From positions 1 to 43,756 of the forward strand of contig JBBRUI010000003.1 in the NCBI GenBank assembly GCA_038247945.1: DNA of 43,756 nucleotides. The letters run 5' to 3'. Both the position numbers and the translations under genes were made by a program. The notes beneath the pieces were generated by a model. It saw only the letters and a list, made by a program, of their open reading frames with translations. It made no database searches and had not been told where the DNA came from. The stretch is from Bacteroidota bacterium. Its GTDB lineage: Bacteria; Bacteroidota; Ignavibacteria; UBA10030; UBA6906. This document shows positions 1-43,756 of this stretch, in pieces (the stretch's first letter is position 1; every line of letters starts with the position of its first letter).

Positions 1-327
1 GAGATGAAACACGGCCCGATTGCATTGATTGATGAGAATATGCCGGTGGTGTTCATCGTACCGAAAGATGGCATCTATGATAAAGTGATGAGCAACCTGC
101 AGGAAGTTCGTGCCCGCCGCGGCCGCATTATCGCCGTTGCGAATGAGGATGACCGCGAGATCGAAAAGCTTGCAGAGTTCGTCATCCGCGTGCCGCGCAC
201 CTACGGATATTTCGGCCCGATTATCAACATCATTCCGCTTCAATTGCTTTCGTATTACATGGCGGTTGCGCGGGGAACCGACGTCGATCAGCCGCGCAAT
301 CTCGCCAAGAGCGTAACAGTAGAATAG
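1..327 (+). CDS. glmS: Glutamine--fructose-6-phosphate transaminase, C-terminal SIS domain (5'-truncated by window edge)
   Basis: [11 protein letters not shown] motif and the invariant GlmS C-terminus [15 protein letters not shown]; frame is open from base 1. Confidence 0.97.
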
Positions 328-347
328 TCTTCAATAAAGGAACTCCG

Positions 348-1196
348 GTGAATACAACTTTCTCATACAGCAAGAACGAATGGGGACTCATTCTGGGGGC
401 TTCAAGCGGGTTTGGCGCTGCAACTGCGCGTGAACTTGCACGTCACGGCATGAGCATCATCGGTGTCCACTTCGACCGCGCTGCAGGTATGCCGGCGGTC
501 GATGCGTTGACAAAAGAACTCGAAGGATATGGAGTGAAGGCGCGCTTCTTCAATGTGAACGCCTCCGATGCGCAGAAGCGTGCGGAAGTTCTGGACACGA
601 TGAAGAAGGAATTTGAAGGCGACTCATCCAACACCATCCGCGTGCTCATGCATTCGCTCGCGTTCGGAAGTTTGAAGCCGCTCGTATCGCGGAAGGCCGG
701 AGTGTCGCTGACGCAGGCACAGATTGAAATGACACTGGACGTGATGGCGAATTCGCTTGTCTATTGGACTCAGGCGGTAGTAGAGTGTGGTATGATGAAA
801 CGCGGCGGCCGCATTTTTGCAATGACCTCTTCGGGCGGACATTCATCTTTGCTGAATTACGGAGCAGTCTCTGCCGCGAAAGCTGCACTTGAATCGTACA
901 TCCGGCAGCTTTCGCTCGAACTGGGACCAATGGGAATTACTGCAAATACAATTCTGGGCGGCGTGACCAACACGCCTGCTCTTCAAAAGATTCCTGGCGC
1001 GGTTGAAATGCTTGAAGTGTCAAAAGCCCGAAATCCTTCAACACGCAATTGCACACCGGAAGATGTTGCCAAAGCTATCGCACTTCTCGCGCATGACGAT
1101 GCCTATTACATAGCCGGGAACGTAATCCGCGTTGATGGTGGAGAAGATTACGTGCAGTACATAGGCAAGATCAGCGTGCCGAAATTGGACGAGTAA
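348..1196 (+). CDS. SDR oxidoreductase, enoyl-ACP reductase (FabL/FabI-like)
   Basis: GASSGFG Rossmann motif, Y-x6-K catalytic spacing (YGAVSAAK) typical of enoyl-ACP reductases, C-terminal VDGG; GTG start after AAGGA. Confidence 0.85.
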   Translation: MNTTFSYSKNEWGLILGASSGFGAATARELARHGMSIIGVHFDRAAGMPAVDALTKELEGYGVKARFFNVNASDAQKRAEVLDTMKKEFEGDSSNTIRVLMHSLAFGSLKPLVSRKAGVSLTQAQIEMTLDVMANSLVYWTQAVVECGMMKRGGRIFAMTSSGGHSSLLNYGAVSAAKAALESYIRQLSLELGPMGITANTILGGVTNTPALQKIPGAVEMLEVSKARNPSTRNCTPEDVAKAIALLAHDDAYYIAGNVIRVDGGEDYVQYIGKISVPKLDE

Positions 1197-1245
1197 CCCC
1201 TCTCTCCGAAAATGTAAACTCCTGCGTTGCCGAACCCCAAAACCT

Positions 1246-1274
1246 TTGGTACTCAATCGGATTTTTCTTATACT
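1246..1274 (+). promoter_or_regulatory. sigma70-type promoter for tRNA-Phe
   Basis: TTGGTA (1246-1251), 17-nt spacer, TATACT (1269-1274), about 105 nt upstream of the tRNA. Confidence 0.6.
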
Positions 1275-1288
1275 TACTAAAGAAATTT

Positions 1289-1378
1289 GGATCCCGCCAG
1301 GAAAGCGTCGGGATCCTGAATTTCTCAACGAACTTAGCTTTGCCGCAACAACACGGCTCGCTAAGTTCGGAGAAATTC
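1289..1378 (+). repeat. Two adjacent inverted repeats in the tRNA leader
   Basis: GGATCCCG...CGGGATCC (1289-1316), then GAATTTCTC-aa-CGAACTTAGC...GCTAAGTTCG-GAGAAATTC (1318-1378). Confidence 0.75.
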
Positions 1379-1451
1379 GGACAGGTAGCTCAGTTGGTAG
1401 AGCAATGGACTGAAAATCCATGTGTCGGGGGTTCAATTCCCTCCCTGTCCA
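1379..1451 (+). tRNA. tRNA-Phe (GAA)
   Basis: Acceptor stem GGACAGG/CCTGTCC, D arm GCTC-AGTTGGTA-GAGC, anticodon arm ATGGA-CTGAAAA-TCCAT, T loop TTCAATT; CCA not encoded. Confidence 0.97.
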
Positions 1452-1454
1452 CAC

Positions 1455-1486
1455 AAAAGGCATTAGCGGTTTGCGAACGCCTTTTT
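1455..1486 (+). terminator. Probable intrinsic terminator after tRNA-Phe
   Basis: AAAAGGC...GCCTTTTT imperfect hairpin with a T tract. Confidence 0.6.
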
Positions 1487-1600
1487 AATTGCAAGTGGCC
1501 ATGTTAACCATGTCTTTTCTTGCATTTGATTTTCGCTCGCCGTACCATAAGTCAAAGACCTTCCAACCTTCGCTTGTAGCCTCAACAGCAGAGTGTATTC

Positions 1601-3202
1601 ATGGCCCTTCGGCTGATTTGGGGAAGGACGCGTGCCCGTCATCGGTTTACACACGCAGAAGTCACACTCGTTCTTCTTGTTCTGATACTGTTCTTCTCCC
1701 GATGCGACACTGTTGATCCTCCGCCGCCGGCTGTTGTTCCGGCAACCGCACTCCTTTCTCAATCCGAAGTCGAATCCATTCTCGCCCACGCTGTCGAGCA
1801 AGCACAGCGAGTCAATCAAAAAGTCATCGTTGCAATTTCGGACCGCGAAGGAAACATCCTCGGTGTGTTCAGAATGACGGGGGCGCGATTGGATTCCACT
1901 CTTGTTCAGGTCAATGGATTATCGGTGAGCGTAACCAACATCGACATTTCCATTCGGAAGGCGCGTACAGCAGCATTTCTCAGCAGCAACCAAAATGCGT
2001 TTTCGACCACGACCGCAAGCTTCATTACACGTCCGCATTTTCCTCCGGGCGTTTCCAACACTGCGGCGGGTCCGTTGTTCGGTGTTGGATTTTCGAGCCT
2101 TCCGTTTGGCGATATCATGCCCAACGGCAGCGCTCTAAACGACAAGCCCGGCGGCATTCCGATTTACAAAGGGGGAATTCTTGCCGGTGGGGTTGGCATC
2201 ACGGGCGCAACTTCGCAATTCGATTCGGTATTGTGCACAGGACAAAGTCTTGATGAGACCATCGCGCAAGGTTCGCTTGCCGAATTTTCAGTTCCTCCGG
2301 AGAAGCGGGGCGACAATATTTTTATAGATGGAATTCGATTTCTCTACGCGAATACGACAATGCCCGGAGGGAATTTCACACTCACGTTTACGTCCGCATT
2401 GACGTTCGGGGCAATTGAAGCCGCGTATCCGACACGAGGAACACCCGCCCAAAAATTTCCCGCTGCTGGCGTAGTAATGTTGGGGGGTCCATTCGACTTT
2501 CGAATCAGAGGAAGCCTGTTAGGAGGCCTCTCGGAATCGGAAGTTCGGAGAATAATTGATCAAGCCGCAGGGCAAGCCGCAAAAACGCGTGCGGCAATTC
2601 GTCGCCCGGTTGGCGTTGCTGCACAGGTGTTCATCTCGGTAGTTGATGTCGACGGCTCCGTCCTCGGTATCTGGCGAACTCCCGACGCAACGATCTTCAG
2701 TTACGACGTGAGCGCGCAAAAGGCGCGGACTGCGCTAGCGTTCAGCAATCCGGGCAAAGCGGGATTTGGCGATGTCATTCGCGGCATCCTTGGCCTTACC
2801 TCAACACAGCCGCTGGCGATGACAACACGTGCGGTTGGATTCTTAAGCCAGGATTTCTACCCGCCGGGCATAGACCGTGACTCTCTCGGCATTCGCCGTG
2901 AACCGGGTCCGTTGTTTGAAGGAACCGATTTTAAGTATCAGCGACGCTTGCTGGGACTCGCCGGTTTGCCGGCGTATGGCAATGGCATTACAATTTTTCC
3001 CGGCGGCATTCCTCTGTACAAGAACGGCGTACTCGTTGGTGCGATCGGGATCAGCGGTGATGGGGTGGATCAGGATGATTTGATTGCGTCTGCCGGGACT
3101 GTCGGGTTTGAGGCGCCGTCTGCTATCCGGTGCGATCAGTTCTTCTACAAAAATATTCGCCTTCCGTATATCAAAACTCCACGCAATCCTGAAATCCAAT
3201 GA
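1601..3202 (+). CDS. Exported (probable lipo)protein with two GlcG/HbpS heme-binding domains
   Basis: Two copies of the pattern (V/I)xxxDxxG...KARTA...PGGIP(I/L)YK.G.L.G.(V/I)GI(T/S)G; hydrophobic N-terminus ending FSR-C. Confidence 0.85.
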   Translation: MALRLIWGRTRARHRFTHAEVTLVLLVLILFFSRCDTVDPPPPAVVPATALLSQSEVESILAHAVEQAQRVNQKVIVAISDREGNILGVFRMTGARLDSTLVQVNGLSVSVTNIDISIRKARTAAFLSSNQNAFSTTTASFITRPHFPPGVSNTAAGPLFGVGFSSLPFGDIMPNGSALNDKPGGIPIYKGGILAGGVGITGATSQFDSVLCTGQSLDETIAQGSLAEFSVPPEKRGDNIFIDGIRFLYANTTMPGGNFTLTFTSALTFGAIEAAYPTRGTPAQKFPAAGVVMLGGPFDFRIRGSLLGGLSESEVRRIIDQAAGQAAKTRAAIRRPVGVAAQVFISVVDVDGSVLGIWRTPDATIFSYDVSAQKARTALAFSNPGKAGFGDVIRGILGLTSTQPLAMTTRAVGFLSQDFYPPGIDRDSLGIRREPGPLFEGTDFKYQRRLLGLAGLPAYGNGITIFPGGIPLYKNGVLVGAIGISGDGVDQDDLIASAGTVGFEAPSAIRCDQFFYKNIRLPYIKTPRNPEIQ

Positions 3203-4917
3203 TCTCTTTCTCTCAAAATGATGGAAAGCTTTTTTGCGGGTTGATCGGGTTGATGATTATTTCTCTTTGGTCAACGTCGGCTCTGGGACAGATGAAGGAA
3301 TCACAAGCCGGTAAAGATTCCCTAAAAGCCGTGGCTGATTCCGCGACCGGACGGCAGGGGTTGATGGACTTTGAAGTAATAGAGAATCGCTGGCGCATAA
3401 AAGCTCCGCCTCATGAACTCAGTGTTGAAGGCAGTGTCATCGATCCCTACAACCAAAATGTGTTGAAAGGCGATTATCCGATCATCGGGCAGAACACATT
3501 TTTTATTCTTACTGCTGCTGCGGAGAATTTCGTCGAAGCTTCACGCACTCCGACACCCAGCGGCGTCAGCTCAATCGATCCGAAGAGCGAAGACTTTTTT
3601 GGAAGAGGTGAAAAGTTATTTGTAAACGAAAGCGCCAGGCTAAGCTTTGAGTTGTATGGCGGAGATGTCGCATTCAGGCCGCGTGACTGGGAGTTGAAAG
3701 TAACTGCAGTGTTTAACCTCAACTACATCAACACAAAAGAAAACAACGGCGACAATATCAATGTGCGAAAAGGAGACGACCGCACAGACCACCACATTGC
3801 TTTTCAGGAATTGTTCTTCGAGAAACATCTGTTCAACGTGAGCGATCGGTTTGATTTTGTTTCGATGAAAATCGGCATTCAGAAATTCGGCAGCGATTTC
3901 AGAAACTTTATTTTCAGCGATTTCAATCTCGGCGCACGCCTATTCGGCAATTTGAATTCAAACCGCATTCAATGGAATCTGATCTACCTGCCGATGCTTG
4001 AAAAAGAAACGAACAGCGAGCTGAACACTGTCTTCGAAAAAAGGGAACAGGATGTCGCAATTGCCAATGTGTACATACAGGATTGGCTCGCGCTCGGCTA
4101 CACAACACAGTTCAGCGTTCATTACAACCATGATAAGCCGAGCGTTCACTTCGATGAGAACGGATTTCCGGTTCGTCCTGCAGTTGCCGGCAACACGAAG
4201 CCGCACGACATCAAAGCGTATTACGCCGGATGGACGGGCGACGGACATTTCGGATGGCTGAACATCACACACGCATTCTATCAGGTATTCGGCGAAGATG
4301 ATTTCAATTCGTTTGCCGGAAAGAAAATCTCCATCAATGCACAGATGGCGGCGCTTGAGCTTTCGGTTGATGACGATTGGCAGCGCTTCCGCATTTCGGG
4401 ATTCTACGCTTCAGGTGATGACAATATCAGCGACGACGTTGGGAAAGGGTTCGATGCAATCGTTGACGAGCCGGTCTTTGCGGGCGGCGCATTCAGTTGG
4501 TGGAATTCCCAGCGAGTGGGATTGCAGGGCGTCGGACTTGTGCAGAAAAAAAGTTTTCTCAACACGCTGCGCAGCAGTAAGACGGAAGGTCAGGCGAACT
4601 TCGTCAACCCCGGACTTCTTCTCGCTAACATTGGTTACGACGCCGACATCACGCCAAAAATAAGAGCAGTTCTCAACGTCAACTATCTTCGGTTCGTCAA
4701 CACGGCAGTGCTGGTTGATTTCACGAATCAGAATTCAATCCACAAACAAATCGGGCTTGATTTCAGTCTGGGTGTCATTTACAGGCCGTTCCTGAACAAC
4801 AACGCGATCTTCACATTCGGATTCTCTGCCCTATCCCCGATGGCGGGGTTCAGAGATTTGTATAAGACAAATCAGATTCAGTATGCGTTCTTCACGTCGT
4901 TGGTGTTTACGTATTGA
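3199..4917 (+). CDS. Putative outer-membrane beta-barrel (porin-like) protein
   Basis: Signal peptide, many amphipathic strands with aromatic residues, BAM-type C-terminus YAFFTSLVFTY; ATGA overlap with the upstream gene. Confidence 0.75.
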   Translation: MISFSQNDGKLFCGLIGLMIISLWSTSALGQMKESQAGKDSLKAVADSATGRQGLMDFEVIENRWRIKAPPHELSVEGSVIDPYNQNVLKGDYPIIGQNTFFILTAAAENFVEASRTPTPSGVSSIDPKSEDFFGRGEKLFVNESARLSFELYGGDVAFRPRDWELKVTAVFNLNYINTKENNGDNINVRKGDDRTDHHIAFQELFFEKHLFNVSDRFDFVSMKIGIQKFGSDFRNFIFSDFNLGARLFGNLNSNRIQWNLIYLPMLEKETNSELNTVFEKREQDVAIANVYIQDWLALGYTTQFSVHYNHDKPSVHFDENGFPVRPAVAGNTKPHDIKAYYAGWTGDGHFGWLNITHAFYQVFGEDDFNSFAGKKISINAQMAALELSVDDDWQRFRISGFYASGDDNISDDVGKGFDAIVDEPVFAGGAFSWWNSQRVGLQGVGLVQKKSFLNTLRSSKTEGQANFVNPGLLLANIGYDADITPKIRAVLNVNYLRFVNTAVLVDFTNQNSIHKQIGLDFSLGVIYRPFLNNNAIFTFGFSALSPMAGFRDLYKTNQIQYAFFTSLVFTY

Positions 4918-4992
4918 GTGATTTGATATTCGCAATTCGGTGTTCCTTGTTCGACATTGGTTTTCCGAATCATGAATATTGAACAAGGAAGT

Positions 4993-5017
4993 TTGTCCGA
5001 AGGACTCCTTCGGAGAA
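4993..5017. repeat. REP-like palindrome, copy 1
   Basis: TTGTCCGAAGGACTCCTTCGGAGAA (9-bp perfect inverted repeat), identical to 11486-11510. Confidence 0.85.
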
Positions 5018-5071
5018 CGATGAAGTTTTCCAGGAACCAGTTGAGACTCACGAGTATTGAAGGTGTGTAGG

Positions 5072-8000
5072 ATGAACATTGTTACTCGATGCTCCTTAAA
5101 ATTTCTTTCGTTGATGTTGCTGCTACCGTTGTGCACCCCATGTTCTCGCGCGCAAGAGAACAACCTCATCAACCAAACCCAAGCCGACGCCGACCGCAAA
5201 AGCAAAGGCTGCATTACATGTCACGGCGGCATCGAGCCGATGCACAAGAGCACAGCAGTCAAGCTTGGCTGCGTTGATTGTCACGGCGGTAATGCCGATG
5301 CAACGACGATAAAGGACGGACACGTCCAGCCAAAATACGCGGAGCGTTGGAAGACTTCTGCAAATCCCGAGCGGACGTACACGCTGCTGAACGAAGAGTA
5401 TCCCGGTTACGTCCGCTTTGTGAACCCCGGCGATTTGCGCTCTGCAGACAAAGCGTGCGGGCCATGCCACAACCAATCTTCCGACCCGATTGTGCGCAAC
5501 GTGCAGAAAAGTATGATGACAACGTCCGCATTATTGTTCGGCGGCGCAGCGTATAACAACGGAATACTCCCCACAAAAAACTATGTACTTGGAGAGAGTT
5601 ACAGTCCGGAGGGCAAGCCGCAGCGCATTAACACCGTTCCCGCACCGAGCGCGGAGGACATGAAGAACAAGGGCGTGCTGCCGTTTGTGCTTCCCCTGCC
5701 GCGATGGGAAATCACCCAGCCGCCGGATAACTTCCGGAGTTTCGAGCGCGGAGGAAAAGTTTCCCGCATCAATCCGTCTGATATAGGAATTCCGAATCCG
5801 TTTGAAGAACCGGGACGACCGGACAATAAACTCAGCGACAGAGGAACAGGGACTCAACTTCGCATCAGCTCGCCGATACTGAACATCCATAAGAGTCGGC
5901 TCAACGATCCGCATCTTTCATTTCTCGGAACGAATGACCATCCCGGCGATTATCGTTCAAGCGGATGCACGGGTTGTCACGTTGTGTACGCGAACGATCG
6001 CTCGACTTTTAATGCAGGACCGTATGCAAAGTTCGGCAACCGTGGCCAATCGCAATCTGCCGATAAAACAATATCGAAGTCTGAGCCGGGACATCCTATC
6101 AAACATCAATTCACACGTTCTATTCCATCCAGCCAGTGCATGAGCTGTCACATGCATCAGCCGAATTCTTTTGTCAACACGTATCTCGGTTTTCAGATGT
6201 GGGATTATGAAACGGATGGCGAGCAAATGTATCCGAAGCAACAGAAATATCCGACGGCTTCGGAATCTTTTTCCATGCTTGAGAAAAATCCTGAAGAAGC
6301 TGTGCTGAGAGGAAACTGGAGCAATGAAGAATTCCTTGCGAACGTCAGCGGATTGAATCCGCAACTCTCTCATACTCAGTTCTCTGATTATCACGGTCAT
6401 GGCTGGGTGTTTCGCGCCGTGTTCAAGAAGGATCGAAAGGGAAATCTGTTAGATAAGGACGGCAAGATCATTCCAGAGAATTCTCCGTTCAAGTTCGAGG
6501 GTGTTGTTCCGGTTGAAGGAGTTACACCGAAGGCTTCTGTTGTTGGAAGTCAAAAATCGCAGAAGGCCGTCCATCTCAAAGACATCCATCTCGAAAAAGG
6601 AATGCACTGCGTTGATTGTCATTTCAAGCAAGATGTACACGGAAATGGAAATCTCGTCGGAGAGTTTCACAATGCAGTTGAGATTCAATGCGTTGATTGC
6701 CATGGAACAGTTGGAGCAAAAGCGGCTCTCAAGACATCCGGAGTTGCCGCGCCGGCGGGCGGAAGTGATTTGAGCGAGATGTATACACCATTCGGCGAGC
6801 GACGTTTTCGAAAATCCGGCGGAAGAATTACGCAACGCTCCACGTTGGTCGATACGCTTCAATGGGAGATTCTGCAAACTGCAGACGCACATAAATCCAA
6901 CAAGAAAGCTGAAGCTGCCCATCTGATGATGAGAGATGGAAGAATTGGAAAGTCGGGAACGGATGAGGATATGCTCGCCCATTCATACAAGAAAATGGAA
7001 TGTCAGAGCTGCCACACGTCGTGGATAACAAACTGCTTCGGATGCCATTTGCCCCAGCAAGCGAACTGGAAGAAGCAGATGAACCACTACGAAGGAGAAA
7101 CCTCGCGCAACTGGACGAGCTACAATCCGCAGATTGCACGCGACGAAGGCTACATGCTCGGCATCGCAGGAACGACGAAAGGAAATAAAATTACGACCGT
7201 TCGCTCGTCGAGCGCGCTGGTGTTGAGTTCAGTGAATGCAAACCGCGAACAAATCTACAATCAGCAAGCGCCGATTTCTTCACCGGGGTTCAGCAGCCAG
7301 GCGTTCAATCCGCATTTCGCTCATACCGTCCGAGCAACGGAAACGAGAACATGCACGGACTGTCATCTCTCATCAAAAAATGATAACAACGCGTGGATGG
7401 CGCAACTGCTGTTGCAGGGAACGAACTTTGTGAACTTCATGGGAAAGTACGTTTATGTTGCAGCGGGGAACGGCGGTGTCGAAGCGGTGCAAGTGACCGA
7501 GCAGGATGAGCCGCAAGCCGTCATCGGGAGTTATCTGCAATCTCTGGCTTATCCGGATAACTTCCGGGAACACACGCAGAAAAAAATGGAGCTCCAAACC
7601 TCCTACCATCACGGCGGTGAGATTCTGAATGCTCAGTTGCGCGGCGAATACTTGTTTGCTGCGTGTGGTGAGGGCGGCTTCCGCGCCTACGATGTGGCGA
7701 ACATTGACAACAAGGGATTCTCGGAACGCATCATTACATCACCCGTTTCCGCGTTCGGGCAGAATACGCATGTGAAATCCCGCTACGCGACGGCTGTCGC
7801 ATTGCCGACGACTATGCCAATCGATACGCGGCGAGTTTACAGGCCGGAGAATCAGGAGCAAGGTCCTCTTCATCCTTTGTATAGCTACGCGTACATCACG
7901 GACAAGTATGAAGGACTGATTATTGTCGACGTGATGAATCTGGTCGATGCCGACCCGCGCAATAATTTTCTTGAACGGGCTTTGACATTTAATCCCGATG

Positions 8001-8761
8001 GTATGTTGAACGGCGCCGTGAACCTGACAGTTGCAGGCAAGTACGTTTACATCTGCTGCGACCGCGGGATCGTCGTCCTCAATATCGACGACCCATTGAA
8101 ACCACGGGTCGTAGGAGAAGTTGGAACGGCATTCATAAAGAAGCCCAAAGCAATTGCAGTTCAATTCCGTTACGCGTTTGTATGCGATGCTGAAGGAGTG
8201 AAGGTCCTCGATCTGACACTAAAGGAAGAACCAAAGCCGGTGAAGGGGAGTTTTATTCCTCTTCAGGATGCAAACGACATCTATGTTGCGCGAACATATG
8301 CTTACGTTGCTGCAGGGTCCCAGGGTCTTGCGATACTCGATGTGGAAAATCCGGAAGCGATGAAGATCGAAAAAATCTTCACTGCCGATGGCGTCATCAA
8401 CGATGCACAGGGAGTGAAGGTGGCGTCAACGAACGCGAGTTTGTTTGCGTATGTTGCCGATGGACGGAATGGCTTGAGGGTTATTCAATTGACGTCGCCG
8501 AAAACTGTTCCCGGATATCTCGGTTTCAGTCCGAAGCCCGCGCCGCAACTGATTGCAACGAAGAGGATGAGCGGCCGCGCCCTTGCAGTTTCCAAAGGAT
8601 TGGACAGAGATAGGGCGGTTGATGAAAGCGGCAATCAGGTGAGTGTGTTCGGAAGGCTTGGCTCCCGTCCGTTTACACTGGAAGAGATGCAGCGGATGTA
8701 TATGAAGGATGGAAAAGTTTGGACGGTGGCGGATGATGGAATCATCAAATATAAGAAATGA
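5072..8761 (+). CDS. Exported decaheme c-type cytochrome fused to a C-terminal LVIVD-repeat beta-propeller
   Basis: Ten CxxCH motifs (CITCH, CVDCH, CGPCH, CTGCH, CMSCH, CVDCH, CVDCH, CQSCH, CFGCH, CTDCH) followed by YAYV/A...GL.I.DV repeats; signal peptide. ATG at 5072 preferred over TTG at 5057. Confidence 0.9.
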   Translation: MNIVTRCSLKFLSLMLLLPLCTPCSRAQENNLINQTQADADRKSKGCITCHGGIEPMHKSTAVKLGCVDCHGGNADATTIKDGHVQPKYAERWKTSANPERTYTLLNEEYPGYVRFVNPGDLRSADKACGPCHNQSSDPIVRNVQKSMMTTSALLFGGAAYNNGILPTKNYVLGESYSPEGKPQRINTVPAPSAEDMKNKGVLPFVLPLPRWEITQPPDNFRSFERGGKVSRINPSDIGIPNPFEEPGRPDNKLSDRGTGTQLRISSPILNIHKSRLNDPHLSFLGTNDHPGDYRSSGCTGCHVVYANDRSTFNAGPYAKFGNRGQSQSADKTISKSEPGHPIKHQFTRSIPSSQCMSCHMHQPNSFVNTYLGFQMWDYETDGEQMYPKQQKYPTASESFSMLEKNPEEAVLRGNWSNEEFLANVSGLNPQLSHTQFSDYHGHGWVFRAVFKKDRKGNLLDKDGKIIPENSPFKFEGVVPVEGVTPKASVVGSQKSQKAVHLKDIHLEKGMHCVDCHFKQDVHGNGNLVGEFHNAVEIQCVDCHGTVGAKAALKTSGVAAPAGGSDLSEMYTPFGERRFRKSGGRITQRSTLVDTLQWEILQTADAHKSNKKAEAAHLMMRDGRIGKSGTDEDMLAHSYKKMECQSCHTSWITNCFGCHLPQQANWKKQMNHYEGETSRNWTSYNPQIARDEGYMLGIAGTTKGNKITTVRSSSALVLSSVNANREQIYNQQAPISSPGFSSQAFNPHFAHTVRATETRTCTDCHLSSKNDNNAWMAQLLLQGTNFVNFMGKYVYVAAGNGGVEAVQVTEQDEPQAVIGSYLQSLAYPDNFREHTQKKMELQTSYHHGGEILNAQLRGEYLFAACGEGGFRAYDVANIDNKGFSERIITSPVSAFGQNTHVKSRYATAVALPTTMPIDTRRVYRPENQEQGPLHPLYSYAYITDKYEGLIIVDVMNLVDADPRNNFLERALTFNPDGMLNGAVNLTVAGKYVYICCDRGIVVLNIDDPLKPRVVGEVGTAFIKKPKAIAVQFRYAFVCDAEGVKVLDLTLKEEPKPVKGSFIPLQDANDIYVARTYAYVAAGSQGLAILDVENPEAMKIEKIFTADGVINDAQGVKVASTNASLFAYVADGRNGLRVIQLTSPKTVPGYLGFSPKPAPQLIATKRMSGRALAVSKGLDRDRAVDESGNQVSVFGRLGSRPFTLEEMQRMYMKDGKVWTVADDGIIKYKK

Positions 8762-9759
8762 AACGAATTAGATTCGTAGGACTATTGAGTGTATTCATTC
8801 TGACCCAGGCTTTGCCGCAGGGCAAGTATCAAACTGTCGGCCCGGAAGGCTGCGGTTCTACAAAGAACAATTGCCATGCCTCGGAAAACAAGAACATGGT
8901 GGACAAGCATAAGAACTCCCTTGATTTTGCTCAAAGCGAAGAGGCAGCCGGGTATGCAGAAAAATCAGGCGTTGGCGCGGCGAACATGCTGAAGGGGAAC
9001 TCCAAATGCATGGAGTGTCACGGAACCGTGGTCTCAGGCAGAGAGACGAAGGAAGGAGAAGAAGGCGTGAGTTGCGAAAGCTGTCACGGCGCGGGAAGCG
9101 GCTACAAGGATGTACACTCGGAAGGACCGAAAGGCGCGGCGGGGAGTGTCCGGGATGGCTATTCCAAATCACTCCCATTGGGAATGATTGATCTGAAGAA
9201 ACAAGAAATCCTTGCCGCGGCTTGCGTGCGGTGCCATCTTCTCACCGATCAAAAAATTCTCAGCGCCGGCCACCCGGACGGTATCAAATTCAACTACAAA
9301 TCCGGAATGAAGTCCGTTGCAAAGCATTGGAAATACCGCGACCAGGGAAACATTCCGGACCAGCCGGTATTCAAAGCAGCAGTCGGAAAAAAAGGGCCGA
9401 CCGGTAAGGCAGTAAGGGCTGTAGTATCCGCAGGTAGCGAAGCTCCGCCCGCAAAAACCCGGGCCGAGAAACCTCAAAGGGCAACTCCTGATGTGCCGTC
9501 AACAACATCGACCGAGACACTGCCCGTTGCAAAAATGACCGTAAGTAACGCGGAAGATGAACCGGCGCCGGTCCGCGTTCGCAAACTTCCGCCTCCGCCG
9601 AGGACCCCGACAGCAGATTTGAGCATAGCGCCTTCACCTACAAAAGAGCCGATCGTATTGCCGCCATTTCCGATAATTACAGACAGCACGCGCATTGATC
9701 AAACACTTTTGTTGTTGAGACGGCGGCTGGAGTTGTTGTATAGGAAAGTTGGATCATGA
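8758..9759 (+). CDS. Cytochrome c554-like multiheme cytochrome (3 CxxCH + 1 CX6CH) with Pro/Ala-rich tail
   Basis: Signal peptide; VGPEG-CGSTKNNCH, CMECH, EGVSCESCHGAGS, CVRCH; low-complexity C-terminal third; ATGA overlap. Confidence 0.85.
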   Translation: MKRIRFVGLLSVFILTQALPQGKYQTVGPEGCGSTKNNCHASENKNMVDKHKNSLDFAQSEEAAGYAEKSGVGAANMLKGNSKCMECHGTVVSGRETKEGEEGVSCESCHGAGSGYKDVHSEGPKGAAGSVRDGYSKSLPLGMIDLKKQEILAAACVRCHLLTDQKILSAGHPDGIKFNYKSGMKSVAKHWKYRDQGNIPDQPVFKAAVGKKGPTGKAVRAVVSAGSEAPPAKTRAEKPQRATPDVPSTTSTETLPVAKMTVSNAEDEPAPVRVRKLPPPPRTPTADLSIAPSPTKEPIVLPPFPIITDSTRIDQTLLLLRRRLELLYRKVGS

Positions 9760-9808
9760 ACAATGGAATAACAATGTCGGCACAAACAAAAACAATGAAT
9801 CAACAAAG

Positions 9809-11440
9809 ATGAGCATCGGTCAGACGCAACTTAAACGTCTCGAGCAATATAAAGATCGTTGGACGTCCTTTGGCGGGAACACCGGCATCATCGAGCTTTC
9901 CGAGAAACCAACGCCTGACGTCTTGAAGAAGTACGACATTTTCAAGGACTACGACGACAAGTTCCTCGAGAAAATTTCACCCGATGTTTCGATTGCGCGA
10001 TGGAAAGCGGGAACGTTGCTGTTTGAAGAGGGAAGTTATGTCGATATAGCTTTCTATATCGTCTCGGGCGGTGTGGATGTATACCTTCAGAAGCAACAAG
10101 CCGCTGCTGCGCCGATCTTTGGAGGTTCGCGTACAAAACTCATGACGGCGCCTTTGGCAGGACAAACCAGGGTTTCTTCAGGTGGTACGAAATTCGGTTC
10201 TGCCCCGAGCGCCCCGAAGAGGGAACCCGGTTCAACTTCAATTACATTTCTTGCCTCAATGAGTTTTGATTTGCCGACCGGCGGAACGATAAAGCTTTCA
10301 GCGGGAGATATCTTCGGAGAAATTGGGGCGCTTAGTGGTTGGCCGCAATCCGCGACAGCAAAGACAACTTCGGAATGTCAACTAATCCAGATTCGTACAG
10401 CAGCGCTTCGCATCATGCGCAAACGGTCCGCGGGACTCAAAGCACGGCTCGACAAACTTTACAAAGAACGGACATTGACCTCACAGCTTCAGGCAACGCC
10501 GCTGTTCAGAGAAATAGGCGAAGCCTCGCTCAAAACTCTCGCTCAGAAGGTCGAGCTGATCTCCTGTGAACCTGACGAAGTAATTACCAAAGAGGGCGAG
10601 TTCGCCGACGCGTTGTATCTTGTGCGCTCGGGTTTCATCAAGCTGTCTCAAAAATTGGGAGAGGGAAACATCGTTGTTTCGTATCTCTCAAAAGGAAATA
10701 TTTTTGGAGACGCTGAATTATTGTTGGATGGAGAACATACATGGCTTTACACTGCTTCGTCTCAAGAATACTCCGAGTTGGTAAAGATATCCCGTTCCGA
10801 CTTCCGGTCGGTACTTGCGGAGAATCCAGCGATGGAGAGATTACTGTGGGAATCGGTCGTCGCGAGAACGAAGGAGGCAGGCTACAGCAAGCGCAACATC
10901 AACCAATCGGAATTCATTTCCACCGCGTTGAACGAGGGATTGGTAGAAGGGAACAGCATTCTTGTTATCGATCTTAATGTCTGTACGCGCTGCGATGATT
11001 GCGTCCGCGGCTGTTCCGATACGCACGGCGGCATCCCGCGGTTTGTTCGTGAGGGAAACAAAATTGGAAACTTCCTCGTCACGCGGGCGTGTTATCATTG
11101 CGAAGATCCTGTATGCCTGATAGGTTGTCCGACCGGAGCAATTCGCCGGACCGATGTTGGTGACGTTGTCGCAATCGATGACAACCTTTGCATCGGCTGC
11201 TCTTCGTGCGCGAACAATTGTCCGTACGATGCAATCACCATGCATGACACTGGCGAGATGTGGCCCGGCGATATGATTCCCGAGGGACTGCGCGGAAAAG
11301 AAAAGCAGCTTGCCACCAAATGCGACCTTTGCTATCAAGACCCCGCTGGTCCGGCTTGTGTGCGGAGTTGCCCGCATGGCTGTGCCGTGCGCGTGGGCGA
11401 TGTGCAGGAGTTTAGAAGCTTGTTGTGGAAAGATGTGTAG
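9809..11440 (+). CDS. Two cNMP-binding (CAP-effector-fold) domains fused to a DmsB/NrfC-type 4x[4Fe-4S] ferredoxin
   Basis: LFEEG...YIVSGGV...FGEIG and ITKEGE...YLVRSG...FGD domains; Cys groups CTRCDDCVRGC, CYHCEDPVCLIGCP, CIGCSSCANNCP, KCDLC...PACVRSCP. ATG at 9809 preferred over TTG at 9749. Confidence 0.9.
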   Translation: MSIGQTQLKRLEQYKDRWTSFGGNTGIIELSEKPTPDVLKKYDIFKDYDDKFLEKISPDVSIARWKAGTLLFEEGSYVDIAFYIVSGGVDVYLQKQQAAAAPIFGGSRTKLMTAPLAGQTRVSSGGTKFGSAPSAPKREPGSTSITFLASMSFDLPTGGTIKLSAGDIFGEIGALSGWPQSATAKTTSECQLIQIRTAALRIMRKRSAGLKARLDKLYKERTLTSQLQATPLFREIGEASLKTLAQKVELISCEPDEVITKEGEFADALYLVRSGFIKLSQKLGEGNIVVSYLSKGNIFGDAELLLDGEHTWLYTASSQEYSELVKISRSDFRSVLAENPAMERLLWESVVARTKEAGYSKRNINQSEFISTALNEGLVEGNSILVIDLNVCTRCDDCVRGCSDTHGGIPRFVREGNKIGNFLVTRACYHCEDPVCLIGCPTGAIRRTDVGDVVAIDDNLCIGCSSCANNCPYDAITMHDTGEMWPGDMIPEGLRGKEKQLATKCDLCYQDPAGPACVRSCPHGCAVRVGDVQEFRSLLWKDV

Positions 11441-11560
11441 AATGTCGAATACTGAACAAGCCTGCCTGCCGTCAGGCAGGGAATATTGTCCGAAGGACTC
11501 CTTCGGAGAATGACGAAGTACTTCGATATTTATGAGTCGACATTTCTTGTTCGATATTCT
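11441..11560. repeat. Composite intergenic element with two nested palindromes
   Basis: GAATACTGAACAAG...CTTGTTCGATATTC outer imperfect inverted repeat, containing CCTGCCTG-ccgt-CAGGCAGG (11461-11480) and the 25-mer shared with 4993-5017 (11486-11510). Confidence 0.8.
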
Positions 11561-11574
11561 TTTCAAAAGGAAAA

Positions 11575-12411
11575 ATGAAAGAGCTTTTCAAAAGACTTCA
11601 GCTTGATCGCTTTGTTCGCTCGCCCGAATGGGCAGTTGCGCTTATTGTTGCGACAGTCATCTGCTGTGCTGTGTACGCGCTGAACGCTCTGGTTTCAGAA
11701 ATAAATCCCGGTAACTGGTGGGGATTGACATACGGAATAATTTCCTCCCTGCTTATGTTCGGTGCAGGACTGTACGGCGTACGCAGGCGGATGTTAAATC
11801 GGAACCTGGGTAATTCAAAAGTGTGGGTGCAGTTTCACATCTATGGCGGAGCGCTTGCAGGCGTACTCGTCCTTATGCATACAGGCTTTCGTTTGCCGTA
11901 TGGCCTGTTCAACTGGCTGCTGTGGCTGCTTTCTATATGGGTAACGGTAAGCGGATTGCTCGGCGTTGCATTGCAGCGATGGATACACCGTATTCTTTCC
12001 TCCGCGCTTTCGATTGAAGCGATATACGAAAGAATCCCGGAACTGGTGATGCAGTTGCGCGAGCGGGCGGAGAAACTGGTTGCATCGTGTGCCGAACCTA
12101 TCCAGGATTTTTACAGGGCCAATGTTGCGGCTACGTTGGCAGCACCCGAGGCTCGACTTATTTATTACTTCGATATTACCGGCGGCGTACAATCACGAGT
12201 GAAGCAATTTGAATTTCTCAGACGCGTGCTTTCATCAGATGAAAAAGAAATATTCGACAAGATTCAAGGAATTTACAAATCGAAATTGGAATTGGACGCT
12301 CATTATTCTCTTCAGCGCTCATTGCGGTGGTGGTTGTACACGCACGTGCCGGCTTCGTTCGTTCTGTTGCTCATGATCGCATTTCATATTTTCGCAGTTT
12401 TATATTACTAG
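11575..12411 (+). CDS. Polytopic membrane protein, probable di-heme cytochrome b (ferric-reductase-like TM domain)
   Basis: About 5 hydrophobic segments; two His pairs in TM helices (WVQFHIYGG...LMHTG; WLYTHVP...AFHIF). Confidence 0.75.
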   Translation: MKELFKRLQLDRFVRSPEWAVALIVATVICCAVYALNALVSEINPGNWWGLTYGIISSLLMFGAGLYGVRRRMLNRNLGNSKVWVQFHIYGGALAGVLVLMHTGFRLPYGLFNWLLWLLSIWVTVSGLLGVALQRWIHRILSSALSIEAIYERIPELVMQLRERAEKLVASCAEPIQDFYRANVAATLAAPEARLIYYFDITGGVQSRVKQFEFLRRVLSSDEKEIFDKIQGIYKSKLELDAHYSLQRSLRWWLYTHVPASFVLLLMIAFHIFAVLYY

Positions 12412-12412
12412 A

Positions 12413-14002
12413 ATGGCAAAACCCGGAAACGAAAACAGAAGGAAGGGAACATTCGCCCGCGGGTTGCTTCCCGTTGCGAAAACGTATATCCGTCCCGTCA
12501 CGCGAAAAAAGCTGGCGATTCTCGGCGGTATCGGTTGCGCACTGGTTGCGCTCTATTATGTTGCCGATGCGTTTCTTCTGAGCAGCACATTCCTTTCCGG
12601 CGGACCGCTTTCCGCTAACCATTCAAATTTTGAAAGTGAATGCGCAAAGTGTCATCAGTCGTTCCGAGGCGTTGTAAATTCCAAGTGCTCGGTCTGTCAT
12701 GAAAAGACAAACGACAAGCTCGGCGTGTACACGTTCAAAGCACATTATCTGCACAGGTCGGAGGAAACGAAACGGATTCAGGATGGGATGTCAAAGCACG
12801 GAAAGGATGAAACAAACTGCGCTTCCTGCCATCCCGATCATCGTGGCCGCGGCGCGGCGATTACGCGTGTGCTCGATTCGCAATGCGCTCAATGTCATTA
12901 CTCATCGTTCAACAAAGATCATCCGCCGTTCCGTCTCCTTGCTGTCGCTGACGATTCTACATTGAAGATGACACACGTGAAGCACACGAAGGAACTCCTG
13001 AAGAAATTAAACACGCCGAACATCGAGCAGGCTTGCCTCTACTGCCACAATCCGCAACCAGATGGGAAAGGTTTCAAGGCGCTTGACTTCGATATGCACT
13101 GCGCTGATTGTCATCTCACCACATCTTCTGAAACGCCCGCATTGACAATAAAGGATGCTTCGATCGCTGCATCTCCGGGTGTTGAGACGCTTGAGACGAT
13201 TCAGCGCCGCAAAGGTCCCGGTACGATCTGGGCTTTCTACACAAACCCGAATGAGTTCAGTGTATCAAATGGGAAAGTAAAGAAATCGCCCGTCTACCAT
13301 CGTGATCCATGGATACTCGAAAATCTGAAGCAGATATACCGGACTCTGTATTCGGATTCAAGCCTTGCGGATTTGTTAAACGCATCGGGACGCGGGGCAA
13401 CAAAGAGTAAACAACAAATTTATGCTGAGGCGATCAAGACGCTGCGGGATTATGTGGCCGGGCTCCGTTCGCGGCCTGAGCCTGAAGTGCAAATGGAATT
13501 GGTCAGGATCGATTCGTTGCTGAACGCGGCGGAGAGTAAGATCATGAGGGGCAGAGAAATACTTCCTGACCTTATGCCGATGATGAAAATGATTTCGGAG
13601 AATTCATCGCTGACCCAAGAACAGCGTGCCGCTCTTGAAGACTTTGCCCTGAAGCTTACTCGGCCTTGCCAGGAATGTCACATGGTGGAACACGCTTCGA
13701 TTCTTAGCGTGAAGGCGAGCCAGCGAACTTTCCAACGCGCAGAGTTCGATCATCGTGCGCACATCACACAGCGCCGTTGCCTTGAATGTCACGATGTTAT
13801 TCCGGTAGAGCAAGCCCTTGCCGGTGATACGACAGGCATTGCGGTGATAGATAAAGCTTCTACGAAAAATATTCCCGGTATTCAGAATTGTTATGAATGC
13901 CATACGAAAGATGCAGGTTCCAATGCCTGCGTCACCTGCCATTTCATGCATCCGAACAAGGAGAACAGAGGAAGCTTGCAACTTTTTGTAACGAAGCAAT
14001 GA
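12413..14002 (+). CDS. Membrane-anchored decaheme c-type cytochrome (cytochrome c3/c7-like repeats)
   Basis: Basic N-terminus plus TM helix, GPLSANH, ten CxxCH motifs (CAKCH, CSVCH, CASCH, CAQCH, CLYCH, CADCH, CQECH, CLECH, CYECH, CVTCH). Confidence 0.9.
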   Translation: MAKPGNENRRKGTFARGLLPVAKTYIRPVTRKKLAILGGIGCALVALYYVADAFLLSSTFLSGGPLSANHSNFESECAKCHQSFRGVVNSKCSVCHEKTNDKLGVYTFKAHYLHRSEETKRIQDGMSKHGKDETNCASCHPDHRGRGAAITRVLDSQCAQCHYSSFNKDHPPFRLLAVADDSTLKMTHVKHTKELLKKLNTPNIEQACLYCHNPQPDGKGFKALDFDMHCADCHLTTSSETPALTIKDASIAASPGVETLETIQRRKGPGTIWAFYTNPNEFSVSNGKVKKSPVYHRDPWILENLKQIYRTLYSDSSLADLLNASGRGATKSKQQIYAEAIKTLRDYVAGLRSRPEPEVQMELVRIDSLLNAAESKIMRGREILPDLMPMMKMISENSSLTQEQRAALEDFALKLTRPCQECHMVEHASILSVKASQRTFQRAEFDHRAHITQRRCLECHDVIPVEQALAGDTTGIAVIDKASTKNIPGIQNCYECHTKDAGSNACVTCHFMHPNKENRGSLQLFVTKQ

Positions 14003-14003
14003 C

Positions 14004-14936
14004 ATGAAAGCCAAACTGTTTTGCAAAACGGGACAACTCTCCGGCGCAACATTCGAGATTCAACCCGTCACCACGATCGGGAAGAATGCTGAGAATACAA
14101 TTCAATTGTACCCCGCGTTGATTTCGGGAAAACATGCGCGCATTTCCTTCGATGAAAAATCGAACGGATATTTTCTCGAAGACCTGAACAGCCGGAACGG
14201 TACGCGCCTCGACGGAATGAGGGTACGGGGGAAAGAACGGTTGGGCAAATTGAACGTCATAACATTCGCCGACACATTTGATTTCTTTTTTCAGATTGTC
14301 GAGGCAGGGGCTTCGTCGTCACCTGCTTCGCAACCTGCAAAATCGCCAACCTTGCAACGGCCGGAACCCGTTCCTCGTCCGAACGTCAAACAGCCCGTGA
14401 CCGAAGTGAATAAGGAATTCGCTCCAATACCCGAGATTGAAGTTGAAGCAAGACAAAAAACAATTTTGGATGACGGTGGTTTCGTTTTTCCTTCAATTTT
14501 AGAGGAAAAGAAGAATGAAACGCCCGCAGCAGCGCGAACGAAAGTCGGCGTAGAATTTACGCCTCTACCGTCGTTCAGTCCTGAAAGCGCCCGGCGCGCT
14601 GAATTGGAGCGAGCTGCAGGGCAACAGGTTGCTCCGAAATATGTTCTGATTTTTGAGACGCTGAAAGACGGACCGAAAACTTTTGATATAAAAGAAGGAT
14701 CTACAATTGTTGGACGTGACGCCTCCTGTGCGATTCCAGTCGACGATGGCTCGGTCTCTCGAAAACACGCGGAGTTTGTCTTCGAGCGCGGCAGGCTTAC
14801 CCTCAAAGATCTCGGAAGCAAGAACCACACGCACATTGATGACCAGAGAATCTCACGGGAGGTGGAGTTGCGAGAAGGGATGGAAATCAGTTTCGGACTT
14901 TTGAAGGCCCGGTTGGTGAAGAAGCCTACAAAATGA
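14004..14936 (+). CDS. Double FHA-domain protein with Pro/Thr-rich linker
   Basis: N-terminal IGK...ISGKHA...DLNSRNGT and C-terminal VGR...VSRKHA...DLGSKNHT FHA signatures. Confidence 0.9.
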   Translation: MKAKLFCKTGQLSGATFEIQPVTTIGKNAENTIQLYPALISGKHARISFDEKSNGYFLEDLNSRNGTRLDGMRVRGKERLGKLNVITFADTFDFFFQIVEAGASSSPASQPAKSPTLQRPEPVPRPNVKQPVTEVNKEFAPIPEIEVEARQKTILDDGGFVFPSILEEKKNETPAAARTKVGVEFTPLPSFSPESARRAELERAAGQQVAPKYVLIFETLKDGPKTFDIKEGSTIVGRDASCAIPVDDGSVSRKHAEFVFERGRLTLKDLGSKNHTHIDDQRISREVELREGMEISFGLLKARLVKKPTK

Positions 14937-14955
14937 AAATTCAAAAGAGCATTCA

Positions 14956-17274
14956 ATGCCTGACATAGAATACAAGTCCGATGGGTCGCTGGTTCTAAAC
15001 CAGCCTGTTCAGCTTCCCGAAGTCCTCGACTTGCTCGTCGTGGGCGGCGGACCTGCGGGAACTGCTGCAGCATTCAGGGCGAAAGAACTGGGACTGAATG
15101 TTCTGGTGATCGATTACGACGATTTGATGAAACGGATCCGGGATTATCCGAAAGACAAACTGATCCTTCCCGATTTTGGCGGCGGTGATCAAATGCGCTT
15201 TCCGAAAGGCGGCGACTTGATTACCGCGCTGCATTTTTCCGCTCTTGATAAGGATGAGATGGTGAATGAATGGAAGCGTCTGTACGTAACGCACAATGTC
15301 CCCGCGAAGATAGGCATAGAACTTCTTGGAATGCAACGACGAAGCGACGGTGTGCTGCAGGTGAAAACATGGAACCATACCATCCGGGCTGAAGAACAGA
15401 TTCTCGCAAAGCACATTGCAATCGGAATCGGACGCGGCGTACCGCGCCGCTTCGACATCCCCGGCAACACGGATGGCATTGCATACAGGCTTGCTGATGC
15501 GCAGGCATACGTGGGCAATCCATCGCTCATCATCGGCGGGGGAACTTCGGCGGCAGAAGCTGTGATTGCAATTTCAAATGCCAAAACAAAAACCCGGGAT
15601 GCATCGGCTGTCTACTGGGCGTATCGCGGCGATAAGCTTCCCAAAGTTTCCAAAGCGCTCGCGGACGTTTTCTTTGAAGCGTATATGGGCAACGGCAATA
15701 TTCGATATTTCCCCAATAGTGAACCCGTCGCCGTTGTAACCGCGGACGATAAGCAGGAATATTTTTCGCTGAGGACGGATCGCAAAACAATTGCCGGGCG
15801 TCCCAATGAGACCTCCCACCTGGAATTCCTCAAAGATTTTTGCGTTGCATGCATTGGCGAGGATATCCCGGAGGCGTTTCTTTCATCTATCGGTGTCAGC
15901 ATGGTAACCGGTGGTGCAGCGAACAAAAAGCGCATGTGTGTTTCACCGTTGCTGGAAACGCAACAACCGAACGTCTATCTCATCGGCGATATTCTAAGTC
16001 AGGTGTATCTCGAAACAGATGATTTCAAATCTGACCCGTCGGCGTTCCGGGAGGTAAAACATCGTGGCAACATAAAAGCCGGGATGATTGATGGAGTGAT
16101 TGTCGCGGAAGTTGTTGCTCAAAGGATTGCGGGAAAAAAAGATATCGACGTGCAGGTGGAATTCGTTGCGGATGTTCCTGCAGAAAAATCGAAACCGGCC
16201 GGACCGTTGATGACGATTTTATCCTCACTTGAAGATTCATCCACACAAAAGCAAACCGGCGCACAGCAAGAAAGTATCCCATATGCGGTTCTGGTGCGAG
16301 TAACTGCCGGTGGAGTGGAAGAAGATGAGTTTCCTCTCAAACACAATGGCGTGACAACGATCGGAAAGAAGTTCTGCGATATTGTTTTTCCCGACGACGT
16401 GAATCTCTCCGAACGTCATGCATCTCTGTCGCATGGTCCCGACGGTTTTTCTTTGCGAGATGATGGAAGCCAGACCGGAGTGTTCTTATCTGCTACCGAA
16501 GGGAAACCTGTTCAGGTAGCGAACGGAGATCTCATACGACTCGGACGGCAATTCCTGGTCTTCAAGGAAGACAACGGGATTTTTTCTTTCATCCACTACG
16601 ACCGGACGGGCAAACAGATCGGCAAGCACTCGCTTGCGCCGGAGAAAACTGTTGTTCTTGGCCGCGAAGCTCCTGATATTACTCTTGACGCGTCGGACAT
16701 GACACTCTCCCGCCGGCATGTTTCTGTTGCCGTGAAAGAGGGACAAGTATTCATCAAGGATTTAAAGAGCGCGAACGGCACGTATCTGAAAGTTCGCAGC
16801 GCGACTCCCATCGGGCCCGGGGAAATGTTTCGTGCCGGGAATCAGGCATTCCGGCTGAGTGTGCAAAAAGAAGCTGCTACCGGAAGTGTTCGACTTCAGT
16901 CAAGACCGCCCTCTGTTGCCAAACCGAAACCAAAGGCTGATGTATTACCTCCGGAAAAGAAAGCGGAACCTCCCGCGCAGAAGGGAATGGTTGTGGTGTT
17001 CAAGAACCTCGGAAAAACAGTTGCGTTCGAACCCGGCCAGACAATCTGCAGCATTGCCGAAAAGAACGGAATCAAAATTGTCGCTGAATGTCATGCAGGC
17101 ATTTGTGGAAGCGACCCGATCAAGATAGTGTCGGGTAAAGAAAATCTGAGTACTATGGGGGCCGACGAGAAGGGGACATTGGAAGATATCTGTGGTTTGA
17201 ATCCCGGCGAACACAGGCTTGCGTGTATGGCGAAACCAACCAATACAGTTGAAATAGAAATTACCAGCGCGTGA
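14956..17274 (+). CDS. TrxB/YpdA-like FAD/NAD(P)H oxidoreductase fused to two FHA domains and a C-terminal [2Fe-2S] ferredoxin
   Basis: VVGGGPAG, IIGGGTSA..A, YRG, YLIGD motifs; FHA motifs LSERHA/DGSQTGV and LGR/LSRRHV/LKSANGT; CHAGICGSD...RLAC. Confidence 0.88.
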   Translation: MPDIEYKSDGSLVLNQPVQLPEVLDLLVVGGGPAGTAAAFRAKELGLNVLVIDYDDLMKRIRDYPKDKLILPDFGGGDQMRFPKGGDLITALHFSALDKDEMVNEWKRLYVTHNVPAKIGIELLGMQRRSDGVLQVKTWNHTIRAEEQILAKHIAIGIGRGVPRRFDIPGNTDGIAYRLADAQAYVGNPSLIIGGGTSAAEAVIAISNAKTKTRDASAVYWAYRGDKLPKVSKALADVFFEAYMGNGNIRYFPNSEPVAVVTADDKQEYFSLRTDRKTIAGRPNETSHLEFLKDFCVACIGEDIPEAFLSSIGVSMVTGGAANKKRMCVSPLLETQQPNVYLIGDILSQVYLETDDFKSDPSAFREVKHRGNIKAGMIDGVIVAEVVAQRIAGKKDIDVQVEFVADVPAEKSKPAGPLMTILSSLEDSSTQKQTGAQQESIPYAVLVRVTAGGVEEDEFPLKHNGVTTIGKKFCDIVFPDDVNLSERHASLSHGPDGFSLRDDGSQTGVFLSATEGKPVQVANGDLIRLGRQFLVFKEDNGIFSFIHYDRTGKQIGKHSLAPEKTVVLGREAPDITLDASDMTLSRRHVSVAVKEGQVFIKDLKSANGTYLKVRSATPIGPGEMFRAGNQAFRLSVQKEAATGSVRLQSRPPSVAKPKPKADVLPPEKKAEPPAQKGMVVVFKNLGKTVAFEPGQTICSIAEKNGIKIVAECHAGICGSDPIKIVSGKENLSTMGADEKGTLEDICGLNPGEHRLACMAKPTNTVEIEITSA

Positions 17275-18050
17275 AAACAATAACCTTTGCGAACCTCACC
17301 GACATCGGGCAGGTGCGCACCGAGAATCAGGATGCAGTGGGAAAATTTCCCTCCGATAATCTGGACATTTCATCCCCGAAGGGACAGCTGTTTATAGTGG
17401 CAGATGGAATGGGCGGCCATGCAGGCGGACGCGAAGCAAGCCGGCTTGCAGTCGAAACTGTTGCCAAATCATATTTTGACTCGACAGGAACCATCGTAGA
17501 GAGTTTGAAGCAGGCTTTCAATGCAGGAAATAAAACGATCTATGAAGAGAGCCTTAACAATCCTCAGTTGCGGGGAATGGGAACGACCTGCATTGCTCTC
17601 GTTTTCCAAAAAGGTGTTGCGTACGTTGCGCATGTCGGCGATAGCAGGTTGTATAGAATCACGCCCCGCTCAATTGATCAATTAACGAACGACCATTCGA
17701 AGGTCGCAGAGATGGTTCGTCGCGGTATTATCACTGCCGAAGATGCGGAGAATCATCCTGAACGGTCGATGCTGTATCGCGCAATGGGAGTAAGTGCAAG
17801 AATGGAATTCGATGTGATGAACGGTCTCCAGTTAAGCTCCGATGAATACTACCTGATGTGTACCGATGGCCTGACCGGCTATCTGGGTCCGGCCGAATTG
17901 CAGGAGATTGTTTCCGCTCGTCCGCCAGACGAAGCCTGCTCACTGCTTGTCGAGTATGCGAACCGCCGTGGTGGACTCGATAATATTACTGTTCAGATCA
18001 TCCACGTTAAAGGCGATAGTTTTCTGAAATCTATGTTGAGTCCGGAGTAA
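17271..18050 (+). CDS. PP2C/Stp1-type Ser/Thr protein phosphatase
   Basis: TDIGQVR.ENQD, VADGMGGH, GMGTT, HVGDSRLY, MCTDGL, GGLDNITV; GTGA overlap. Confidence 0.96.
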   Translation: MKTITFANLTDIGQVRTENQDAVGKFPSDNLDISSPKGQLFIVADGMGGHAGGREASRLAVETVAKSYFDSTGTIVESLKQAFNAGNKTIYEESLNNPQLRGMGTTCIALVFQKGVAYVAHVGDSRLYRITPRSIDQLTNDHSKVAEMVRRGIITAEDAENHPERSMLYRAMGVSARMEFDVMNGLQLSSDEYYLMCTDGLTGYLGPAELQEIVSARPPDEACSLLVEYANRRGGLDNITVQIIHVKGDSFLKSMLSPE

Positions 18051-18052
18051 CA

Positions 18053-19765
18053 ATGCAGTCGTCCATTATCGGCAAGATTGTAGATAACTATGAAATCACC
18101 GCCATCCTCGGCAAGGGCGGGATGGGGGTCGTTTACAAGGCAAAGGATATGACGCTGGATCGCGTCGTTGCGCTGAAGATGATGGATGATAACTTCGCCC
18201 GCGATGAGGAGTTTCTCAAGCGGTTCAAGTCCGAAGCAAAAGCGCTTGCGAAACTGCAGAATCCCAACATCGTCAGTGTATTTGCATTACGGGAAACCGA
18301 AATCGGGTTTGCGTTGGTGATGGAGTTTGTAGATGGAAATACTCTTGCAGATCGCATTCGCCTGCAAGGCGCAATCCCTCCGGCAATTGCTCTTCCGATT
18401 TTCAAACAATTGCTTATTGCGCTCGGCGACGCGCATCGCAACAATGTGATCCACCGGGACATCAAGCCCGGCAACGTTATGATTACAAGCGATAACGTTG
18501 TGAAGGTTACGGATTTCGGATTGGCTAAGATTCAGCAAGTAATAAACGCCACCGTTACCATGGGCACCGGCGGCACATTGTACTATATGTCGCCGGAACA
18601 AATACGGGCTCTCGCCAATGTCGATGCCCGCGGAGACATCTACTCCTTAGGCATGACGCTGTACGAAACACTTACGGGACGTGTGCCGTTCGAAACCGAC
18701 GCCACCGATTTCGACATCCGCCAGAAAATTGTTGAAGGGAAGATTCCTTCGCCGGAAAAGTTCAACCCCGCCTTGCCGAAAGACCTCGTGCAGATCGTCA
18801 TGAAATCCATTCACCGCGACCCGAACAAGCGTTTCCAAACCTGTGCTGAGATGCTCGAGGGGTTATCCAAAGTCGATCTTAAGCGCTACAATGGAAAACA
18901 TACACCGACGACTGGCGAGCCGTTGCCGGTTCGTGTCAAAGCAAGCCCGCTCTCGCCTTTCCGTTTGAAAGTCTATCTTCCCGTAGCATTGGGTGTGCTT
19001 TTGATTGCAGGGTATTTTCTCGTACAGCCATTGCTTACTTCGTCTGCAACACTCAGCATCGATTCTGATCCTGCGGGATCGAAAGTGTTGGTAGATGGAA
19101 CGCTTATCGGCACGACGCCGATCAAGAATTATTCTGCTGCTGCGGGAAACATGACGGTAAGAGTTGATCGCGAAGGATATTTCGTGAGAGATACCACGCT
19201 GTCTCTGAAAGAGGGAGAAAATTCTGCGCTTTCGATTGTGTTGACCAAACTACCCGATCGCTCCTCCCCACCGCTTGAAGAAAAGAAAAATTCGATCGTT
19301 ACAGAGAAACCCAAAGCCGTGGCTTCTGTGGGTATGGCGACACTGCGGTTGAAGGTGGAGCCGAAGGGAATCGTATCGGTGGATGGAGGAGCAAAATCGA
19401 ATAATGAAAATGAGTTCCAAGTCACAGCCGGTGAGCGGAGTATACTCTTTGAGAATCCGAAATACGGAAGCAAGCGTATCACAGTCAATGTAAGGCCGGG
19501 CGAGATCAAGCAACTGACGTGTTATTTTGAAACGTATGTGAGCATCGTAGCATCGGGGGACGCGGCGTGGGGACTCGTGGTGATCGATGGAAAAACAACA
19601 GACGTGCAAACCCCGATCGACGGCTTGCCATTCGGGCCCGGCAAACATCGCATCAGCGTTGCAAAGATCGGATTTGAAACGGTTGAGGGGGAGAAAATTG
19701 TCAACGTAGCGCCTTCGTTTGAAAAGAAGACTGAGCGGCTGGCTTTCACGTTGAAAAGAAAGTGA
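18053..19765 (+). CDS. Hanks-type Ser/Thr protein kinase with TM helix and extracytoplasmic PEGA domains
   Basis: LGKGGMGVVY, VALK, HRDIKPGN, DFG, YMSPEQ, DIYSLG; TM VYLPVALGVLLIAGYFLV; SDPAGSKVLVDG..IGTTP PEGA repeat. Confidence 0.96.
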   Translation: MQSSIIGKIVDNYEITAILGKGGMGVVYKAKDMTLDRVVALKMMDDNFARDEEFLKRFKSEAKALAKLQNPNIVSVFALRETEIGFALVMEFVDGNTLADRIRLQGAIPPAIALPIFKQLLIALGDAHRNNVIHRDIKPGNVMITSDNVVKVTDFGLAKIQQVINATVTMGTGGTLYYMSPEQIRALANVDARGDIYSLGMTLYETLTGRVPFETDATDFDIRQKIVEGKIPSPEKFNPALPKDLVQIVMKSIHRDPNKRFQTCAEMLEGLSKVDLKRYNGKHTPTTGEPLPVRVKASPLSPFRLKVYLPVALGVLLIAGYFLVQPLLTSSATLSIDSDPAGSKVLVDGTLIGTTPIKNYSAAAGNMTVRVDREGYFVRDTTLSLKEGENSALSIVLTKLPDRSSPPLEEKKNSIVTEKPKAVASVGMATLRLKVEPKGIVSVDGGAKSNNENEFQVTAGERSILFENPKYGSKRITVNVRPGEIKQLTCYFETYVSIVASGDAAWGLVVIDGKTTDVQTPIDGLPFGPGKHRISVAKIGFETVEGEKIVNVAPSFEKKTERLAFTLKRK

Positions 19766-19791
19766 TTGTTCATAATGGAAGGGAAAGAGCA

Positions 19792-20808
19792 ATGAGAAAA
19801 GCGAAATATATTCTGGCGATGGCGTGCTGTGTTGCGTTCGTTTGCAGTACGTTGAATGCGCAAACAAATATCGGGAAGAAGCTGGATGAAGCGATGAGGC
19901 TGTATAATTCTGCAAACTTTGATAAAGCGATCGTGCTATTATCACAATTGGCAGAAGACAAAACCGTCGAGAGCAAAGACAAGAAAAATGTTCTTCTCGC
20001 CCTCGGCCGATCGTACATCGCAAAAGGAAATAAGAAGGGAGCCACGACGGCGATGCTGAAGCTGCTGGAGTTGGAACCGCCGATCATCGAGCCCGACCCC
20101 GACGCCGAGTGTCCGCCGTTGATGAAAGTTTATTACGAAGCGAGAAAATCAAAATCCGGCACAATGCAGGTTGAGCAGCGGAACGATCCCGGCATCAAGA
20201 CAATTGCCATCCTCGATTTCGCAAACCGTTCCGTCGACGATAAAAATAAATATGATCCCCTGGAAAAAGGTTTTGCGGAACTCATGATCGATCAGCTCAA
20301 TGGTTCTGTAAATCTAAAAGTCATTGAACGTGAGAGGATCCAATGGATTTTGAATGAGATAGGATTGGAAAACGATCCCGGGAAGTTCGATCAGTCGTCC
20401 GCGGTGCGTGTGGGTAAGCAGCTTGGTGTTCATTCCATCCTCCTGGGAAGCTTCATCAAAGTGAAAGACAACATGAAGCTGCTCGCCCGGCTGGTAAAAG
20501 TAGAGACGAGCGAAATTATTGCAACGGAACAAAGCAACGGCGATGCCGATGAGTTTTTTGAGATTGCAGAAAATCTCAGCGTGAAGATCGCAAAGAAAAT
20601 CAATGCGTCGCTCACGAAAGCCGAAGTGGAAAAGGGAACCGAAACCAAATCGCTTGACGCCATGATGTCGTATTCCGAAGGGCTCGTTCTTCTCGAAAAG
20701 GGGAACTACAAAGGCGCATATGAAAAATTCATGCTTGCTCTTCAGATTGATCCCAGGTACGACAAGGCACGGATGAAAGCCGAGAGCCTGAAACCGTTGC
20801 TCGGGTAA
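19792..20808 (+). CDS. Exported TPR protein with CsgG/HfaB (FlgO/TolB-N-like) domain
   Basis: Signal peptide ending LNA-Q; TPR-like helices; IAILDF...KVIERERI...AVRVGKQLGVHSILLGSF...RLVKVETSEII. ATG at 19792 preferred. Confidence 0.8.
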   Translation: MRKAKYILAMACCVAFVCSTLNAQTNIGKKLDEAMRLYNSANFDKAIVLLSQLAEDKTVESKDKKNVLLALGRSYIAKGNKKGATTAMLKLLELEPPIIEPDPDAECPPLMKVYYEARKSKSGTMQVEQRNDPGIKTIAILDFANRSVDDKNKYDPLEKGFAELMIDQLNGSVNLKVIERERIQWILNEIGLENDPGKFDQSSAVRVGKQLGVHSILLGSFIKVKDNMKLLARLVKVETSEIIATEQSNGDADEFFEIAENLSVKIAKKINASLTKAEVEKGTETKSLDAMMSYSEGLVLLEKGNYKGAYEKFMLALQIDPRYDKARMKAESLKPLLG

Positions 20809-20895
20809 TTTAGATTTGTCGAATGACTACACTCCATCCAGTGCGGGAGGGAAGAGAGTCGATGCCGGACTAGTATTCACTGCAACGGAATTCCC

Positions 20896-22179
20896 ATGCG
20901 GAATTTGTTCTTTGCTTTTCTTTTGATCATTACCCTTTCTTCGTGCGCAACTGTAAAGTTTGACAGCGCACCAACGGACTACGTCGCCGACCTTGCCAGG
21001 CTGCAACGCCAGCTCCTTATCCGCCCAAACGACCCGACGCTCTTACGCGACCTCGGCACTCTCTACTTCCAAGCAAAGAAATACAATGATGCCCGATCTC
21101 CGCTGTTTCGTTCGTACGGGTTAAAAGCAGATGACCCGCGTACAATTTTTTACTACGGAATGACGCTTGAGTATCTCACCGAGAGTGAAGCGGCACTGCG
21201 TGTCTACATCAATTACACGGACGTCTCATCTTTTTCTCCTTATCGCAAGCTGATTGAAGGACGTTACCGCATCCTGACAAGAGAAATCGTCCAGCAACAG
21301 TTCCAGGTTCTTCTCGCGAACGAGCAAAAACTGGGGACGGAAAGAATTGTTCCGAAAGCTGTAGCGGTTTTTCCACTCGCGTATCAGGGAACTGACTCAA
21401 AGTACAATGCGCTTGGAAAGGGATTAAGCGAAATGATGCTCATCGATCTCGGCCAGGTGAAAAGTCTGACGATGATCGAGCGGATTCGCATCGAAGCGCT
21501 GCTGGGAGAATTGCAATTCGGTCAATCAAATAAGGTCGACCGTGCAACGGCGCCGCGCCTCGGAAAGTTGTTGGGGGCGGGGAAGATTGTTTCAGGCGCG
21601 TTCAATGTCAGCAACAACAATCTCCGCATGGACGTTGCTGCCTGGGATGTTGTCAACAGAAAATATCCCGAACTCAAAACAAAAATGGACGATCTTGATA
21701 ACCTGTTCGCCGTGGAGAAGGAGATTGTTTTTGGCGTCATCAAAGAACTCGGCATTACGCTGACGCGTGAAGAGCGTGAAAAAGTTCAGTTCATCCCCAC
21801 AAAAAATACTCTCGCGTTTATCAATTATTGTCTCGGACTGCAGAATGACGATGCCCGTGATTTTCAAAGTGCGAAGGTATATTACAACCAGGCTGTTACG
21901 CTTGATCCGAACTTCGGGCTCGCAAAGACAAAACTCGCAGCGGCAGAGGCATTGAATATCGGAGGAGGAAGCAAAGAGAATGCACTGCTGGTTGCCGAAC
22001 AAATTGATCCATCGCGAAAGAAAAAGAAAGACAGGATCAATCTTGTGATGGACAGACTCAACAATCTTGAGAATGGGATCGGCATTCCGTTCAAGCATGG
22101 ACAAGAAGACCGTAAAGGTGCGCAAGAGGCAGCGGATGGAGTCCTTCTCCCGGGACCACCTCCACCACCGAACAGATAG
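20896..22179 (+). CDS. Lipoprotein with TPR repeats and CsgG/HfaB-like domain
   Basis: Lipobox LSSC; N-terminal TPRs; VAVFPL...MIERIRIEALLGE...APRLGKLLGAGKIVSG; C-terminal TPR and poly-Pro tail. Confidence 0.8.
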   Translation: MRNLFFAFLLIITLSSCATVKFDSAPTDYVADLARLQRQLLIRPNDPTLLRDLGTLYFQAKKYNDARSPLFRSYGLKADDPRTIFYYGMTLEYLTESEAALRVYINYTDVSSFSPYRKLIEGRYRILTREIVQQQFQVLLANEQKLGTERIVPKAVAVFPLAYQGTDSKYNALGKGLSEMMLIDLGQVKSLTMIERIRIEALLGELQFGQSNKVDRATAPRLGKLLGAGKIVSGAFNVSNNNLRMDVAAWDVVNRKYPELKTKMDDLDNLFAVEKEIVFGVIKELGITLTREEREKVQFIPTKNTLAFINYCLGLQNDDARDFQSAKVYYNQAVTLDPNFGLAKTKLAAAEALNIGGGSKENALLVAEQIDPSRKKKKDRINLVMDRLNNLENGIGIPFKHGQEDRKGAQEAADGVLLPGPPPPPNR

Positions 22180-22213
22180 GGAACACCGCTACTTACAATT
22201 CGTCTTTTTCTAA

Positions 22214-23302
22214 ATGAACCGAATACTTACGCTAATATTTTGTCTTGCAGTTGTCCATGCGTGGTCGCAACCGCAGTCAGACACTGATGCAGATGTTGTC
22301 AGCCAGCGCGGCTCGTTACGATTAATGCCGCTCTATCAAAACTGGTCGCTTGATAGCATGAAAGTTTCTGAAGCAAGCGTACTTGTATCACTCTATCAGC
22401 CATTAAGTCGTCAAGCGGCAATAACTCTGCGCGGTGCGTTTGCCTCTGCAAGCGGCGACGTTGCGTCGCTAAGCGGTGCAACTGATTTGCAAGTCGCCGG
22501 AAGTTATTACGTGGAGTCGGCGAACATGATGTTCAGTTTGGGACTTGGAATTCCTGTCGGAAAGAAAAAACTGACCACGGACGAATTTATTACTTCCATT
22601 CTTCTTGCCAGCAACACATTCCGTTTCAATGTCTCCCAGTTCGGTACAGGCTTCAACATTACGCCCGGCGTTGTGTGGGCGTTGCCGGTCGGTGACGATG
22701 TTGTGTTGGGACTTGGTGCGACCTATCAGTATCGGGGGACATTTCAGCCTCTTGCAGACTTGGGGACGTTTGACCCGGGAGATGAGATTTCCGGAACTGC
22801 GGGTATTGAATTGAGGCTGAACGAAACTTCAAGTATATCAGCCGACGTTGTCTACACACACATCGGCAAAGATTTGCTGGAAGGAGATGAGATATATGTT
22901 TCCGGCGATAAGATCTTTGCGGCTATGCAATACAAAAAATATTTTGAGTTCAACTCCTTCTTTGTGGGAGCAACATTCCGCAGCAAAGCCAAGTCGGAAG
23001 TTGCGCTGGGAAAATTTCTGGCGCCAAGACTCGAGCCGGATCAACTGGAGATTCTCGGTGCGTACACCGCCCGCTTCAGCGACGCGCTTTCGATGCAGTT
23101 CGCTTTCGAGGGCCGGCTCTTTCAAAAAACGTCAATTGCATTCTCAGGATATAACATGATTGGAGTCGGAGTGATGCCCGAGTTCTCCGTTTCGGAAAAC
23201 GTAACCGTTCCCGTGCGTCTCAAGTTCACATCCGGCAAAGGAAAGAGTAACGGAACGATCACCGGGTTCGAAGCAGGACTCGGAATTACAATCAGTTATT
23301 AA
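22214..23302 (+). CDS. Putative outer-membrane beta-barrel protein
   Basis: Signal peptide, alternating-strand pattern throughout, C-terminus FEAGLGITISY. Confidence 0.75.
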   Translation: MNRILTLIFCLAVVHAWSQPQSDTDADVVSQRGSLRLMPLYQNWSLDSMKVSEASVLVSLYQPLSRQAAITLRGAFASASGDVASLSGATDLQVAGSYYVESANMMFSLGLGIPVGKKKLTTDEFITSILLASNTFRFNVSQFGTGFNITPGVVWALPVGDDVVLGLGATYQYRGTFQPLADLGTFDPGDEISGTAGIELRLNETSSISADVVYTHIGKDLLEGDEIYVSGDKIFAAMQYKKYFEFNSFFVGATFRSKAKSEVALGKFLAPRLEPDQLEILGAYTARFSDALSMQFAFEGRLFQKTSIAFSGYNMIGVGVMPEFSVSENVTVPVRLKFTSGKGKSNGTITGFEAGLGITISY

Positions 23303-23372
23303 AAGAACTCCATCCATTTCTACCAATAAAATGAATTATCGTTGCACAGAAATTATTAGAAAGGATTTCGCC

Positions 23373-25439
23373 ATGAGATCACATACAATCATACTGTCTT
23401 TGATTCTTCTCGTCTCGGCAACGTTTATGGCGAGGGCGCAAGTGCCGCGGTTTATTTCCTATCAGGGTTTGTATACTGATACTCTCGGTGTGCCCAGGCC
23501 CGAGGGCGATTACAGGTTCACCTTCCGTTTCTATGCCGACAGCGTTGGCGGAAGTGTATTGTTCCCTCCGGAAGTCCGGGTGCTGAAAGTAAAGCGCGGA
23601 CTGTTTTCGGTCTTGCTCGGCGGTCAACCGGGATTCGAATCTGTCTTTTCCGGTCCACGGTGGATGAGTCTTCAGGTCGATCCCGATCCGGAGATTTCGC
23701 GGCGCATCCAGCTTGCGGCTACTGCCTACAGCTTCCGTTCCATCCGTTCGGATACGGCGCAGTTCGCGTTTAACGCTCCATTGCAGCAGACAGCAGACAG
23801 TGCACGCATAGCCGGAACGGTGGCGAACAACTCAATTACTTCTGCGAAAATTTTGGACGGAACGATTCAGACCATCGACGTTGCGCCCGGCTTCAAATCG
23901 CCGGACGCTGCAATCGCAGATACCGTCCGCCGCGCACCGCCAACTGTGGTGGCTCCCGGCAGCATCGACAGCATCAAGTTGGCAACGAATGCCGTCGCCT
24001 CATCCAGAATTGCAAACGGTGCTATCACTGCCGCGAAGATTGCAGCCGGCCAGGTTGTGAAGGGTTTAAATGATGTACGAGATAATGTTCGATTGGTGGG
24101 ACGAGGCGCTGCTTCAATCACATCCAGTAACGATACGATATACATCGAAACGCCGCCGCCAACAGGCGGCACCGGAATCCAAAGTTTATCCAACACAAAC
24201 AACACGCTGACGATCGTGAATCCGAACGGCCCGAATGCAATTGCGAACGTGAAAGACGCGAGCATTGGTCCGATACAATTAGCTGATGCCGGCGTTACGC
24301 AGCAGAAGATCGCTGACGCAGCCGTGGGAACGTTGAAGATTGCAGACGGATCCGTGACTCAGTCAAAGATTGCGGCAACCGTCTCGTTTCCTCCCAGCGG
24401 ACCCGCCGGTGGCGATCTTGCGGGCACATATCCGAATCCAACTCTTGCGGCAAGCACAGTGACCACGACAAGGATCGCCGATGGAGCTGTAACACAGTCG
24501 AAGATAGCACCCGGCGTAACGTTGCCTCCGGGCGGAAATGCAGGTGGCGATCTCTCCGGAATATACCCTAACCCCACGCTCGGGGCGACAGGCGTTGCCG
24601 CGGGAACATACGGGTCGGCCACGACTGCACCTCGAATAATCGTTGACGCAAAAGGACGCATCACAAATGCAAGCGCAGTAAACATTGCCGGCGTTCCTCC
24701 GGGCGGAGCTGCCGGCGGTGATCTCACAGGGACTTTTCCTTCGCCAACAATCGCACTTAATGCAGTGACAACAGGAAAAATTGCCGATGGGACGATACTG
24801 TTTCAGGATGTCGGACAGAACGGCGCGGCTACCGGACAGGTAATGAAGTGGACAGGAACGTCCTGGGCGCCGCGGGCAGATTCAATGGGAAGCGGCGGTG
24901 GAGTAACGGGGTCGGGTGGAGTCGGACAAGTTGCCTTCTGGAATTCTTCTTCGAACATCACAAGCACATCATTTTTTATGTGGGATAATCAGAATGCACG
25001 GCTGGGCATTGGTGTTCCCGTTCCGCAGGAAAGGCTGGATGTGGCCGGCACAATCGCGCTTCGCAACATGCCATTCGGATCGGGAAATCCGGTCGGCGTT
25101 GATTCATCGGGACGACTTGTGCGGCCGGGGTCAAGCAAGAGATTCAAAACAAACATACGTCCGCTGGAACCTACACATGTTTTGGATTTGAAGCCGGTGC
25201 GATTCCAATGGAAATCTACGGGAGAAGAAGACATCGGACTGATTGCTGAAGAAGTGAATGAGATTTGTTCGGATCTGGTCGTTATTAATGAAGGAAAGCC
25301 CAGTGGTGTAAAGTATGATAAGGTTGCTGTGTACTTGCTGGATGTAATCAAAGAACAACAGAAACAAATCGCCGAGCTTCAGGTTTCAGTAAAACTCCTG
25401 ATGGACAAAGGCAAATCATCGGTCGGAGATTTGAAGTGA
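23373..25439 (+). CDS. Exported fibre-like protein with C-terminal peptidase S74-type intramolecular chaperone
   Basis: Signal peptide ending ARA-Q, ISYQG N-domain, repeated (A/S)VTxxKIADG and GxAGGDLxGx(Y/F)PxPT units, then SSKRFKTNI...LKPVRFQWK...IGLIAEEV...coiled coil. ATG at 23373 follows AAGGA. Confidence 0.82.
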   Translation: MRSHTIILSLILLVSATFMARAQVPRFISYQGLYTDTLGVPRPEGDYRFTFRFYADSVGGSVLFPPEVRVLKVKRGLFSVLLGGQPGFESVFSGPRWMSLQVDPDPEISRRIQLAATAYSFRSIRSDTAQFAFNAPLQQTADSARIAGTVANNSITSAKILDGTIQTIDVAPGFKSPDAAIADTVRRAPPTVVAPGSIDSIKLATNAVASSRIANGAITAAKIAAGQVVKGLNDVRDNVRLVGRGAASITSSNDTIYIETPPPTGGTGIQSLSNTNNTLTIVNPNGPNAIANVKDASIGPIQLADAGVTQQKIADAAVGTLKIADGSVTQSKIAATVSFPPSGPAGGDLAGTYPNPTLAASTVTTTRIADGAVTQSKIAPGVTLPPGGNAGGDLSGIYPNPTLGATGVAAGTYGSATTAPRIIVDAKGRITNASAVNIAGVPPGGAAGGDLTGTFPSPTIALNAVTTGKIADGTILFQDVGQNGAATGQVMKWTGTSWAPRADSMGSGGGVTGSGGVGQVAFWNSSSNITSTSFFMWDNQNARLGIGVPVPQERLDVAGTIALRNMPFGSGNPVGVDSSGRLVRPGSSKRFKTNIRPLEPTHVLDLKPVRFQWKSTGEEDIGLIAEEVNEICSDLVVINEGKPSGVKYDKVAVYLLDVIKEQQKQIAELQVSVKLLMDKGKSSVGDLK

Positions 25440-25447
25440 GAGATTGT

Positions 25448-27256
25448 ATGAAAACGATTCGTGGCGTGATTTTTCTTCTTGCAGCTCTGTGCGTGCAGAC
25501 TTCTTTCCCGCAGACAGGGAGTATAGAGTCATCGGTGTTCGATGCAGGTTTCGATGTATTGTCGTCAGGATCGTCCCACATTACTTCTGCTGTGGGCCAA
25601 CCAATGGTGCAGGTGGTCGAAAGTGGAAATAAGCGCGTCGAAAGCGGATTCCTCAATTCAATTCTCTTGCGTTCGGGAATCGTCGTCTCTGTTCGTGCTG
25701 ATACAGGTATCCTTGGTCAGCCCGTGGGAGTAACAGTCCGGCTTCCTTCAAGCATTCAAACATTCGCCGAAAGTCTTTTTTATCGCAAAGCCGGAGAGCA
25801 AAGCTTCACTCCCCTTGCAATGCAACGAAGGGGAGACAGCCTGACGGTTTCCATTCCGGGCGCAGCAGTGACGATCCGGGGTGTTGAATATTTTGCCCGG
25901 GCTTCTTCCGATCGCGGAGTTATCCGGGTTCCTGTTTCCGGAGTGGACGGCATTCGGGTGCGTGTGAATCAGTTCAATTCTCCGCTGACATTGACACGGC
26001 GTCTCTATAGAATGATTTCTGTCCCTGCAGAGTTGAATGATTCCTCCGCTCTCGGAGTTTTGTTTGATGACCTCGGTCAGTACAGTGCCACAAGATGGAG
26101 ATTATTCCGTTGGGAGAAGGATAGATATATTGAACACCCGCGCATTAGTTCGCGCTTCACTCCCGGGAAATCATTCTGGCTCGTAACGCAATCCGTCTTC
26201 GGGTTCGATATAGACAACGGAAGATCAGTTACGTCGATTTCGCCTGCAACGATTGTGCTGGATACGGGATGGAATCAGATTGCATCGCCGTTTGCGTTCG
26301 CCGTCAAGTGGTCCGACATAACTGCGACCGGACAAGTGAGTCCGCCATTTTACTATGATGGAATCAGCCCGTACAAACCGGACGCCGATCGGCTGGTTCC
26401 GTGGGAGGGATATTTTGTTGAGAACAAGGCTGCCCGTCCCGTAACGCTTACCATTCCCGCGGTTGAAGCTTCGCCGCTTGCACCAAAAACATCAGAGCCC
26501 AATCCGCTCACCAGCGACCACGATTTCATTGTTCAACTTACTGCTGAATCGGAGGCGAACGGCGTAAGAGATGTGTACAACTATTTGGGGTTTGCGGAAC
26601 ATGCAACGTTAGCAGACGATGCGCTGGACTTGCACGAGCCGCCGCCCGTCGGGGATTACATCCAGTTATCGATTGTTGAAGGACGTTCATTCCTCAGAAA
26701 TTACAAACCACTGACGGCTGAAGGGCAGCAATGGGAATTAAGTATCCACTCAACTTTGTCGAACGTGCAAGCAAGAGTCAGTCTGCATCAATTCGGATCT
26801 CTGCCCGAAGGGTTCAACATCTATGTGTTCGATAAGGATGAGTTCAACCGGATTTCTGTTCAGGATGGATCGTTCATGGTTCAATTACCGCAACAGATGT
26901 CCCCCCGTTCCTTGCGGTTGATAATTGGGACGGAGAACTTCGCTCAGGAACACAGCGGCGGAATCTCGCTCGTTCCGTTCGAGTACGCGCTTGCGCAGAA
27001 TTATCCCAACCCCTTCAATCCTTCAACCACCATCCGCTACTCCCTGAAGAAGCGCAGCGATGTAGTGTTGGAGATCTACAACATGCTCGGACAAAGAGTG
27101 AAAACCTTAGCGTCCGGTGAGCAGGTAACGGGAACATATTCCATTCTCTGGGATGGCACGAACAATTCAGGTTCCTCTGTTGCAAGCGGCGTGTACATCT
27201 ACCGCCTGCGCGCCGATGAGTTTCGTGCGAGCAGGAAAATGTTGATGTTGCGGTAG
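25448..27256 (+). CDS. Secreted protein with T9SS type-A-like / FlgD-Ig C-terminal sorting domain
   Basis: Signal peptide; LAQNYPNPFNPSTTIRY...IYNMLGQRV...WDG...SGVYIYRL...RKMLMLR. Confidence 0.85.
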   Translation: MKTIRGVIFLLAALCVQTSFPQTGSIESSVFDAGFDVLSSGSSHITSAVGQPMVQVVESGNKRVESGFLNSILLRSGIVVSVRADTGILGQPVGVTVRLPSSIQTFAESLFYRKAGEQSFTPLAMQRRGDSLTVSIPGAAVTIRGVEYFARASSDRGVIRVPVSGVDGIRVRVNQFNSPLTLTRRLYRMISVPAELNDSSALGVLFDDLGQYSATRWRLFRWEKDRYIEHPRISSRFTPGKSFWLVTQSVFGFDIDNGRSVTSISPATIVLDTGWNQIASPFAFAVKWSDITATGQVSPPFYYDGISPYKPDADRLVPWEGYFVENKAARPVTLTIPAVEASPLAPKTSEPNPLTSDHDFIVQLTAESEANGVRDVYNYLGFAEHATLADDALDLHEPPPVGDYIQLSIVEGRSFLRNYKPLTAEGQQWELSIHSTLSNVQARVSLHQFGSLPEGFNIYVFDKDEFNRISVQDGSFMVQLPQQMSPRSLRLIIGTENFAQEHSGGISLVPFEYALAQNYPNPFNPSTTIRYSLKKRSDVVLEIYNMLGQRVKTLASGEQVTGTYSILWDGTNNSGSSVASGVYIYRLRADEFRASRKMLMLR

Positions 27257-27431
27257 CAGCTTCGGCTCTTAGAGGGAACGAGCGTATCACCCATCGCTTA
27301 AAAAACGTTCGTCCAGTTGGAACTTCCATTCTCCTTCCTTGTCCGGGAGTGGAGTATTGTTACGCGGTTGACGATTATAAGAAGCTTGATGATGCCCTCC
27401 CGGCAGTGAACGTGTGTATATCAATCCATAC

Positions 27432-27461
27432 TTGACAATGGCGCGCCAAATACTCTATATT
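27432..27461 (+). promoter_or_regulatory. sigma70-type promoter of the large surface-protein gene
   Basis: TTGACA (27432-27437), 18-nt spacer, TATATT (27456-27461). Confidence 0.65.
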
Positions 27462-27555
27462 AAACCAGATTAATTCAGCAGCATTCTATCCCGTTCCATC
27501 TGCTACAAAAGAATTCCCGGCGCTGTTCTTTGAGAATCTTATTAATGAGGGTGAT

Positions 27556-30500
27556 ATGAAAAAACTCTATCGCGTCATGCTGGTCATGACATTTGGGTTG
27601 ATGCTGATACCCGCAACCGCAACTTCTCCTGATTTCAGCCGGGATGTTCTTCAATGGCGGGCTTCTCTCACCACCAATGCCAACCGCCTGCACAAAGATG
27701 TTTTTCCGGGGATAGATCTTTTTTATACCGGCGACGCGAAGACAATATCATCCGTATTTATCGTCCGGCCTGAAGGAGATCCTTCCTCGGTCAGGTTGGA
27801 GTTTCTCACCGCAACAAAATTAGAAATCGACAAGAGCGGTACCGTCCTTATCAATACGAATGAAGAAGATGTCATTCGTATTCTGCATCCGAACTTCCAT
27901 CAAAATCTCAACAGTCAGAATCAAAGTGTAGAAGGAAAGTTTGTCCGGCTGGACGACAAGCACATAAGCGTTCAGATAGAGAGCTACAACAAATCACTTC
28001 CTCTCGTTATCCAATTCACCAGCGTCTTCTTCACGGCTTCTTCTCCATCAATTGAAAATCCAAGCTCCCCGTTCGCAGTAACCATCACCGCAAACTTAAA
28101 AGATTCTTTGGCGGGAGATGCGGGACAGGTCGGTGTTGTGAACCCCGGCGACACGCTTCGCTACATCGTCACGATTACAAACAGCGGAACCACCGATGCA
28201 ATCGGAGTGAACTTTACAGACGTGCTGGATACGAGCACCACGTCCATTGCAGGCTCGCTGAAAGCGACTCCCGTTGCCGTGAACGACGCATACATTGCCA
28301 CATACAATGCCACTTACAACGTTCCTGCATCGGGCGTACTCACAAACGATTACGGCGTGCCCTCACCGACTGCAACACCAATTGCAGCGGGCGTAACTCC
28401 GCACGGAACAGTAACGCTCAGTGCAAACGGTTCATTCGCCTACACGCCGACGACCAATTATTTCGGACCGGACACGTTCAGTTACACCGCGACGAATACA
28501 GTCGGCAGCAATTCGGCGATAGCAGCCCTTACCATTCCTCCGCCAGCCCCGGTTGCAAATAATGACGCAGCGACGGCAAGCGGGAATATTCAGATCAGCG
28601 CGGCGGCGCCCGGTGTGTTGGGCAATGATGTGCTTTACGGCGCGACGATCACCGGATCCAGTACAACGAGCGCGCAGGGCGGCAACGTGACGGTGAGCGC
28701 GGACGGAAGCTACACGTATAATCCGCCGGCAGGGTACGAAGGCAGCGACTCGTTCACCTACATTGTTACGAACACAACGGCAAGCGATACCGGAACGGTG
28801 AACATCACCATCACCGGCATGATCTGGTTCATCAACAACAACGCGGCAGCGGGCAACGGACGGCTCACCACTCCGTTTAATACACTCGAAGCATTCCGGT
28901 TAGTGAACAACGGCACAGGAAACAACCCCGCAGCAAACGACAATATTTTTGTTTACGAAAGCGCAACCGCGTACGTTCCGACGGCAACACTCATATTGTT
29001 GGCCGGACAAAAATTGATCGGGCAGGATGGATCGGCATCGCTCTCAAGCCTCAGCGGCGTCACGCCTCCGGCAGGAAGCGTTGCCTTGCCTGCGATGAAT
29101 AGCGGCAATGGGACATTCACTATTATAAGCACGACTGCAGCGAGCACGAACGGCATTACGCTTGGCTCCGGCAACACGATACGCGGACTCACGGTTGGCC
29201 CGACAACCGGCGCAAAGATCTTCGGCAGCTCGTTCGGAACGCTGACCGTCGGCAATAACACGACTCCCGACGTCACCTTGAGCGGCAACGGCCAGGCATT
29301 GAACCTTACGACGGGAACATTTGCAGCAACCTCGGGCTTCGTCAGTGTCACATCCACAAGCAGCGGCACGCAGGGAATTGTTCTCTCGTCAGTCGGAGGA
29401 ACAGTTGCATTCGGCAGCACGACTATTTCCGGGGTGACGACACAAGGCATTTTGGTTTCAGGCTCGACGGCAACCATCGACTTTGGAAACACATCCATCA
29501 CAGGCGGAACGGACGCGGTGTCTCTCCAAAATAATTCTTCGGGAACGAGAACGTTCGGCACTCTAGCGACATCAGGCAATAGTGCGACAGGATTTTTGCA
29601 TGCAGTAGGCGGCGGAACCACAACGGTTGGCGCCACGACAATCACCAATCCGGGCGGAACGGGTATCGATATTCAAAGTTCGATCACTGCAATCACATTC
29701 GGCGCGACCACTGTCAATAAAGGATCAAGCGCGGGAACAGGTGTGAACCTGGGCGGCGCTTCATCCGGGAACACTGCCGACGTAACGTTCGCGAGTCTCG
29801 GAATTACAGCCAGCAATGGCACAGGATTACTCGGCACGAATAACAGCGGACAAATTATTGTCACAACCGCCACGTCTGCCATCAGCGCCACCAACGGACC
29901 TGCCCTGAATATCTCAAGAGCTTCCGGCGGAAACACGACTGTCAATCTGAACTTCTCAGGTCTTACGTCGGCTGGCACGGCTGCCAACGGCGTAACACTT
30001 ACAAATGTGGCAGGAACAATAGTCGGCGGAACGGGCAGCCTCATTGGATCGGGCGCTGTCGTCAATGTAAGTGGCGGCACCGTAGGCTTCACATATAGCG
30101 GTAACGTTACGCAAGCCAACAACGCTGCCATGGTGAGTGTATCCGGCGGACATACGACCGGAACCATCACGTTCCAGACCGGGACACTGAGCGCAACAAA
30201 CGGATCGGGGCTGCAATTTGATAATGCGGATTCGCCAACATCGTACAATTTTAACGGCACGACGACGCTGAACGGCGGCGATGCGGGGATAGATATTATG
30301 AATGGCTCAGCAGGTACATTTAGTTTTGGAACAGGGGTCGCTATTACAAGTCCAACCGGAACAGCATTTAATATCGGCGGCACAGCTAACACTGCGGCAG
30401 TTACATACAGCGGCTCAATCACAAAAAATAATGCCGGCACGATGGTAAGCATCGTTAATCACACAACCGGAACTGTCACATTCCAGACGGGAACGTTGAG

Positions 30501-32706
30501 TGCCACGACTGCTTCAGCAGGCAGCGGCTTGTATTTTGATAATGCCGACGGAACGTACAACTTCAACGGCACGACAACCCTGAACGGCGGCTCGGCAGCA
30601 GTGAACATTGTCAACGGGTCGGGCGGAGCGTTTACTTTTGTTGCGACTACTGCAATTACAAGTCCCGCTGATACTGCGTTCGGCGTGATAGGCGGAACTG
30701 CATCGGTGACGTACAGCGGCAATATTACGCAGGCGAATAATTTCCCGATGGTGAGTGTCTCCGGCGGACATACGACCGGAACCATCACGTTCCAGACCGG
30801 GACACTGAGCGCAACGAACGGATCGGGATTGCAATTCGATAATGCGGATTCACCGACGTCGTACAACTTTAACGGCACGACGACGCTGAACGGCGGCGAT
30901 GCGGGGATTGATATTATGAATGGCTCGGCGGGGACGTTTAGTTTTGCAAGCGGGTCTTCTATTACCAATCCGACAAATGAAGTCATTAAAATAAATGCCA
31001 GTACGGCTAACGTTACTTACAGCGGATCATTTAACAAGACCAATAACACTGCCGGCATATTTATAAATGGTGAAACAGGCGGCACCATAACTATCAATGG
31101 CAGCGGTACAAAAACATTGACCAGTGGGGTTGGTAATGCTATCACCCTTTCAGGCAATACGGGAGCCACGATCAATTTCAGTGGTAATAACCTTCTGCTT
31201 ACTACAACAGCAGGAACTGGTATTAATGCAACAGGCGGAGGAACATTCAGTGTAACCGGAACAGGAAATACAATTACATCAACAACAGGTACTGCCCTGA
31301 ATGTCACCAGCACGACTATCGGTGCCAACGATTTGAATTTTCAAAGCATTTCTTCAACTGGAAGTGCAAATGGTATTATTCTAAATGCTACCGGAAGCAG
31401 TGGTGGACTCACAGTTACAGGCACTGGTGCTGCGAATTCCGGTGGTACTATTCAAAATACGACGGCCGATGCCATAGTAGCAACCAGTACTCAAGATTTG
31501 AGTCTTACCCGGATTCTTATCCAAGGTCCTGTTGGGGATGGTATTAATGCCTCTAATCTTGGTGGAACTTGTCTTTTGTCTAATTCCACTATTCAGGATT
31601 ATGATGTAAACCGTACGGCTACCAAAGATGGTTACCGGATTATTAATACCAGCACGACTTTGACGATGCTGACTATTGCCGGATGTACATTTAATGGAAC
31701 AACATCTACATCGGTGATTCCTGGTTCAGGTGATGGGGTTTTTATGGAAGCACAGGGAGCAGGAAACATGTCGCTTACCGTAAATGGAAATACATCATTT
31801 ACAGAAATGTTTGATGATGGAATTCAGGTAAACGGGATTACCGGGGCCACGGCAACAGTTAATGTTACAGTGCAAAACTGCTCCTTCACAAATGCTGCAA
31901 TTCTTGGAAATGGCGGGGTTGGTTTATTCCCATTCGGAGGGATAAACATGACAGCTCTTATTGCTAATAATACTTTCGACAATATTATGTTACCGGTTAC
32001 CAATCTCGGTGCTGTTAGTATGACTAATGGCCTTACGGCTAATGCCACTATAACAGTGCAAAATAACACAATGAATAATCTTGTCGGTTCCCGTGGAATC
32101 ACCATTACTGCAGATGGAACCGGTACAAATACTTTGGTATTTGATAACAACGCCATTGACCGCCTTGGCTCTTCAACAAAAAGTGCAATTTCAGTTAACT
32201 GCGTAAATACTGCAACTGCAAATGTGAAGATACGGAACAACCTTATCGGACTACAGGCAACTTTATATCCCGGTGCCGCATCAGCACTTGCAGATGTCGT
32301 TTTAATAACATCACAGAACTCAGCATTAATAAATGTTCTGTTAAGTGGAAATAATATTACAGCCAACACGGGGTTTGAAGTAATGAGAACCCGTGCTATT
32401 AGTTCTTCTACTATAAATGCAACAGTAACCGGAAATACACTTAATGATAATGCAGGAACACATGTAGAATTTGAGGCAGTTACCGGAACCAGTACTGTAG
32501 TAGGAGGAACTATATGCCTTAATATTTCAGGGAATATAGTGCCGGCAGGGGGTGTTGGAGTAATTCGAATAACTGAAAATGCTGCGCCCGGTTCAATTAA
32601 TGTAACGCAAGCAAGTTCTGCTGCAGTTTCAACTGGAAATAGCAACGCAACAGTTACGTTAACTGGTACGCCACAATTCGGTCAACCAACTTGTACTCAG
32701 CCTTAG
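27556..32706 (+). CDS. 1716-aa exported adhesin-like protein (DUF11-like domain, two cadherin/Big_9-like Ig domains, long Gly/Thr/Asn-rich beta-helix)
   Basis: Signal peptide; NPGDTLRYIVTITNSG; PVAVND/PVANND...GVL.ND...GS(F/Y).Y.P...D(T/S)F.Y twice; beta-strand repeats; no T9SS CTD. Confidence 0.85.
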   Translation: MKKLYRVMLVMTFGLMLIPATATSPDFSRDVLQWRASLTTNANRLHKDVFPGIDLFYTGDAKTISSVFIVRPEGDPSSVRLEFLTATKLEIDKSGTVLINTNEEDVIRILHPNFHQNLNSQNQSVEGKFVRLDDKHISVQIESYNKSLPLVIQFTSVFFTASSPSIENPSSPFAVTITANLKDSLAGDAGQVGVVNPGDTLRYIVTITNSGTTDAIGVNFTDVLDTSTTSIAGSLKATPVAVNDAYIATYNATYNVPASGVLTNDYGVPSPTATPIAAGVTPHGTVTLSANGSFAYTPTTNYFGPDTFSYTATNTVGSNSAIAALTIPPPAPVANNDAATASGNIQISAAAPGVLGNDVLYGATITGSSTTSAQGGNVTVSADGSYTYNPPAGYEGSDSFTYIVTNTTASDTGTVNITITGMIWFINNNAAAGNGRLTTPFNTLEAFRLVNNGTGNNPAANDNIFVYESATAYVPTATLILLAGQKLIGQDGSASLSSLSGVTPPAGSVALPAMNSGNGTFTIISTTAASTNGITLGSGNTIRGLTVGPTTGAKIFGSSFGTLTVGNNTTPDVTLSGNGQALNLTTGTFAATSGFVSVTSTSSGTQGIVLSSVGGTVAFGSTTISGVTTQGILVSGSTATIDFGNTSITGGTDAVSLQNNSSGTRTFGTLATSGNSATGFLHAVGGGTTTVGATTITNPGGTGIDIQSSITAITFGATTVNKGSSAGTGVNLGGASSGNTADVTFASLGITASNGTGLLGTNNSGQIIVTTATSAISATNGPALNISRASGGNTTVNLNFSGLTSAGTAANGVTLTNVAGTIVGGTGSLIGSGAVVNVSGGTVGFTYSGNVTQANNAAMVSVSGGHTTGTITFQTGTLSATNGSGLQFDNADSPTSYNFNGTTTLNGGDAGIDIMNGSAGTFSFGTGVAITSPTGTAFNIGGTANTAAVTYSGSITKNNAGTMVSIVNHTTGTVTFQTGTLSATTASAGSGLYFDNADGTYNFNGTTTLNGGSAAVNIVNGSGGAFTFVATTAITSPADTAFGVIGGTASVTYSGNITQANNFPMVSVSGGHTTGTITFQTGTLSATNGSGLQFDNADSPTSYNFNGTTTLNGGDAGIDIMNGSAGTFSFASGSSITNPTNEVIKINASTANVTYSGSFNKTNNTAGIFINGETGGTITINGSGTKTLTSGVGNAITLSGNTGATINFSGNNLLLTTTAGTGINATGGGTFSVTGTGNTITSTTGTALNVTSTTIGANDLNFQSISSTGSANGIILNATGSSGGLTVTGTGAANSGGTIQNTTADAIVATSTQDLSLTRILIQGPVGDGINASNLGGTCLLSNSTIQDYDVNRTATKDGYRIINTSTTLTMLTIAGCTFNGTTSTSVIPGSGDGVFMEAQGAGNMSLTVNGNTSFTEMFDDGIQVNGITGATATVNVTVQNCSFTNAAILGNGGVGLFPFGGINMTALIANNTFDNIMLPVTNLGAVSMTNGLTANATITVQNNTMNNLVGSRGITITADGTGTNTLVFDNNAIDRLGSSTKSAISVNCVNTATANVKIRNNLIGLQATLYPGAASALADVVLITSQNSALINVLLSGNNITANTGFEVMRTRAISSSTINATVTGNTLNDNAGTHVEFEAVTGTSTVVGGTICLNISGNIVPAGGVGVIRITENAAPGSINVTQASSAAVSTGNSNATVTLTGTPQFGQPTCTQP
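30130..30946 (+). repeat. Internal ~103-codon tandem repeat (A-B-A'); A and A' nearly identical over ~200 nt
   Basis: 30130-30328 and 30748-30946 encode the identical peptide MVSVSGGHTTG...SAGTFSF; a diverged middle unit starts at 30442. Confidence 0.9.
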
Positions 32707-32797
32707 ATATAGACAATAGTGATAAATGAATTAGGCACCATAGAAGCCGGAGACAGCTTTGTTGTTATTTTGATGTAACAATCATCGGAGAAGGCTT

Positions 32798-33919
32798 ATG
32801 AAAACCACCATTACAATTACCTGCGCCATACTCATTCTCATGTTTGTCGGGTTCGGTCTTACCGAAGCGCAAACAGTATCGAGCAGCATCGGCATACTGC
32901 CTGCCGGTAAATCTGTTACGCTCACGTACGATGTCCGGGTAAAAAATCCGGTGGCGAACCACGTAACGCAAGTCGGCACGCAAGGGTCAGTCAGTGGCAG
33001 CAACTTTGCAACCGTCCTTACCAACGATCCCGATACGGGAGCCCCGAACGACTCGACGAAAACGCCGGTGGTCTCAGCGCCCAATGTTGTTTCATTTGCG
33101 CCAACATCCGGAATGCCTGGCTCACCAGTAACGATTAACGGATCGCATTTCACCGGCGCGACGGGCGTCGCGTTCAACGGAGTGCCGGTCGATAGCTTCA
33201 CCGTCGTCCCGCCCGGCACGCAAATTACAACTGTGGTTCCCAACGCCGCATCGACAGGGAAGGTCAGCGTTACAGGTCCCGGCGGCACAACGCAAAGCAC
33301 GGATGACTACACAGTTATTCCGTTGCCTATTCAACTCGCATCCTTTACGGGCTATGAAATTCCGGGGAGCGGCGTGCTGCTTCGCTGGACGACTGTCAGT
33401 GAGATCAACAACTACGGTTTCAATGTGTATCGCCGCATCGAGGCGCAGCCCGACTTCTCCGAGCTGCCGAACAGTTTTATTCCCGGACACGGAACAACCA
33501 ACGAACCGCAGCATTACGAATTCAGAGATGCTTCAGCTACGGCGGCGCAATGGTACTATCGCTTAAAGCAAACTGACCTTGATGGGACAATTCATTTCAC
33601 GGACCCGATTCAGGTAAGCGTATTAACCGCCGTGAAGAACGATATAGCTCCGCGGGAATTCTCACTAAGCCAAAACTATCCGAACCCGTTCAACCCCTCA
33701 ACGCAGATAAAATTCTCGGTTGAAGCCACCGGTCACGCGCAGCTCGATGTGTTCAATATTCTTGGCCAGAGAGTCGTAACACTCTACAACGATATTGCCG
33801 AAGCCGGCGTCTACCACACCGTCCGCTTCGACGCTACCTCGCTTTCAAGCGGCATGTACTTCTACCGCCTGCAAAGCGGCACAAAGACGCAATTGAAGAA
33901 GTTGATGCTGTTGAAGTAA
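32798..33919 (+). CDS. Secreted protein with DUF11-like fragment, IPT/TIG domain and T9SS-type CTD
   Basis: Signal peptide; PNVVSFAPTSG.PGS.VTINGSHFTGAT; LPIQLASFTG...WTTVSEINNYGF; LSQNYPNPFNPST...KKLMLLK. Confidence 0.88.
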   Translation: MKTTITITCAILILMFVGFGLTEAQTVSSSIGILPAGKSVTLTYDVRVKNPVANHVTQVGTQGSVSGSNFATVLTNDPDTGAPNDSTKTPVVSAPNVVSFAPTSGMPGSPVTINGSHFTGATGVAFNGVPVDSFTVVPPGTQITTVVPNAASTGKVSVTGPGGTTQSTDDYTVIPLPIQLASFTGYEIPGSGVLLRWTTVSEINNYGFNVYRRIEAQPDFSELPNSFIPGHGTTNEPQHYEFRDASATAAQWYYRLKQTDLDGTIHFTDPIQVSVLTAVKNDIAPREFSLSQNYPNPFNPSTQIKFSVEATGHAQLDVFNILGQRVVTLYNDIAEAGVYHTVRFDATSLSSGMYFYRLQSGTKTQLKKLMLLK

Positions 33920-33941
33920 ATCCCGGTCGTATAAGTAGTAG

Positions 33942-33978
33942 AAGCCCCGATCGAGATACTTCAATCGGGGCTTTTTTT
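33942..33978 (+). terminator. Intrinsic terminator
   Basis: AAGCCCCGAT...ATCGGGGCTT followed by a T tract. Confidence 0.85.
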
Positions 33979-34013
33979 ATTTTTCCTAAATGAGTCCCCA
34001 AAGAAATTTGCCC

Positions 34014-34117
34014 TCATTGCGGGGAGCAAAGCGACGAAGCCAATCTCTTTTTCACTTGTGTCCATGTATGAGATTGCCTGCCTGTCGGCAGACAGGCTTC
34101 GCTCCGCCCGCAATGAC
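34014..34117. repeat. REPIN-like paired element with a 20-nt palindrome inserted in its right arm
   Basis: TCATTGCGGGG...CGAAGCCAATCTC-spacer-GAGATTG[CCTGCCTGTCGGCAGACAGG]CTTCG...CCCGCAATGA. Confidence 0.8.
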
Positions 34118-34220
34118 AACACCCTAACCCCTCTCGCCATCGCGCATTCTTTCACACAGAGGGGAATACTTCACTAAACCAGGCAGCAACAAAAGTTTTA
34201 GAAAGCCAAAGGAAACAAAA

Positions 34221-35492
34221 ATGAAAAACATAATTGCAGCAATTCTCTTTTCGTTCACGCTTCCTTCAATTGTCCTCTCACAAGAAACATGGGTCGAGCA
34301 GAATTCAGGTGTATCTTCTCCACTGACTTCCGTTTCTGCGGCCGGGACTAACACAGGCTGGGTCTGCGGGTTCAACGGGATGGTTCTGCGGACAACCAAC
34401 GGAGGAAATAATTGGCTGTATGCTTCGGGAAGCGGGATGCCGGCTTCATGCCAACTGACAAATATTTTTGCCATTGACAACCTCACCGCAATTGCAAGCG
34501 GCAACCAGGGTACTACCAGCCGTGTCTTCCGGACTAGCAACGGTGGATCAAGCTGGACTGAAGTTTTCTCGCAGCCAGACGGTTACATAGAAACTGTCTG
34601 GATGAAAGATGCCCAGAACGGATTTATGCAGGGAGATGCAGTGAACAAGAGATGGTCATTATGGAAGACAACCAATGGCGGCGTAAACTGGGATTCATCG
34701 GGTTTGTATCTTTCTAACACATTCACAGATGAATACGGCTGGAATAATTCGATGTATGTTTTTAATAACAACATCTGGTTCGGGACGACCAACTACAAAA
34801 TCCATTACTCTTCCAATTACGGCGCTTCGTGGACATCACAAAGCTCACGGAATATTACAGTGTTTTCCATCTGTATGAATCCACCGACCTATACAACCGG
34901 CTACGCCTGCGGACCGGAAGTCATGAGGACAACCAACGGAGGAATGAACTGGGCCGACGTAACTGCACCAGGGACCGGATTTTACGGCGGAATAACGGCG
35001 TCGCAAACATCAGTCTATTATGCCCGCGGTAATAATATTTATGTCTCTACAAATTCAGGAAGCACGTGGAGTATCCAGTACACGGCACCCGCAGGAAACT
35101 ACAGACATATTTCGGAGCGCTCTGTGAACGGAAATAATTTTACGCAATGCTGGGCTGTGCGCGATAACGGCGGGATTTCCCGCTGGCAGCTTCCCGTTTC
35201 GGTGGAAACAAACTCTGAGAGTGTGCCGGATAAGTTTGAGCTTTTGCAGAACTACCCGAACCCGTTTAATCCAAAGACGAATTTCGAATTTCGAATTGTG
35301 AATTTCGGATTTGTAACACTCAAGGTCTTTGACCTGCTCGGCAAAGAGGTGACGACGCTGGTGAATGAGGAGATGAAGCCAGGAAGTTACGAACGAACTT
35401 TCAATGCCGAGGGGCTTGCAAGCGGAATGTACCTCTACCGGCTGCAAAGTGGCACTAAGACCCAATTGAAGAAGCTGCTTTTAATGAAGTAA
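34221..35492 (+). CDS. Secreted YCF48/BNR(Asp-box)-repeat beta-propeller protein with T9SS-type CTD
   Basis: Repeated (T/S)(T/S)NGG..W motifs; LLQNYPNPFNP...KKLLLMK; signal peptide. Confidence 0.9.
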   Translation: MKNIIAAILFSFTLPSIVLSQETWVEQNSGVSSPLTSVSAAGTNTGWVCGFNGMVLRTTNGGNNWLYASGSGMPASCQLTNIFAIDNLTAIASGNQGTTSRVFRTSNGGSSWTEVFSQPDGYIETVWMKDAQNGFMQGDAVNKRWSLWKTTNGGVNWDSSGLYLSNTFTDEYGWNNSMYVFNNNIWFGTTNYKIHYSSNYGASWTSQSSRNITVFSICMNPPTYTTGYACGPEVMRTTNGGMNWADVTAPGTGFYGGITASQTSVYYARGNNIYVSTNSGSTWSIQYTAPAGNYRHISERSVNGNNFTQCWAVRDNGGISRWQLPVSVETNSESVPDKFELLQNYPNPFNPKTNFEFRIVNFGFVTLKVFDLLGKEVTTLVNEEMKPGSYERTFNAEGLASGMYLYRLQSGTKTQLKKLLLMK

Positions 35493-35590
35493 TCAAGCCA
35501 TTTGGTTCAGTCCCTGCTACGGCAATCGGAGGAGATAATATCTATATTCGAACCAATGATTGGGAAGACAAAATTTGAAAAGGAGCAGCG

Positions 35591-36004
35591 ATGACTATTT
35601 TGCTGGTAGATGACGATCCGACATATCGTAATCTGCTTCTTGAAGTGCTGACGGTCGAAGGATATGATGTGTGTGCTGTGAAAAATGGAGAGGAAGCCCT
35701 CCACAAATTGCCCGTCCTCCTTCCGGATATTATTGTCGCGGATATTAACATGCCTGTAATCGACGGGCCTCAATTGCATCACCTGGTTCGGAGTAATCCT
35801 GTTTACGCTACGTTACCGTTCCTTTTTATTTCGGGATACAGTGACGCTTTCACTTTAATCTCAGCCGATTCTCGTTATGATGGCTTCTCGTTAAAGGGAA
35901 GGCCACTACATGAGATCAAGAAGTGGATAGAATATCTTACGACACCTTCATACAAACTCAATAATAGTTTATCTGGCGCAAGCGTAAGCACCAAATTCTC
36001 CTAA
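35591..36004 (+). CDS. Stand-alone response-regulator receiver domain protein
   Basis: ILLVDDD, ADINMP phosphoacceptor, FISG, LKG.P; preceded by AGGAG. Confidence 0.88.
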   Translation: MTILLVDDDPTYRNLLLEVLTVEGYDVCAVKNGEEALHKLPVLLPDIIVADINMPVIDGPQLHHLVRSNPVYATLPFLFISGYSDAFTLISADSRYDGFSLKGRPLHEIKKWIEYLTTPSYKLNNSLSGASVSTKFS

Positions 36005-36105
36005 CGAACTCGCTTCTCGAACCGTCTCACCTTGCAATTCTTCCCACCGATTTCGATATTGAAATCGTCCCCAGTATGTAAATCGTTCAACGACTCCCAA
36101 TACCA

Positions 36106-37302
36106 ATGCGCTCCAAAACAATACCTGTCTTATTGCTGCTCACTTCTCTCTTTGGTTGTATGAACGAAAAGGAAAATCCTCGTGTAACGGAATTACTGTC
36201 CGAGGCGAAGAAGAAATTTGCTCCCGACAAACGCACGGTCGTGTTCGATGTTAAGGGCACGCTGAGCGGAAACCAGCTAACACTCCGCGGAGAAATTCAT
36301 AACGCAGATTTGAAGAGCCGTTTGCTGGATTTCATCAAAGAAAAAGAAAAATATTCCATTGTCGATAGTCTGAGTGTGTTGCCTCAGCCAGCATTGGGCG
36401 AAAAAAGATTTGGCGTCGTGTCAGTAAGCGTTGCAAACATCCGAACAAAACCCGGGCACGACAACGAGCTAGCCACACAAGCGCTGCTCGGCACTCCGCT
36501 GAAAATCCTGAAGCGAGAGCAAGGCTGGCTCTACGTCCAAACGCCGGATGAATATTTGGGCTGGACGGATGATAAGATTATACTCTTCAACCAATCCGAA
36601 TACGAAAATTGGTTGAATCAACCAAAGATTATTGTAACAACAACATACTCTCATTCATACGCTTCAACAGTCGACAAGAATGAAGTTGTTAGCGACATTG
36701 TTGCGGGGAATATTTTCAAGCTTGAAGGCGAGCAGGGAAAATATTATCACGTCGAATATCCCAATGGCAAGTCCGCATTTGTATTGAAGGACGATTCGCG
36801 TCCGCTGGAAGAATGGCTACGCAATGCAAAGGACACTCCCGAGACTATCATCGCTACGGCCAAACGCTTCATGGGTGTTCCGTATCTTTGGGGCGGGACC
36901 TCAACGAAGGCGATGGATTGTTCCGGCTTCACGAAGATTGTGTATTTCCTGAACGGCGTAATGCTTCCGCGGGATGCAAGTCAGCAGGCATTGGTCGGCG
37001 AACCGGTGAGTATTGCCGATAATTATCAGCATCTCAAAAAAGGCGATCTCGTTTTTTTCGGGAGGAAGGCAACTCCCGAGCGCAACGAGAAGGTTACGCA
37101 CGTCGGCATTTATCTGGACAACAAGAAGTTCATCCATGAAGGCGGCGATGTTCGCATCAACAGCTTCAATCCGGCTGACGAGAATTACAGTGAACATCGG
37201 ACGACGTCGTTACTCCGCGCTGCCCGCGTCATCGGCGTCGGCGAAGATCGGGGCATCAGAAGGCTTGCATCGATACCATATTATAAAAGCAATGAGCATT
37301 AA
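36106..37302 (+). CDS. NlpC/P60 (C40) peptidase lipoprotein with SH3-like domains, YkfC/dipeptidyl-peptidase-VI-like
   Basis: Lipobox LFGC; TQALLG; GVPYLWGG...DCSGF...LPRDASQQ...GDLVFF...HVGIY. Confidence 0.93.
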   Translation: MRSKTIPVLLLLTSLFGCMNEKENPRVTELLSEAKKKFAPDKRTVVFDVKGTLSGNQLTLRGEIHNADLKSRLLDFIKEKEKYSIVDSLSVLPQPALGEKRFGVVSVSVANIRTKPGHDNELATQALLGTPLKILKREQGWLYVQTPDEYLGWTDDKIILFNQSEYENWLNQPKIIVTTTYSHSYASTVDKNEVVSDIVAGNIFKLEGEQGKYYHVEYPNGKSAFVLKDDSRPLEEWLRNAKDTPETIIATAKRFMGVPYLWGGTSTKAMDCSGFTKIVYFLNGVMLPRDASQQALVGEPVSIADNYQHLKKGDLVFFGRKATPERNEKVTHVGIYLDNKKFIHEGGDVRINSFNPADENYSEHRTTSLLRAARVIGVGEDRGIRRLASIPYYKSNEH

Positions 37303-38425
37303 CCGCAGGGAATTTATCAAACACACGCTCGCGGTTGGCGCAACTGCCGCGCTTGTGCCCGGCATTTCTCTCAGATCTTTTGCACAGACAGGAATAATTA
37401 TGAACGATATGCAGTTCCGATTTTATCCCTACACACTTGAACTAAAACATGCGTTTACGGTGGCGGTCAATACCCGTACAACAACTCCGGTCATGATGGT
37501 TGAGGTTGAGAAGGATGGAGTGATTGGATACGGGGAAGCTTCCATGCCCCCGTATCTGGGCGAAAGCCATGAAACAGCGCATGCATTTCTTTCGAAAGTA
37601 GATCTGAAGAAGTACAGCGACCCGACATTGTTCGAAGAAGTTCTCAAGGACATTGATGCCATTGCACCGGGTAACCACGCGGCAAAGGCAGCCGTTGATA
37701 TTGCGTTGCACGATTGGCTCGGGAAAAAACTTGGATTTGCGTGGCATCAGGTGTGGGGATTGAACCCGGCTGACACGCCGGTCACGACATTCACCATCGG
37801 TATTGACAAGGACATGAATGTAATCCGGCAGAAGGTGAAGGAAGCAGACATCTACAAAGTGCTTAAAGTGAAGTTGGGAAAAGACAACGACAAGGAGATG
37901 ATCGAAACGATCCGGCAAGTCACAGACAAGCTCATCCGTGCCGACGTGAACCAGGGATGGAAGAACAAAGAAGAGTCTCTAAAGATGATCGAGTGGCTTG
38001 CGGCGAAGCGCGTAGACATGATCGAACAGCCGATGCCGAAAGACATGCGCGATGAACAAGCGTGGCTGAAAGAACGAAGTCCCATACCGATTATTGCAGA
38101 TGAAAGTGTCATACGTCTGACCGATGTAAAGAAGGCGTGGGGAGTGTATCATGGCATCAACATCAAACTCATGAAATGCACCGGCTTGCATGAAGCGTAC
38201 AAGATGATGCTGCTTGCCCGCGGACTTGATATGAAAGTGATGCTTGGCTGCATGACTGAGACCTCGTGCGCCATTTCTGCTGCTGCACAGCTTTCGCCGC
38301 TAGTCGATTATGCCGATCTCGACGGCGCTGTGCTGATTAAGAACGATACGTTTGACGGCGCAAAGATTGTCGATGGAAAAATAACAATGCCGGCCGGAAA
38401 TGGTATTGGGATAAAAAAGCTGTGA
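37292..38425 (+). CDS. L-Ala-D/L-Glu dipeptide epimerase (enolase superfamily) with Tat-like signal
   Basis: MSINRREFIK; GYGEA; KVK; DVNQGW, EQP, ADES, NIKLMK, GCM.E, DLDG. True start is 37292, not 37013. Confidence 0.93.
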   Translation: MSINRREFIKHTLAVGATAALVPGISLRSFAQTGIIMNDMQFRFYPYTLELKHAFTVAVNTRTTTPVMMVEVEKDGVIGYGEASMPPYLGESHETAHAFLSKVDLKKYSDPTLFEEVLKDIDAIAPGNHAAKAAVDIALHDWLGKKLGFAWHQVWGLNPADTPVTTFTIGIDKDMNVIRQKVKEADIYKVLKVKLGKDNDKEMIETIRQVTDKLIRADVNQGWKNKEESLKMIEWLAAKRVDMIEQPMPKDMRDEQAWLKERSPIPIIADESVIRLTDVKKAWGVYHGINIKLMKCTGLHEAYKMMLLARGLDMKVMLGCMTETSCAISAAAQLSPLVDYADLDGAVLIKNDTFDGAKIVDGKITMPAGNGIGIKKL

Positions 38426-38459
38426 GGTTTTGCGGCTGAAATGTTTCTGCGTCGGAAAC

Positions 38460-38488
38460 TTGACAGTTGTACAGACATTAGGTAAAAT
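38460..38488 (+). promoter_or_regulatory. Near-consensus sigma70 promoter of the TonB-dependent receptor operon
   Basis: TTGACA (38460-38465), 17-nt spacer, TAAAAT (38483-38488). Confidence 0.8.
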
Positions 38489-38595
38489 AGAGCAGTCAGT
38501 TTAAGGATATTCCTTTTTTTCTCGCTTCCGTCCATTCCTAATTTCTTACCCGACTTTATGGCTCGCAGAGCTTACTTTCAAATAGGAGAATGCAT

Positions 38596-41500
38596 ATGAG
38601 GTATTTGGTTACTCTCTCCGTTGTCCTTTCCATATTGCTCATCAACATAACATTCAGCGGAACAACAGGAAAAATTGCAGGTACTGTTGTGGACGCAAAG
38701 ACAGGCGAAAAGCTTATCTCTGCAAACGTGCAAGTTGTCGGGCAGACTATAGGTGCGGCGACAAACATTGACGGCTATTTTGCGATTCTCAATGTTCCGC
38801 CCGGCCTTTACACCGTTCAGGCGACGTTGCTTGGCTACACGGCGAATAAATTCGTCAGCGTAAGCGTCGCCATCGACCAGACAACAACATTGAACTTCCG
38901 GCTGAGTGACGCCGCCGTCGAGCAGGAAGAAGTAACGGTGGTTGCTCAACGCCCTGTTGTGCAACGCGACGTTGCCCAGAGTGTTGCCAATATTACCGAA
39001 GCAGAAATAAAATCGCTCCCTATCGCATCGGTTACGGGTGTTGTAACATTACAGGCGGGGGTGCAAACGAATGCCGCAGGCGATCTGGTTGTTCGCGGCA
39101 GCGGTGGTACATCCGCTTTTGGTGGAGGAGGCTCGGACCAGGTACTTTTTGTGTTGGATGGGCAAACATTGCGCGACGGTCGCGACAATTCTCCCTACAC
39201 CGCTATCAGTCTCAGCTCTCTTGAGAATATTCAGGTGGTAACCGGCGGGTTCAGCGCAGAATATAGCAACGTCCGCTCTGGTCTCGTCAACGTTGTGACG
39301 AAAGAAGGGAACCCGAGCAAATACAACGTAAGCATGAGCGGACGATACAGTCCCGCCGACCCAAAACACTTTGGCCCTTCTGCGTACGATCCAAATTCCT
39401 ACTTCATCCGCCCTTACGTTGATCCTGATGTGGCCTGGACAGGTACGGGGTCGGGCTATCAGGCCGGGGCTTGGGACAAGTGGACACGTGATCAATACTC
39501 GCAGTTTGAAGGATGGAACTCCATCTCGCAGAAAACTCTTCAGGACAACGATCCGACAAACGACCTTACACCTGAAGCTGCACAACGTCTCTTCCTCTGG
39601 CAGCACCGGCGGCAAGCGGAAATATCCCAGCCCGATTATGATATTGATGCCGGATTTGGCGGACCGTTGATTCCCGGGTTGAGCGAAGATCTGGGTAACC
39701 TCAGATTTTTTGGTGCCTACCGCCGAAGCAAGAGCGCCTATTTGATTCCACTTTCCCGTGATGCATTTGAAGATGAGATATTTCAATTGAAGATCACGTC
39801 CGATATCGCGGAGGGGATGAAGTTATCCATTGAGGGCCTTTCCTCGGTCGCATCCGGTACAAATAACAACAACGCCGGTCTCCAGGGCATTTACCGCGGC
39901 GCTTCGAGCATAGCGACTAATCTTAACCGCGTAAGTTTTATCGATACACGAATCTTTGCCCCCGATTACTGGGCGCCGGCAACGGAACGCCGCAGGATGG
40001 CCGGTTTACGATTCACGCACATGTTAAGTCCCAGCACGTTTTATAATTTTGTTTTCACCGGATTCCAGACGCGATACAACACGGCTCCGGGCACGCTGCG
40101 AAATAACGCGAGGGTGTATAAATTCGGGAATAGCTATTACGTAGACGAAGCGCCGTTTGGTTTCCAACCGGTTCCTCTAACCGGGAATTACACCAGCATC
40201 GAAGGCATCGGCCCGACTCCGGCATTCCGCATGGGCGTGGGTATGAGTAACTCACGCGACCAGAGCATCACCTCCACTCTTTCCGGGAAGATTGATTTCA
40301 CGAGCCAGCTCGATCAATACAATAATCTTCAAGCCGGCGGTGAATTCACTTACATCGAATCGAAGTTGGACTATGGGAACGTGGATATTTATTTGCCGAG
40401 CGGCCGGACGTTTTCGCAGTATCGAAAATTCCCGCAATCGGGAGGAGCCTACGTTCAGGACAAGCTTGAGTTCGAAGGCATGGTCGCAAATCTCGGCCTG
40501 CGCATGGATTATTCGTACGGAGGCGGGGAGTGGTATCAATACGATGTCTACTCAAAAATTCTAAACGACGCACGCTCTTATGGTATCGACACCCTTTTAT
40601 CGCGCATTCCTGTAGAAAGAAAATTCAATTTCAGTCCCCGGTTGGGAATTGCTTTTCCTATTTCCGAAGACTCAAAAGTATTTTTCAACTATGGGCATTA
40701 CCGGGCACTGCCGACGTTGGATGATCTGTATTTAATCCGGCGTGATAGAAATACCGGAGCCATAACCTTTTTTGCAGATCCGAATGTGCCTTTGGCACGA
40801 ACGATTCAGTATGAATTAGGGTATGAGCATAACTTGTTTGATCAGCTGTTACTGCGCGTTGCGGGCTACTACAAAGATATTACCAATGAGAGCAAGACCG
40901 TGGAATATTTCAACGGCACCGGCGGCGATCTTACCCTGTCCCGCCCGAATCGTTATCGCGATATTCGCGGAGCGGAGCTCACGGTTTCAAAGAACAGAGG
41001 AAATTGGATTCAGGGGTTCATCAACTATACATACGACGTTCGTTCGACAGGATTCTTCGGGTATGAACAAAACTACAAGAACCCCGGTGAGCAACGCAAC
41101 TATGAACAGATTGCTGATGATTTCCTGCAGAGCAAGCCCAAGCCGCAGCCGTTTGCCCGCGCAAATATAACCTTGTTCACGCCGTCGGACATTGGCCCGG
41201 GATCTGACGGTTTGAGTCTTTTGGGAGATTGGCGGTTGAATCTTCTGGGGTCGTGGAGTACGGGTAGATACTTTACCTGGGCGGGTGGAGGATCGGTGCG
41301 CGGCGTAATTGATAATGTTCAGTGGAAGGACGCTTTCAATATTGATTTAAGAATCAGTAAGACACTCAAAGTCGGCGGCGTAAGCCTTGAAATGTTTGCC
41401 GACATGACGAACCTCTTCAACATTCGCCGTCTCTCGGAATTCGGTTTCTTCAGTACTTCAGATTATAATTCTTATATGCTCTCCTTGCACCTGCCGGGCG

Positions 41501-41853
41501 ATATCGCCGGCGATCCCTCGAACCCGAAACTTGCATATCCAAATATTCCAGGCGAAGATAAACCGGGTGATTACAGAAAGGAGGGCGTTACGTATCAACC
41601 TATCGTGGTCGTTAGCAAGTTCACAGACCTTGGTTCGGGTATTCAGAACCAACAGGCGCGACCATATTATTATGTTACGGAGCGGGGAAAATATTTCCAG
41701 ATGGTGAACGGAGTGTTCCAGGAAGTAGACGGAGGTAAAGTGCAGCAGGTACTGGATGACAAAGCATATATCGACATGCCGAATATGGATACGTTCAACT
41801 TCCTGAATCCAAGGAATATTTTTTACGGTCTCCGTTTAAGTTTCGATCTTTGA
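38596..41853 (+). CDS. TonB-dependent receptor with N-terminal carboxypeptidase-regulatory-like domain
   Basis: GTTGKIAGTVVD..TGE.L; plug IQVVTGGFSAEY...SGLVNVVTK; SPRLG, YELG barrel motifs; C-terminus RNIFYGLRLSFDL. ATG at 38596 is better spaced from AGGAG than 38590. Confidence 0.93.
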   Translation: MRYLVTLSVVLSILLINITFSGTTGKIAGTVVDAKTGEKLISANVQVVGQTIGAATNIDGYFAILNVPPGLYTVQATLLGYTANKFVSVSVAIDQTTTLNFRLSDAAVEQEEVTVVAQRPVVQRDVAQSVANITEAEIKSLPIASVTGVVTLQAGVQTNAAGDLVVRGSGGTSAFGGGGSDQVLFVLDGQTLRDGRDNSPYTAISLSSLENIQVVTGGFSAEYSNVRSGLVNVVTKEGNPSKYNVSMSGRYSPADPKHFGPSAYDPNSYFIRPYVDPDVAWTGTGSGYQAGAWDKWTRDQYSQFEGWNSISQKTLQDNDPTNDLTPEAAQRLFLWQHRRQAEISQPDYDIDAGFGGPLIPGLSEDLGNLRFFGAYRRSKSAYLIPLSRDAFEDEIFQLKITSDIAEGMKLSIEGLSSVASGTNNNNAGLQGIYRGASSIATNLNRVSFIDTRIFAPDYWAPATERRRMAGLRFTHMLSPSTFYNFVFTGFQTRYNTAPGTLRNNARVYKFGNSYYVDEAPFGFQPVPLTGNYTSIEGIGPTPAFRMGVGMSNSRDQSITSTLSGKIDFTSQLDQYNNLQAGGEFTYIESKLDYGNVDIYLPSGRTFSQYRKFPQSGGAYVQDKLEFEGMVANLGLRMDYSYGGGEWYQYDVYSKILNDARSYGIDTLLSRIPVERKFNFSPRLGIAFPISEDSKVFFNYGHYRALPTLDDLYLIRRDRNTGAITFFADPNVPLARTIQYELGYEHNLFDQLLLRVAGYYKDITNESKTVEYFNGTGGDLTLSRPNRYRDIRGAELTVSKNRGNWIQGFINYTYDVRSTGFFGYEQNYKNPGEQRNYEQIADDFLQSKPKPQPFARANITLFTPSDIGPGSDGLSLLGDWRLNLLGSWSTGRYFTWAGGGSVRGVIDNVQWKDAFNIDLRISKTLKVGGVSLEMFADMTNLFNIRRLSEFGFFSTSDYNSYMLSLHLPGDIAGDPSNPKLAYPNIPGEDKPGDYRKEGVTYQPIVVVSKFTDLGSGIQNQQARPYYYVTERGKYFQMVNGVFQEVDGGKVQQVLDDKAYIDMPNMDTFNFLNPRNIFYGLRLSFDL

Positions 41854-41883
41854 TTTGGTCCACTATTGAACAGTGAGGAGTTC

Positions 41884-43756
41884 ATGTCGATGTATCGCAA
41901 AATAAAATCGTTGAGAGTTCTCTGCTTGTTGCTCGCATCAGCTGCTTTTTTTTCGCACCAATCGTCTTCGCAGACTGTCATTAACAAATGGATGTCTGTC
42001 GGGTCGTTGCACAGCTGGTATTCGAGTGTCGGGTGTGAAATTGAAGAGGGACGTATTCTGCAGCAGCAGGATGGTTTGCAATGGCCCGCCCTCTATCGTA
42101 ATCAGGATATGGAGGCTGCAAAGGGACTCTGGCTTGGTGCCGCGAACTTTACGGATGCTGGCGGAACGGTCTATCCCTACAAGGTTGTGCATTGTGGCCC
42201 CCGTGTGAAAGGTCTGGGCGCGGGACCGGATGGCGGGTTCTTCCCGATAAAATATGAACTGGTTGGAAAGTATGAAGCTCCTTCCGTAAGTGTCGATGGT
42301 GCACAATCCGTCAACCGTGTCGATGAAATAGACCGCGTCGATCCTACCATCAAATCCGACAGGATGATTATCAATGAGGTCAATACCTCCCTTGGTGTGA
42401 CGATGACCCGCAAGATTCTCGGGTTCAGTCAGGAATTCCATGACGACTACATTGTGTATGAGTACGAATTCAAGAATACCGGCAATGTGGACGATGATGC
42501 CGAGATTGAGCTTCCAAGTCAGACCATCAACGGTTTCTACGCCTTCTATCAATACCGTAATGCCATATCAAAAGATGGTAACAATGTAATGGGAAACTCA
42601 TCACGTTGGGGTATCAACACAATGAACGATACGCGTGGCGATGGCGTGAAGGTTGACCCGCCGGGAGAAAATGTGCGGGCTCAATTCTCATGGCATGGAA
42701 AGTACGCTTCGTTTACCCGTTACGATAATCTCGGTGCTCCGATTTGGGACAATCCTTTTTTTGATAAGGCGGATACGGTCGGGCGCCTTGCCTCTGCACA
42801 ATTCCTTGGTGTCGTAACAATTCATGCGGATAAGTCTGCAGCCGACCACACGGACGATCCCCTCCAACCGAAGACAACCACGTTCAAGGGTTCAGACGAT
42901 CCCGGAAATTCCCGCAACGATCAGTTTAGTGTAGCGGGGATGACGAACGAATATAACTGGATGCGCGAAGGCCATGCCAATCCGCGTCACGCTGATCTTG
43001 TCCAGCCTGATGGAAAATTCACTGAACCCACCGGCGATCCTGCGCTGGGCACGTCGGGCGGAATGTCATCGGCGAACGGTTACGGCCCGTACACTCTTGC
43101 CCCCGGGCAATCGGTTAAAATCGTCATGGCAGAAGCTGCCGGTGGCTTAAGTCGCGAAAAACAGGTATCCGTAGGCCGGCGGTTCAAGGCCGCACAGATC
43201 AATGCGAAGGCGAAGAACGATTCAGTCTTTACAGGCAAGGATTCATTGTTCCAGGCATTTCGCCGCTCAATTGCAAACTATCAGATCAACTACAACATCC
43301 CGCAAGCGCCCAAACCTCTGAAAACTTTTACCGTCACCTCAGGCGGCGACAAGATTTCGCTCTCCTGGGAGTTGTATGATGGCGAAGCTGCGAATGTACG
43401 AAGCTTCGAGATTTACAGAACTTCAAAACGCTTTGACGCGGATACGGTGAAGCTCCTTTTTACAGCCGGAGGCGGAGTCAGAAGCTACAATGATACAAGT
43501 GCAATTCGCGGAGTTGCATACTATTATCATATATTCGCAGTCGGCGATCCGGCGGCAAACACCGGCACAGGCGGAACTCCTGCGGGCGTGGCGCTGAAGA
43601 GCAATCGCATTTTGGGGCAAACATATGACCCTGCGTTCTTGAAGCGCCAGGCGGGTCCCTCTTTGAATGGAAATGTTCCGCTGAGCCTCTCAGCGGTGCG
43701 TATAGTACCAAACCCGTTTGTCAACGAAACAGGCGTCAAGTACAGCGGGGCAGGCC
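41884..43756 (+). CDS. Exported TBDR-associated protein, 3'-truncated by window edge (absent from the ORF track)
   Basis: GAGGAG then ATG at 41884 (MSMYRKIKSLRVLCLLLASAAFFSHQSSS-QTVINKW...). The same frame reads VRIVPNPF near the end; FN3-like ISLSW/FEIYR segment. Confidence 0.85.
   Translation, partial: MSMYRKIKSLRVLCLLLASAAFFSHQSSSQTVINKWMSVGSLHSWYSSVGCEIEEGRILQQQDGLQWPALYRNQDMEAAKGLWLGAANFTDAGGTVYPYKVVHCGPRVKGLGAGPDGGFFPIKYELVGKYEAPSVSVDGAQSVNRVDEIDRVDPTIKSDRMIINEVNTSLGVTMTRKILGFSQEFHDDYIVYEYEFKNTGNVDDDAEIELPSQTINGFYAFYQYRNAISKDGNNVMGNSSRWGINTMNDTRGDGVKVDPPGENVRAQFSWHGKYASFTRYDNLGAPIWDNPFFDKADTVGRLASAQFLGVVTIHADKSAADHTDDPLQPKTTTFKGSDDPGNSRNDQFSVAGMTNEYNWMREGHANPRHADLVQPDGKFTEPTGDPALGTSGGMSSANGYGPYTLAPGQSVKIVMAEAAGGLSREKQVSVGRRFKAAQINAKAKNDSVFTGKDSLFQAFRRSIANYQINYNIPQAPKPLKTFTVTSGGDKISLSWELYDGEAANVRSFEIYRTSKRFDADTVKLLFTAGGGVRSYNDTSAIRGVAYYYHIFAVGDPAANTGTGGTPAGVALKSNRILGQTYDPAFLKRQAGPSLNGNVPLSLSAVRIVPNPFVNETGVKYSGAG

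Follow-up and report, generated by a model that had tools for sequence, protein, structure and literature searches.

A PCC4/Ptd-like candidate electron conduit encoded together with FHA, phosphatase and kinase genes in an uncultured sediment bacterium of the Ignavibacteria

Among described systems, PCC4 subgroup II (He et al. 2017, PMC5566968) and ptdABCDEFG (bioRxiv 10.1101/2023.11.21.568154) come closest to the locus analyzed here. According to their main texts, both are candidate electron conduits, and both are uncharacterised. A signature of five transmembrane (TM) segments, SGXXG and two WX3HX13H motifs was described for the inner-membrane proteins of PCC3/PCC4 and for the ferric reductase domain (FRD) family (main text of PMC5566968). 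FHA domains are mentioned in neither of the two main texts, and the main text of the ptd preprint does not mention a kinase. In the literature, we found no experiment on any member of the cluster.

The window, i.e. the whole analyzed stretch of 43,756 nucleotides (assembly GCA_038247945.1, contig JBBRUI010000003.1), stems from an uncultured sediment bacterium and contains a block of 16 co-oriented plus-strand ORFs, g03–g18, at positions 1601–27256. The features of the block and its left border are as follows:

1379–1452, + strand: tRNA-Phe(GAA), left border of the block (Rfam tRNA 76 bits; ARAGORN)
1601–3202, + strand: g03, exported protein of 533 aa and possible lipoprotein, HbpS/GlcG-like domain present twice (two PF03928 stretches, E 4.9e-29)
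3199–4917, + strand: g04, AlgE/alginate-export-like outer-membrane beta-barrel, 572 aa (fold model, Foldseek)
5057–8761, + strand: g05, decahaem cytochrome c with LVIVD beta-propeller region, 1234 aa (10 CXXCH; LVIVD E 3.3e-14)
8758–9759, + strand: g06, c554-like tetrahaem protein with signal peptide, PtdD-like (PF13435 E 5.3e-8; 3 CXXCH and 1 CX6CH)
9749–11440, + strand: g07, PtdE-like cytoplasmic protein combining two CNB-like domains with a ferredoxin domain for four [4Fe-4S] clusters (Pfam)
11575–12411, + strand: g08, 5-TM inner-membrane protein, probable dihaem b of the ferric-reductase-domain type, PtdF/PCC4 IMP-like (conserved His)
12413–14002, + strand: g09, decahaem cytochrome c with N-terminal TM anchor and conserved cytoplasmic tail, PtdG-like (10 CXXCH)
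14004–14936, + strand: g10, cytoplasmic protein with two FHA domains and a linker (FHA E 1.5e-35, two stretches)
14956–17274, + strand: g11, TrxR/YpdA-like two-dinucleotide flavoprotein followed by FHA, FHA and a [2Fe-2S] ferredoxin domain (Pfam)
17271–18050, + strand: g12, PP2C-type Ser/Thr phosphatase (PP2C_2 E 2.8e-15)
18053–19765, + strand: g13, Hanks Ser/Thr kinase with one TM segment and a periplasmic PEGA region (Pkinase E 5.8e-51; PEGA E 2.5e-18)
19762–22179, + strand: g14 and g15, exported TPR proteins that also carry a CsgG/LpoB-like domain and are likely lipoproteins (TPR_2, CsgG matches)
22214–23302, + strand: g16, probable small outer-membrane beta-barrel (OMP_b-brl 24.4 bits, cut-off 28.7)
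23331–27256, + strand: g17 (fibre-like, S74 chaperone domain) and g18 (T9SS-sorted surface protein), candidate members (Pfam)

A preceding sequence-only reading had described 16 co-oriented genes with overlaps or 1–2 nt gaps, and all of them were recovered where it had placed them: the junctions at 3199, 8758, 12413, 14004, 17271 and 18053 are 4-nt overlaps or 1–2 nt gaps, and similarly tight junctions also occur at 19762 and 25436. Its count of 23 canonical and one atypical c-haem sites was reproduced (10, 3 and 10 CXXCH in 5057–8761, 8758–9759 and 12413–14002; CX6CH in g06), and Pfam agreed with its assignment of a 4Fe-4S protein (dicluster, g07), a 2Fe-2S-carrying NAD(P)H flavoprotein (Pyr_redox_2 and Fer2, g11), and four FHA domains, one PP2C and one PEGA-containing Hanks kinase (g10–g13).

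In genomes of the same genus, the block adjoins tRNA-Phe or tRNA-Ala(GGC). The right end of the co-inherited block is formed by g17 (Peptidase_S74 E 1.5e-9) and g18 (FlgD_ig and Por_Secre_tail), which both travel with it in G155 and G313, and a promoter-like site (27432–27461, 11/12 score) lies upstream of the next gene after g18. All four FHA matches of the 4.4 Mb source genome (92% complete) fall within the cluster; in relatives, this applies to 3/3 and 4/4 matches in two genomes and to 4/5 in a third.

The redox core g06–g09 is marked by strongly conserved cofactor ligands. The CX6CH of g06 (residues 32–40) is aligned opposite a canonical CXXCH in homologues of other phyla and recurs in 8 of 21 aligned homologues, which makes it very probable that this fourth haem site is real. 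No TM segment or signal peptide was predicted for g07, whose Pfam matches comprise cNMP_binding (two copies, E 1.2e-29) and the 4Fe-4S dicluster/Fer4 families including PF13247; all 16 FeS cysteines are invariant across 29 sequences, and the top PDB match is HycB3 (7qv7_A, E 5e-22). Read against what we take to be the phosphate-binding Arg motif of CNB domains, the first of these domains (CNB-A) has Gln at the Arg position both in the window and in each of the four FHA-clade sequences compared, whereas the Arg is present in 6/6 Planctomycetota homologues compared.

The membrane protein g08 carries the five TM segments, SGXXG and two WX3HX13H motifs of the signature published in the main text of PMC5566968. 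H88, H102, H257, H271, G127, G130 and W253 are invariant in 34/34 homologues, while W84 (27/34) and S126 (28/34) are less conserved, and the His pairs would be located at matching membrane depths according to the positive-inside rule. The AF2 model reached a pLDDT of 90.3 and the closest Atlas clusters are annotated as ‘ferric reductase like’ (0.96); fold matches to dihaem b proteins (Z 7.3–8.6) are within the stated noise for helical bundles. The earlier designation as a cytochrome-b-like membrane protein is backed by the four invariant His but not by Pfam, which gave no match at E ≤ 0.01; among the homologues, sub-threshold matches to DUF4405 (22/34), Ni_hydr_CYTB (19/34) and Ferric_reduct (6/34) were obtained. 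In g09, all ten CXXCH are invariant across 35 sequences. Its single TM segment spans residues 34–52, and its tail shows a conserved KG-x-F...LPVA..Y motif with no invariant Thr among the homologues aligned, so that no phospho-acceptor was identified there.

On the outer side, g03 shows a hydrophobic N-terminal segment followed by Cys and co-occurs with g04–g05 in loci L011 and L016. The Pfam search with g04 gave no match; its closest Atlas clusters are annotated as ‘alginate export’, its AF2 model is all-beta, the top Foldseek match is AlgE (3rbh, E 4e-10), and the protein ends in ...FTY. Two outer-membrane barrels, as proposed previously, are likely rather than established, because the g04 model is of low confidence (pLDDT 52.6) and g16, ending in ...ITISY and with homologues in L006, L008 and L029, stays under the Pfam cut-off. 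The cytochrome g05 gave a partial ExtM-like match (95.8 bits vs cut-off 800). Among the loci listed, g05 homologues were found in 14/57; 11 loci of other phyla encode, upstream of the core, a cytochrome with at least five haems together with a protein of ~450 aa whose C-terminus is OMP-like, showing 53–57% and 40–49% identity, respectively, to a pentahaem cytochrome and a porin adjacent to Planctomycetota clusters.

Judged by these sequence features, the redox core matches PCC4 subgroup II and ptdABCDEFG. As far as the main texts of both sources go, common elements are the tetrahaem protein, the CNB and FeS protein (pfam13247), the decahaem cytochrome, a flavoprotein, the 5-TM SGXXG/2x WX3HX13H protein and a porin-cytochrome outer module. 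The window differs from what is described there in that it lacks the pentahaem cytochrome and the PCC4-type porin and has g03-g04-g05 instead, in its TrxR-type flavoprotein with two FHA domains in place of an FNR-type enzyme, in the missing CNB-A Arg, and in an additional FHA-FHA protein, PP2C and kinase. The view of the locus as an undescribed system consequently does not hold for its redox core, but stands for the FHA genes within the scope of the two main texts.

Both FHA proteins combine a canonical second domain, with the full pThr pocket kept, with a relaxed first one. In g10, G-R, S-x-x-H and N are kept in 35/35 second domains, while the first domain shows R in 18/35 and K in 13/35. In g11 (Pyr_redox_2 E 2.3e-18, two FHA E 3.8e-20, Fer2 E 8.6e-6), the second domain retains R in 48/48, S and N in 47/48 each and H in 41/48 sequences; in the window, both g10 and g11 carry Lys instead of Arg in their first FHA domain. 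Both glycine motifs of g11 (GxGxxG-type, for FAD and for NAD(P)H) are invariant in 10 sequences, and its closest PDB entries are YpdA/Bdr and TrxR-type FNRs.

To compare gene neighbourhoods, we used at least 61 loci obtained from at least 600 pattern matches, 57 of them with a g11 relative of at least 40% identity; core genes were counted only in those of the 57 loci with enough upstream DNA. Among the loci listed, g10 was detected in 44/49, g09 in 38/43, g08 in 36/42, g07 in 28/36 and g06 in 25/35 eligible loci. The record titles name Ignavibacteria, Bacteroidota, Rhodothermales, KSB1, Zixibacteria and Acidobacteriota as well as Gemmatimonadota, Eiseniibacteriota, Nitrospirota-like organisms and others. 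Exceptions are L007, L034, L051, L058 and L060, which lack several core genes in the DNA covered. The proposed linkage of redox and FHA genes is thus borne out in most of the 57 loci listed, and their co-conservation across many phyla is new.

Relatives of the core in eight Planctomycetota loci extend this picture. Their clusters match g07 (29–34% identity, E 1e-70 to 1e-93), g08 (E 1e-19 to 1e-33) and g09 (E 1e-10 to 1e-18), six of the eight also g06 (E 1e-8 to 1e-19), and five encode an FNR-type flavoprotein (FAD_binding_6, NAD_binding_1 and Fer2). The same core is partnered by NAD(P)H flavoproteins of two unrelated types, both with a fused Fer2 domain: the TrxR-type of g11 and the FNR-type of the Planctomycetota. 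In L107 and L108, FHA is fused to the FNR-type flavoprotein (E 1.1e-14 and 3.8e-15) and also to the CNB-FeS protein (L107, Pfam FHA E 2.1e-10; L108, detected by our own small HMM only). FHA has thus been fused independently to three partners, namely the TrxR-type flavoprotein, the FNR-type flavoprotein and the CNB-FeS protein, the latter two fusions in Planctomycetota being new. No FHA was found within 20 kb in 4/8 Planctomycetota loci, and FHA is consequently not universal to the conduit family. An unrelated, chance neighbourhood of redox and FHA/kinase genes, for which the same-genus genome G303 described below could be quoted alone, is contradicted by the cross-phylum synteny, the independent fusions and the confinement of FHA to the cluster, and we regard it as extremely improbable: all four FHA matches of the source genome lie in the cluster and the arrangement recurs across phyla, so that the association exceeds chance.

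We give an even chance to the reading that the block is a PCC4/Ptd-type variant that leads electrons from NAD(P)H to the cell surface in a NOX-like manner, independently of quinones, and that is gated on the cytoplasmic side. Carrier order, outward direction, phospho-gating and the substrate of the conduit are what we infer on top of the observed set of genes, the conservation of their cofactor ligands, the synteny and the fusions of domains. First, g11 would oxidise NAD(P)H on its FAD and pass electrons to its own [2Fe-2S] domain, from where the four [4Fe-4S] clusters of g07 would bring them to the membrane. The two b haems of g08 would form the transmembrane passage, ferric-reductase-domain-like as in NOX, FRE and MsrQ, and the membrane-anchored decahaem g09 together with the tetrahaem g06 would span the periplasm. 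A lineage-specific outer module, here porin g04, decahaem/propeller g05 and GlcG-like g03, may finally lead to the surface or another acceptor.

The same hardware could also run in reverse, which we consider unlikely: it would take up electrons from a periplasmic or extracellular donor, for example Fe(II), Mn(II) or a partner cell, and pass them on to NAD(P)+ or the quinone pool. Multihaem chains are reversible in principle, as established for Mtr/Mto, which supports this direction. PCC4 was detected in Hyphomicrobium and in Zetaproteobacteria that oxidise Fe(II), and the main text of PMC5566968 models it as passing electrons from a donor outside the cell into the quinone pool; in the Fe(II) oxidiser Ferrigenium a related FHA-cytochrome/5-TM/4Fe-4S trio is reported as expressed in all tested conditions (main text of bioRxiv 10.64898/2026.01.22.701106). 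However, in all variants examined the core is accompanied by a flavoprotein-Fer2 of the NAD(P)H type and a cytoplasmic FeS protein, and in none by a quinone-site subunit. Moreover, transfer from a mid-potential donor to NAD(P)+ would be redox-uphill and against the membrane potential, for which g08 seems to have no coupling device. To our knowledge, the FRD-family proteins known so far carry electrons outward.

An outward route that bypasses the quinone pool and spends both NAD(P)H and membrane potential would need a switch, and the FHA proteins tied to the conduit probably switch electron flow to the cell surface. In the FHA clade, the FHA domains of g10/g11 would read pThr, written by the envelope-sensing kinase g13 and erased by the PP2C g12, with the lipoproteins g14–g16 possibly informing this pair. 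In the Planctomycetota relatives, where the CNB domain keeps its phosphate-binding Arg, a cyclic nucleotide may act as the switch.

The kinase g13 has complete catalytic motifs (GxGxxG, VALK, HRDIK, DFG, SPE) and a TM segment at about residues 311–329. Its linkage to the cluster, also claimed previously, was found only in part: the kinase abuts g11 or sits within the cluster in several phyla, but was near the cluster in 19/38 of the loci listed with enough downstream DNA, and PP2C directly follows g11 in 10/43 eligible loci listed. Relatives of g14 and g15 accompany the kinase in L005, L006, L008, L009, L012 and L050. The 100% complete G303 retains PP2C, kinase and g14 (48%, 64% and 60% identity), while g03–g11 are absent, with no g11 at E ≤ 1e-20 and a single FHA domain located elsewhere. 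The kinase module is therefore able to stand alone, and a link of the PP2C, kinase and lipoprotein genes to the redox genes is not obligatory.

This case fits a somewhat unlikely alternative in which conduit and FHA proteins form one machine, FHA acting as phospho-independent scaffold or as reader of another kinase, next to a separate envelope-signalling neighbour, g12–g18. The kinase being flanking in only half of the listed loci, the degenerate first FHA domains and the 6 kinase-domain and 3 PP2C matches of the source genome point the same way. Against it, kinases adjoin the cluster across phyla in at least four unrelated arrangements (co-directional, convergent, between g09 and g10, divergent), far above the expectation from 17–81 kinase matches per genome of 4.1–8.6 Mb (five genomes); this repeated adjacency is a new observation. 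In addition, g14-g15-g18-g16 relatives adjoin g11 convergently in the Rhodothermales-like locus L029, the entire g03–g18 block occurs at two different tRNA sites within the genus, and the second FHA domains keep their full pThr pocket.

Alternatively, the chain may be a sensor that reports the periplasmic or extracellular redox state via CNB and FHA to signalling rather than serving bulk respiration. The richness of the cluster in signalling domains (two CNB, four FHA, kinase, PP2C) and an FHA-nucleotide cyclase adjoining it in L110 (Pfam) and L112 (own FHA model) are in line with this, as is the role of HbpS-like proteins in Streptomyces, where they partner a redox-sensing two-component system. 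We nevertheless find it very unlikely, given that a dedicated porin module on top of 24 c haems, two b haems and five FeS clusters would far exceed known redox sensors and that the Pfam search of the block genes revealed no DNA-binding or other output domain.

Comparing the gated outward conduit to further systems, the Ferrigenium straubiae ‘NHC’ trio, a haem-c/FHA fusion beside a 5-TM and a 4Fe-4S protein (main text of bioRxiv 10.64898/2026.01.22.701106), and a 10-haem ‘forkhead-associated protein’ of the Gallionellaceae pangenome (main text of PMC10734462) share with the window a TM-anchored multihaem c, a 5-TM protein without family match, a cytosolic 4Fe-4S protein and FHA on the cytoplasmic side, and are likened here to g07–g09 by description. 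In these, the cytochrome itself carries the fused FHA domain, and the main texts describe neither a flavoprotein nor a kinase or porin. N-terminal FHA fusions were found neither in the best 150 of 5065 g09-profile matches nor in 8 scanned.

NOX, FRE, STEAP and MsrQ likewise bind two b haems through His pairs (spacing of 13 residues, two helices) and draw electrons from NAD(P)H/flavin in the cytoplasm for delivery at the outer face; the Planctomycetota partners gave weak ‘ferric reductase NAD binding’ matches. In contrast to these proteins, the window encodes a separate dehydrogenase, interposes one 2Fe-2S and four 4Fe-4S clusters, uses a multihaem acceptor, and the g08 family reaches PF01794 only sub-threshold (6/34). 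MtrCAB, MtoAB and PioAB with CymA, ImcH or CbcL follow the same logic, in which a porin is combined with a multihaem wire through periplasm and outer membrane, whereas g04 resembles AlgE rather than MtrB and no quinol dehydrogenase serves as the inner-membrane entry. Membership in the MtrA/DmsE family was rejected (25.1 and 18.1 bits vs cut-off 192.2).

On the signalling side, FHA controls metabolic enzymes in the GarA/OdhI systems, and the threonine-phosphorylation pathway of the T6SS employs PpkA-PppA-Fha1 and outer-membrane lipoproteins. FHA matches to the OdhI and FhaB models were below cut-off, and the window contains no T6SS genes. The common elements are a membrane Hanks kinase with periplasmic sensor, a PP2C, FHA readers and accessory lipoproteins, whereas the controlled machine would here be a redox conduit.

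ORF calling placed 16 genes, g03–g18, in an unbroken run on the plus strand (1601–27256), with junctions formed by 4-nt overlaps or gaps of 1–2 nt at 3199, 8758, 12413, 14004, 17271, 18053, 19762 and 25436. The region was annotated with Pfam and NCBIfam for proteins and with Rfam for RNAs; the tRNA was the only Rfam match in the window.

1379–1452, left of g03: tRNA-Phe(GAA), preceded by two housekeeping-type genes (SIS, SDR) (Pfam, Rfam)
g03, plus strand: two HbpS/GlcG-like domains
g04, plus strand: no family matched
g05, plus strand: cytochrome with LVIVD
g06, plus strand: c554-like cytochrome
g07, plus strand: two cNMP-binding (CNB) domains and 4Fe-4S dicluster domains
g08, plus strand: no family matched
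g09, plus strand: multihaem cytochrome
g10, plus strand: two FHA domains
g11, plus strand: Pyr_redox_2, two FHA domains and Fer2
g12, plus strand: PP2C phosphatase
g13, plus strand: Pkinase with PEGA
g14 and g15, plus strand: TPR and CsgG-like domain
g16, plus strand: weak match to an OMP barrel
g17, plus strand: S74 chaperone domain
g18, plus strand: T9SS tail

Gene content, junctions, haem count and the occurrence of FHA, kinase and PP2C domains as reported in the sequence-only reading were confirmed by these ORF calls and domain scans, and its block limits of 1601–27256 agree with those of the block in the same genus. CXXCH motifs number ten in g05, three in g06 and ten in g09. The atypical CX6CH of g06 (residues 32–40, window 8851–8877) probably still attaches a haem, four residues having been inserted into the motif. 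Since homologues in other phyla have a standard CXXCH at the aligned position, 24 c-type haem sites is a fair count; the CX6CH form is kept in 8 of 21 aligned homologues, labelled Ignavibacteria, Bacteroidota, KSB1 and Zixibacteria. All four FHA matches of the 4.4-Mb genome (92% complete) fall inside the cluster, whereas kinase domains (six matches) and PP2C domains (three matches) are found outside it too.

Promoter and terminator scans did not rise above shuffled sequence (15 vs 17.0, 23 vs 25.1, 16 vs 14.5 and 10 vs 17.1), the sole noteworthy promoter-like site being 27432–27461 (score 11 of 12). This site lies ahead of the gene for an exported protein of 1716 aa that has DUF7948, Big_9 and cadherin-like domains (region 27432–32706). 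Further downstream lie two T9SS-tail proteins (32798–33919 and 34221–35492), a lone receiver domain, an NlpC/P60 protein and a TonB-dependent receptor. The window also holds an enolase-superfamily (MR/MLE) ORF at 37013–38425, whose longest form has a TAT-signal-like motif at residues 96–114 and overlaps the preceding NlpC/P60 gene, so that the real start is probably later; in the same-genus genome G155, an MR/MLE homologue lies directly 3' of the block. Three DNA sequencing runs contained window sequence, one of which, with 0.83 of the words, is recorded as a sediment metagenome; no RNA run containing it was listed.

The distribution of g11 is patchy. It is present in 8/9 genomes of the window's genus (exception: G303) and in 5/301 sampled genomes of the phylum, namely the window's own, 3/4 other sampled members of the genus and 1/296 of the rest. 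The g03–g18 block sits beside tRNA-Phe in G000, G019, G295 and G314, and beside tRNA-Ala(GGC) in G155 (C32, L093) and G313 (C15, L091), while in G311 and G312 contig ends interrupt the locus. At the far border, the tRNA end recurs in no att-like repeat longer than 12 nt, and the window proteins scanned gave no integrase-like Pfam match. The block behaves like an island.

The g11 architecture (flavoprotein-FHA-FHA-Fer2) was recovered in 892 proteins at E ≤ 0.001 among 7999 candidates; the best 120 of these 892 are all at least 55% identical and nearly all full-length. The locus scan used one genome per species and covered at least 61 loci from at least 600 pattern matches, all but one from MAGs according to the record titles, with ORFs of at least 70 aa compared with the window proteins by BLASTP. 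Among the matches listed, 57 loci had a g11 relative of at least 40% identity, and co-occurrence was counted where upstream DNA was sufficient. On this basis, and again among the matches listed, g10 was found in 44/49 eligible loci, g09 in 38/43, g08 in 36/42, g07 in 28/36 and g06 in 25/35. Several core genes are lacking in L007, L034, L051, L058 and L060, and L011, L016, L033 and L062 are rearranged, with g06 and g07 after g11 or outside the flank. Judged by these locus counts, the six-gene core, g06–g11, is conserved in Ignavibacteria, Bacteroidota, KSB1, Zixibacteria, Acidobacteriota, Gemmatimonadota, Eiseniibacteriota and a Nitrospirota-like MAG.

The outer module is variable between loci. 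Among the matches listed, g04 accompanies the core in 8 loci and g05 in 14, and their position varies: they may precede g06, follow g11 or lie between g10 and g11, the last arrangement being seen in two Acidobacteriota MAGs (L024, L047). Eleven other loci have, ahead of the core, a cytochrome of at least five haems and a protein of ~450 aa that combines a signal peptide with an OMP-like C-terminus. Separately, the g06-homologue frame at several similar loci (L025:2865-5051, L022:3139-5433, L038:2846-4966) spans 640–900 codons directly 3' of the porin gene; such long g06-type frames, found in Acidobacteriota, Rhodothermales and related lineages, have an additional N-terminal region with another CXXCH. 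Long ORFs also suggested g07-g08 fusions, which were rejected because the g07 and g08 matches occupy different frames of high-GC DNA.

Within the core, g07 has neither a predicted signal peptide nor a TM segment. It matches PF13247 (E 6.5e-9) and cNMP_binding (E 1.2e-29), 29 sequences keep every one of the 16 cysteines that make up its four ferredoxin-type motifs, and its closest solved structures, all of them electron-transfer subunits with four clusters, are HycB3, HycB, ArrB and PsrB/NrfC. The model of the membrane protein g08 (pLDDT 90.3) shows five TM helices and a helical insert on the cytoplasmic side. H88/H102 (TM3), H257/H271 (TM5), G127, G130 and W253 are invariant in 34/34 sequences, with W84 in 27/34 and S126 in 28/34, and by its sequence the predicted 5-TM protein fits the signature SGXXG (TM4) plus WX3HX13H (TM3, TM5) exactly. 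No Pfam family matched g08 at E ≤ 0.01. Across its family, sub-threshold matches were to DUF4405 (22/34), bacterial cytochrome b561 (19/34) and Ferric_reduct (6/34, the best at E 0.0021, which is short of the PF01794 threshold), and the bis-His geometry is present. Atlas neighbours are named "ferric reductase like". A Foldseek search gave nothing at E ≤ 0.001, and the fold matches 5oc0 (CybB, Z 8.6), 6hcy (STEAP4, 7.8), 1kqg_C (FdnI, 7.4) and 4o6y (b561, 7.3) lie within the helical-bundle background (noise ~13).

A complex prediction for g08 and the FeS domain of g07 (residues 385–563), made with our own alignments, scored 0.42, graded weak, against 0.00 for the best of three controls; runs agreed on at least 96% of contacts, and the partner pLDDT was at least 74. 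The mark used is reached by 58/80 solved complexes and 2/110 mismatched pairs, of which only 7 of the 80 solved complexes and both mismatches lie at scores ≤ 0.60; the prediction therefore carries no weight in what follows. All ten CXXCH of the decahaem protein g09 are conserved throughout 35 sequences, and the protein has one TM anchor with a short cytoplasmic tail. An invariant phospho-acceptor Thr was sought in this tail and none was found, fewer than half of the sequences having T at the position. Neither g09 (25.1 bits) nor g06 (18.1 bits) reaches the cut-off of the MtrA/DmsE decahaem family (TIGR03508, 192.2).

In the flavoprotein g11, both dinucleotide-binding glycine motifs are invariant. 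Scores against named equivalogs were low (YpdA 61.8 vs 339.9 bits; TRX_reduct 24.1 vs 343), and the closest solved structures are YpdA/Bdr and TrxR-type ferredoxin-NADP reductases (best 7a76, E 2.3e-9). On these matches, g11 probably belongs to the TrxR/YpdA fold group and falls outside any named family. Its NAD(P)H domain ends in a C-x-x-C at residues 296–299 (window 15841–15852; C296 in 41/48, C299 in 46/48). In the Fer2 domain, C712 and C717 are kept in 48/48 and C757 in 47/48 sequences, and Asp720, at a place where the fourth Fer2 Cys might be expected, is invariant in a 10-sequence alignment (residues 712–720 are window 17089–17115).

The g08 profile at E ≤ 1e-20 also matched 38/301 sampled Planctomycetota genomes, and eight loci were fetched, picked from the better matches on long contigs. 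At all eight, g07-like, g08-like and ten-haem g09-like genes are consecutive, and a g06-like tetrahaem gene is present at 6/8. In the five loci scanned with Pfam (L107, L108, L109, L111, L113), the flavoprotein is of FAD_binding_6 + NAD_binding_1 + Fer2 architecture, a family that, as judged from sequence, is unrelated to that of g11. The partner was thus recruited twice from unrelated families, TrxR-type in g11 and FNR-type in Planctomycetota. The FNR-type flavoprotein bears an FHA domain at L107 (E 1.1e-14) and L108 (E 3.8e-15), and the CNB-FeS protein has an N-terminal FHA at L107 (Pfam, E 2.1e-10) and, by our own small HMM only, at L108; at 4/8 loci there is no FHA within 20 kb. Taken together, FHA domains are, by predicted architecture, independently joined to three or more distinct components on the cytoplasmic side of the conduit family, and these independent attachments argue that regulation would act at the cytoplasmic entry.

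The residues G-R, S-x-x-H and N, which we take to form the FHA phosphothreonine pocket, are conserved in the second FHA domains. In g10, all five are found in 35/35 sequences, and in g11, G and R in 48/48, S in 47/48, H in 41/48 and N in 47/48; the first FHA domains of both proteins are relaxed at these positions. For CNB domains, the Arg of the phosphate-binding cassette is the mark of cyclic-nucleotide binders. CNB-A of g07 reads PQS in the window and in 4/4 clade members shown, with Q200 invariant in 29 sequences, and CNB-B likewise lacks the Arg, whereas CNB-A reads PR[ST], with the Arg, in 6/6 Planctomycetota homologues shown. This difference suggests that the clades differ in regulatory input. 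Two of the Planctomycetota loci have a gene for an FHA-adenylate/guanylate cyclase divergent from the Ptd-like operon (L110:4457-6223, minus strand, by Pfam; L112:4513-6279, minus strand, by our own FHA model). A cyclase beside such an operon, whose CNB keeps the Arg, hints at cyclic-nucleotide control there.

The kinase g13 has intact catalytic motifs (GKGGMG, VALK, HRDIK, DFG, SPE), and both its Pkinase match (173.8 bits) and the PP2C_2 match of g12 (56.8 bits) exceed their cut-offs. Among the matches listed, a kinase is present in 19/38 loci with at least 2.5 kb of downstream DNA and a PP2C in 10/43. The kinase gene follows g11, or a PP2C gene that itself follows g11, in the same direction in ten loci (L005–L009, L012, L039, L047, L050, L058) and is convergent within ~40–170 nt in four (L022, L025, L035, L037). 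It is divergent upstream, together with PP2C, in L034, and in a Calditrichia MAG a full-length PEGA-type kinase is inserted between g09 and g10 (L053:6336-8282). Five of these genomes have 17–81 kinase matches in 4.1–8.6 Mb, and therefore we estimate the chance of an abutting kinase at ~1%, with loci taken as unrelated. A kinase is also adjacent in 3/8 Planctomycetota loci.

Two findings speak against a dedicated kinase: half of the loci have none, and the same-genus genome G303 (100% complete) retains PP2C, kinase, g14 and a g15-like gene but lacks the redox/FHA block. There, SIS, SDR and tRNA-Phe are followed by an unrelated ORF of ~400 aa (L081:1394-2611) and then by a PP2C gene (48% identity to g12) at the contig end; BLASTX and BLASTN found no remnant of g03–g11 in that interval. 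A second contig opens with the kinase (64% identity), g14 (60%) and the g15-like gene, and the single FHA domain of G303 lies outside this region. Therefore, the kinase module can exist without the conduit. Of the single linked system proposed in the sequence-only reading, the redox-FHA linkage holds, through the synteny of g06–g11 and the FHA fusions, and the tie to the PP2C-kinase part is not obligatory.

As to direction, we infer that electrons flow outward, from NAD(P)H to the cell surface, because every variant pairs the core with a cytoplasmic NAD(P)H-type flavoprotein bearing its own 2Fe-2S, and because the membrane step resembles a ferric-reductase domain, whose known members, to our knowledge, all carry electrons outward. 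The opposite direction is a live rival: He et al. model the donor-side electrons of PCC4, a published porin-cytochrome cluster, as entering the quinone pool (PMC5566968). However, inward flow to NAD(P)+ would be redox-uphill and against the membrane potential, which again favours export. The outward route would bypass the quinone pool and dissipate the membrane potential, and this would provide a rationale for tight gating. A further-reaching reading, which we consider possible and on balance doubtful, is a switchable "electron valve": a split NOX-like, quinone-free NAD(P)H-to-surface machine that is gated at its entry and whose input was swapped in evolution. Gating would be by cyclic nucleotide via an intact CNB domain in Planctomycetota (and in the published Proteobacteria), and by FHA/phosphothreonine with Hanks kinase and PP2C in the FCB group, Acidobacteriota and related phyla.

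If true, no earlier pathway of extracellular electron transfer would have been under direct post-translational control by Ser/Thr phosphorylation. Relatives of the cluster were found here in the FCB group, Acidobacteriota, Gemmatimonadota and other phyla. Three handles (a twice-recruited NAD(P)H flavoprotein with its own 2Fe-2S as cytoplasmic partner, a membrane step like that of ferric reductase or NADPH oxidase, and an entry point that, with FHA joined to three different components, is a hotspot of regulation) make a testable model, regulated and quinone-independent electron export, out of what was an anonymous "porin-cytochrome cluster". Under this model, Ser/Thr phosphorylation in a bacterium would control a respiration-like electron flow, which is rare; should the flow prove to be inward, the cluster would bear on electron entry into the cells of lithotrophs.

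The FHA/kinase coupling is the interesting part of the finding. The literature searched holds no report of such a recurrent and multiply independent coupling to FHA domains, and often to Hanks kinases. "FHA" is absent from the main texts, supplements apart, of PMC5566968 and of the preprint on the ptd cluster (10.1101/2023.11.21.568154), and the main text of the latter likewise has neither "forkhead" nor "kinase". Searches for FHA domains with extracellular electron transfer gave nothing relevant, those for LVIVD with multiheme only an unrelated LVIVD protein, and those for FHA with multihaem cytochromes or Ignavibacteria only a Ferrigenium preprint. This preprint describes a nonahaem cytochrome with a cytosolic FHA beside 5-TM and 4Fe-4S proteins and calls such a combination previously unreported (10.64898/2026.01.22.701106), and a Gallionellaceae pangenome includes a 10-haem "forkhead-associated protein" in 27 genomes (PMC10734462). 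The likeness of these cytochromes to g07–g09 is one of description: a search of 1.84 billion representatives with the g09 profile gave no FHA-cytochrome fusion in the best 150, nor in the 8 scanned with Pfam.

The redox core itself, part of the candidate undescribed system of the sequence-only reading, has been described before and corresponds to PCC4 (PMC5566968) and ptd (10.1101/2023.11.21.568154). PCC4 comprises a porin, periplasmic cytochromes with 4, 5 and 10 haems, a conserved 5-TM protein and further redox genes upstream of the tetrahaem gene, and was found in Zeta-, Gamma- and Alphaproteobacteria and Planctomycetes; in its subgroup II, an Fe-S (pfam13247) gene lies upstream of the 5-TM gene (PMC5566968). 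He et al. (2017) defined the 5-TM signature SGXXG/WX3HX13H for PCC3 and PCC4 and compared it to the ferric reductase domain (PMC5566968). The ptd preprint gives the name ptdABCDEFG to this composition, with pentahaem, porin, FAD/NAD(P) oxidoreductase, tetrahaem, CNB-4Fe-4S, ferric-reductase-like membrane protein and decahaem; this 2023–24 preprint, the only hit of a literature search for "ptdABCDEFG", states that the function "remains completely unknown" (10.1101/2023.11.21.568154). Carriers in print are iron oxidisers, nitrite oxidisers, Alphaproteobacteria of marine oxygen-deficient zones and Planctomycetes (PMC5566968, 10.1101/2023.11.21.568154).

Pentahaem and porin genes are present in 3/8 Planctomycetota loci, with 53–57% (pentahaem) and 40–49% (porin) identity to their counterparts at Acidobacteriota-type loci. 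Like PCC4 subgroup II/Ptd, the window has five TM helices, SGXXG and two WX3HX13H in g08, the Fe-S/CNB gene g07 just upstream of it (29–34% identity to Planctomycetota), a tetrahaem g06 (three CXXCH plus CX6CH) and a decahaem g09. Unlike Ptd, it has no pentahaem PtdA among its proteins, a PtdB-type porin is absent (best E 0.06 for the porin-like protein of other phyla against the window proteins), with g04 and g05 taking that role, and g11 is of Pyr_redox_2 type, equal in role to the FNR-type PtdC and different in family. From the sequence matches at the Planctomycetota loci, the window is assigned a PtdD-E-F-G core, with g03–g05 replacing PtdAB and g11 replacing PtdC. Overall, the interpretation given in the sequence-only reading is partly supported, and the redox core is a variant of the known, uncharacterised PCC4/Ptd clusters.

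Follow-up and report, generated by a model that had tools for sequence, protein, structure and literature searches.

An AlgE-like outer-membrane barrel and a decahaem-propeller cytochrome appear to form the outer end of a widespread NAD(P)H-linked envelope chain

When a gene for an outer-membrane barrel adjoins one for a multihaem c-type cytochrome, does the pair form a conduit that wires the cell to its surroundings, or does it do something else? The window analysed here, a stretch of 43,756 nt from a Bacteroidota bacterium (contig JBBRUI010000003.1, assembly GCA_038247945.1), contains such a pair, and its two members appear to make up the outer end of a chain, widespread but unstudied, that carries electrons from cytoplasmic NAD(P)H out to the envelope. 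An initial annotation had placed a 572-aa barrel directly before an exported protein of about 1230 aa, exactly as found in the open reading frames at 3199–4917 and 5057–8761, which lie among the following features.

1601..3202, + strand: exported protein with tandem DUF336, i.e. two HbpS-like (GlcG-like) domains (Pfam PF03928, 4.9e-29, two stretches)
3199..4917, + strand: outer-membrane barrel, 572 aa, AlgE-like fold (AF2 model, Foldseek)
5057..8761, + strand: decahaem c-type cytochrome-propeller fusion, 1234 aa from TTG (CxxCH count, Pfam, AlphaFold)
5159..7441, + strand: haem domain of the fusion, residues 35–795, 10 CxxCH (motif count, partial NF040943 match)
7442..8608, + strand: seven-bladed LVIVD/YVTN beta-propeller of the fusion, residues 796–1184 (1l0q_A match, PF08309)
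8609..8758, + strand: highly conserved C-terminal tail of the fusion, RDRAVDESGNQVSVFGRLGSRPF... (invariant columns in alignments A1 and A2)
8758..9759, + strand: c554-like small cytochrome, PtdD-like (Pfam PF13435, 5.3e-8; motif alignment)
9749..11440, + strand: PtdE-like cytoplasmic protein combining two cNMP-binding domains with a 4Fe-4S dicluster domain (domain search)
11575..12411, + strand: membrane protein, putatively di-haem b and ferric-reductase-like, PtdF-like (two H-x13-H pairs, TM segments)
12413..14002, + strand: inner-membrane-anchored decahaem cytochrome, PtdG-like (10 CxxCH, Pfam Cytochrome_C7)
14004..14936, + strand: two-FHA-domain protein, probable regulator (Pfam PF00498, 1.5e-35)
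14956..17274, + strand: PtdC-like FAD/NAD(P)H oxidoreductase carrying two FHA domains plus a 2Fe-2S ferredoxin domain (Pfam Pyr_redox_2/3, FHA, Fer2; NCBIfam YpdA-like)
17271..18050, + strand: PP2C phosphatase (domain search)
18053..19765, + strand: Ser/Thr kinase with PEGA domain (domain search)

The barrel protein carries a signal peptide and ends in FTY, and its AF2 model (pLDDT 80.7, pTM 0.79) has 18 long strands. Its best Foldseek matches are chains of the likewise 18-stranded AlgE (3rbh_A, E 3.7e-16, TM 0.68; chains 0.68–0.70), with 12–13% identity, and the next are porins of 16 to 18 strands. We found no family match for it in Pfam (E up to 0.01) or NCBIfam, none of 83 homologues fell in a relevant Pfam family (with no PF11854 match at E up to 1), and PDB sequence and profile searches returned nothing significant, so that the description of the pair as non-Mtr holds. 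Whether the barrel is a known channel family, a point raised earlier, receives a divided answer: the fold is AlgE-like, but PF13372 (alginate export) matched neither the window's barrel nor any of the 83 homologues. Language-model look-alikes carry the label 'alginate export family', and homologues fill more than 5000 clusters at 90% identity. The window's barrel further differs from AlgE in having no alginate genes nearby and in its inner loop, which is acidic, in contrast to the basic pore of AlgE; this loop belongs to a long conserved acidic segment (about residues 405–472) whose Asp-rich part (405–430) has D407, D412, D419 and D423 invariant. A periplasmic N-terminal extension (about residues 32–92) is conserved but poorly modelled. 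On this model the barrel would be a narrow channel, too narrow to sheathe a multihaem protein, and its most probable roles are to let a small or linear solute in or out, or to tether the cytochrome. A complex prediction for barrel residues 33–572 with cytochrome residues 779–1234 (propeller and tail), from separate alignments, scored 0.00 (mark 0.32), which counts neither for nor against contact between them.

These features bear on the reading that the gene order first suggests, a true porin–cytochrome conduit serving extracellular electron transfer, with minerals or electrodes as acceptors, built like MtrCAB or Geobacter Pcc on a different barrel. As in MtrCAB, MtoAB and PioAB, a barrel gene precedes and adjoins a decahaem gene within a multihaem-rich cluster, here encoding 24 or more c-haem sites, and in Cyc2-type systems even a small barrel works with a haem domain. 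We nevertheless consider such a conduit improbable. MtrB has 26 strands, whereas the window's barrel has 18, an AlgE-like fold and no MtrB_PioB similarity (PF11854), and because it best matches AlgE and not the wide MtrB, an Mtr-style wire-in-sheath arrangement is unlikely; moreover, it has one Cys and no haem site. The cytochrome is equally unlike MtrA, being a 130-kDa globular protein (AlphaFold model with pLDDT 76, pTM 0.84) of 1234 aa with a propeller, compared with about 330 aa in MtrA, and TIGR03508 (MtrA/DmsE) is absent from its NCBIfam matches at E up to 0.01, with weak matches on the neighbouring cytochromes (0.0015 and 1.1e-5; 25 bits versus a cut-off of 192). Also against a conduit, cultured aerobic heterotrophs (Limnobacter, Fontimonas, Spectribacter) are among the carriers, and the chain would be fed by a flavoprotein/Fe-S/di-haem b module and not visibly by the quinone pool through a CymA-type quinol oxidase.

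The cytochrome probably starts at the ATG at 5072, which yields a canonical signal peptide ending ...SRAQ. As annotated initially, 10 CxxCH sites precede a beta-propeller: they lie at residues 52, 72, 134, 304, 361, 518, 545, 649, 660 and 770, spanning about 719 residues, with the propeller at 796–1184. The Cys and His content of the protein would give about 0.02 such motifs by chance, and 107 of 120 family members have exactly 10. The additional His-rich motifs pointed out earlier are conserved in a cross-phylum alignment of 22 sequences, where D444, Y445, G447, H448, G449 and W450 of DYHGHGW (444–450), L507, D509, I510 and H511 of HLKDIH (506–511), and H753 and H756 of PHFAH (752–756) are invariant. 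Since 11 non-motif His are invariant or near-invariant for the ten haems, and four further ones near-invariant, there are enough for all-bis-His ligation to be possible.

Sparse haems had been put forward as the mark of an enzyme. The spacing is about 72–76 residues per haem and similar haem densities occur in MtrC and in hydroxylamine oxidoreductase; with MtrC-type wires this similar, the value is not diagnostic and we reject it as evidence for catalysis. The suggested analogy to cd1 nitrite reductase and hydrazine synthase, which likewise combine c-haem and a beta-propeller within one exported protein or complex, reduces to generic propeller similarity: the model matches cd1 at E 1e-7 but with an rmsd of 19 Å, hydrazine synthase beta is reached by sequence at E 0.13, and the cd1 propeller is eight-bladed and binds haem d1, whereas that in the window is seven-bladed and of YVTN type.

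PDB sequence and profile searches with the cytochrome likewise gave nothing significant; Foldseek and a wide fold search with the 1200-residue model matched the propeller part throughout. The 150 matches listed by HMMER for residues 35–480 were all members of the same family or fragments, and language-model look-alikes of the haem domain were generic multihaem clusters only. Part of the haem domain is, nonetheless, homologous to ExtM (GSU2935) of the Geobacter ext cluster (1.9e-27), a point in favour of the conduit: residues 482–771 and 43–91 are collinear with the ExtM profile, although NF040943 (ExtM) was matched partially (profile positions 233–502) at 95.8 bits versus a cut-off of 800, and at 72.3 and 26.2 bits in the genome search. 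In G. sulfurreducens, extHIJKLMNOPQS encodes ExtM together with the small porin-like ExtI, which is described as linked to selenite and tellurite reduction (PMC5877670). ExtM differs in having 12 haems, 68 kDa and no propeller, and the ext cluster in having a Rieske/cytochrome b module in place of the window's module of flavoprotein and ferric-reductase-like protein.

The propeller best matches the seven-bladed YVTN propeller 1l0q_A (Z 29.0, rmsd 2.1 Å over 274 residues, 21% identity), PF08309 (LVIVD) scores 52.4 bits at residues 1071–1103 (cut-off 20.2), and the 'choice-of-anchor B' family matches weakly (1.1e-5). Propellers of the LVIVD and 'choice-of-anchor B' kinds are typical of cell-surface proteins, which counts against a periplasmic placement. 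They raise the alternative that the cytochrome is displayed on the cell surface, its propeller serving in binding or adhesion and the barrel as anchor or dedicated translocator, and the origin of 1l0q_A in an archaeal S-layer protein, the lipoprotein signals of some homologues (about six clear cases among 120) and the N-terminal extension of the barrel, which could hold a partner, agree with it. Display seems unlikely to us all the same, as a folded holo-cytochrome should not pass an 18-strand barrel, judging by the pore size of AlgE. Also, the cytochrome has no detected T9SS C-terminal domain although the genome uses T9SS signals elsewhere, and the propeller is conserved as much as the haem domain, which is unusual for surface-exposed adhesins.

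Of the genes downstream, that for the small cytochrome encodes three CxxCH and one CX6CH site and, after them, a linker of about 100 residues rich in Pro, and a homologue occurs in 51 of 80 related loci; the cNMP/4Fe-4S protein has neither a TM segment nor a signal peptide. In Limnobacter alexandrii a single 820-aa ORF joins Pyr_redox_3, two cNMP and 4Fe-4S domains, and homologous ORFs of at least 740 aa in 44 of 54 cases are consistent with fusion of the FAD oxidoreductase to the cNMP/4Fe-4S protein. The membrane protein matched nothing in Pfam or NCBIfam, including the ferric reductase domain, but has His pairs H88/H102 and H257/H271, spaced by 13 residues and conserved in 54–56 of 57 sequences, a pattern consistent with a di-haem b, ferric-reductase-like protein; the membrane decahaem has an N-terminal TM segment at 33–61. 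The PP2C phosphatase and Ser/Thr kinase (17271–19765) are probable regulators acting via the FHA domains. Among the 43 loci of at least 20 kb, 39 have one or more of the genes for the 4Fe-4S protein, the di-haem b protein and the membrane decahaem no further than 10 kb away and 29 have all three, with none in the other four (L006, L010, L011, L071). Moreover, among 301 sampled genomes from the phylum of the window, a close homologue of the membrane protein occurred only in the same five that have the propeller cytochrome. Distant homologues in two genomes of the phylum, one with 20-haem and 43-haem cytochromes as neighbours and the other with no such neighbour, were set aside as different systems.

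This arrangement resembles ptdABCDEFG, an operon whose function is called 'completely unknown' (bioRxiv 10.1101/2023.11.21.568154). By the description in that preprint, PtdC is an FAD/NAD(P) oxidoreductase, PtdD a small periplasmic multihaem protein, PtdE a cNMP-binding protein bearing a pair of 4Fe-4S clusters, PtdF a ferric-reductase-like membrane protein and PtdG a decahaem; window genes match the domain content of PtdC–G, and in both systems a porin gene adjoins a multihaem gene (bioRxiv 10.1101/2023.11.21.568154). Relative to the operon as described there, the window differs in that its barrel is partnered by a protein with 10 CxxCH and a propeller of seven blades, and in that a tandem-DUF336 gene precedes the barrel. 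The preprint raises extracellular electron transfer as one possibility (bioRxiv 10.1101/2023.11.21.568154), which lends the conduit a further argument.

The DUF336 gene, whose stop overlaps the start of the barrel gene (1601..3202/3199..4917), has homologues in 71 of the 80 loci; PDB sequence relatives of its product are the PduO C-terminal domain (5cx7, 8e-11) and EfgA (6bws, 3e-9). We see an even chance that barrel, cytochrome and tandem-DUF336 protein make up the outer module of a ptd-like electron-transfer chain crossing the cell envelope. In such a chain, NAD(P)H would reduce the FAD/2Fe-2S protein (14956–17274), which would pass electrons to the cNMP-regulated 4Fe-4S protein (9749–11440); these would cross the inner membrane via the di-haem b ferric-reductase-like protein (11575–12411), be taken up by the membrane-anchored decahaem (12413–14002) and the small cytochrome with its Pro-rich spacer (8758–9759), and end in the 1234-aa decahaem-propeller protein. 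Most likely, the latter works as a terminal oxidoreductase at the outer membrane, on the periplasmic side, and not as a passive wire; its location and its catalysis, like the direction of electron flow and the role of the barrel, are deduced, whereas gene anatomy, fold classes, conservation and co-occurrence are established directly.

Outward flow in this chain is suggested by the likeness to ferric-reductase-domain proteins and by the NAD(P)H-type flavoprotein. Ferredoxin-NADP reductases are, however, reversible, and the propeller cytochrome might instead take electrons from a donor, periplasmic or imported, for instance Fe(II), Mn(II) or a reduced compound of sulfur or nitrogen, supplied via the barrel, whose Asp-rich loop could select cations, and send them to the cytoplasmic Fe-S protein and flavoprotein. 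We hold inward flow to be very unlikely: donors of this kind would have to reduce NAD(P)+ uphill, the ferric-reductase-domain proteins characterised so far are all known to transport electrons outwards, and a quinone or terminal-oxidase link is missing from the cluster. On its side is the presence of ptd genes in nitrite oxidisers, according to the preprint (bioRxiv 10.1101/2023.11.21.568154).

The pair is strictly conserved. In 77 of 80 related loci the gene immediately upstream of the cytochrome, on the same strand, encodes a barrel, at a median gap of 134 nt; these are all the loci with upstream sequence, the other three having none, which upholds the pairing reported earlier. The assignment of the cytochrome as a terminal oxidoreductase draws on its own conservation. 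Across 74 loci outside the window's lineage, it keeps 50–59% identity (median 54%) over about 1226 residues, as against 26–28% for the other cytochromes of the cluster, while median identities are 42% for the barrel, 33% for the DUF336 protein and 25–32% for the other redox proteins. Its four parts are about equally conserved (67–70% in alignment A2; mean identity of the tail, 69%), and in two alignments many polar residues of propeller and tail are invariant. To judge by sequence, this is more in keeping with a terminal enzyme than with a wire, although the high conservation could instead stem from many protein–protein contacts without catalysis. The initial proposal of an enzyme and not a simple wire is indirectly favoured by the contrast between 54% and 26–28%, but loses its haem-density argument.

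More specifically, the system may be a NOX-like, envelope-spanning, NAD(P)H-driven reductase switched by cyclic nucleotides or protein phosphorylation, with the decahaem-propeller protein as a new class of multihaem enzyme at the outer membrane's periplasmic face, acting on a small solute that passes through a dedicated AlgE-like channel; we offer this tentatively. Like NOX, Fre and MsrQ, it has two H-x13-H pairs in transmembrane helices and a cytoplasmic NAD(P)H-type flavoprotein beside the membrane protein or fused to the Fe-S protein, but it differs from them in interposing a cNMP-domain Fe-S protein and ending on c-type cytochromes. Candidate substrates of such a reductase would be reactive oxygen, nitrogen or sulfur species, or a metalloid oxyanion, and the tandem-DUF336 protein would be a cofactor- or substrate-binding partner. 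Among 808 ORFs in the 80 loci, the only non-core neighbours that recur are genes for cytochrome c maturation (in 23 loci), a gene with an FGE-sulfatase domain (in 10), genes for Ccm ABC and assembly proteins, and a CHASE2 cyclase gene (in 6), and these do not indicate a substrate. Should the two proteins be the catalytic end of an envelope chain fed by NAD(P)H, they would represent a common, overlooked redox activity of aerobic and anaerobic bacteria, and the pairing of a barrel with a multihaem cytochrome would by itself be no proof of mineral respiration.

Full-text literature searches brought up no description of this barrel and decahaem-propeller protein as a pair; the ptd preprint is the one paper found to touch on the cluster, and a Tenderiales preprint mentions an LVIVD protein that is unrelated. 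Every source name seen for cytochrome and barrel is 'hypothetical protein'. The family is nonetheless large, with more than 8000 clusters of cytochrome homologues at 90% identity and at least 682 confirmed matches, out of 690 candidate stretches, in species-representative genomes; these span many phyla of soil, groundwater, sediment and marine bacteria. Cultured carriers include the aerobe Limnobacter alexandrii LZ-4, Spectribacter acetivorans P385 and a Fontimonas isolate, and because such carriers exist, direct experimental testing is possible.

The barrel gene lies directly before the gene for the exported ten-CxxCH cytochrome, as stated in the initial annotation, and the two open reading frames, all ten haem sites, the LVIVD match and the His-rich motifs were all found. 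The window carries a long series of genes on the + strand, of which this pair forms two members.

Genes of the pair and its surroundings, with median identity to the window's proteins across 74 loci outside the window's lineage:
1601–3202, + strand: exported protein with tandem DUF336 domains; 33%
3199–4917, + strand: barrel, 572 aa, with a signal peptide, a single Cys and FTY at its C-terminus; 42%
5057–8761, + strand: propeller cytochrome, 1234 aa; 54% (about 1226 aa aligned)
8758–9759: small c554-like cytochrome; 28%
9749–11440: cNMP/4Fe-4S protein; 32%
11575–12411: membrane di-haem b protein; 26%
12413–14002: membrane decahaem cytochrome; 26%
14956–17274: flavoprotein; 25%

In 80 related loci around propeller-cytochrome homologues, the barrel gene immediately precedes the propeller-cytochrome gene, in the same orientation, in 77 (the gap having a median of 134 nt), and the other three loci begin less than 150 nt from the propeller-cytochrome gene. 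The tandem-DUF336 gene occurs in 71 of the 80, the cNMP/4Fe-4S gene in 54, the membrane di-haem b gene in 52, the small c554-like cytochrome gene in 51 and the membrane decahaem gene in 47. At least one of the cNMP/4Fe-4S, membrane di-haem b and membrane decahaem genes was identified in 39 of the 43 loci of 20 kb or more, and all three in 29. Ten of the 80 loci also have, no more than 10 kb from the pair, a gene encoding an FGE-sulfatase (SUMF1/EgtB-like) domain, one example lying at 17912–19309 of locus L006.

The CxxCH sites of the propeller cytochrome fall within residues 52 to 770, where about 0.02 would be expected by chance from the protein's own Cys and His content, and exactly ten are present in 107 of 120 family members. 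The LVIVD repeat (residues 1071–1103) scored 52.4 bits against a Pfam cut-off of 20.2, and the three His-rich motifs are mostly invariant in a 22-sequence cross-phylum alignment. In a model of residues 35–1234 built from 92 sequences (pLDDT 76, pTM 0.84), residues 796–1184 form a seven-bladed propeller, whose closest match, the YVTN propeller 1l0q_A, comes from an archaeal S-layer protein (Z 29.0, rmsd 2.1 Å over 274 residues, 21% identity). Propeller matches filled both fold-search lists for this model; cd1 nitrite reductase, to which an analogy had been drawn earlier, does head the Foldseek list, yet its rmsd of 19 Å amounts to generic propeller similarity only. Residues 482–771 and 43–91 are collinear in sequence with the Geobacter ExtM profile (95.8 bits; cut-off 800), ExtM being a 12-haem protein of the ext cluster whose role is given as unknown (PMC5877670). 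Because the haem domain contains ten invariant (H89, H346, H350, H367, H448, H511, H528, H642, H753, H756) and five near-invariant (H63, H446, H506, H517, H677) non-motif His residues as candidate distal ligands, all ten haems could be bis-His ligated, with some His left over.

The propeller cytochrome is single-copy in the window's own genome, and its two haem halves, propeller and tail are conserved alike (67–70%) in the family alignment A2. This conservation pattern points, indirectly, to a catalytic terminal subunit or a many-contact hub and not to an interchangeable wire.

Neither the barrel sequence nor its profile yielded a Pfam, NCBIfam or PDB sequence match, and none of 83 barrel homologues matched any relevant Pfam family. 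The AlphaFold model built on 83 sequences (pLDDT 80.7, pTM 0.79) has 18 long strands, and AlgE, an alginate exporter, provides the chains it matches best in structure (E 3.7e-16, TM 0.68–0.70, 12–13% identity), followed by porins of 16 to 18 strands; a language-model search likewise returned 'alginate export family' clusters. The barrel as modelled is thus a narrow-channel fold, in contrast to the wide sheath of MtrB, and its earlier description as 'non-Mtr' was correct. The proposed porin–cytochrome pair stands as gene architecture and fails as a sheath, since the barrel is too small to be one; a genuine extracellular conduit is improbable, and we likewise give little weight to display of the propeller cytochrome on the cell surface. 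A conserved but poorly modelled N-terminal extension (approximately residues 32–92, predicted to be periplasmic) and a long loop (approximately 405–472) with invariant D407, D412, D419 and D423 suggest a specific function for the barrel. The barrel reading frame of Limnobacter alexandrii (L035:7558-9795), read from its first possible start, has an N-terminal SH3_3 domain (2.3e-6), absent in the window's barrel.

The membrane di-haem b protein has two H-x13-H pairs, kept in 54–56 of 57 sequences, as is typical of di-haem b proteins with a ferric-reductase domain. The membrane decahaem cytochrome combines ten CxxCH motifs with a single N-terminal anchor, and no signal peptide or membrane segment was found in the cytoplasmic 4Fe-4S protein and flavoprotein. 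Besides three CxxCH motifs, the small c554-like cytochrome contains a CGSTKNNCH (CX6CH) site, which probably represents a fourth haem site whose binding loop varies in length, as it aligns with CX4CH in most homologues and with plain CxxCH in two. About 100 Pro-rich residues follow its haem part and could, by analogy with the TonB spacer, span the periplasm.

We consider it most likely, at about even confidence, that the pair forms the outer module of an envelope chain that is regulated, is fed by NAD(P)H and ends in a multihaem-propeller oxidoreductase, with the narrow channel serving this enzyme; electron flow in the inward direction along such components seems distinctly improbable. The inner genes share domain content with ptdC–G of the ptdABCDEFG operon, as compared by its preprint description (bioRxiv 10.1101/2023.11.21.568154), in which the authors call the operon's function 'completely unknown'. 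The outer module differs, or at least is differently described, since PtdA is presented there as a pentahaem protein with a beta-sandwich.

Regulatory inputs differ with lineage. A single 820-aa reading frame in Limnobacter joins the flavoprotein to two cNMP domains and 4Fe-4S domains, with a CHASE2 adenylate/guanylate cyclase gene next to it; the fusion was Pfam-verified in this locus (L035) alone, and in 44 of 54 homologous reading frames the length is consistent with it. In the window, by contrast, the flavoprotein has two FHA domains together with a 2Fe-2S domain, with a PP2C phosphatase and then a Ser/Thr kinase downstream, so that phosphorylation would act as the control here, either in place of cyclic nucleotide or alongside it. 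The segment after the redox genes (14004–19765) encodes, in order, a double-FHA protein, this flavoprotein, the phosphatase and the kinase, the last with a PEGA domain.

Matches to the propeller cytochrome number more than 8000 and those to the barrel more than 5000; the two often share a contig, and every source name displayed was 'hypothetical protein'. Among species-representative genomes, at least 682 of 690 candidate stretches were confirmed. Carriers among the matches listed include Ignavibacteria, Thermoanaerobaculia and other Acidobacteriota, Planctomycetota, Bdellovibrionota, Binatia, Nitrospirae and Verrucomicrobiota, with numerous Beta- and Gammaproteobacteria, among them the cultured Limnobacter alexandrii, Fontimonas and Spectribacter acetivorans. 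Within the window's phylum, the propeller cytochrome occurs in five of 301 sampled genomes, four of one genus, and close homologues of the membrane di-haem b protein in exactly the same five. This patchy spread, with 50–59% identity across phyla, points to horizontal transfer of the cluster. In another genome of the phylum (L097:9736-19156), a distant homologue of the di-haem b protein precedes three reading frames of a different, very haem-rich system (540 aa with 20 CxxCH, 1070 aa with 43 CxxCH and a 538-aa exported protein).

Further along the same strand (19762–27256) are two TPR/CsgG-like proteins, a small outer-membrane beta-barrel, a 702-aa protein whose chaperone domain is of the Peptidase_S74 type, and a FlgD-Ig/T9SS-tail protein. 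The segment at 27556–35492 encodes a 1716-aa protein that combines DUF7948, Big_9 and cadherin-like domains, and two more proteins with T9SS C-terminal sorting domains, by which the organism is placed, as predicted from these domains, in a T9SS-using group. An NlpC/P60 reading frame (36106–37302) and an enolase-superfamily one (37013–38425) share about 290 nt; as the TAT signal of the latter does not appear before residue 96, its real start is probably further downstream.

Follow-up and report, generated by a model that had tools for sequence, protein, structure and literature searches.

A widely conserved flavoprotein-FHA-FHA-ferredoxin fusion with aspartate at the third predicted cluster-ligand position, encoded within what looks like a phosphorylation-gated electron route

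Background

What does a predicted NAD(P)H-dependent flavoprotein do with two phosphopeptide-binding (FHA) domains and a ferredoxin domain on the same chain, and is the aspartate that stands where the third cysteine ligand of the ferredoxin would be expected a real feature of the protein? Both questions are raised by a gene in a 43,756-nucleotide stretch of DNA from an Ignavibacteria member of the Bacteroidota, here called the window, for which a sequence-only reading had proposed this architecture and ligand replacement. Natural non-cysteinyl ligands tune the potentials and reactivity of Fe-S centres. To our knowledge, well-studied [2Fe-2S] centres with three Cys and one Asp are few, SdhB and NfnS being the ones that we can name, and we know of no multihaem cytochrome system in which bacterial Ser/Thr signalling has been described as acting on the redox chain directly. 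Prior characterisation of the architecture would have counted against the earlier reading; our literature searches found none in print for the architecture or for the gene cluster.

Results and discussion

A genuine four-domain protein

Pfam recognizes four parts in the 772-residue product (Table 1): Pyr_redox, two FHA stretches and Fer2. The full architecture recurs in 119 other proteins among those listed, at 55-86% identity, which places it far beyond chance. According to the sequence records, homologues with the aspartate (D720) come from Bacteroidota/Ignavibacteria, Rhodothermales, KSB1, Zixibacteria, Gemmatimonadota, Acidobacteriota and Eisenibacteria.

Table 1. Features of the fusion gene and its neighbours, in window coordinates
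Feature	Position	Strand	Basis
Cytoplasmic protein, two cNMP-binding domains and four DmsB/NrfC-type poly-[4Fe-4S] Cys clusters	9809..11440	+	49/57 loci
278-aa five-helix membrane protein, probable di-haem b, ferric-reductase-like	11575..12411	+	56/61 loci
Membrane-anchored decahaem c-type cytochrome, 529 aa, 10 CxxCH	12413..14002	+	57/62 loci
FHA-FHA protein, 310 aa, upstream conserved partner	14004..14936	+	Pfam; 56/70 loci with enough upstream DNA
Fusion gene, 772 aa, flavoprotein-FHA-FHA-[2Fe-2S] (cluster predicted)	14956..17274	+	ORF, ATG start, Pfam, homologues
TrxR-fold FAD/NAD(P)H domain, residues ~22-395	15019..16140	+	Pfam, Foldseek, column counts
CVAC (C296, C299)	15841..15852	+	C296 in 111/120, C299 in 119/120 homologues
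Disordered linker 1, residues ~404-441, semi-conserved Thr T420	16165..16278	+	pLDDT <50 over 407-441
FHA1, residues ~443-539, pThr pocket partly degenerate	16282..16572	+	Pfam, column counts
FHA2, residues ~542-637, canonical pThr pocket	16579..16866	+	pocket residues conserved in 118-120/120 homologues
Plant-type-fold Fer2 domain, C-terminal, residues ~678-770	16987..17265	+	Pfam, profile vs PDB
C698, Cys conserved in the fusion family only	17047..17049	+	119/120; core Leu position in relatives
Proposed ligand set C712-x4-C717-x2-D720...C757	17089..17226	+	each residue in 120/120 homologues
C746 ('EDIC'), spare Cys, not conserved	17191..17193	+	Cys 89/120, Asn 30 homologues
PP2C phosphatase, overlaps the fusion stop codon	17271..18050	+	Pfam; downstream in 25/64 loci
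Ser/Thr kinase (STK) with PEGA domain, after the PP2C gene	18053..19765	+	Pfam; 28/57 loci

Errors of sequencing or assembly, or decay of the gene, could in principle mimic a replaced ligand. The D720 codon is GAC (17113-17115), two base changes from a Cys codon (TGY), and Logan contigs agree with it: those of run X1, possibly the source run, show 0 differences, as does a contig from the independent study X3 that covers 154 bases (17027-17180) including the Asp codon; X2 does not reach this codon. Asp is also present in 120/120 homologues, and the frame is intact, full-length and single-copy in a genome 91.9% complete. Error and pseudogene status are ruled out on these grounds, and we accord them next to no probability. 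We regard the fusion as a real, widely conserved four-domain protein, cytoplasmic and with a predicted role in redox chemistry.

A flavoprotein of the thioredoxin reductase fold that is not a thioredoxin reductase

Pyr_redox_2 and Pyr_redox_3 span residues 25-347 (Pfam; E 2.3e-18 and 5.9e-16), with the glycine motifs GGGPAG for FAD and GGGTSAAEA for NAD(P)H. The redox-active CxxC had been said to be missing at its TrxR position, and so it is: the sequence directly before IIGGGTSAAEA is GIAYRLADAQ, without Cys, and none of the 120 aligned homologues has a Cys in columns 176-183. Membership in the thioredoxin reductases is rejected on this absence and on the score of model TIGR01292 (24.1 bits against a cut-off of 343.45). 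A later CVAC, likewise noted before, does occur at residues 296-299, in a strand equivalent to the xxVAIG strand of TrxR-family enzymes.

The description of the enzyme as FNR/YpdA-like holds for its type, since there is no CxxC and the best solved relatives are YpdA/Bdr and the TrxR-type ferredoxin-NAD(P)+ reductases (FNRs), but not for YpdA proper. The bacillithiol-disulfide reductase YpdA/Bdr gives the best match in both sequence (7a76/7a7b, E 1.3e-8) and fold (Foldseek, 7a76, E 2e-22), followed in fold by 6gar FNR1 (E 2.4e-21), 3ab1 (E 4.4e-20) and 3lzw (E 1.4e-19). Yet the active-site Cys of its GGGPCG is Ala34 in the fusion (column: Ala 102, Gly 15, Cys 0 of 120) and YpdA model TIGR04018 scores 61.8 bits, far below its cut-off of 339.9, so that membership is rejected here too. 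With the TrxR-type FNRs (Bacillus subtilis YumC 3lzw, Chlorobaculum FNR 3ab1, B. cereus FNR1/FNR2 6gar/6gas, Thermus thermophilus 2zbw) the domain has in common the two-Rossmann TrxR fold, the FAD/NAD(P)H glycine motifs, the lack of a redox-active CxxC and a ferredoxin as logical redox partner. It differs from them in that identity is only 16-20%, the ferredoxin follows two FHA domains on the same chain, and the family has its own invariant insert DFGGGDxMxFP (residues ~73-83) and GRGVPRRFDIPG motif. By fold, motifs and absent CxxC, the flavoprotein fits a TrxR-type ferredoxin-NAD(P)+ reductase, an activity that we predict from sequence and model.

Phosphothreonine readers inside a predicted electron-transfer enzyme

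Pfam detects the FHA stretches at E 3.8e-20, with Yop-YscD_cpl over residues 449-538 and FHA over 566-614. FHA2 carries the pThr-binding residues of the FHA family (PF00498) in full (G569-R570, S585-R-R-H588 and S605-x-N607-G608) and FHA1 in part, with K471 for the canonical Arg (column: R 89, K 16 of 120) and T507 for Asn (column: T 64, N 39 of 120). The linker Thr and Ser positions are only semi-conserved: Thr occupies column 420 in 48/120 homologues and column 418 in 32/120, and column 649 (S649 here) is Thr or Ser in 89/120. T420 and S649 may be suggested as candidate phospho-acceptor sites.

GarA/OdhI-type regulators are the best solved relatives of both FHA domains. In actinobacteria these are small FHA modules, capable of binding their own phospho-Thr tail, through which Ser/Thr kinases switch metabolic enzymes. 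The fusion differs in carrying FHA domains inside the (predicted) electron-transfer enzyme itself, which thereby acquires its own phospho-Thr readers, and in that its phospho-acceptor sites (T420, S649) are guessed.

An aspartate in the ligand column

The Fer2 assignment (PF00111, residues 686-762) stands at 26.1 bits against a cut-off of 21, and a profile of the domain matches 87 PDB sequences at E <= 0.01, led by Ferredoxin-4 (9i2a, E 3.6e-18). Where Fer2 domains have four Cys ligands (C-x4/5-C-x2-C...C), Asp720 takes the third position. The codons of C712 (17089-17091), C717 (17104-17106), D720 and C757 (17224-17226) make the span of 17089-17226 previously given for C-x4-C-x2-D...RLAC exact. 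The aspartate aligns with the third Cys of the canonical relatives P0220, P0244, P0266, P0253 and 9i2a (CGTC). Homologues with Cys at this position would have spoken against the claim; none was found among the 120 full-length homologues, which span several phyla and all have Asp, and the objection fails. Ferredoxin-4 is the nearest solved protein and the short CxxGxCGxC ferredoxins P0220, P0244 and P0266 are the nearest all-Cys relatives. All four align with the domain over its full length, the fourth ligand in ...RLAC included, but are stand-alone proteins with Cys for Asp-Pro.

The aspartate is not special to this gene but defines a wider, unnamed CxxGxCGxDP subfamily of Fer2 that is present in other architectures and accounts, among 1.84 billion representative proteins, for 341 representative clusters. 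The 150 best of the 341 matches contain 153 domains, in which the ligand columns hold C 146, C 148, D 146 and C 147, with Cys in 5 at the Asp column; no other Cys column exceeds 68/153. The finding points to an entire plant-type-fold Fer2 subfamily with a near-invariant Asp-Pro at the third ligand, whose 341 clusters offer a ready comparative series on the effect of a carboxylate in a [2Fe-2S] centre.

Cys712, Cys717, Asp720 and Cys757 are the only conserved candidate ligands of the domain. Because the EDIC Cys is not conserved and C698 is conserved only within the fusion family, three Cys and one Asp make up the conserved set, from which we infer a [2Fe-2S] cluster with 3Cys+1Asp ligation. 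The carboxylate probably tunes the potential, makes one iron site labile, or both. The AlphaFold2 model has pLDDT <50 in the cluster loop (711-716) and pTM 0.50, and hence gives no usable cluster geometry or domain packing.

The sequence-only reading had offered 3Cys-Asp or rearranged ligation. Its Asp stands as a conserved candidate; a rearrangement that uses EDIC is disfavoured, C746 being Cys in 89/120 homologues, Asn in 30 of them, and Cys in only 68/153 domains of the wider family. An all-Cys site, in which C698 or C746 joins C712, C717 and C757 while Asp720 only shapes the loop, is improbable to us but has some arguments of its own: C698 is kept as Cys by 119/120 fusion homologues and might provide a fourth ligand specific to the family, and one or more additional Cys occur in 129/135 Asp-type domains, so that counting alone leaves such a site standing. 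Six of the 135, however, have none. In the C698 column of the 153 wider-family domains, Leu (79) is commoner than Cys (53), whereas Asp is kept in 146, and alignments put C698 at a hydrophobic position in the first helix of canonical ferredoxins, while Asp falls exactly in the ligand column. Still more improbable is a degenerate ferredoxin-like domain, devoid of a cluster and of use only for structure or docking. One canonical ligand is indeed gone and the Pfam score is modest (26.1 bits); against this, the three Cys and the Asp remain invariant from phylum to phylum and in different architectures, Asp-type Fer2 domains mostly accompany NAD(P)H flavoproteins, and CxxGxCGxD also occurs in Escherichia coli SdhB, whose cluster is Asp-ligated (Asp63; SQR structure literature) and functional in electron transfer.

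The likeness to SdhB is local. CHAGICGSD in the fusion and CREGVCGSD in the E. coli SdhB translation have C-x-x-G-x-C-G-S-D in common, with Asp in the third ligand column of both. SdhB nevertheless belongs to a different Fer2 subfamily: its fourth Cys follows after 11 residues, as against 36 in the fusion, and it has [4Fe-4S] and [3Fe-4S] domains where the fusion has no Fer4 domain. On this spacing and this absence, the resemblance is one of ligation, not of family. In NfnSL, according to one account (PMC9503767), Asp or Glu stands in place of Cys in FeS clusters, and the NAD(P)H enzyme to which NfnS/NfnA belongs has, beside a flavin, a [2Fe-2S] centre with Asp for a Cys ligand; that enzyme, an NADH-dependent ferredoxin:NADP+ oxidoreductase, is bifurcating and unrelated to the fusion in fold and in position of the cluster motif.

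The neighbouring genes

Genes near the fusion were compared across related loci (Table 1). A c554-like cytochrome lies nearby in 45/54 loci. The ORF of the cNMP-binding protein opens at 9749, and homologues align from M21. The cytochrome and membrane genes, rather than the kinase gene, are the constant partners. Electron-transfer proteins make up the constant neighbours and together account for about 20 haems and some four [4Fe-4S] clusters; the PP2C and STK genes are facultative and absent from most related loci. The proposal that the fusion links the redox and phospho-signalling halves of the locus fits this window but is not general among relatives (PP2C 25/64, STK 28/57).

The 278-residue membrane protein is probably di-haem and ferric-reductase-like. 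His88, His102, His243 and His257 occur in every one of 58 sequences, His271 in 57 of them, and the pairs H88/H102 and H257/H271, each 14 residues apart, lie on two transmembrane helices as in ferric reductases. Its nearest ESM-Atlas clusters are automatically named 'Ferric reductase like transmembrane component' (score 0.96). Pfam (including PF01794) and NCBIfam gave no match for the protein, and Foldseek of its confident model (pLDDT 90.7) against the PDB returned nothing at E <= 0.001; the VIA Z values for CybB (8.6), STEAP4 (7.8) and FdnI/b561 (7.2) lie within the helical-bundle background, where Z of 7-9 is uninformative.

A proposed electron route

Taken together, the gene cluster looks like a phosphorylation-gated route that moves electrons across the cell membrane. 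As an explanation of the whole we lean, by a little, to an FHA-gated passage of electrons from NAD(P)H through FAD and a 3Cys+1Asp [2Fe-2S] cluster to a transmembrane haem conduit. The steps from NAD(P)H to FAD to [2Fe-2S] would take place within a single polypeptide, from which electrons would go on to the cNMP-binding poly-[4Fe-4S] protein, the di-haem ferric-reductase-like membrane protein and the decahaem cytochromes; fusion and conserved neighbours would then amount to a split, NOX/Fre-like transmembrane conduit. The FHA domains and the FHAx2 partner, with PP2C and STK where present, would dock phospho-Thr proteins or linker sites and thereby switch the flow on or off. The logic resembles that of NOX/FRE, STEAP and MsrQ with its soluble flavin reductase, in which a cytoplasmic NAD(P)H flavoprotein passes electrons through a bis-His di-haem membrane domain to an outside acceptor. 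In contrast to these, the dehydrogenase here is of TrxR fold rather than FNR fold and is a separate polypeptide with an extra (predicted) [2Fe-2S] centre and FHA domains; the membrane protein, with five predicted helices, falls short of the Pfam model, and the acceptors would be multihaem cytochromes.

The same parts might instead form a redox or small-molecule sensor rather than a bulk electron carrier, a reading that we consider unlikely, though well above the alternative ligations. The flavin and the Asp-ligated cluster would report, with the same low likelihood, NAD(P)H/NAD(P)+ status, how reduced the cytochrome chain is, or the presence of a ligand, for example NO, O2 or sulfide, which displaces the carboxylate; just as doubtfully, the FHA domains would turn redox state into phospho-Thr-dependent contacts with the FHAx2 protein, PP2C and STK. 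Two FHA domains between the redox domains, with GarA/OdhI-type regulators as their best solved relatives, favour such a sensor, as do the PP2C gene that the fusion gene overlaps in this window, with STK next, the cNMP-binding Fe-S protein as constant neighbour, and P0206, a signalling-type architecture that pairs FHA, TIR_2 and an Asp-type Fer2. There is also a precedent in NsrR, where NO is proposed to displace the Asp ligand of the Fe-S cluster (PMC5411485). On the other side, the constant neighbours are electron-transfer proteins while kinase and phosphatase are facultative (28/57 and 25/64), and most Asp-type Fer2 domains of the wider family are joined to NAD(P)H reductases and membrane domains in the manner of catalytic chains. 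Sensor and electron conduit are compatible and do not exclude each other.

More tentatively than for the electron route as such, the fusion may be the cytoplasmic, NAD(P)H-oxidising head of an undescribed quinone-independent transmembrane conduit, switched through FHA by Ser/Thr phosphorylation, its Asp-ligated ferredoxin belonging to a class dedicated to such hand-offs. Electrons would run from FAD through the 3Cys-1Asp [2Fe-2S] centre, the cNMP-regulated poly-[4Fe-4S] protein and a novel di-haem, ferric-reductase-like membrane protein to decahaem and LVIVD-propeller cytochromes. If so, the cluster would represent a 'regulated NOX' of prokaryotes that has travelled as a gene cassette through Bacteroidota, KSB1, Zixibacteria, Gemmatimonadota and Acidobacteriota, and the CxxGxCGxDP domain a distinct natural class of Asp-ligated plant-type ferredoxins for flavoprotein-to-membrane hand-offs. 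The conserved gene set suggests, in uncultured sediment and soil bacteria, a new route that takes electrons of NAD(P)H as far as the periplasm or past it, and such a route bears on extracellular electron transfer and metal cycling.

Asp-type Fer2 domains elsewhere offer a parallel to this arrangement, some of them joining a multi-TM domain directly to an NAD(P)H flavoprotein reductase in one chain. The Rosetta-stone argument that these fusions invite is one of analogy only, since hhalign detected no homology (probability 0.2%) when the 278-residue membrane protein was compared with the TM domains at the N-termini of 13 of the Asp-Fer2 proteins of ~880 residues. Among the fused proteins, P0261 has a weak Ferric_reduct match (21.3 bits against a Pfam cut-off of 28), and the Atlas neighbours of the N-domain of one ~880-residue protein are named 'hypothetical' or 'ferredoxin family', with Fer4_5 in 11% of members.

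A flavoprotein-FHA-FHA-Fer2 fusion and its relatives

The ORF encoding the fusion of a flavoprotein, two FHA domains and a ferredoxin is real and specifies 772 residues, over which Pfam places Pyr_redox_2/Pyr_redox_3 (residues 25-347), two FHA stretches (about 449-538, and 566-614 onward) and Fer2 (686-762; 26.1 bits, gathering score 21). The features picked out in the sequence-only reading are present: the thioredoxin reductase (TrxR) CxxC position ahead of the NAD(P)H motif GGGTSAAEA holds no Cys, a CVAC follows at residues 296-299, the ferredoxin motif runs C712-HAGI-C717-GS-D720 ... RLA-C757 (nucleotides 17089-17226) and the additional Cys in EDIC is Cys746. The possibility that D720 reflects a sequencing error was also checked. 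Its codon, GAC, is at least two base changes from every Cys codon; in an independent metagenome study (run X3), a contig of 154 bases spans it with no differences from the window; contigs from run X1, possibly the window's source sample, match as well; and Asp recurs in all homologues aligned. The gene is single-copy within its own genome and lies in a tightly packed, same-strand run.

A word-indexed search in which 8000 candidates were scored returned 852 proteins at E <= 0.001. The 120 listed (query counted) are 55-86% identical to the fusion over 85-100% of its length and share its Pfam set. Their database names are no more than generic: 'FHA domain-containing protein', 'FAD-dependent oxidoreductase' or, at JGI, 'thioredoxin reductase/FHA protein/ferredoxin'. 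Scanning one genome per species gave 167 relatives among 206 pattern matches, from which 80 loci, all MAG records, were kept; their titles name Bacteroidota, Ignavibacteria, Rhodothermales (Salinibacter-like included), KSB1, Zixibacteria, Eisenibacteria, Gemmatimonadota, Acidobacteriota and a few more. The gene occurs in four of five other genomes of the window's genus and in 8 of 401 sampled genomes of its phylum, its own included. This patchy distribution, together with an identity of at least 50% between phyla, suggests that the gene set has been transferred horizontally.

An invariant aspartate in the ferredoxin domain

Alignment of the 120 homologues places C712, C717, D720 and C757 in every sequence. 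To look beyond the fusion, residues 676-772 alone were searched against 1.84 billion representative proteins, giving 341 matches at E <= 0.001 (80 at <= 1e-10); the 153 domains in the best 150 of these proteins carry C, C, D and C in the four ligand columns 146, 148, 146 and 147 times, respectively, the D720 column otherwise holding Cys (5) or a gap (2), and they offer no further mostly-Cys column. All three core cysteines are present in 140 domains; at the third position, 135 of these have Asp and five have Cys. These five are short stand-alone ferredoxins, alignable end to end with the window's Fer2 domain, whose third Cys ligand falls on D720; likewise, the alignment profile matches PDB 9i2a (Ferredoxin-4, E 3.6e-18), and this match aligns the Asp with the Cys of CGTC. 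Because of these column counts and alignments to all-Cys relatives, the conserved candidate ligands are three Cys and one Asp, mostly with Pro next (CxxGxCGxDP), and the invariant Asp is a family trait and not peculiar to the window's gene.

Extra cysteines vary in position: 129 of the 135 Asp-type domains have one to four and six have none. The Cys of EDIC, which had been pointed out as a spare Cys, lies outside the conserved set, its column holding Cys in only 89 of the 120 homologues (Asn 30, gap 1) and 68 of the 153 wider-family domains. C698 is kept in 119/120 homologues; since its column in the wider set reads Leu 79 and Cys 53 times, we infer that this Cys, at a hydrophobic position of a helix, is more plausibly just specific to the lineage.

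Aspartate ligation is known chemistry, given three precedents. In E. coli K-12, the first cluster motif of translated sdhB is CREGVCGSD. Structural work on SQR has Asp63 of this motif as a ligand of the [2Fe-2S] centre. One report describes the first acceptors in NfnSL as Fe-S clusters with Asp or Glu substituting for Cys (PMC9503767), and another describes an Asp-ligated cluster in NsrR, from which NO is proposed to displace the Asp (PMC5411485). In contrast to these, the unfamiliar setting here is a domain family of plant-type fold in which the predicted Asp ligand is invariant.

A Pfam scan of 28 of the 150 representatives surveyed the architectures in which the domain occurs. Many are Fer2(Asp)-Pyr_redox_2-Rubredoxin_C reductases, and several proteins of about 880 aa begin with a multi-TM region. 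The latter form a second family with this domain, [multi-TM]-Fer2(Asp)-Pyr_redox_2-Rubredoxin_C with the motif CRMGVCGADP, which includes P0221, P0237, P0190, P0228, P0215 and P0261; the last has a Ferric_reduct match below threshold, and FHA domains also occur in P0228, P0215 and P0241. One member, P0123, has three tandem Asp-Fer2 copies. P0206 (637 aa) combines FHA and TIR_2 with an Asp-type Fer2-like C-terminus (CWIGMCGCDP), a composition that looks signalling- or defence-like. Database names for these proteins are generic only. The theme that recurs is a predicted Asp-type [2Fe-2S] domain with an NAD(P)H flavoprotein on one side and a membrane redox module on the other. For one TM region, the neighbours in the Atlas include a cluster with Fer4_5 in 11% of its members, a hint of the NapH-like Fe-S membrane type; hhalign found no homology between the TM regions of Asp-Fer2 proteins and the window's 278-aa membrane protein.

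Flavoprotein and FHA domains

The flavoprotein is FNR/YpdA-like, as had been proposed. Its best solved-structure sequence matches are YpdA/Bdr (7a76, E 1.3e-8; 7a7b) and then TrxR-type FNRs, and Foldseek with the AF2 model (mean pLDDT 80.2, pTM 0.50; confidence is low in the two linkers and in cluster loop 711-716) retrieves YpdA at E 2e-22, along with 6gar, 3ab1, 6gas, 3lzw and 2zbw, all FNRs, at E 1e-19 to 2e-21. Assignment to TrxR was rejected, the CxxC columns being Cys-free in 120/120 and TIGR01292 scoring 24.1 against a cut-off of 343. Assignment to YpdA was rejected as well: the YpdA Cys column holds Ala 102, Gly 15 and Cys 0 times in the 120 homologues, and NCBIfam model TIGR04018 gives 61.8 against 339.9. 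The CVAC cysteines are conserved (C296 in 111/120, C299 in 119/120). Since the ferredoxin is part of the same polypeptide, electron transfer of the NAD(P)H:ferredoxin type would be the simplest function. Two invariant motifs are family-specific, DFGGGDxMxFP (residues 73-83, ~15172-15204) and GRGVPRRFDIPG (159-170, ~15430-15465); no counterpart was noticed in alignments of YpdA or FNR. They could form a partner or substrate site.

FHA2 retains all phospho-Thr contacts (G569, R570, S585, H588, S605, N607 and G608, each in 119-120/120). FHA1 is partly degenerate: the Arg column is Arg in 89/120 and Lys in the window, the Asn column Asn in 39/120 and Thr in the window. By analogy, GarA-style self-binding may be suggested; the linker Thr/Ser are only semi-conserved.

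Gene neighbourhood

Features of the window around the fusion gene
Feature	Position	Strand	Description
HbpS-like and 572-aa proteins	1601-4917	+	HbpS-like protein of 533 aa with two HbpS-like stretches; 572-aa protein with signal-like N-terminus
LVIVD cytochrome	5057-8761	+	secreted, 1234 aa, 10 CxxCH, LVIVD repeats
c554-like cytochrome	between LVIVD cytochrome and cNMP-Fe-S protein	same as fusion	
cNMP-Fe-S protein	9749-11440 (ORF)	+	two cNMP-binding domains, four DmsB/NrfC-type Cys clusters
Membrane protein	11575-12411	+	278 aa
Decahaem cytochrome	12413-14002	+	membrane-anchored, 10 CxxCH
FHAx2 protein	directly before fusion	same as fusion	
Fusion	14956-17274	+	flavoprotein-FHA-FHA-Fer2
PP2C	directly after fusion	same as fusion	
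STK	18053-19765, after PP2C	same as fusion	with PEGA domain
Lipoproteins and OMP	19762-22179	+	tandem pair of paralogous TPR + CsgG/FlgO-like lipoproteins, then OMP beta-barrel
NlpC/P60-SH3 ORF	36106-37302	+	
MR_MLE ORF	37013-38425	+	enolase family

Neighbours were counted solely in those of the 80 loci with sufficient flanking DNA. Upstream of the fusion lie the FHAx2 protein (56/70 loci), the decahaem cytochrome (57/62), the membrane protein (56/61), the cNMP-Fe-S protein (49/57) and the c554-like cytochrome (45/54); downstream, PP2C occurs in 25/64 and STK in 28/57. From these counts, the redox proteins are the constant partners of the fusion and the kinase module is optional in cis. The proposal that the fusion links redox and phospho-signalling halves holds in the window, where PP2C and STK adjoin it, and fails to carry over to many of its relatives. 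The HbpS/572-aa/LVIVD genes stand downstream of the fusion in six loci (L029, L033, L034, L057, L060 and L075); the set is, judged by gene order, reshuffled yet kept together.

The HbpS-like and 572-aa genes accompany the LVIVD cytochrome in those six loci. The LVIVD cytochrome is co-conserved with the fusion, on its upstream side in some phyla and on its downstream side in KSB1-like loci. Its partial similarity to ExtM, from the operon for selenite/tellurite reduction, amounts to 95.8 bits, where the cut-off is 800. The TPR + CsgG/FlgO-like lipoproteins are co-conserved with the PP2C/STK pair, not with the fusion. Homologues of the cNMP-Fe-S protein align from Met21, so its true start is probably 9809; it has no signal peptide, and a predicted cyclic-nucleotide-regulated polyferredoxin is unusual.

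The 278-aa membrane protein had no match in Pfam or NCBIfam. Of 58 sequences, all have His88, His102, His243 and His257, and 57 have His271. A spacing of 14 residues separates 88 from 102 and 257 from 271, and these pairs fall on two predicted TM helices, which we take to be the classical bis-His di-haem arrangement. The AF2 model is confident (pLDDT 90.7, pTM 0.79) and had no Foldseek match in the PDB at E <= 0.001. The top VIA-align rows include di-haem membrane cytochromes, namely CybB 5oc0 (Z 8.6, rmsd 3.0 over 128 residues), STEAP4 (Z 7.8), FdnI (7.2), b561 (7.2) and Dcytb (6.8), though unrelated helical proteins score alike and all these Z values are of a size uninformative for bundles. 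The nearest ESM-Atlas clusters (scores 0.95-0.96) bear the name 'Ferric reductase like transmembrane component', an automatic name and a lead only. Probably, the protein represents a so far unnamed family of ferric-reductase-like b-type cytochromes with two haems and a cytoplasmic helical insert of about 100 residues.

A possible electron conduit

Taking the established domain composition, conserved candidate ligands and conserved neighbourhood as a starting point, NAD(P)H would reduce the FAD of the fusion, which would pass electrons to a 3Cys-1Asp [2Fe-2S] cluster. From this cluster they would reach the membrane protein with its two b haems, either directly or by way of the poly-[4Fe-4S] protein in the cytoplasm, and the multihaem cytochromes of the periplasm would be the next acceptors. 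The outward direction is assumed, as thermodynamically easier. Docking of partners may be gated by the FHA domains and the FHAx2 protein, plus PP2C/STK where present, with cNMP as a second input. We lean towards this conduit with FHA gating as somewhat the likelier account of the locus. Its main rival, in which a labile Asp site serves as a sensor, is partly compatible with the conduit and strikes us as rather unlikely.

Asp-ligated [2Fe-2S] centres, TrxR-type FNRs and FHA regulators are already known separately. A literature search covering only a minority of subscription journals found no account of the fusion architecture, of a CxxGxCGxDP subfamily or of this gene set; their combination, like the subfamily of Asp-type ferredoxins, appears to be undescribed.

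Elsewhere in the window, the NlpC/P60-SH3 and MR_MLE ORFs overlap by 290 nt, and the latter probably begins later than 37013.
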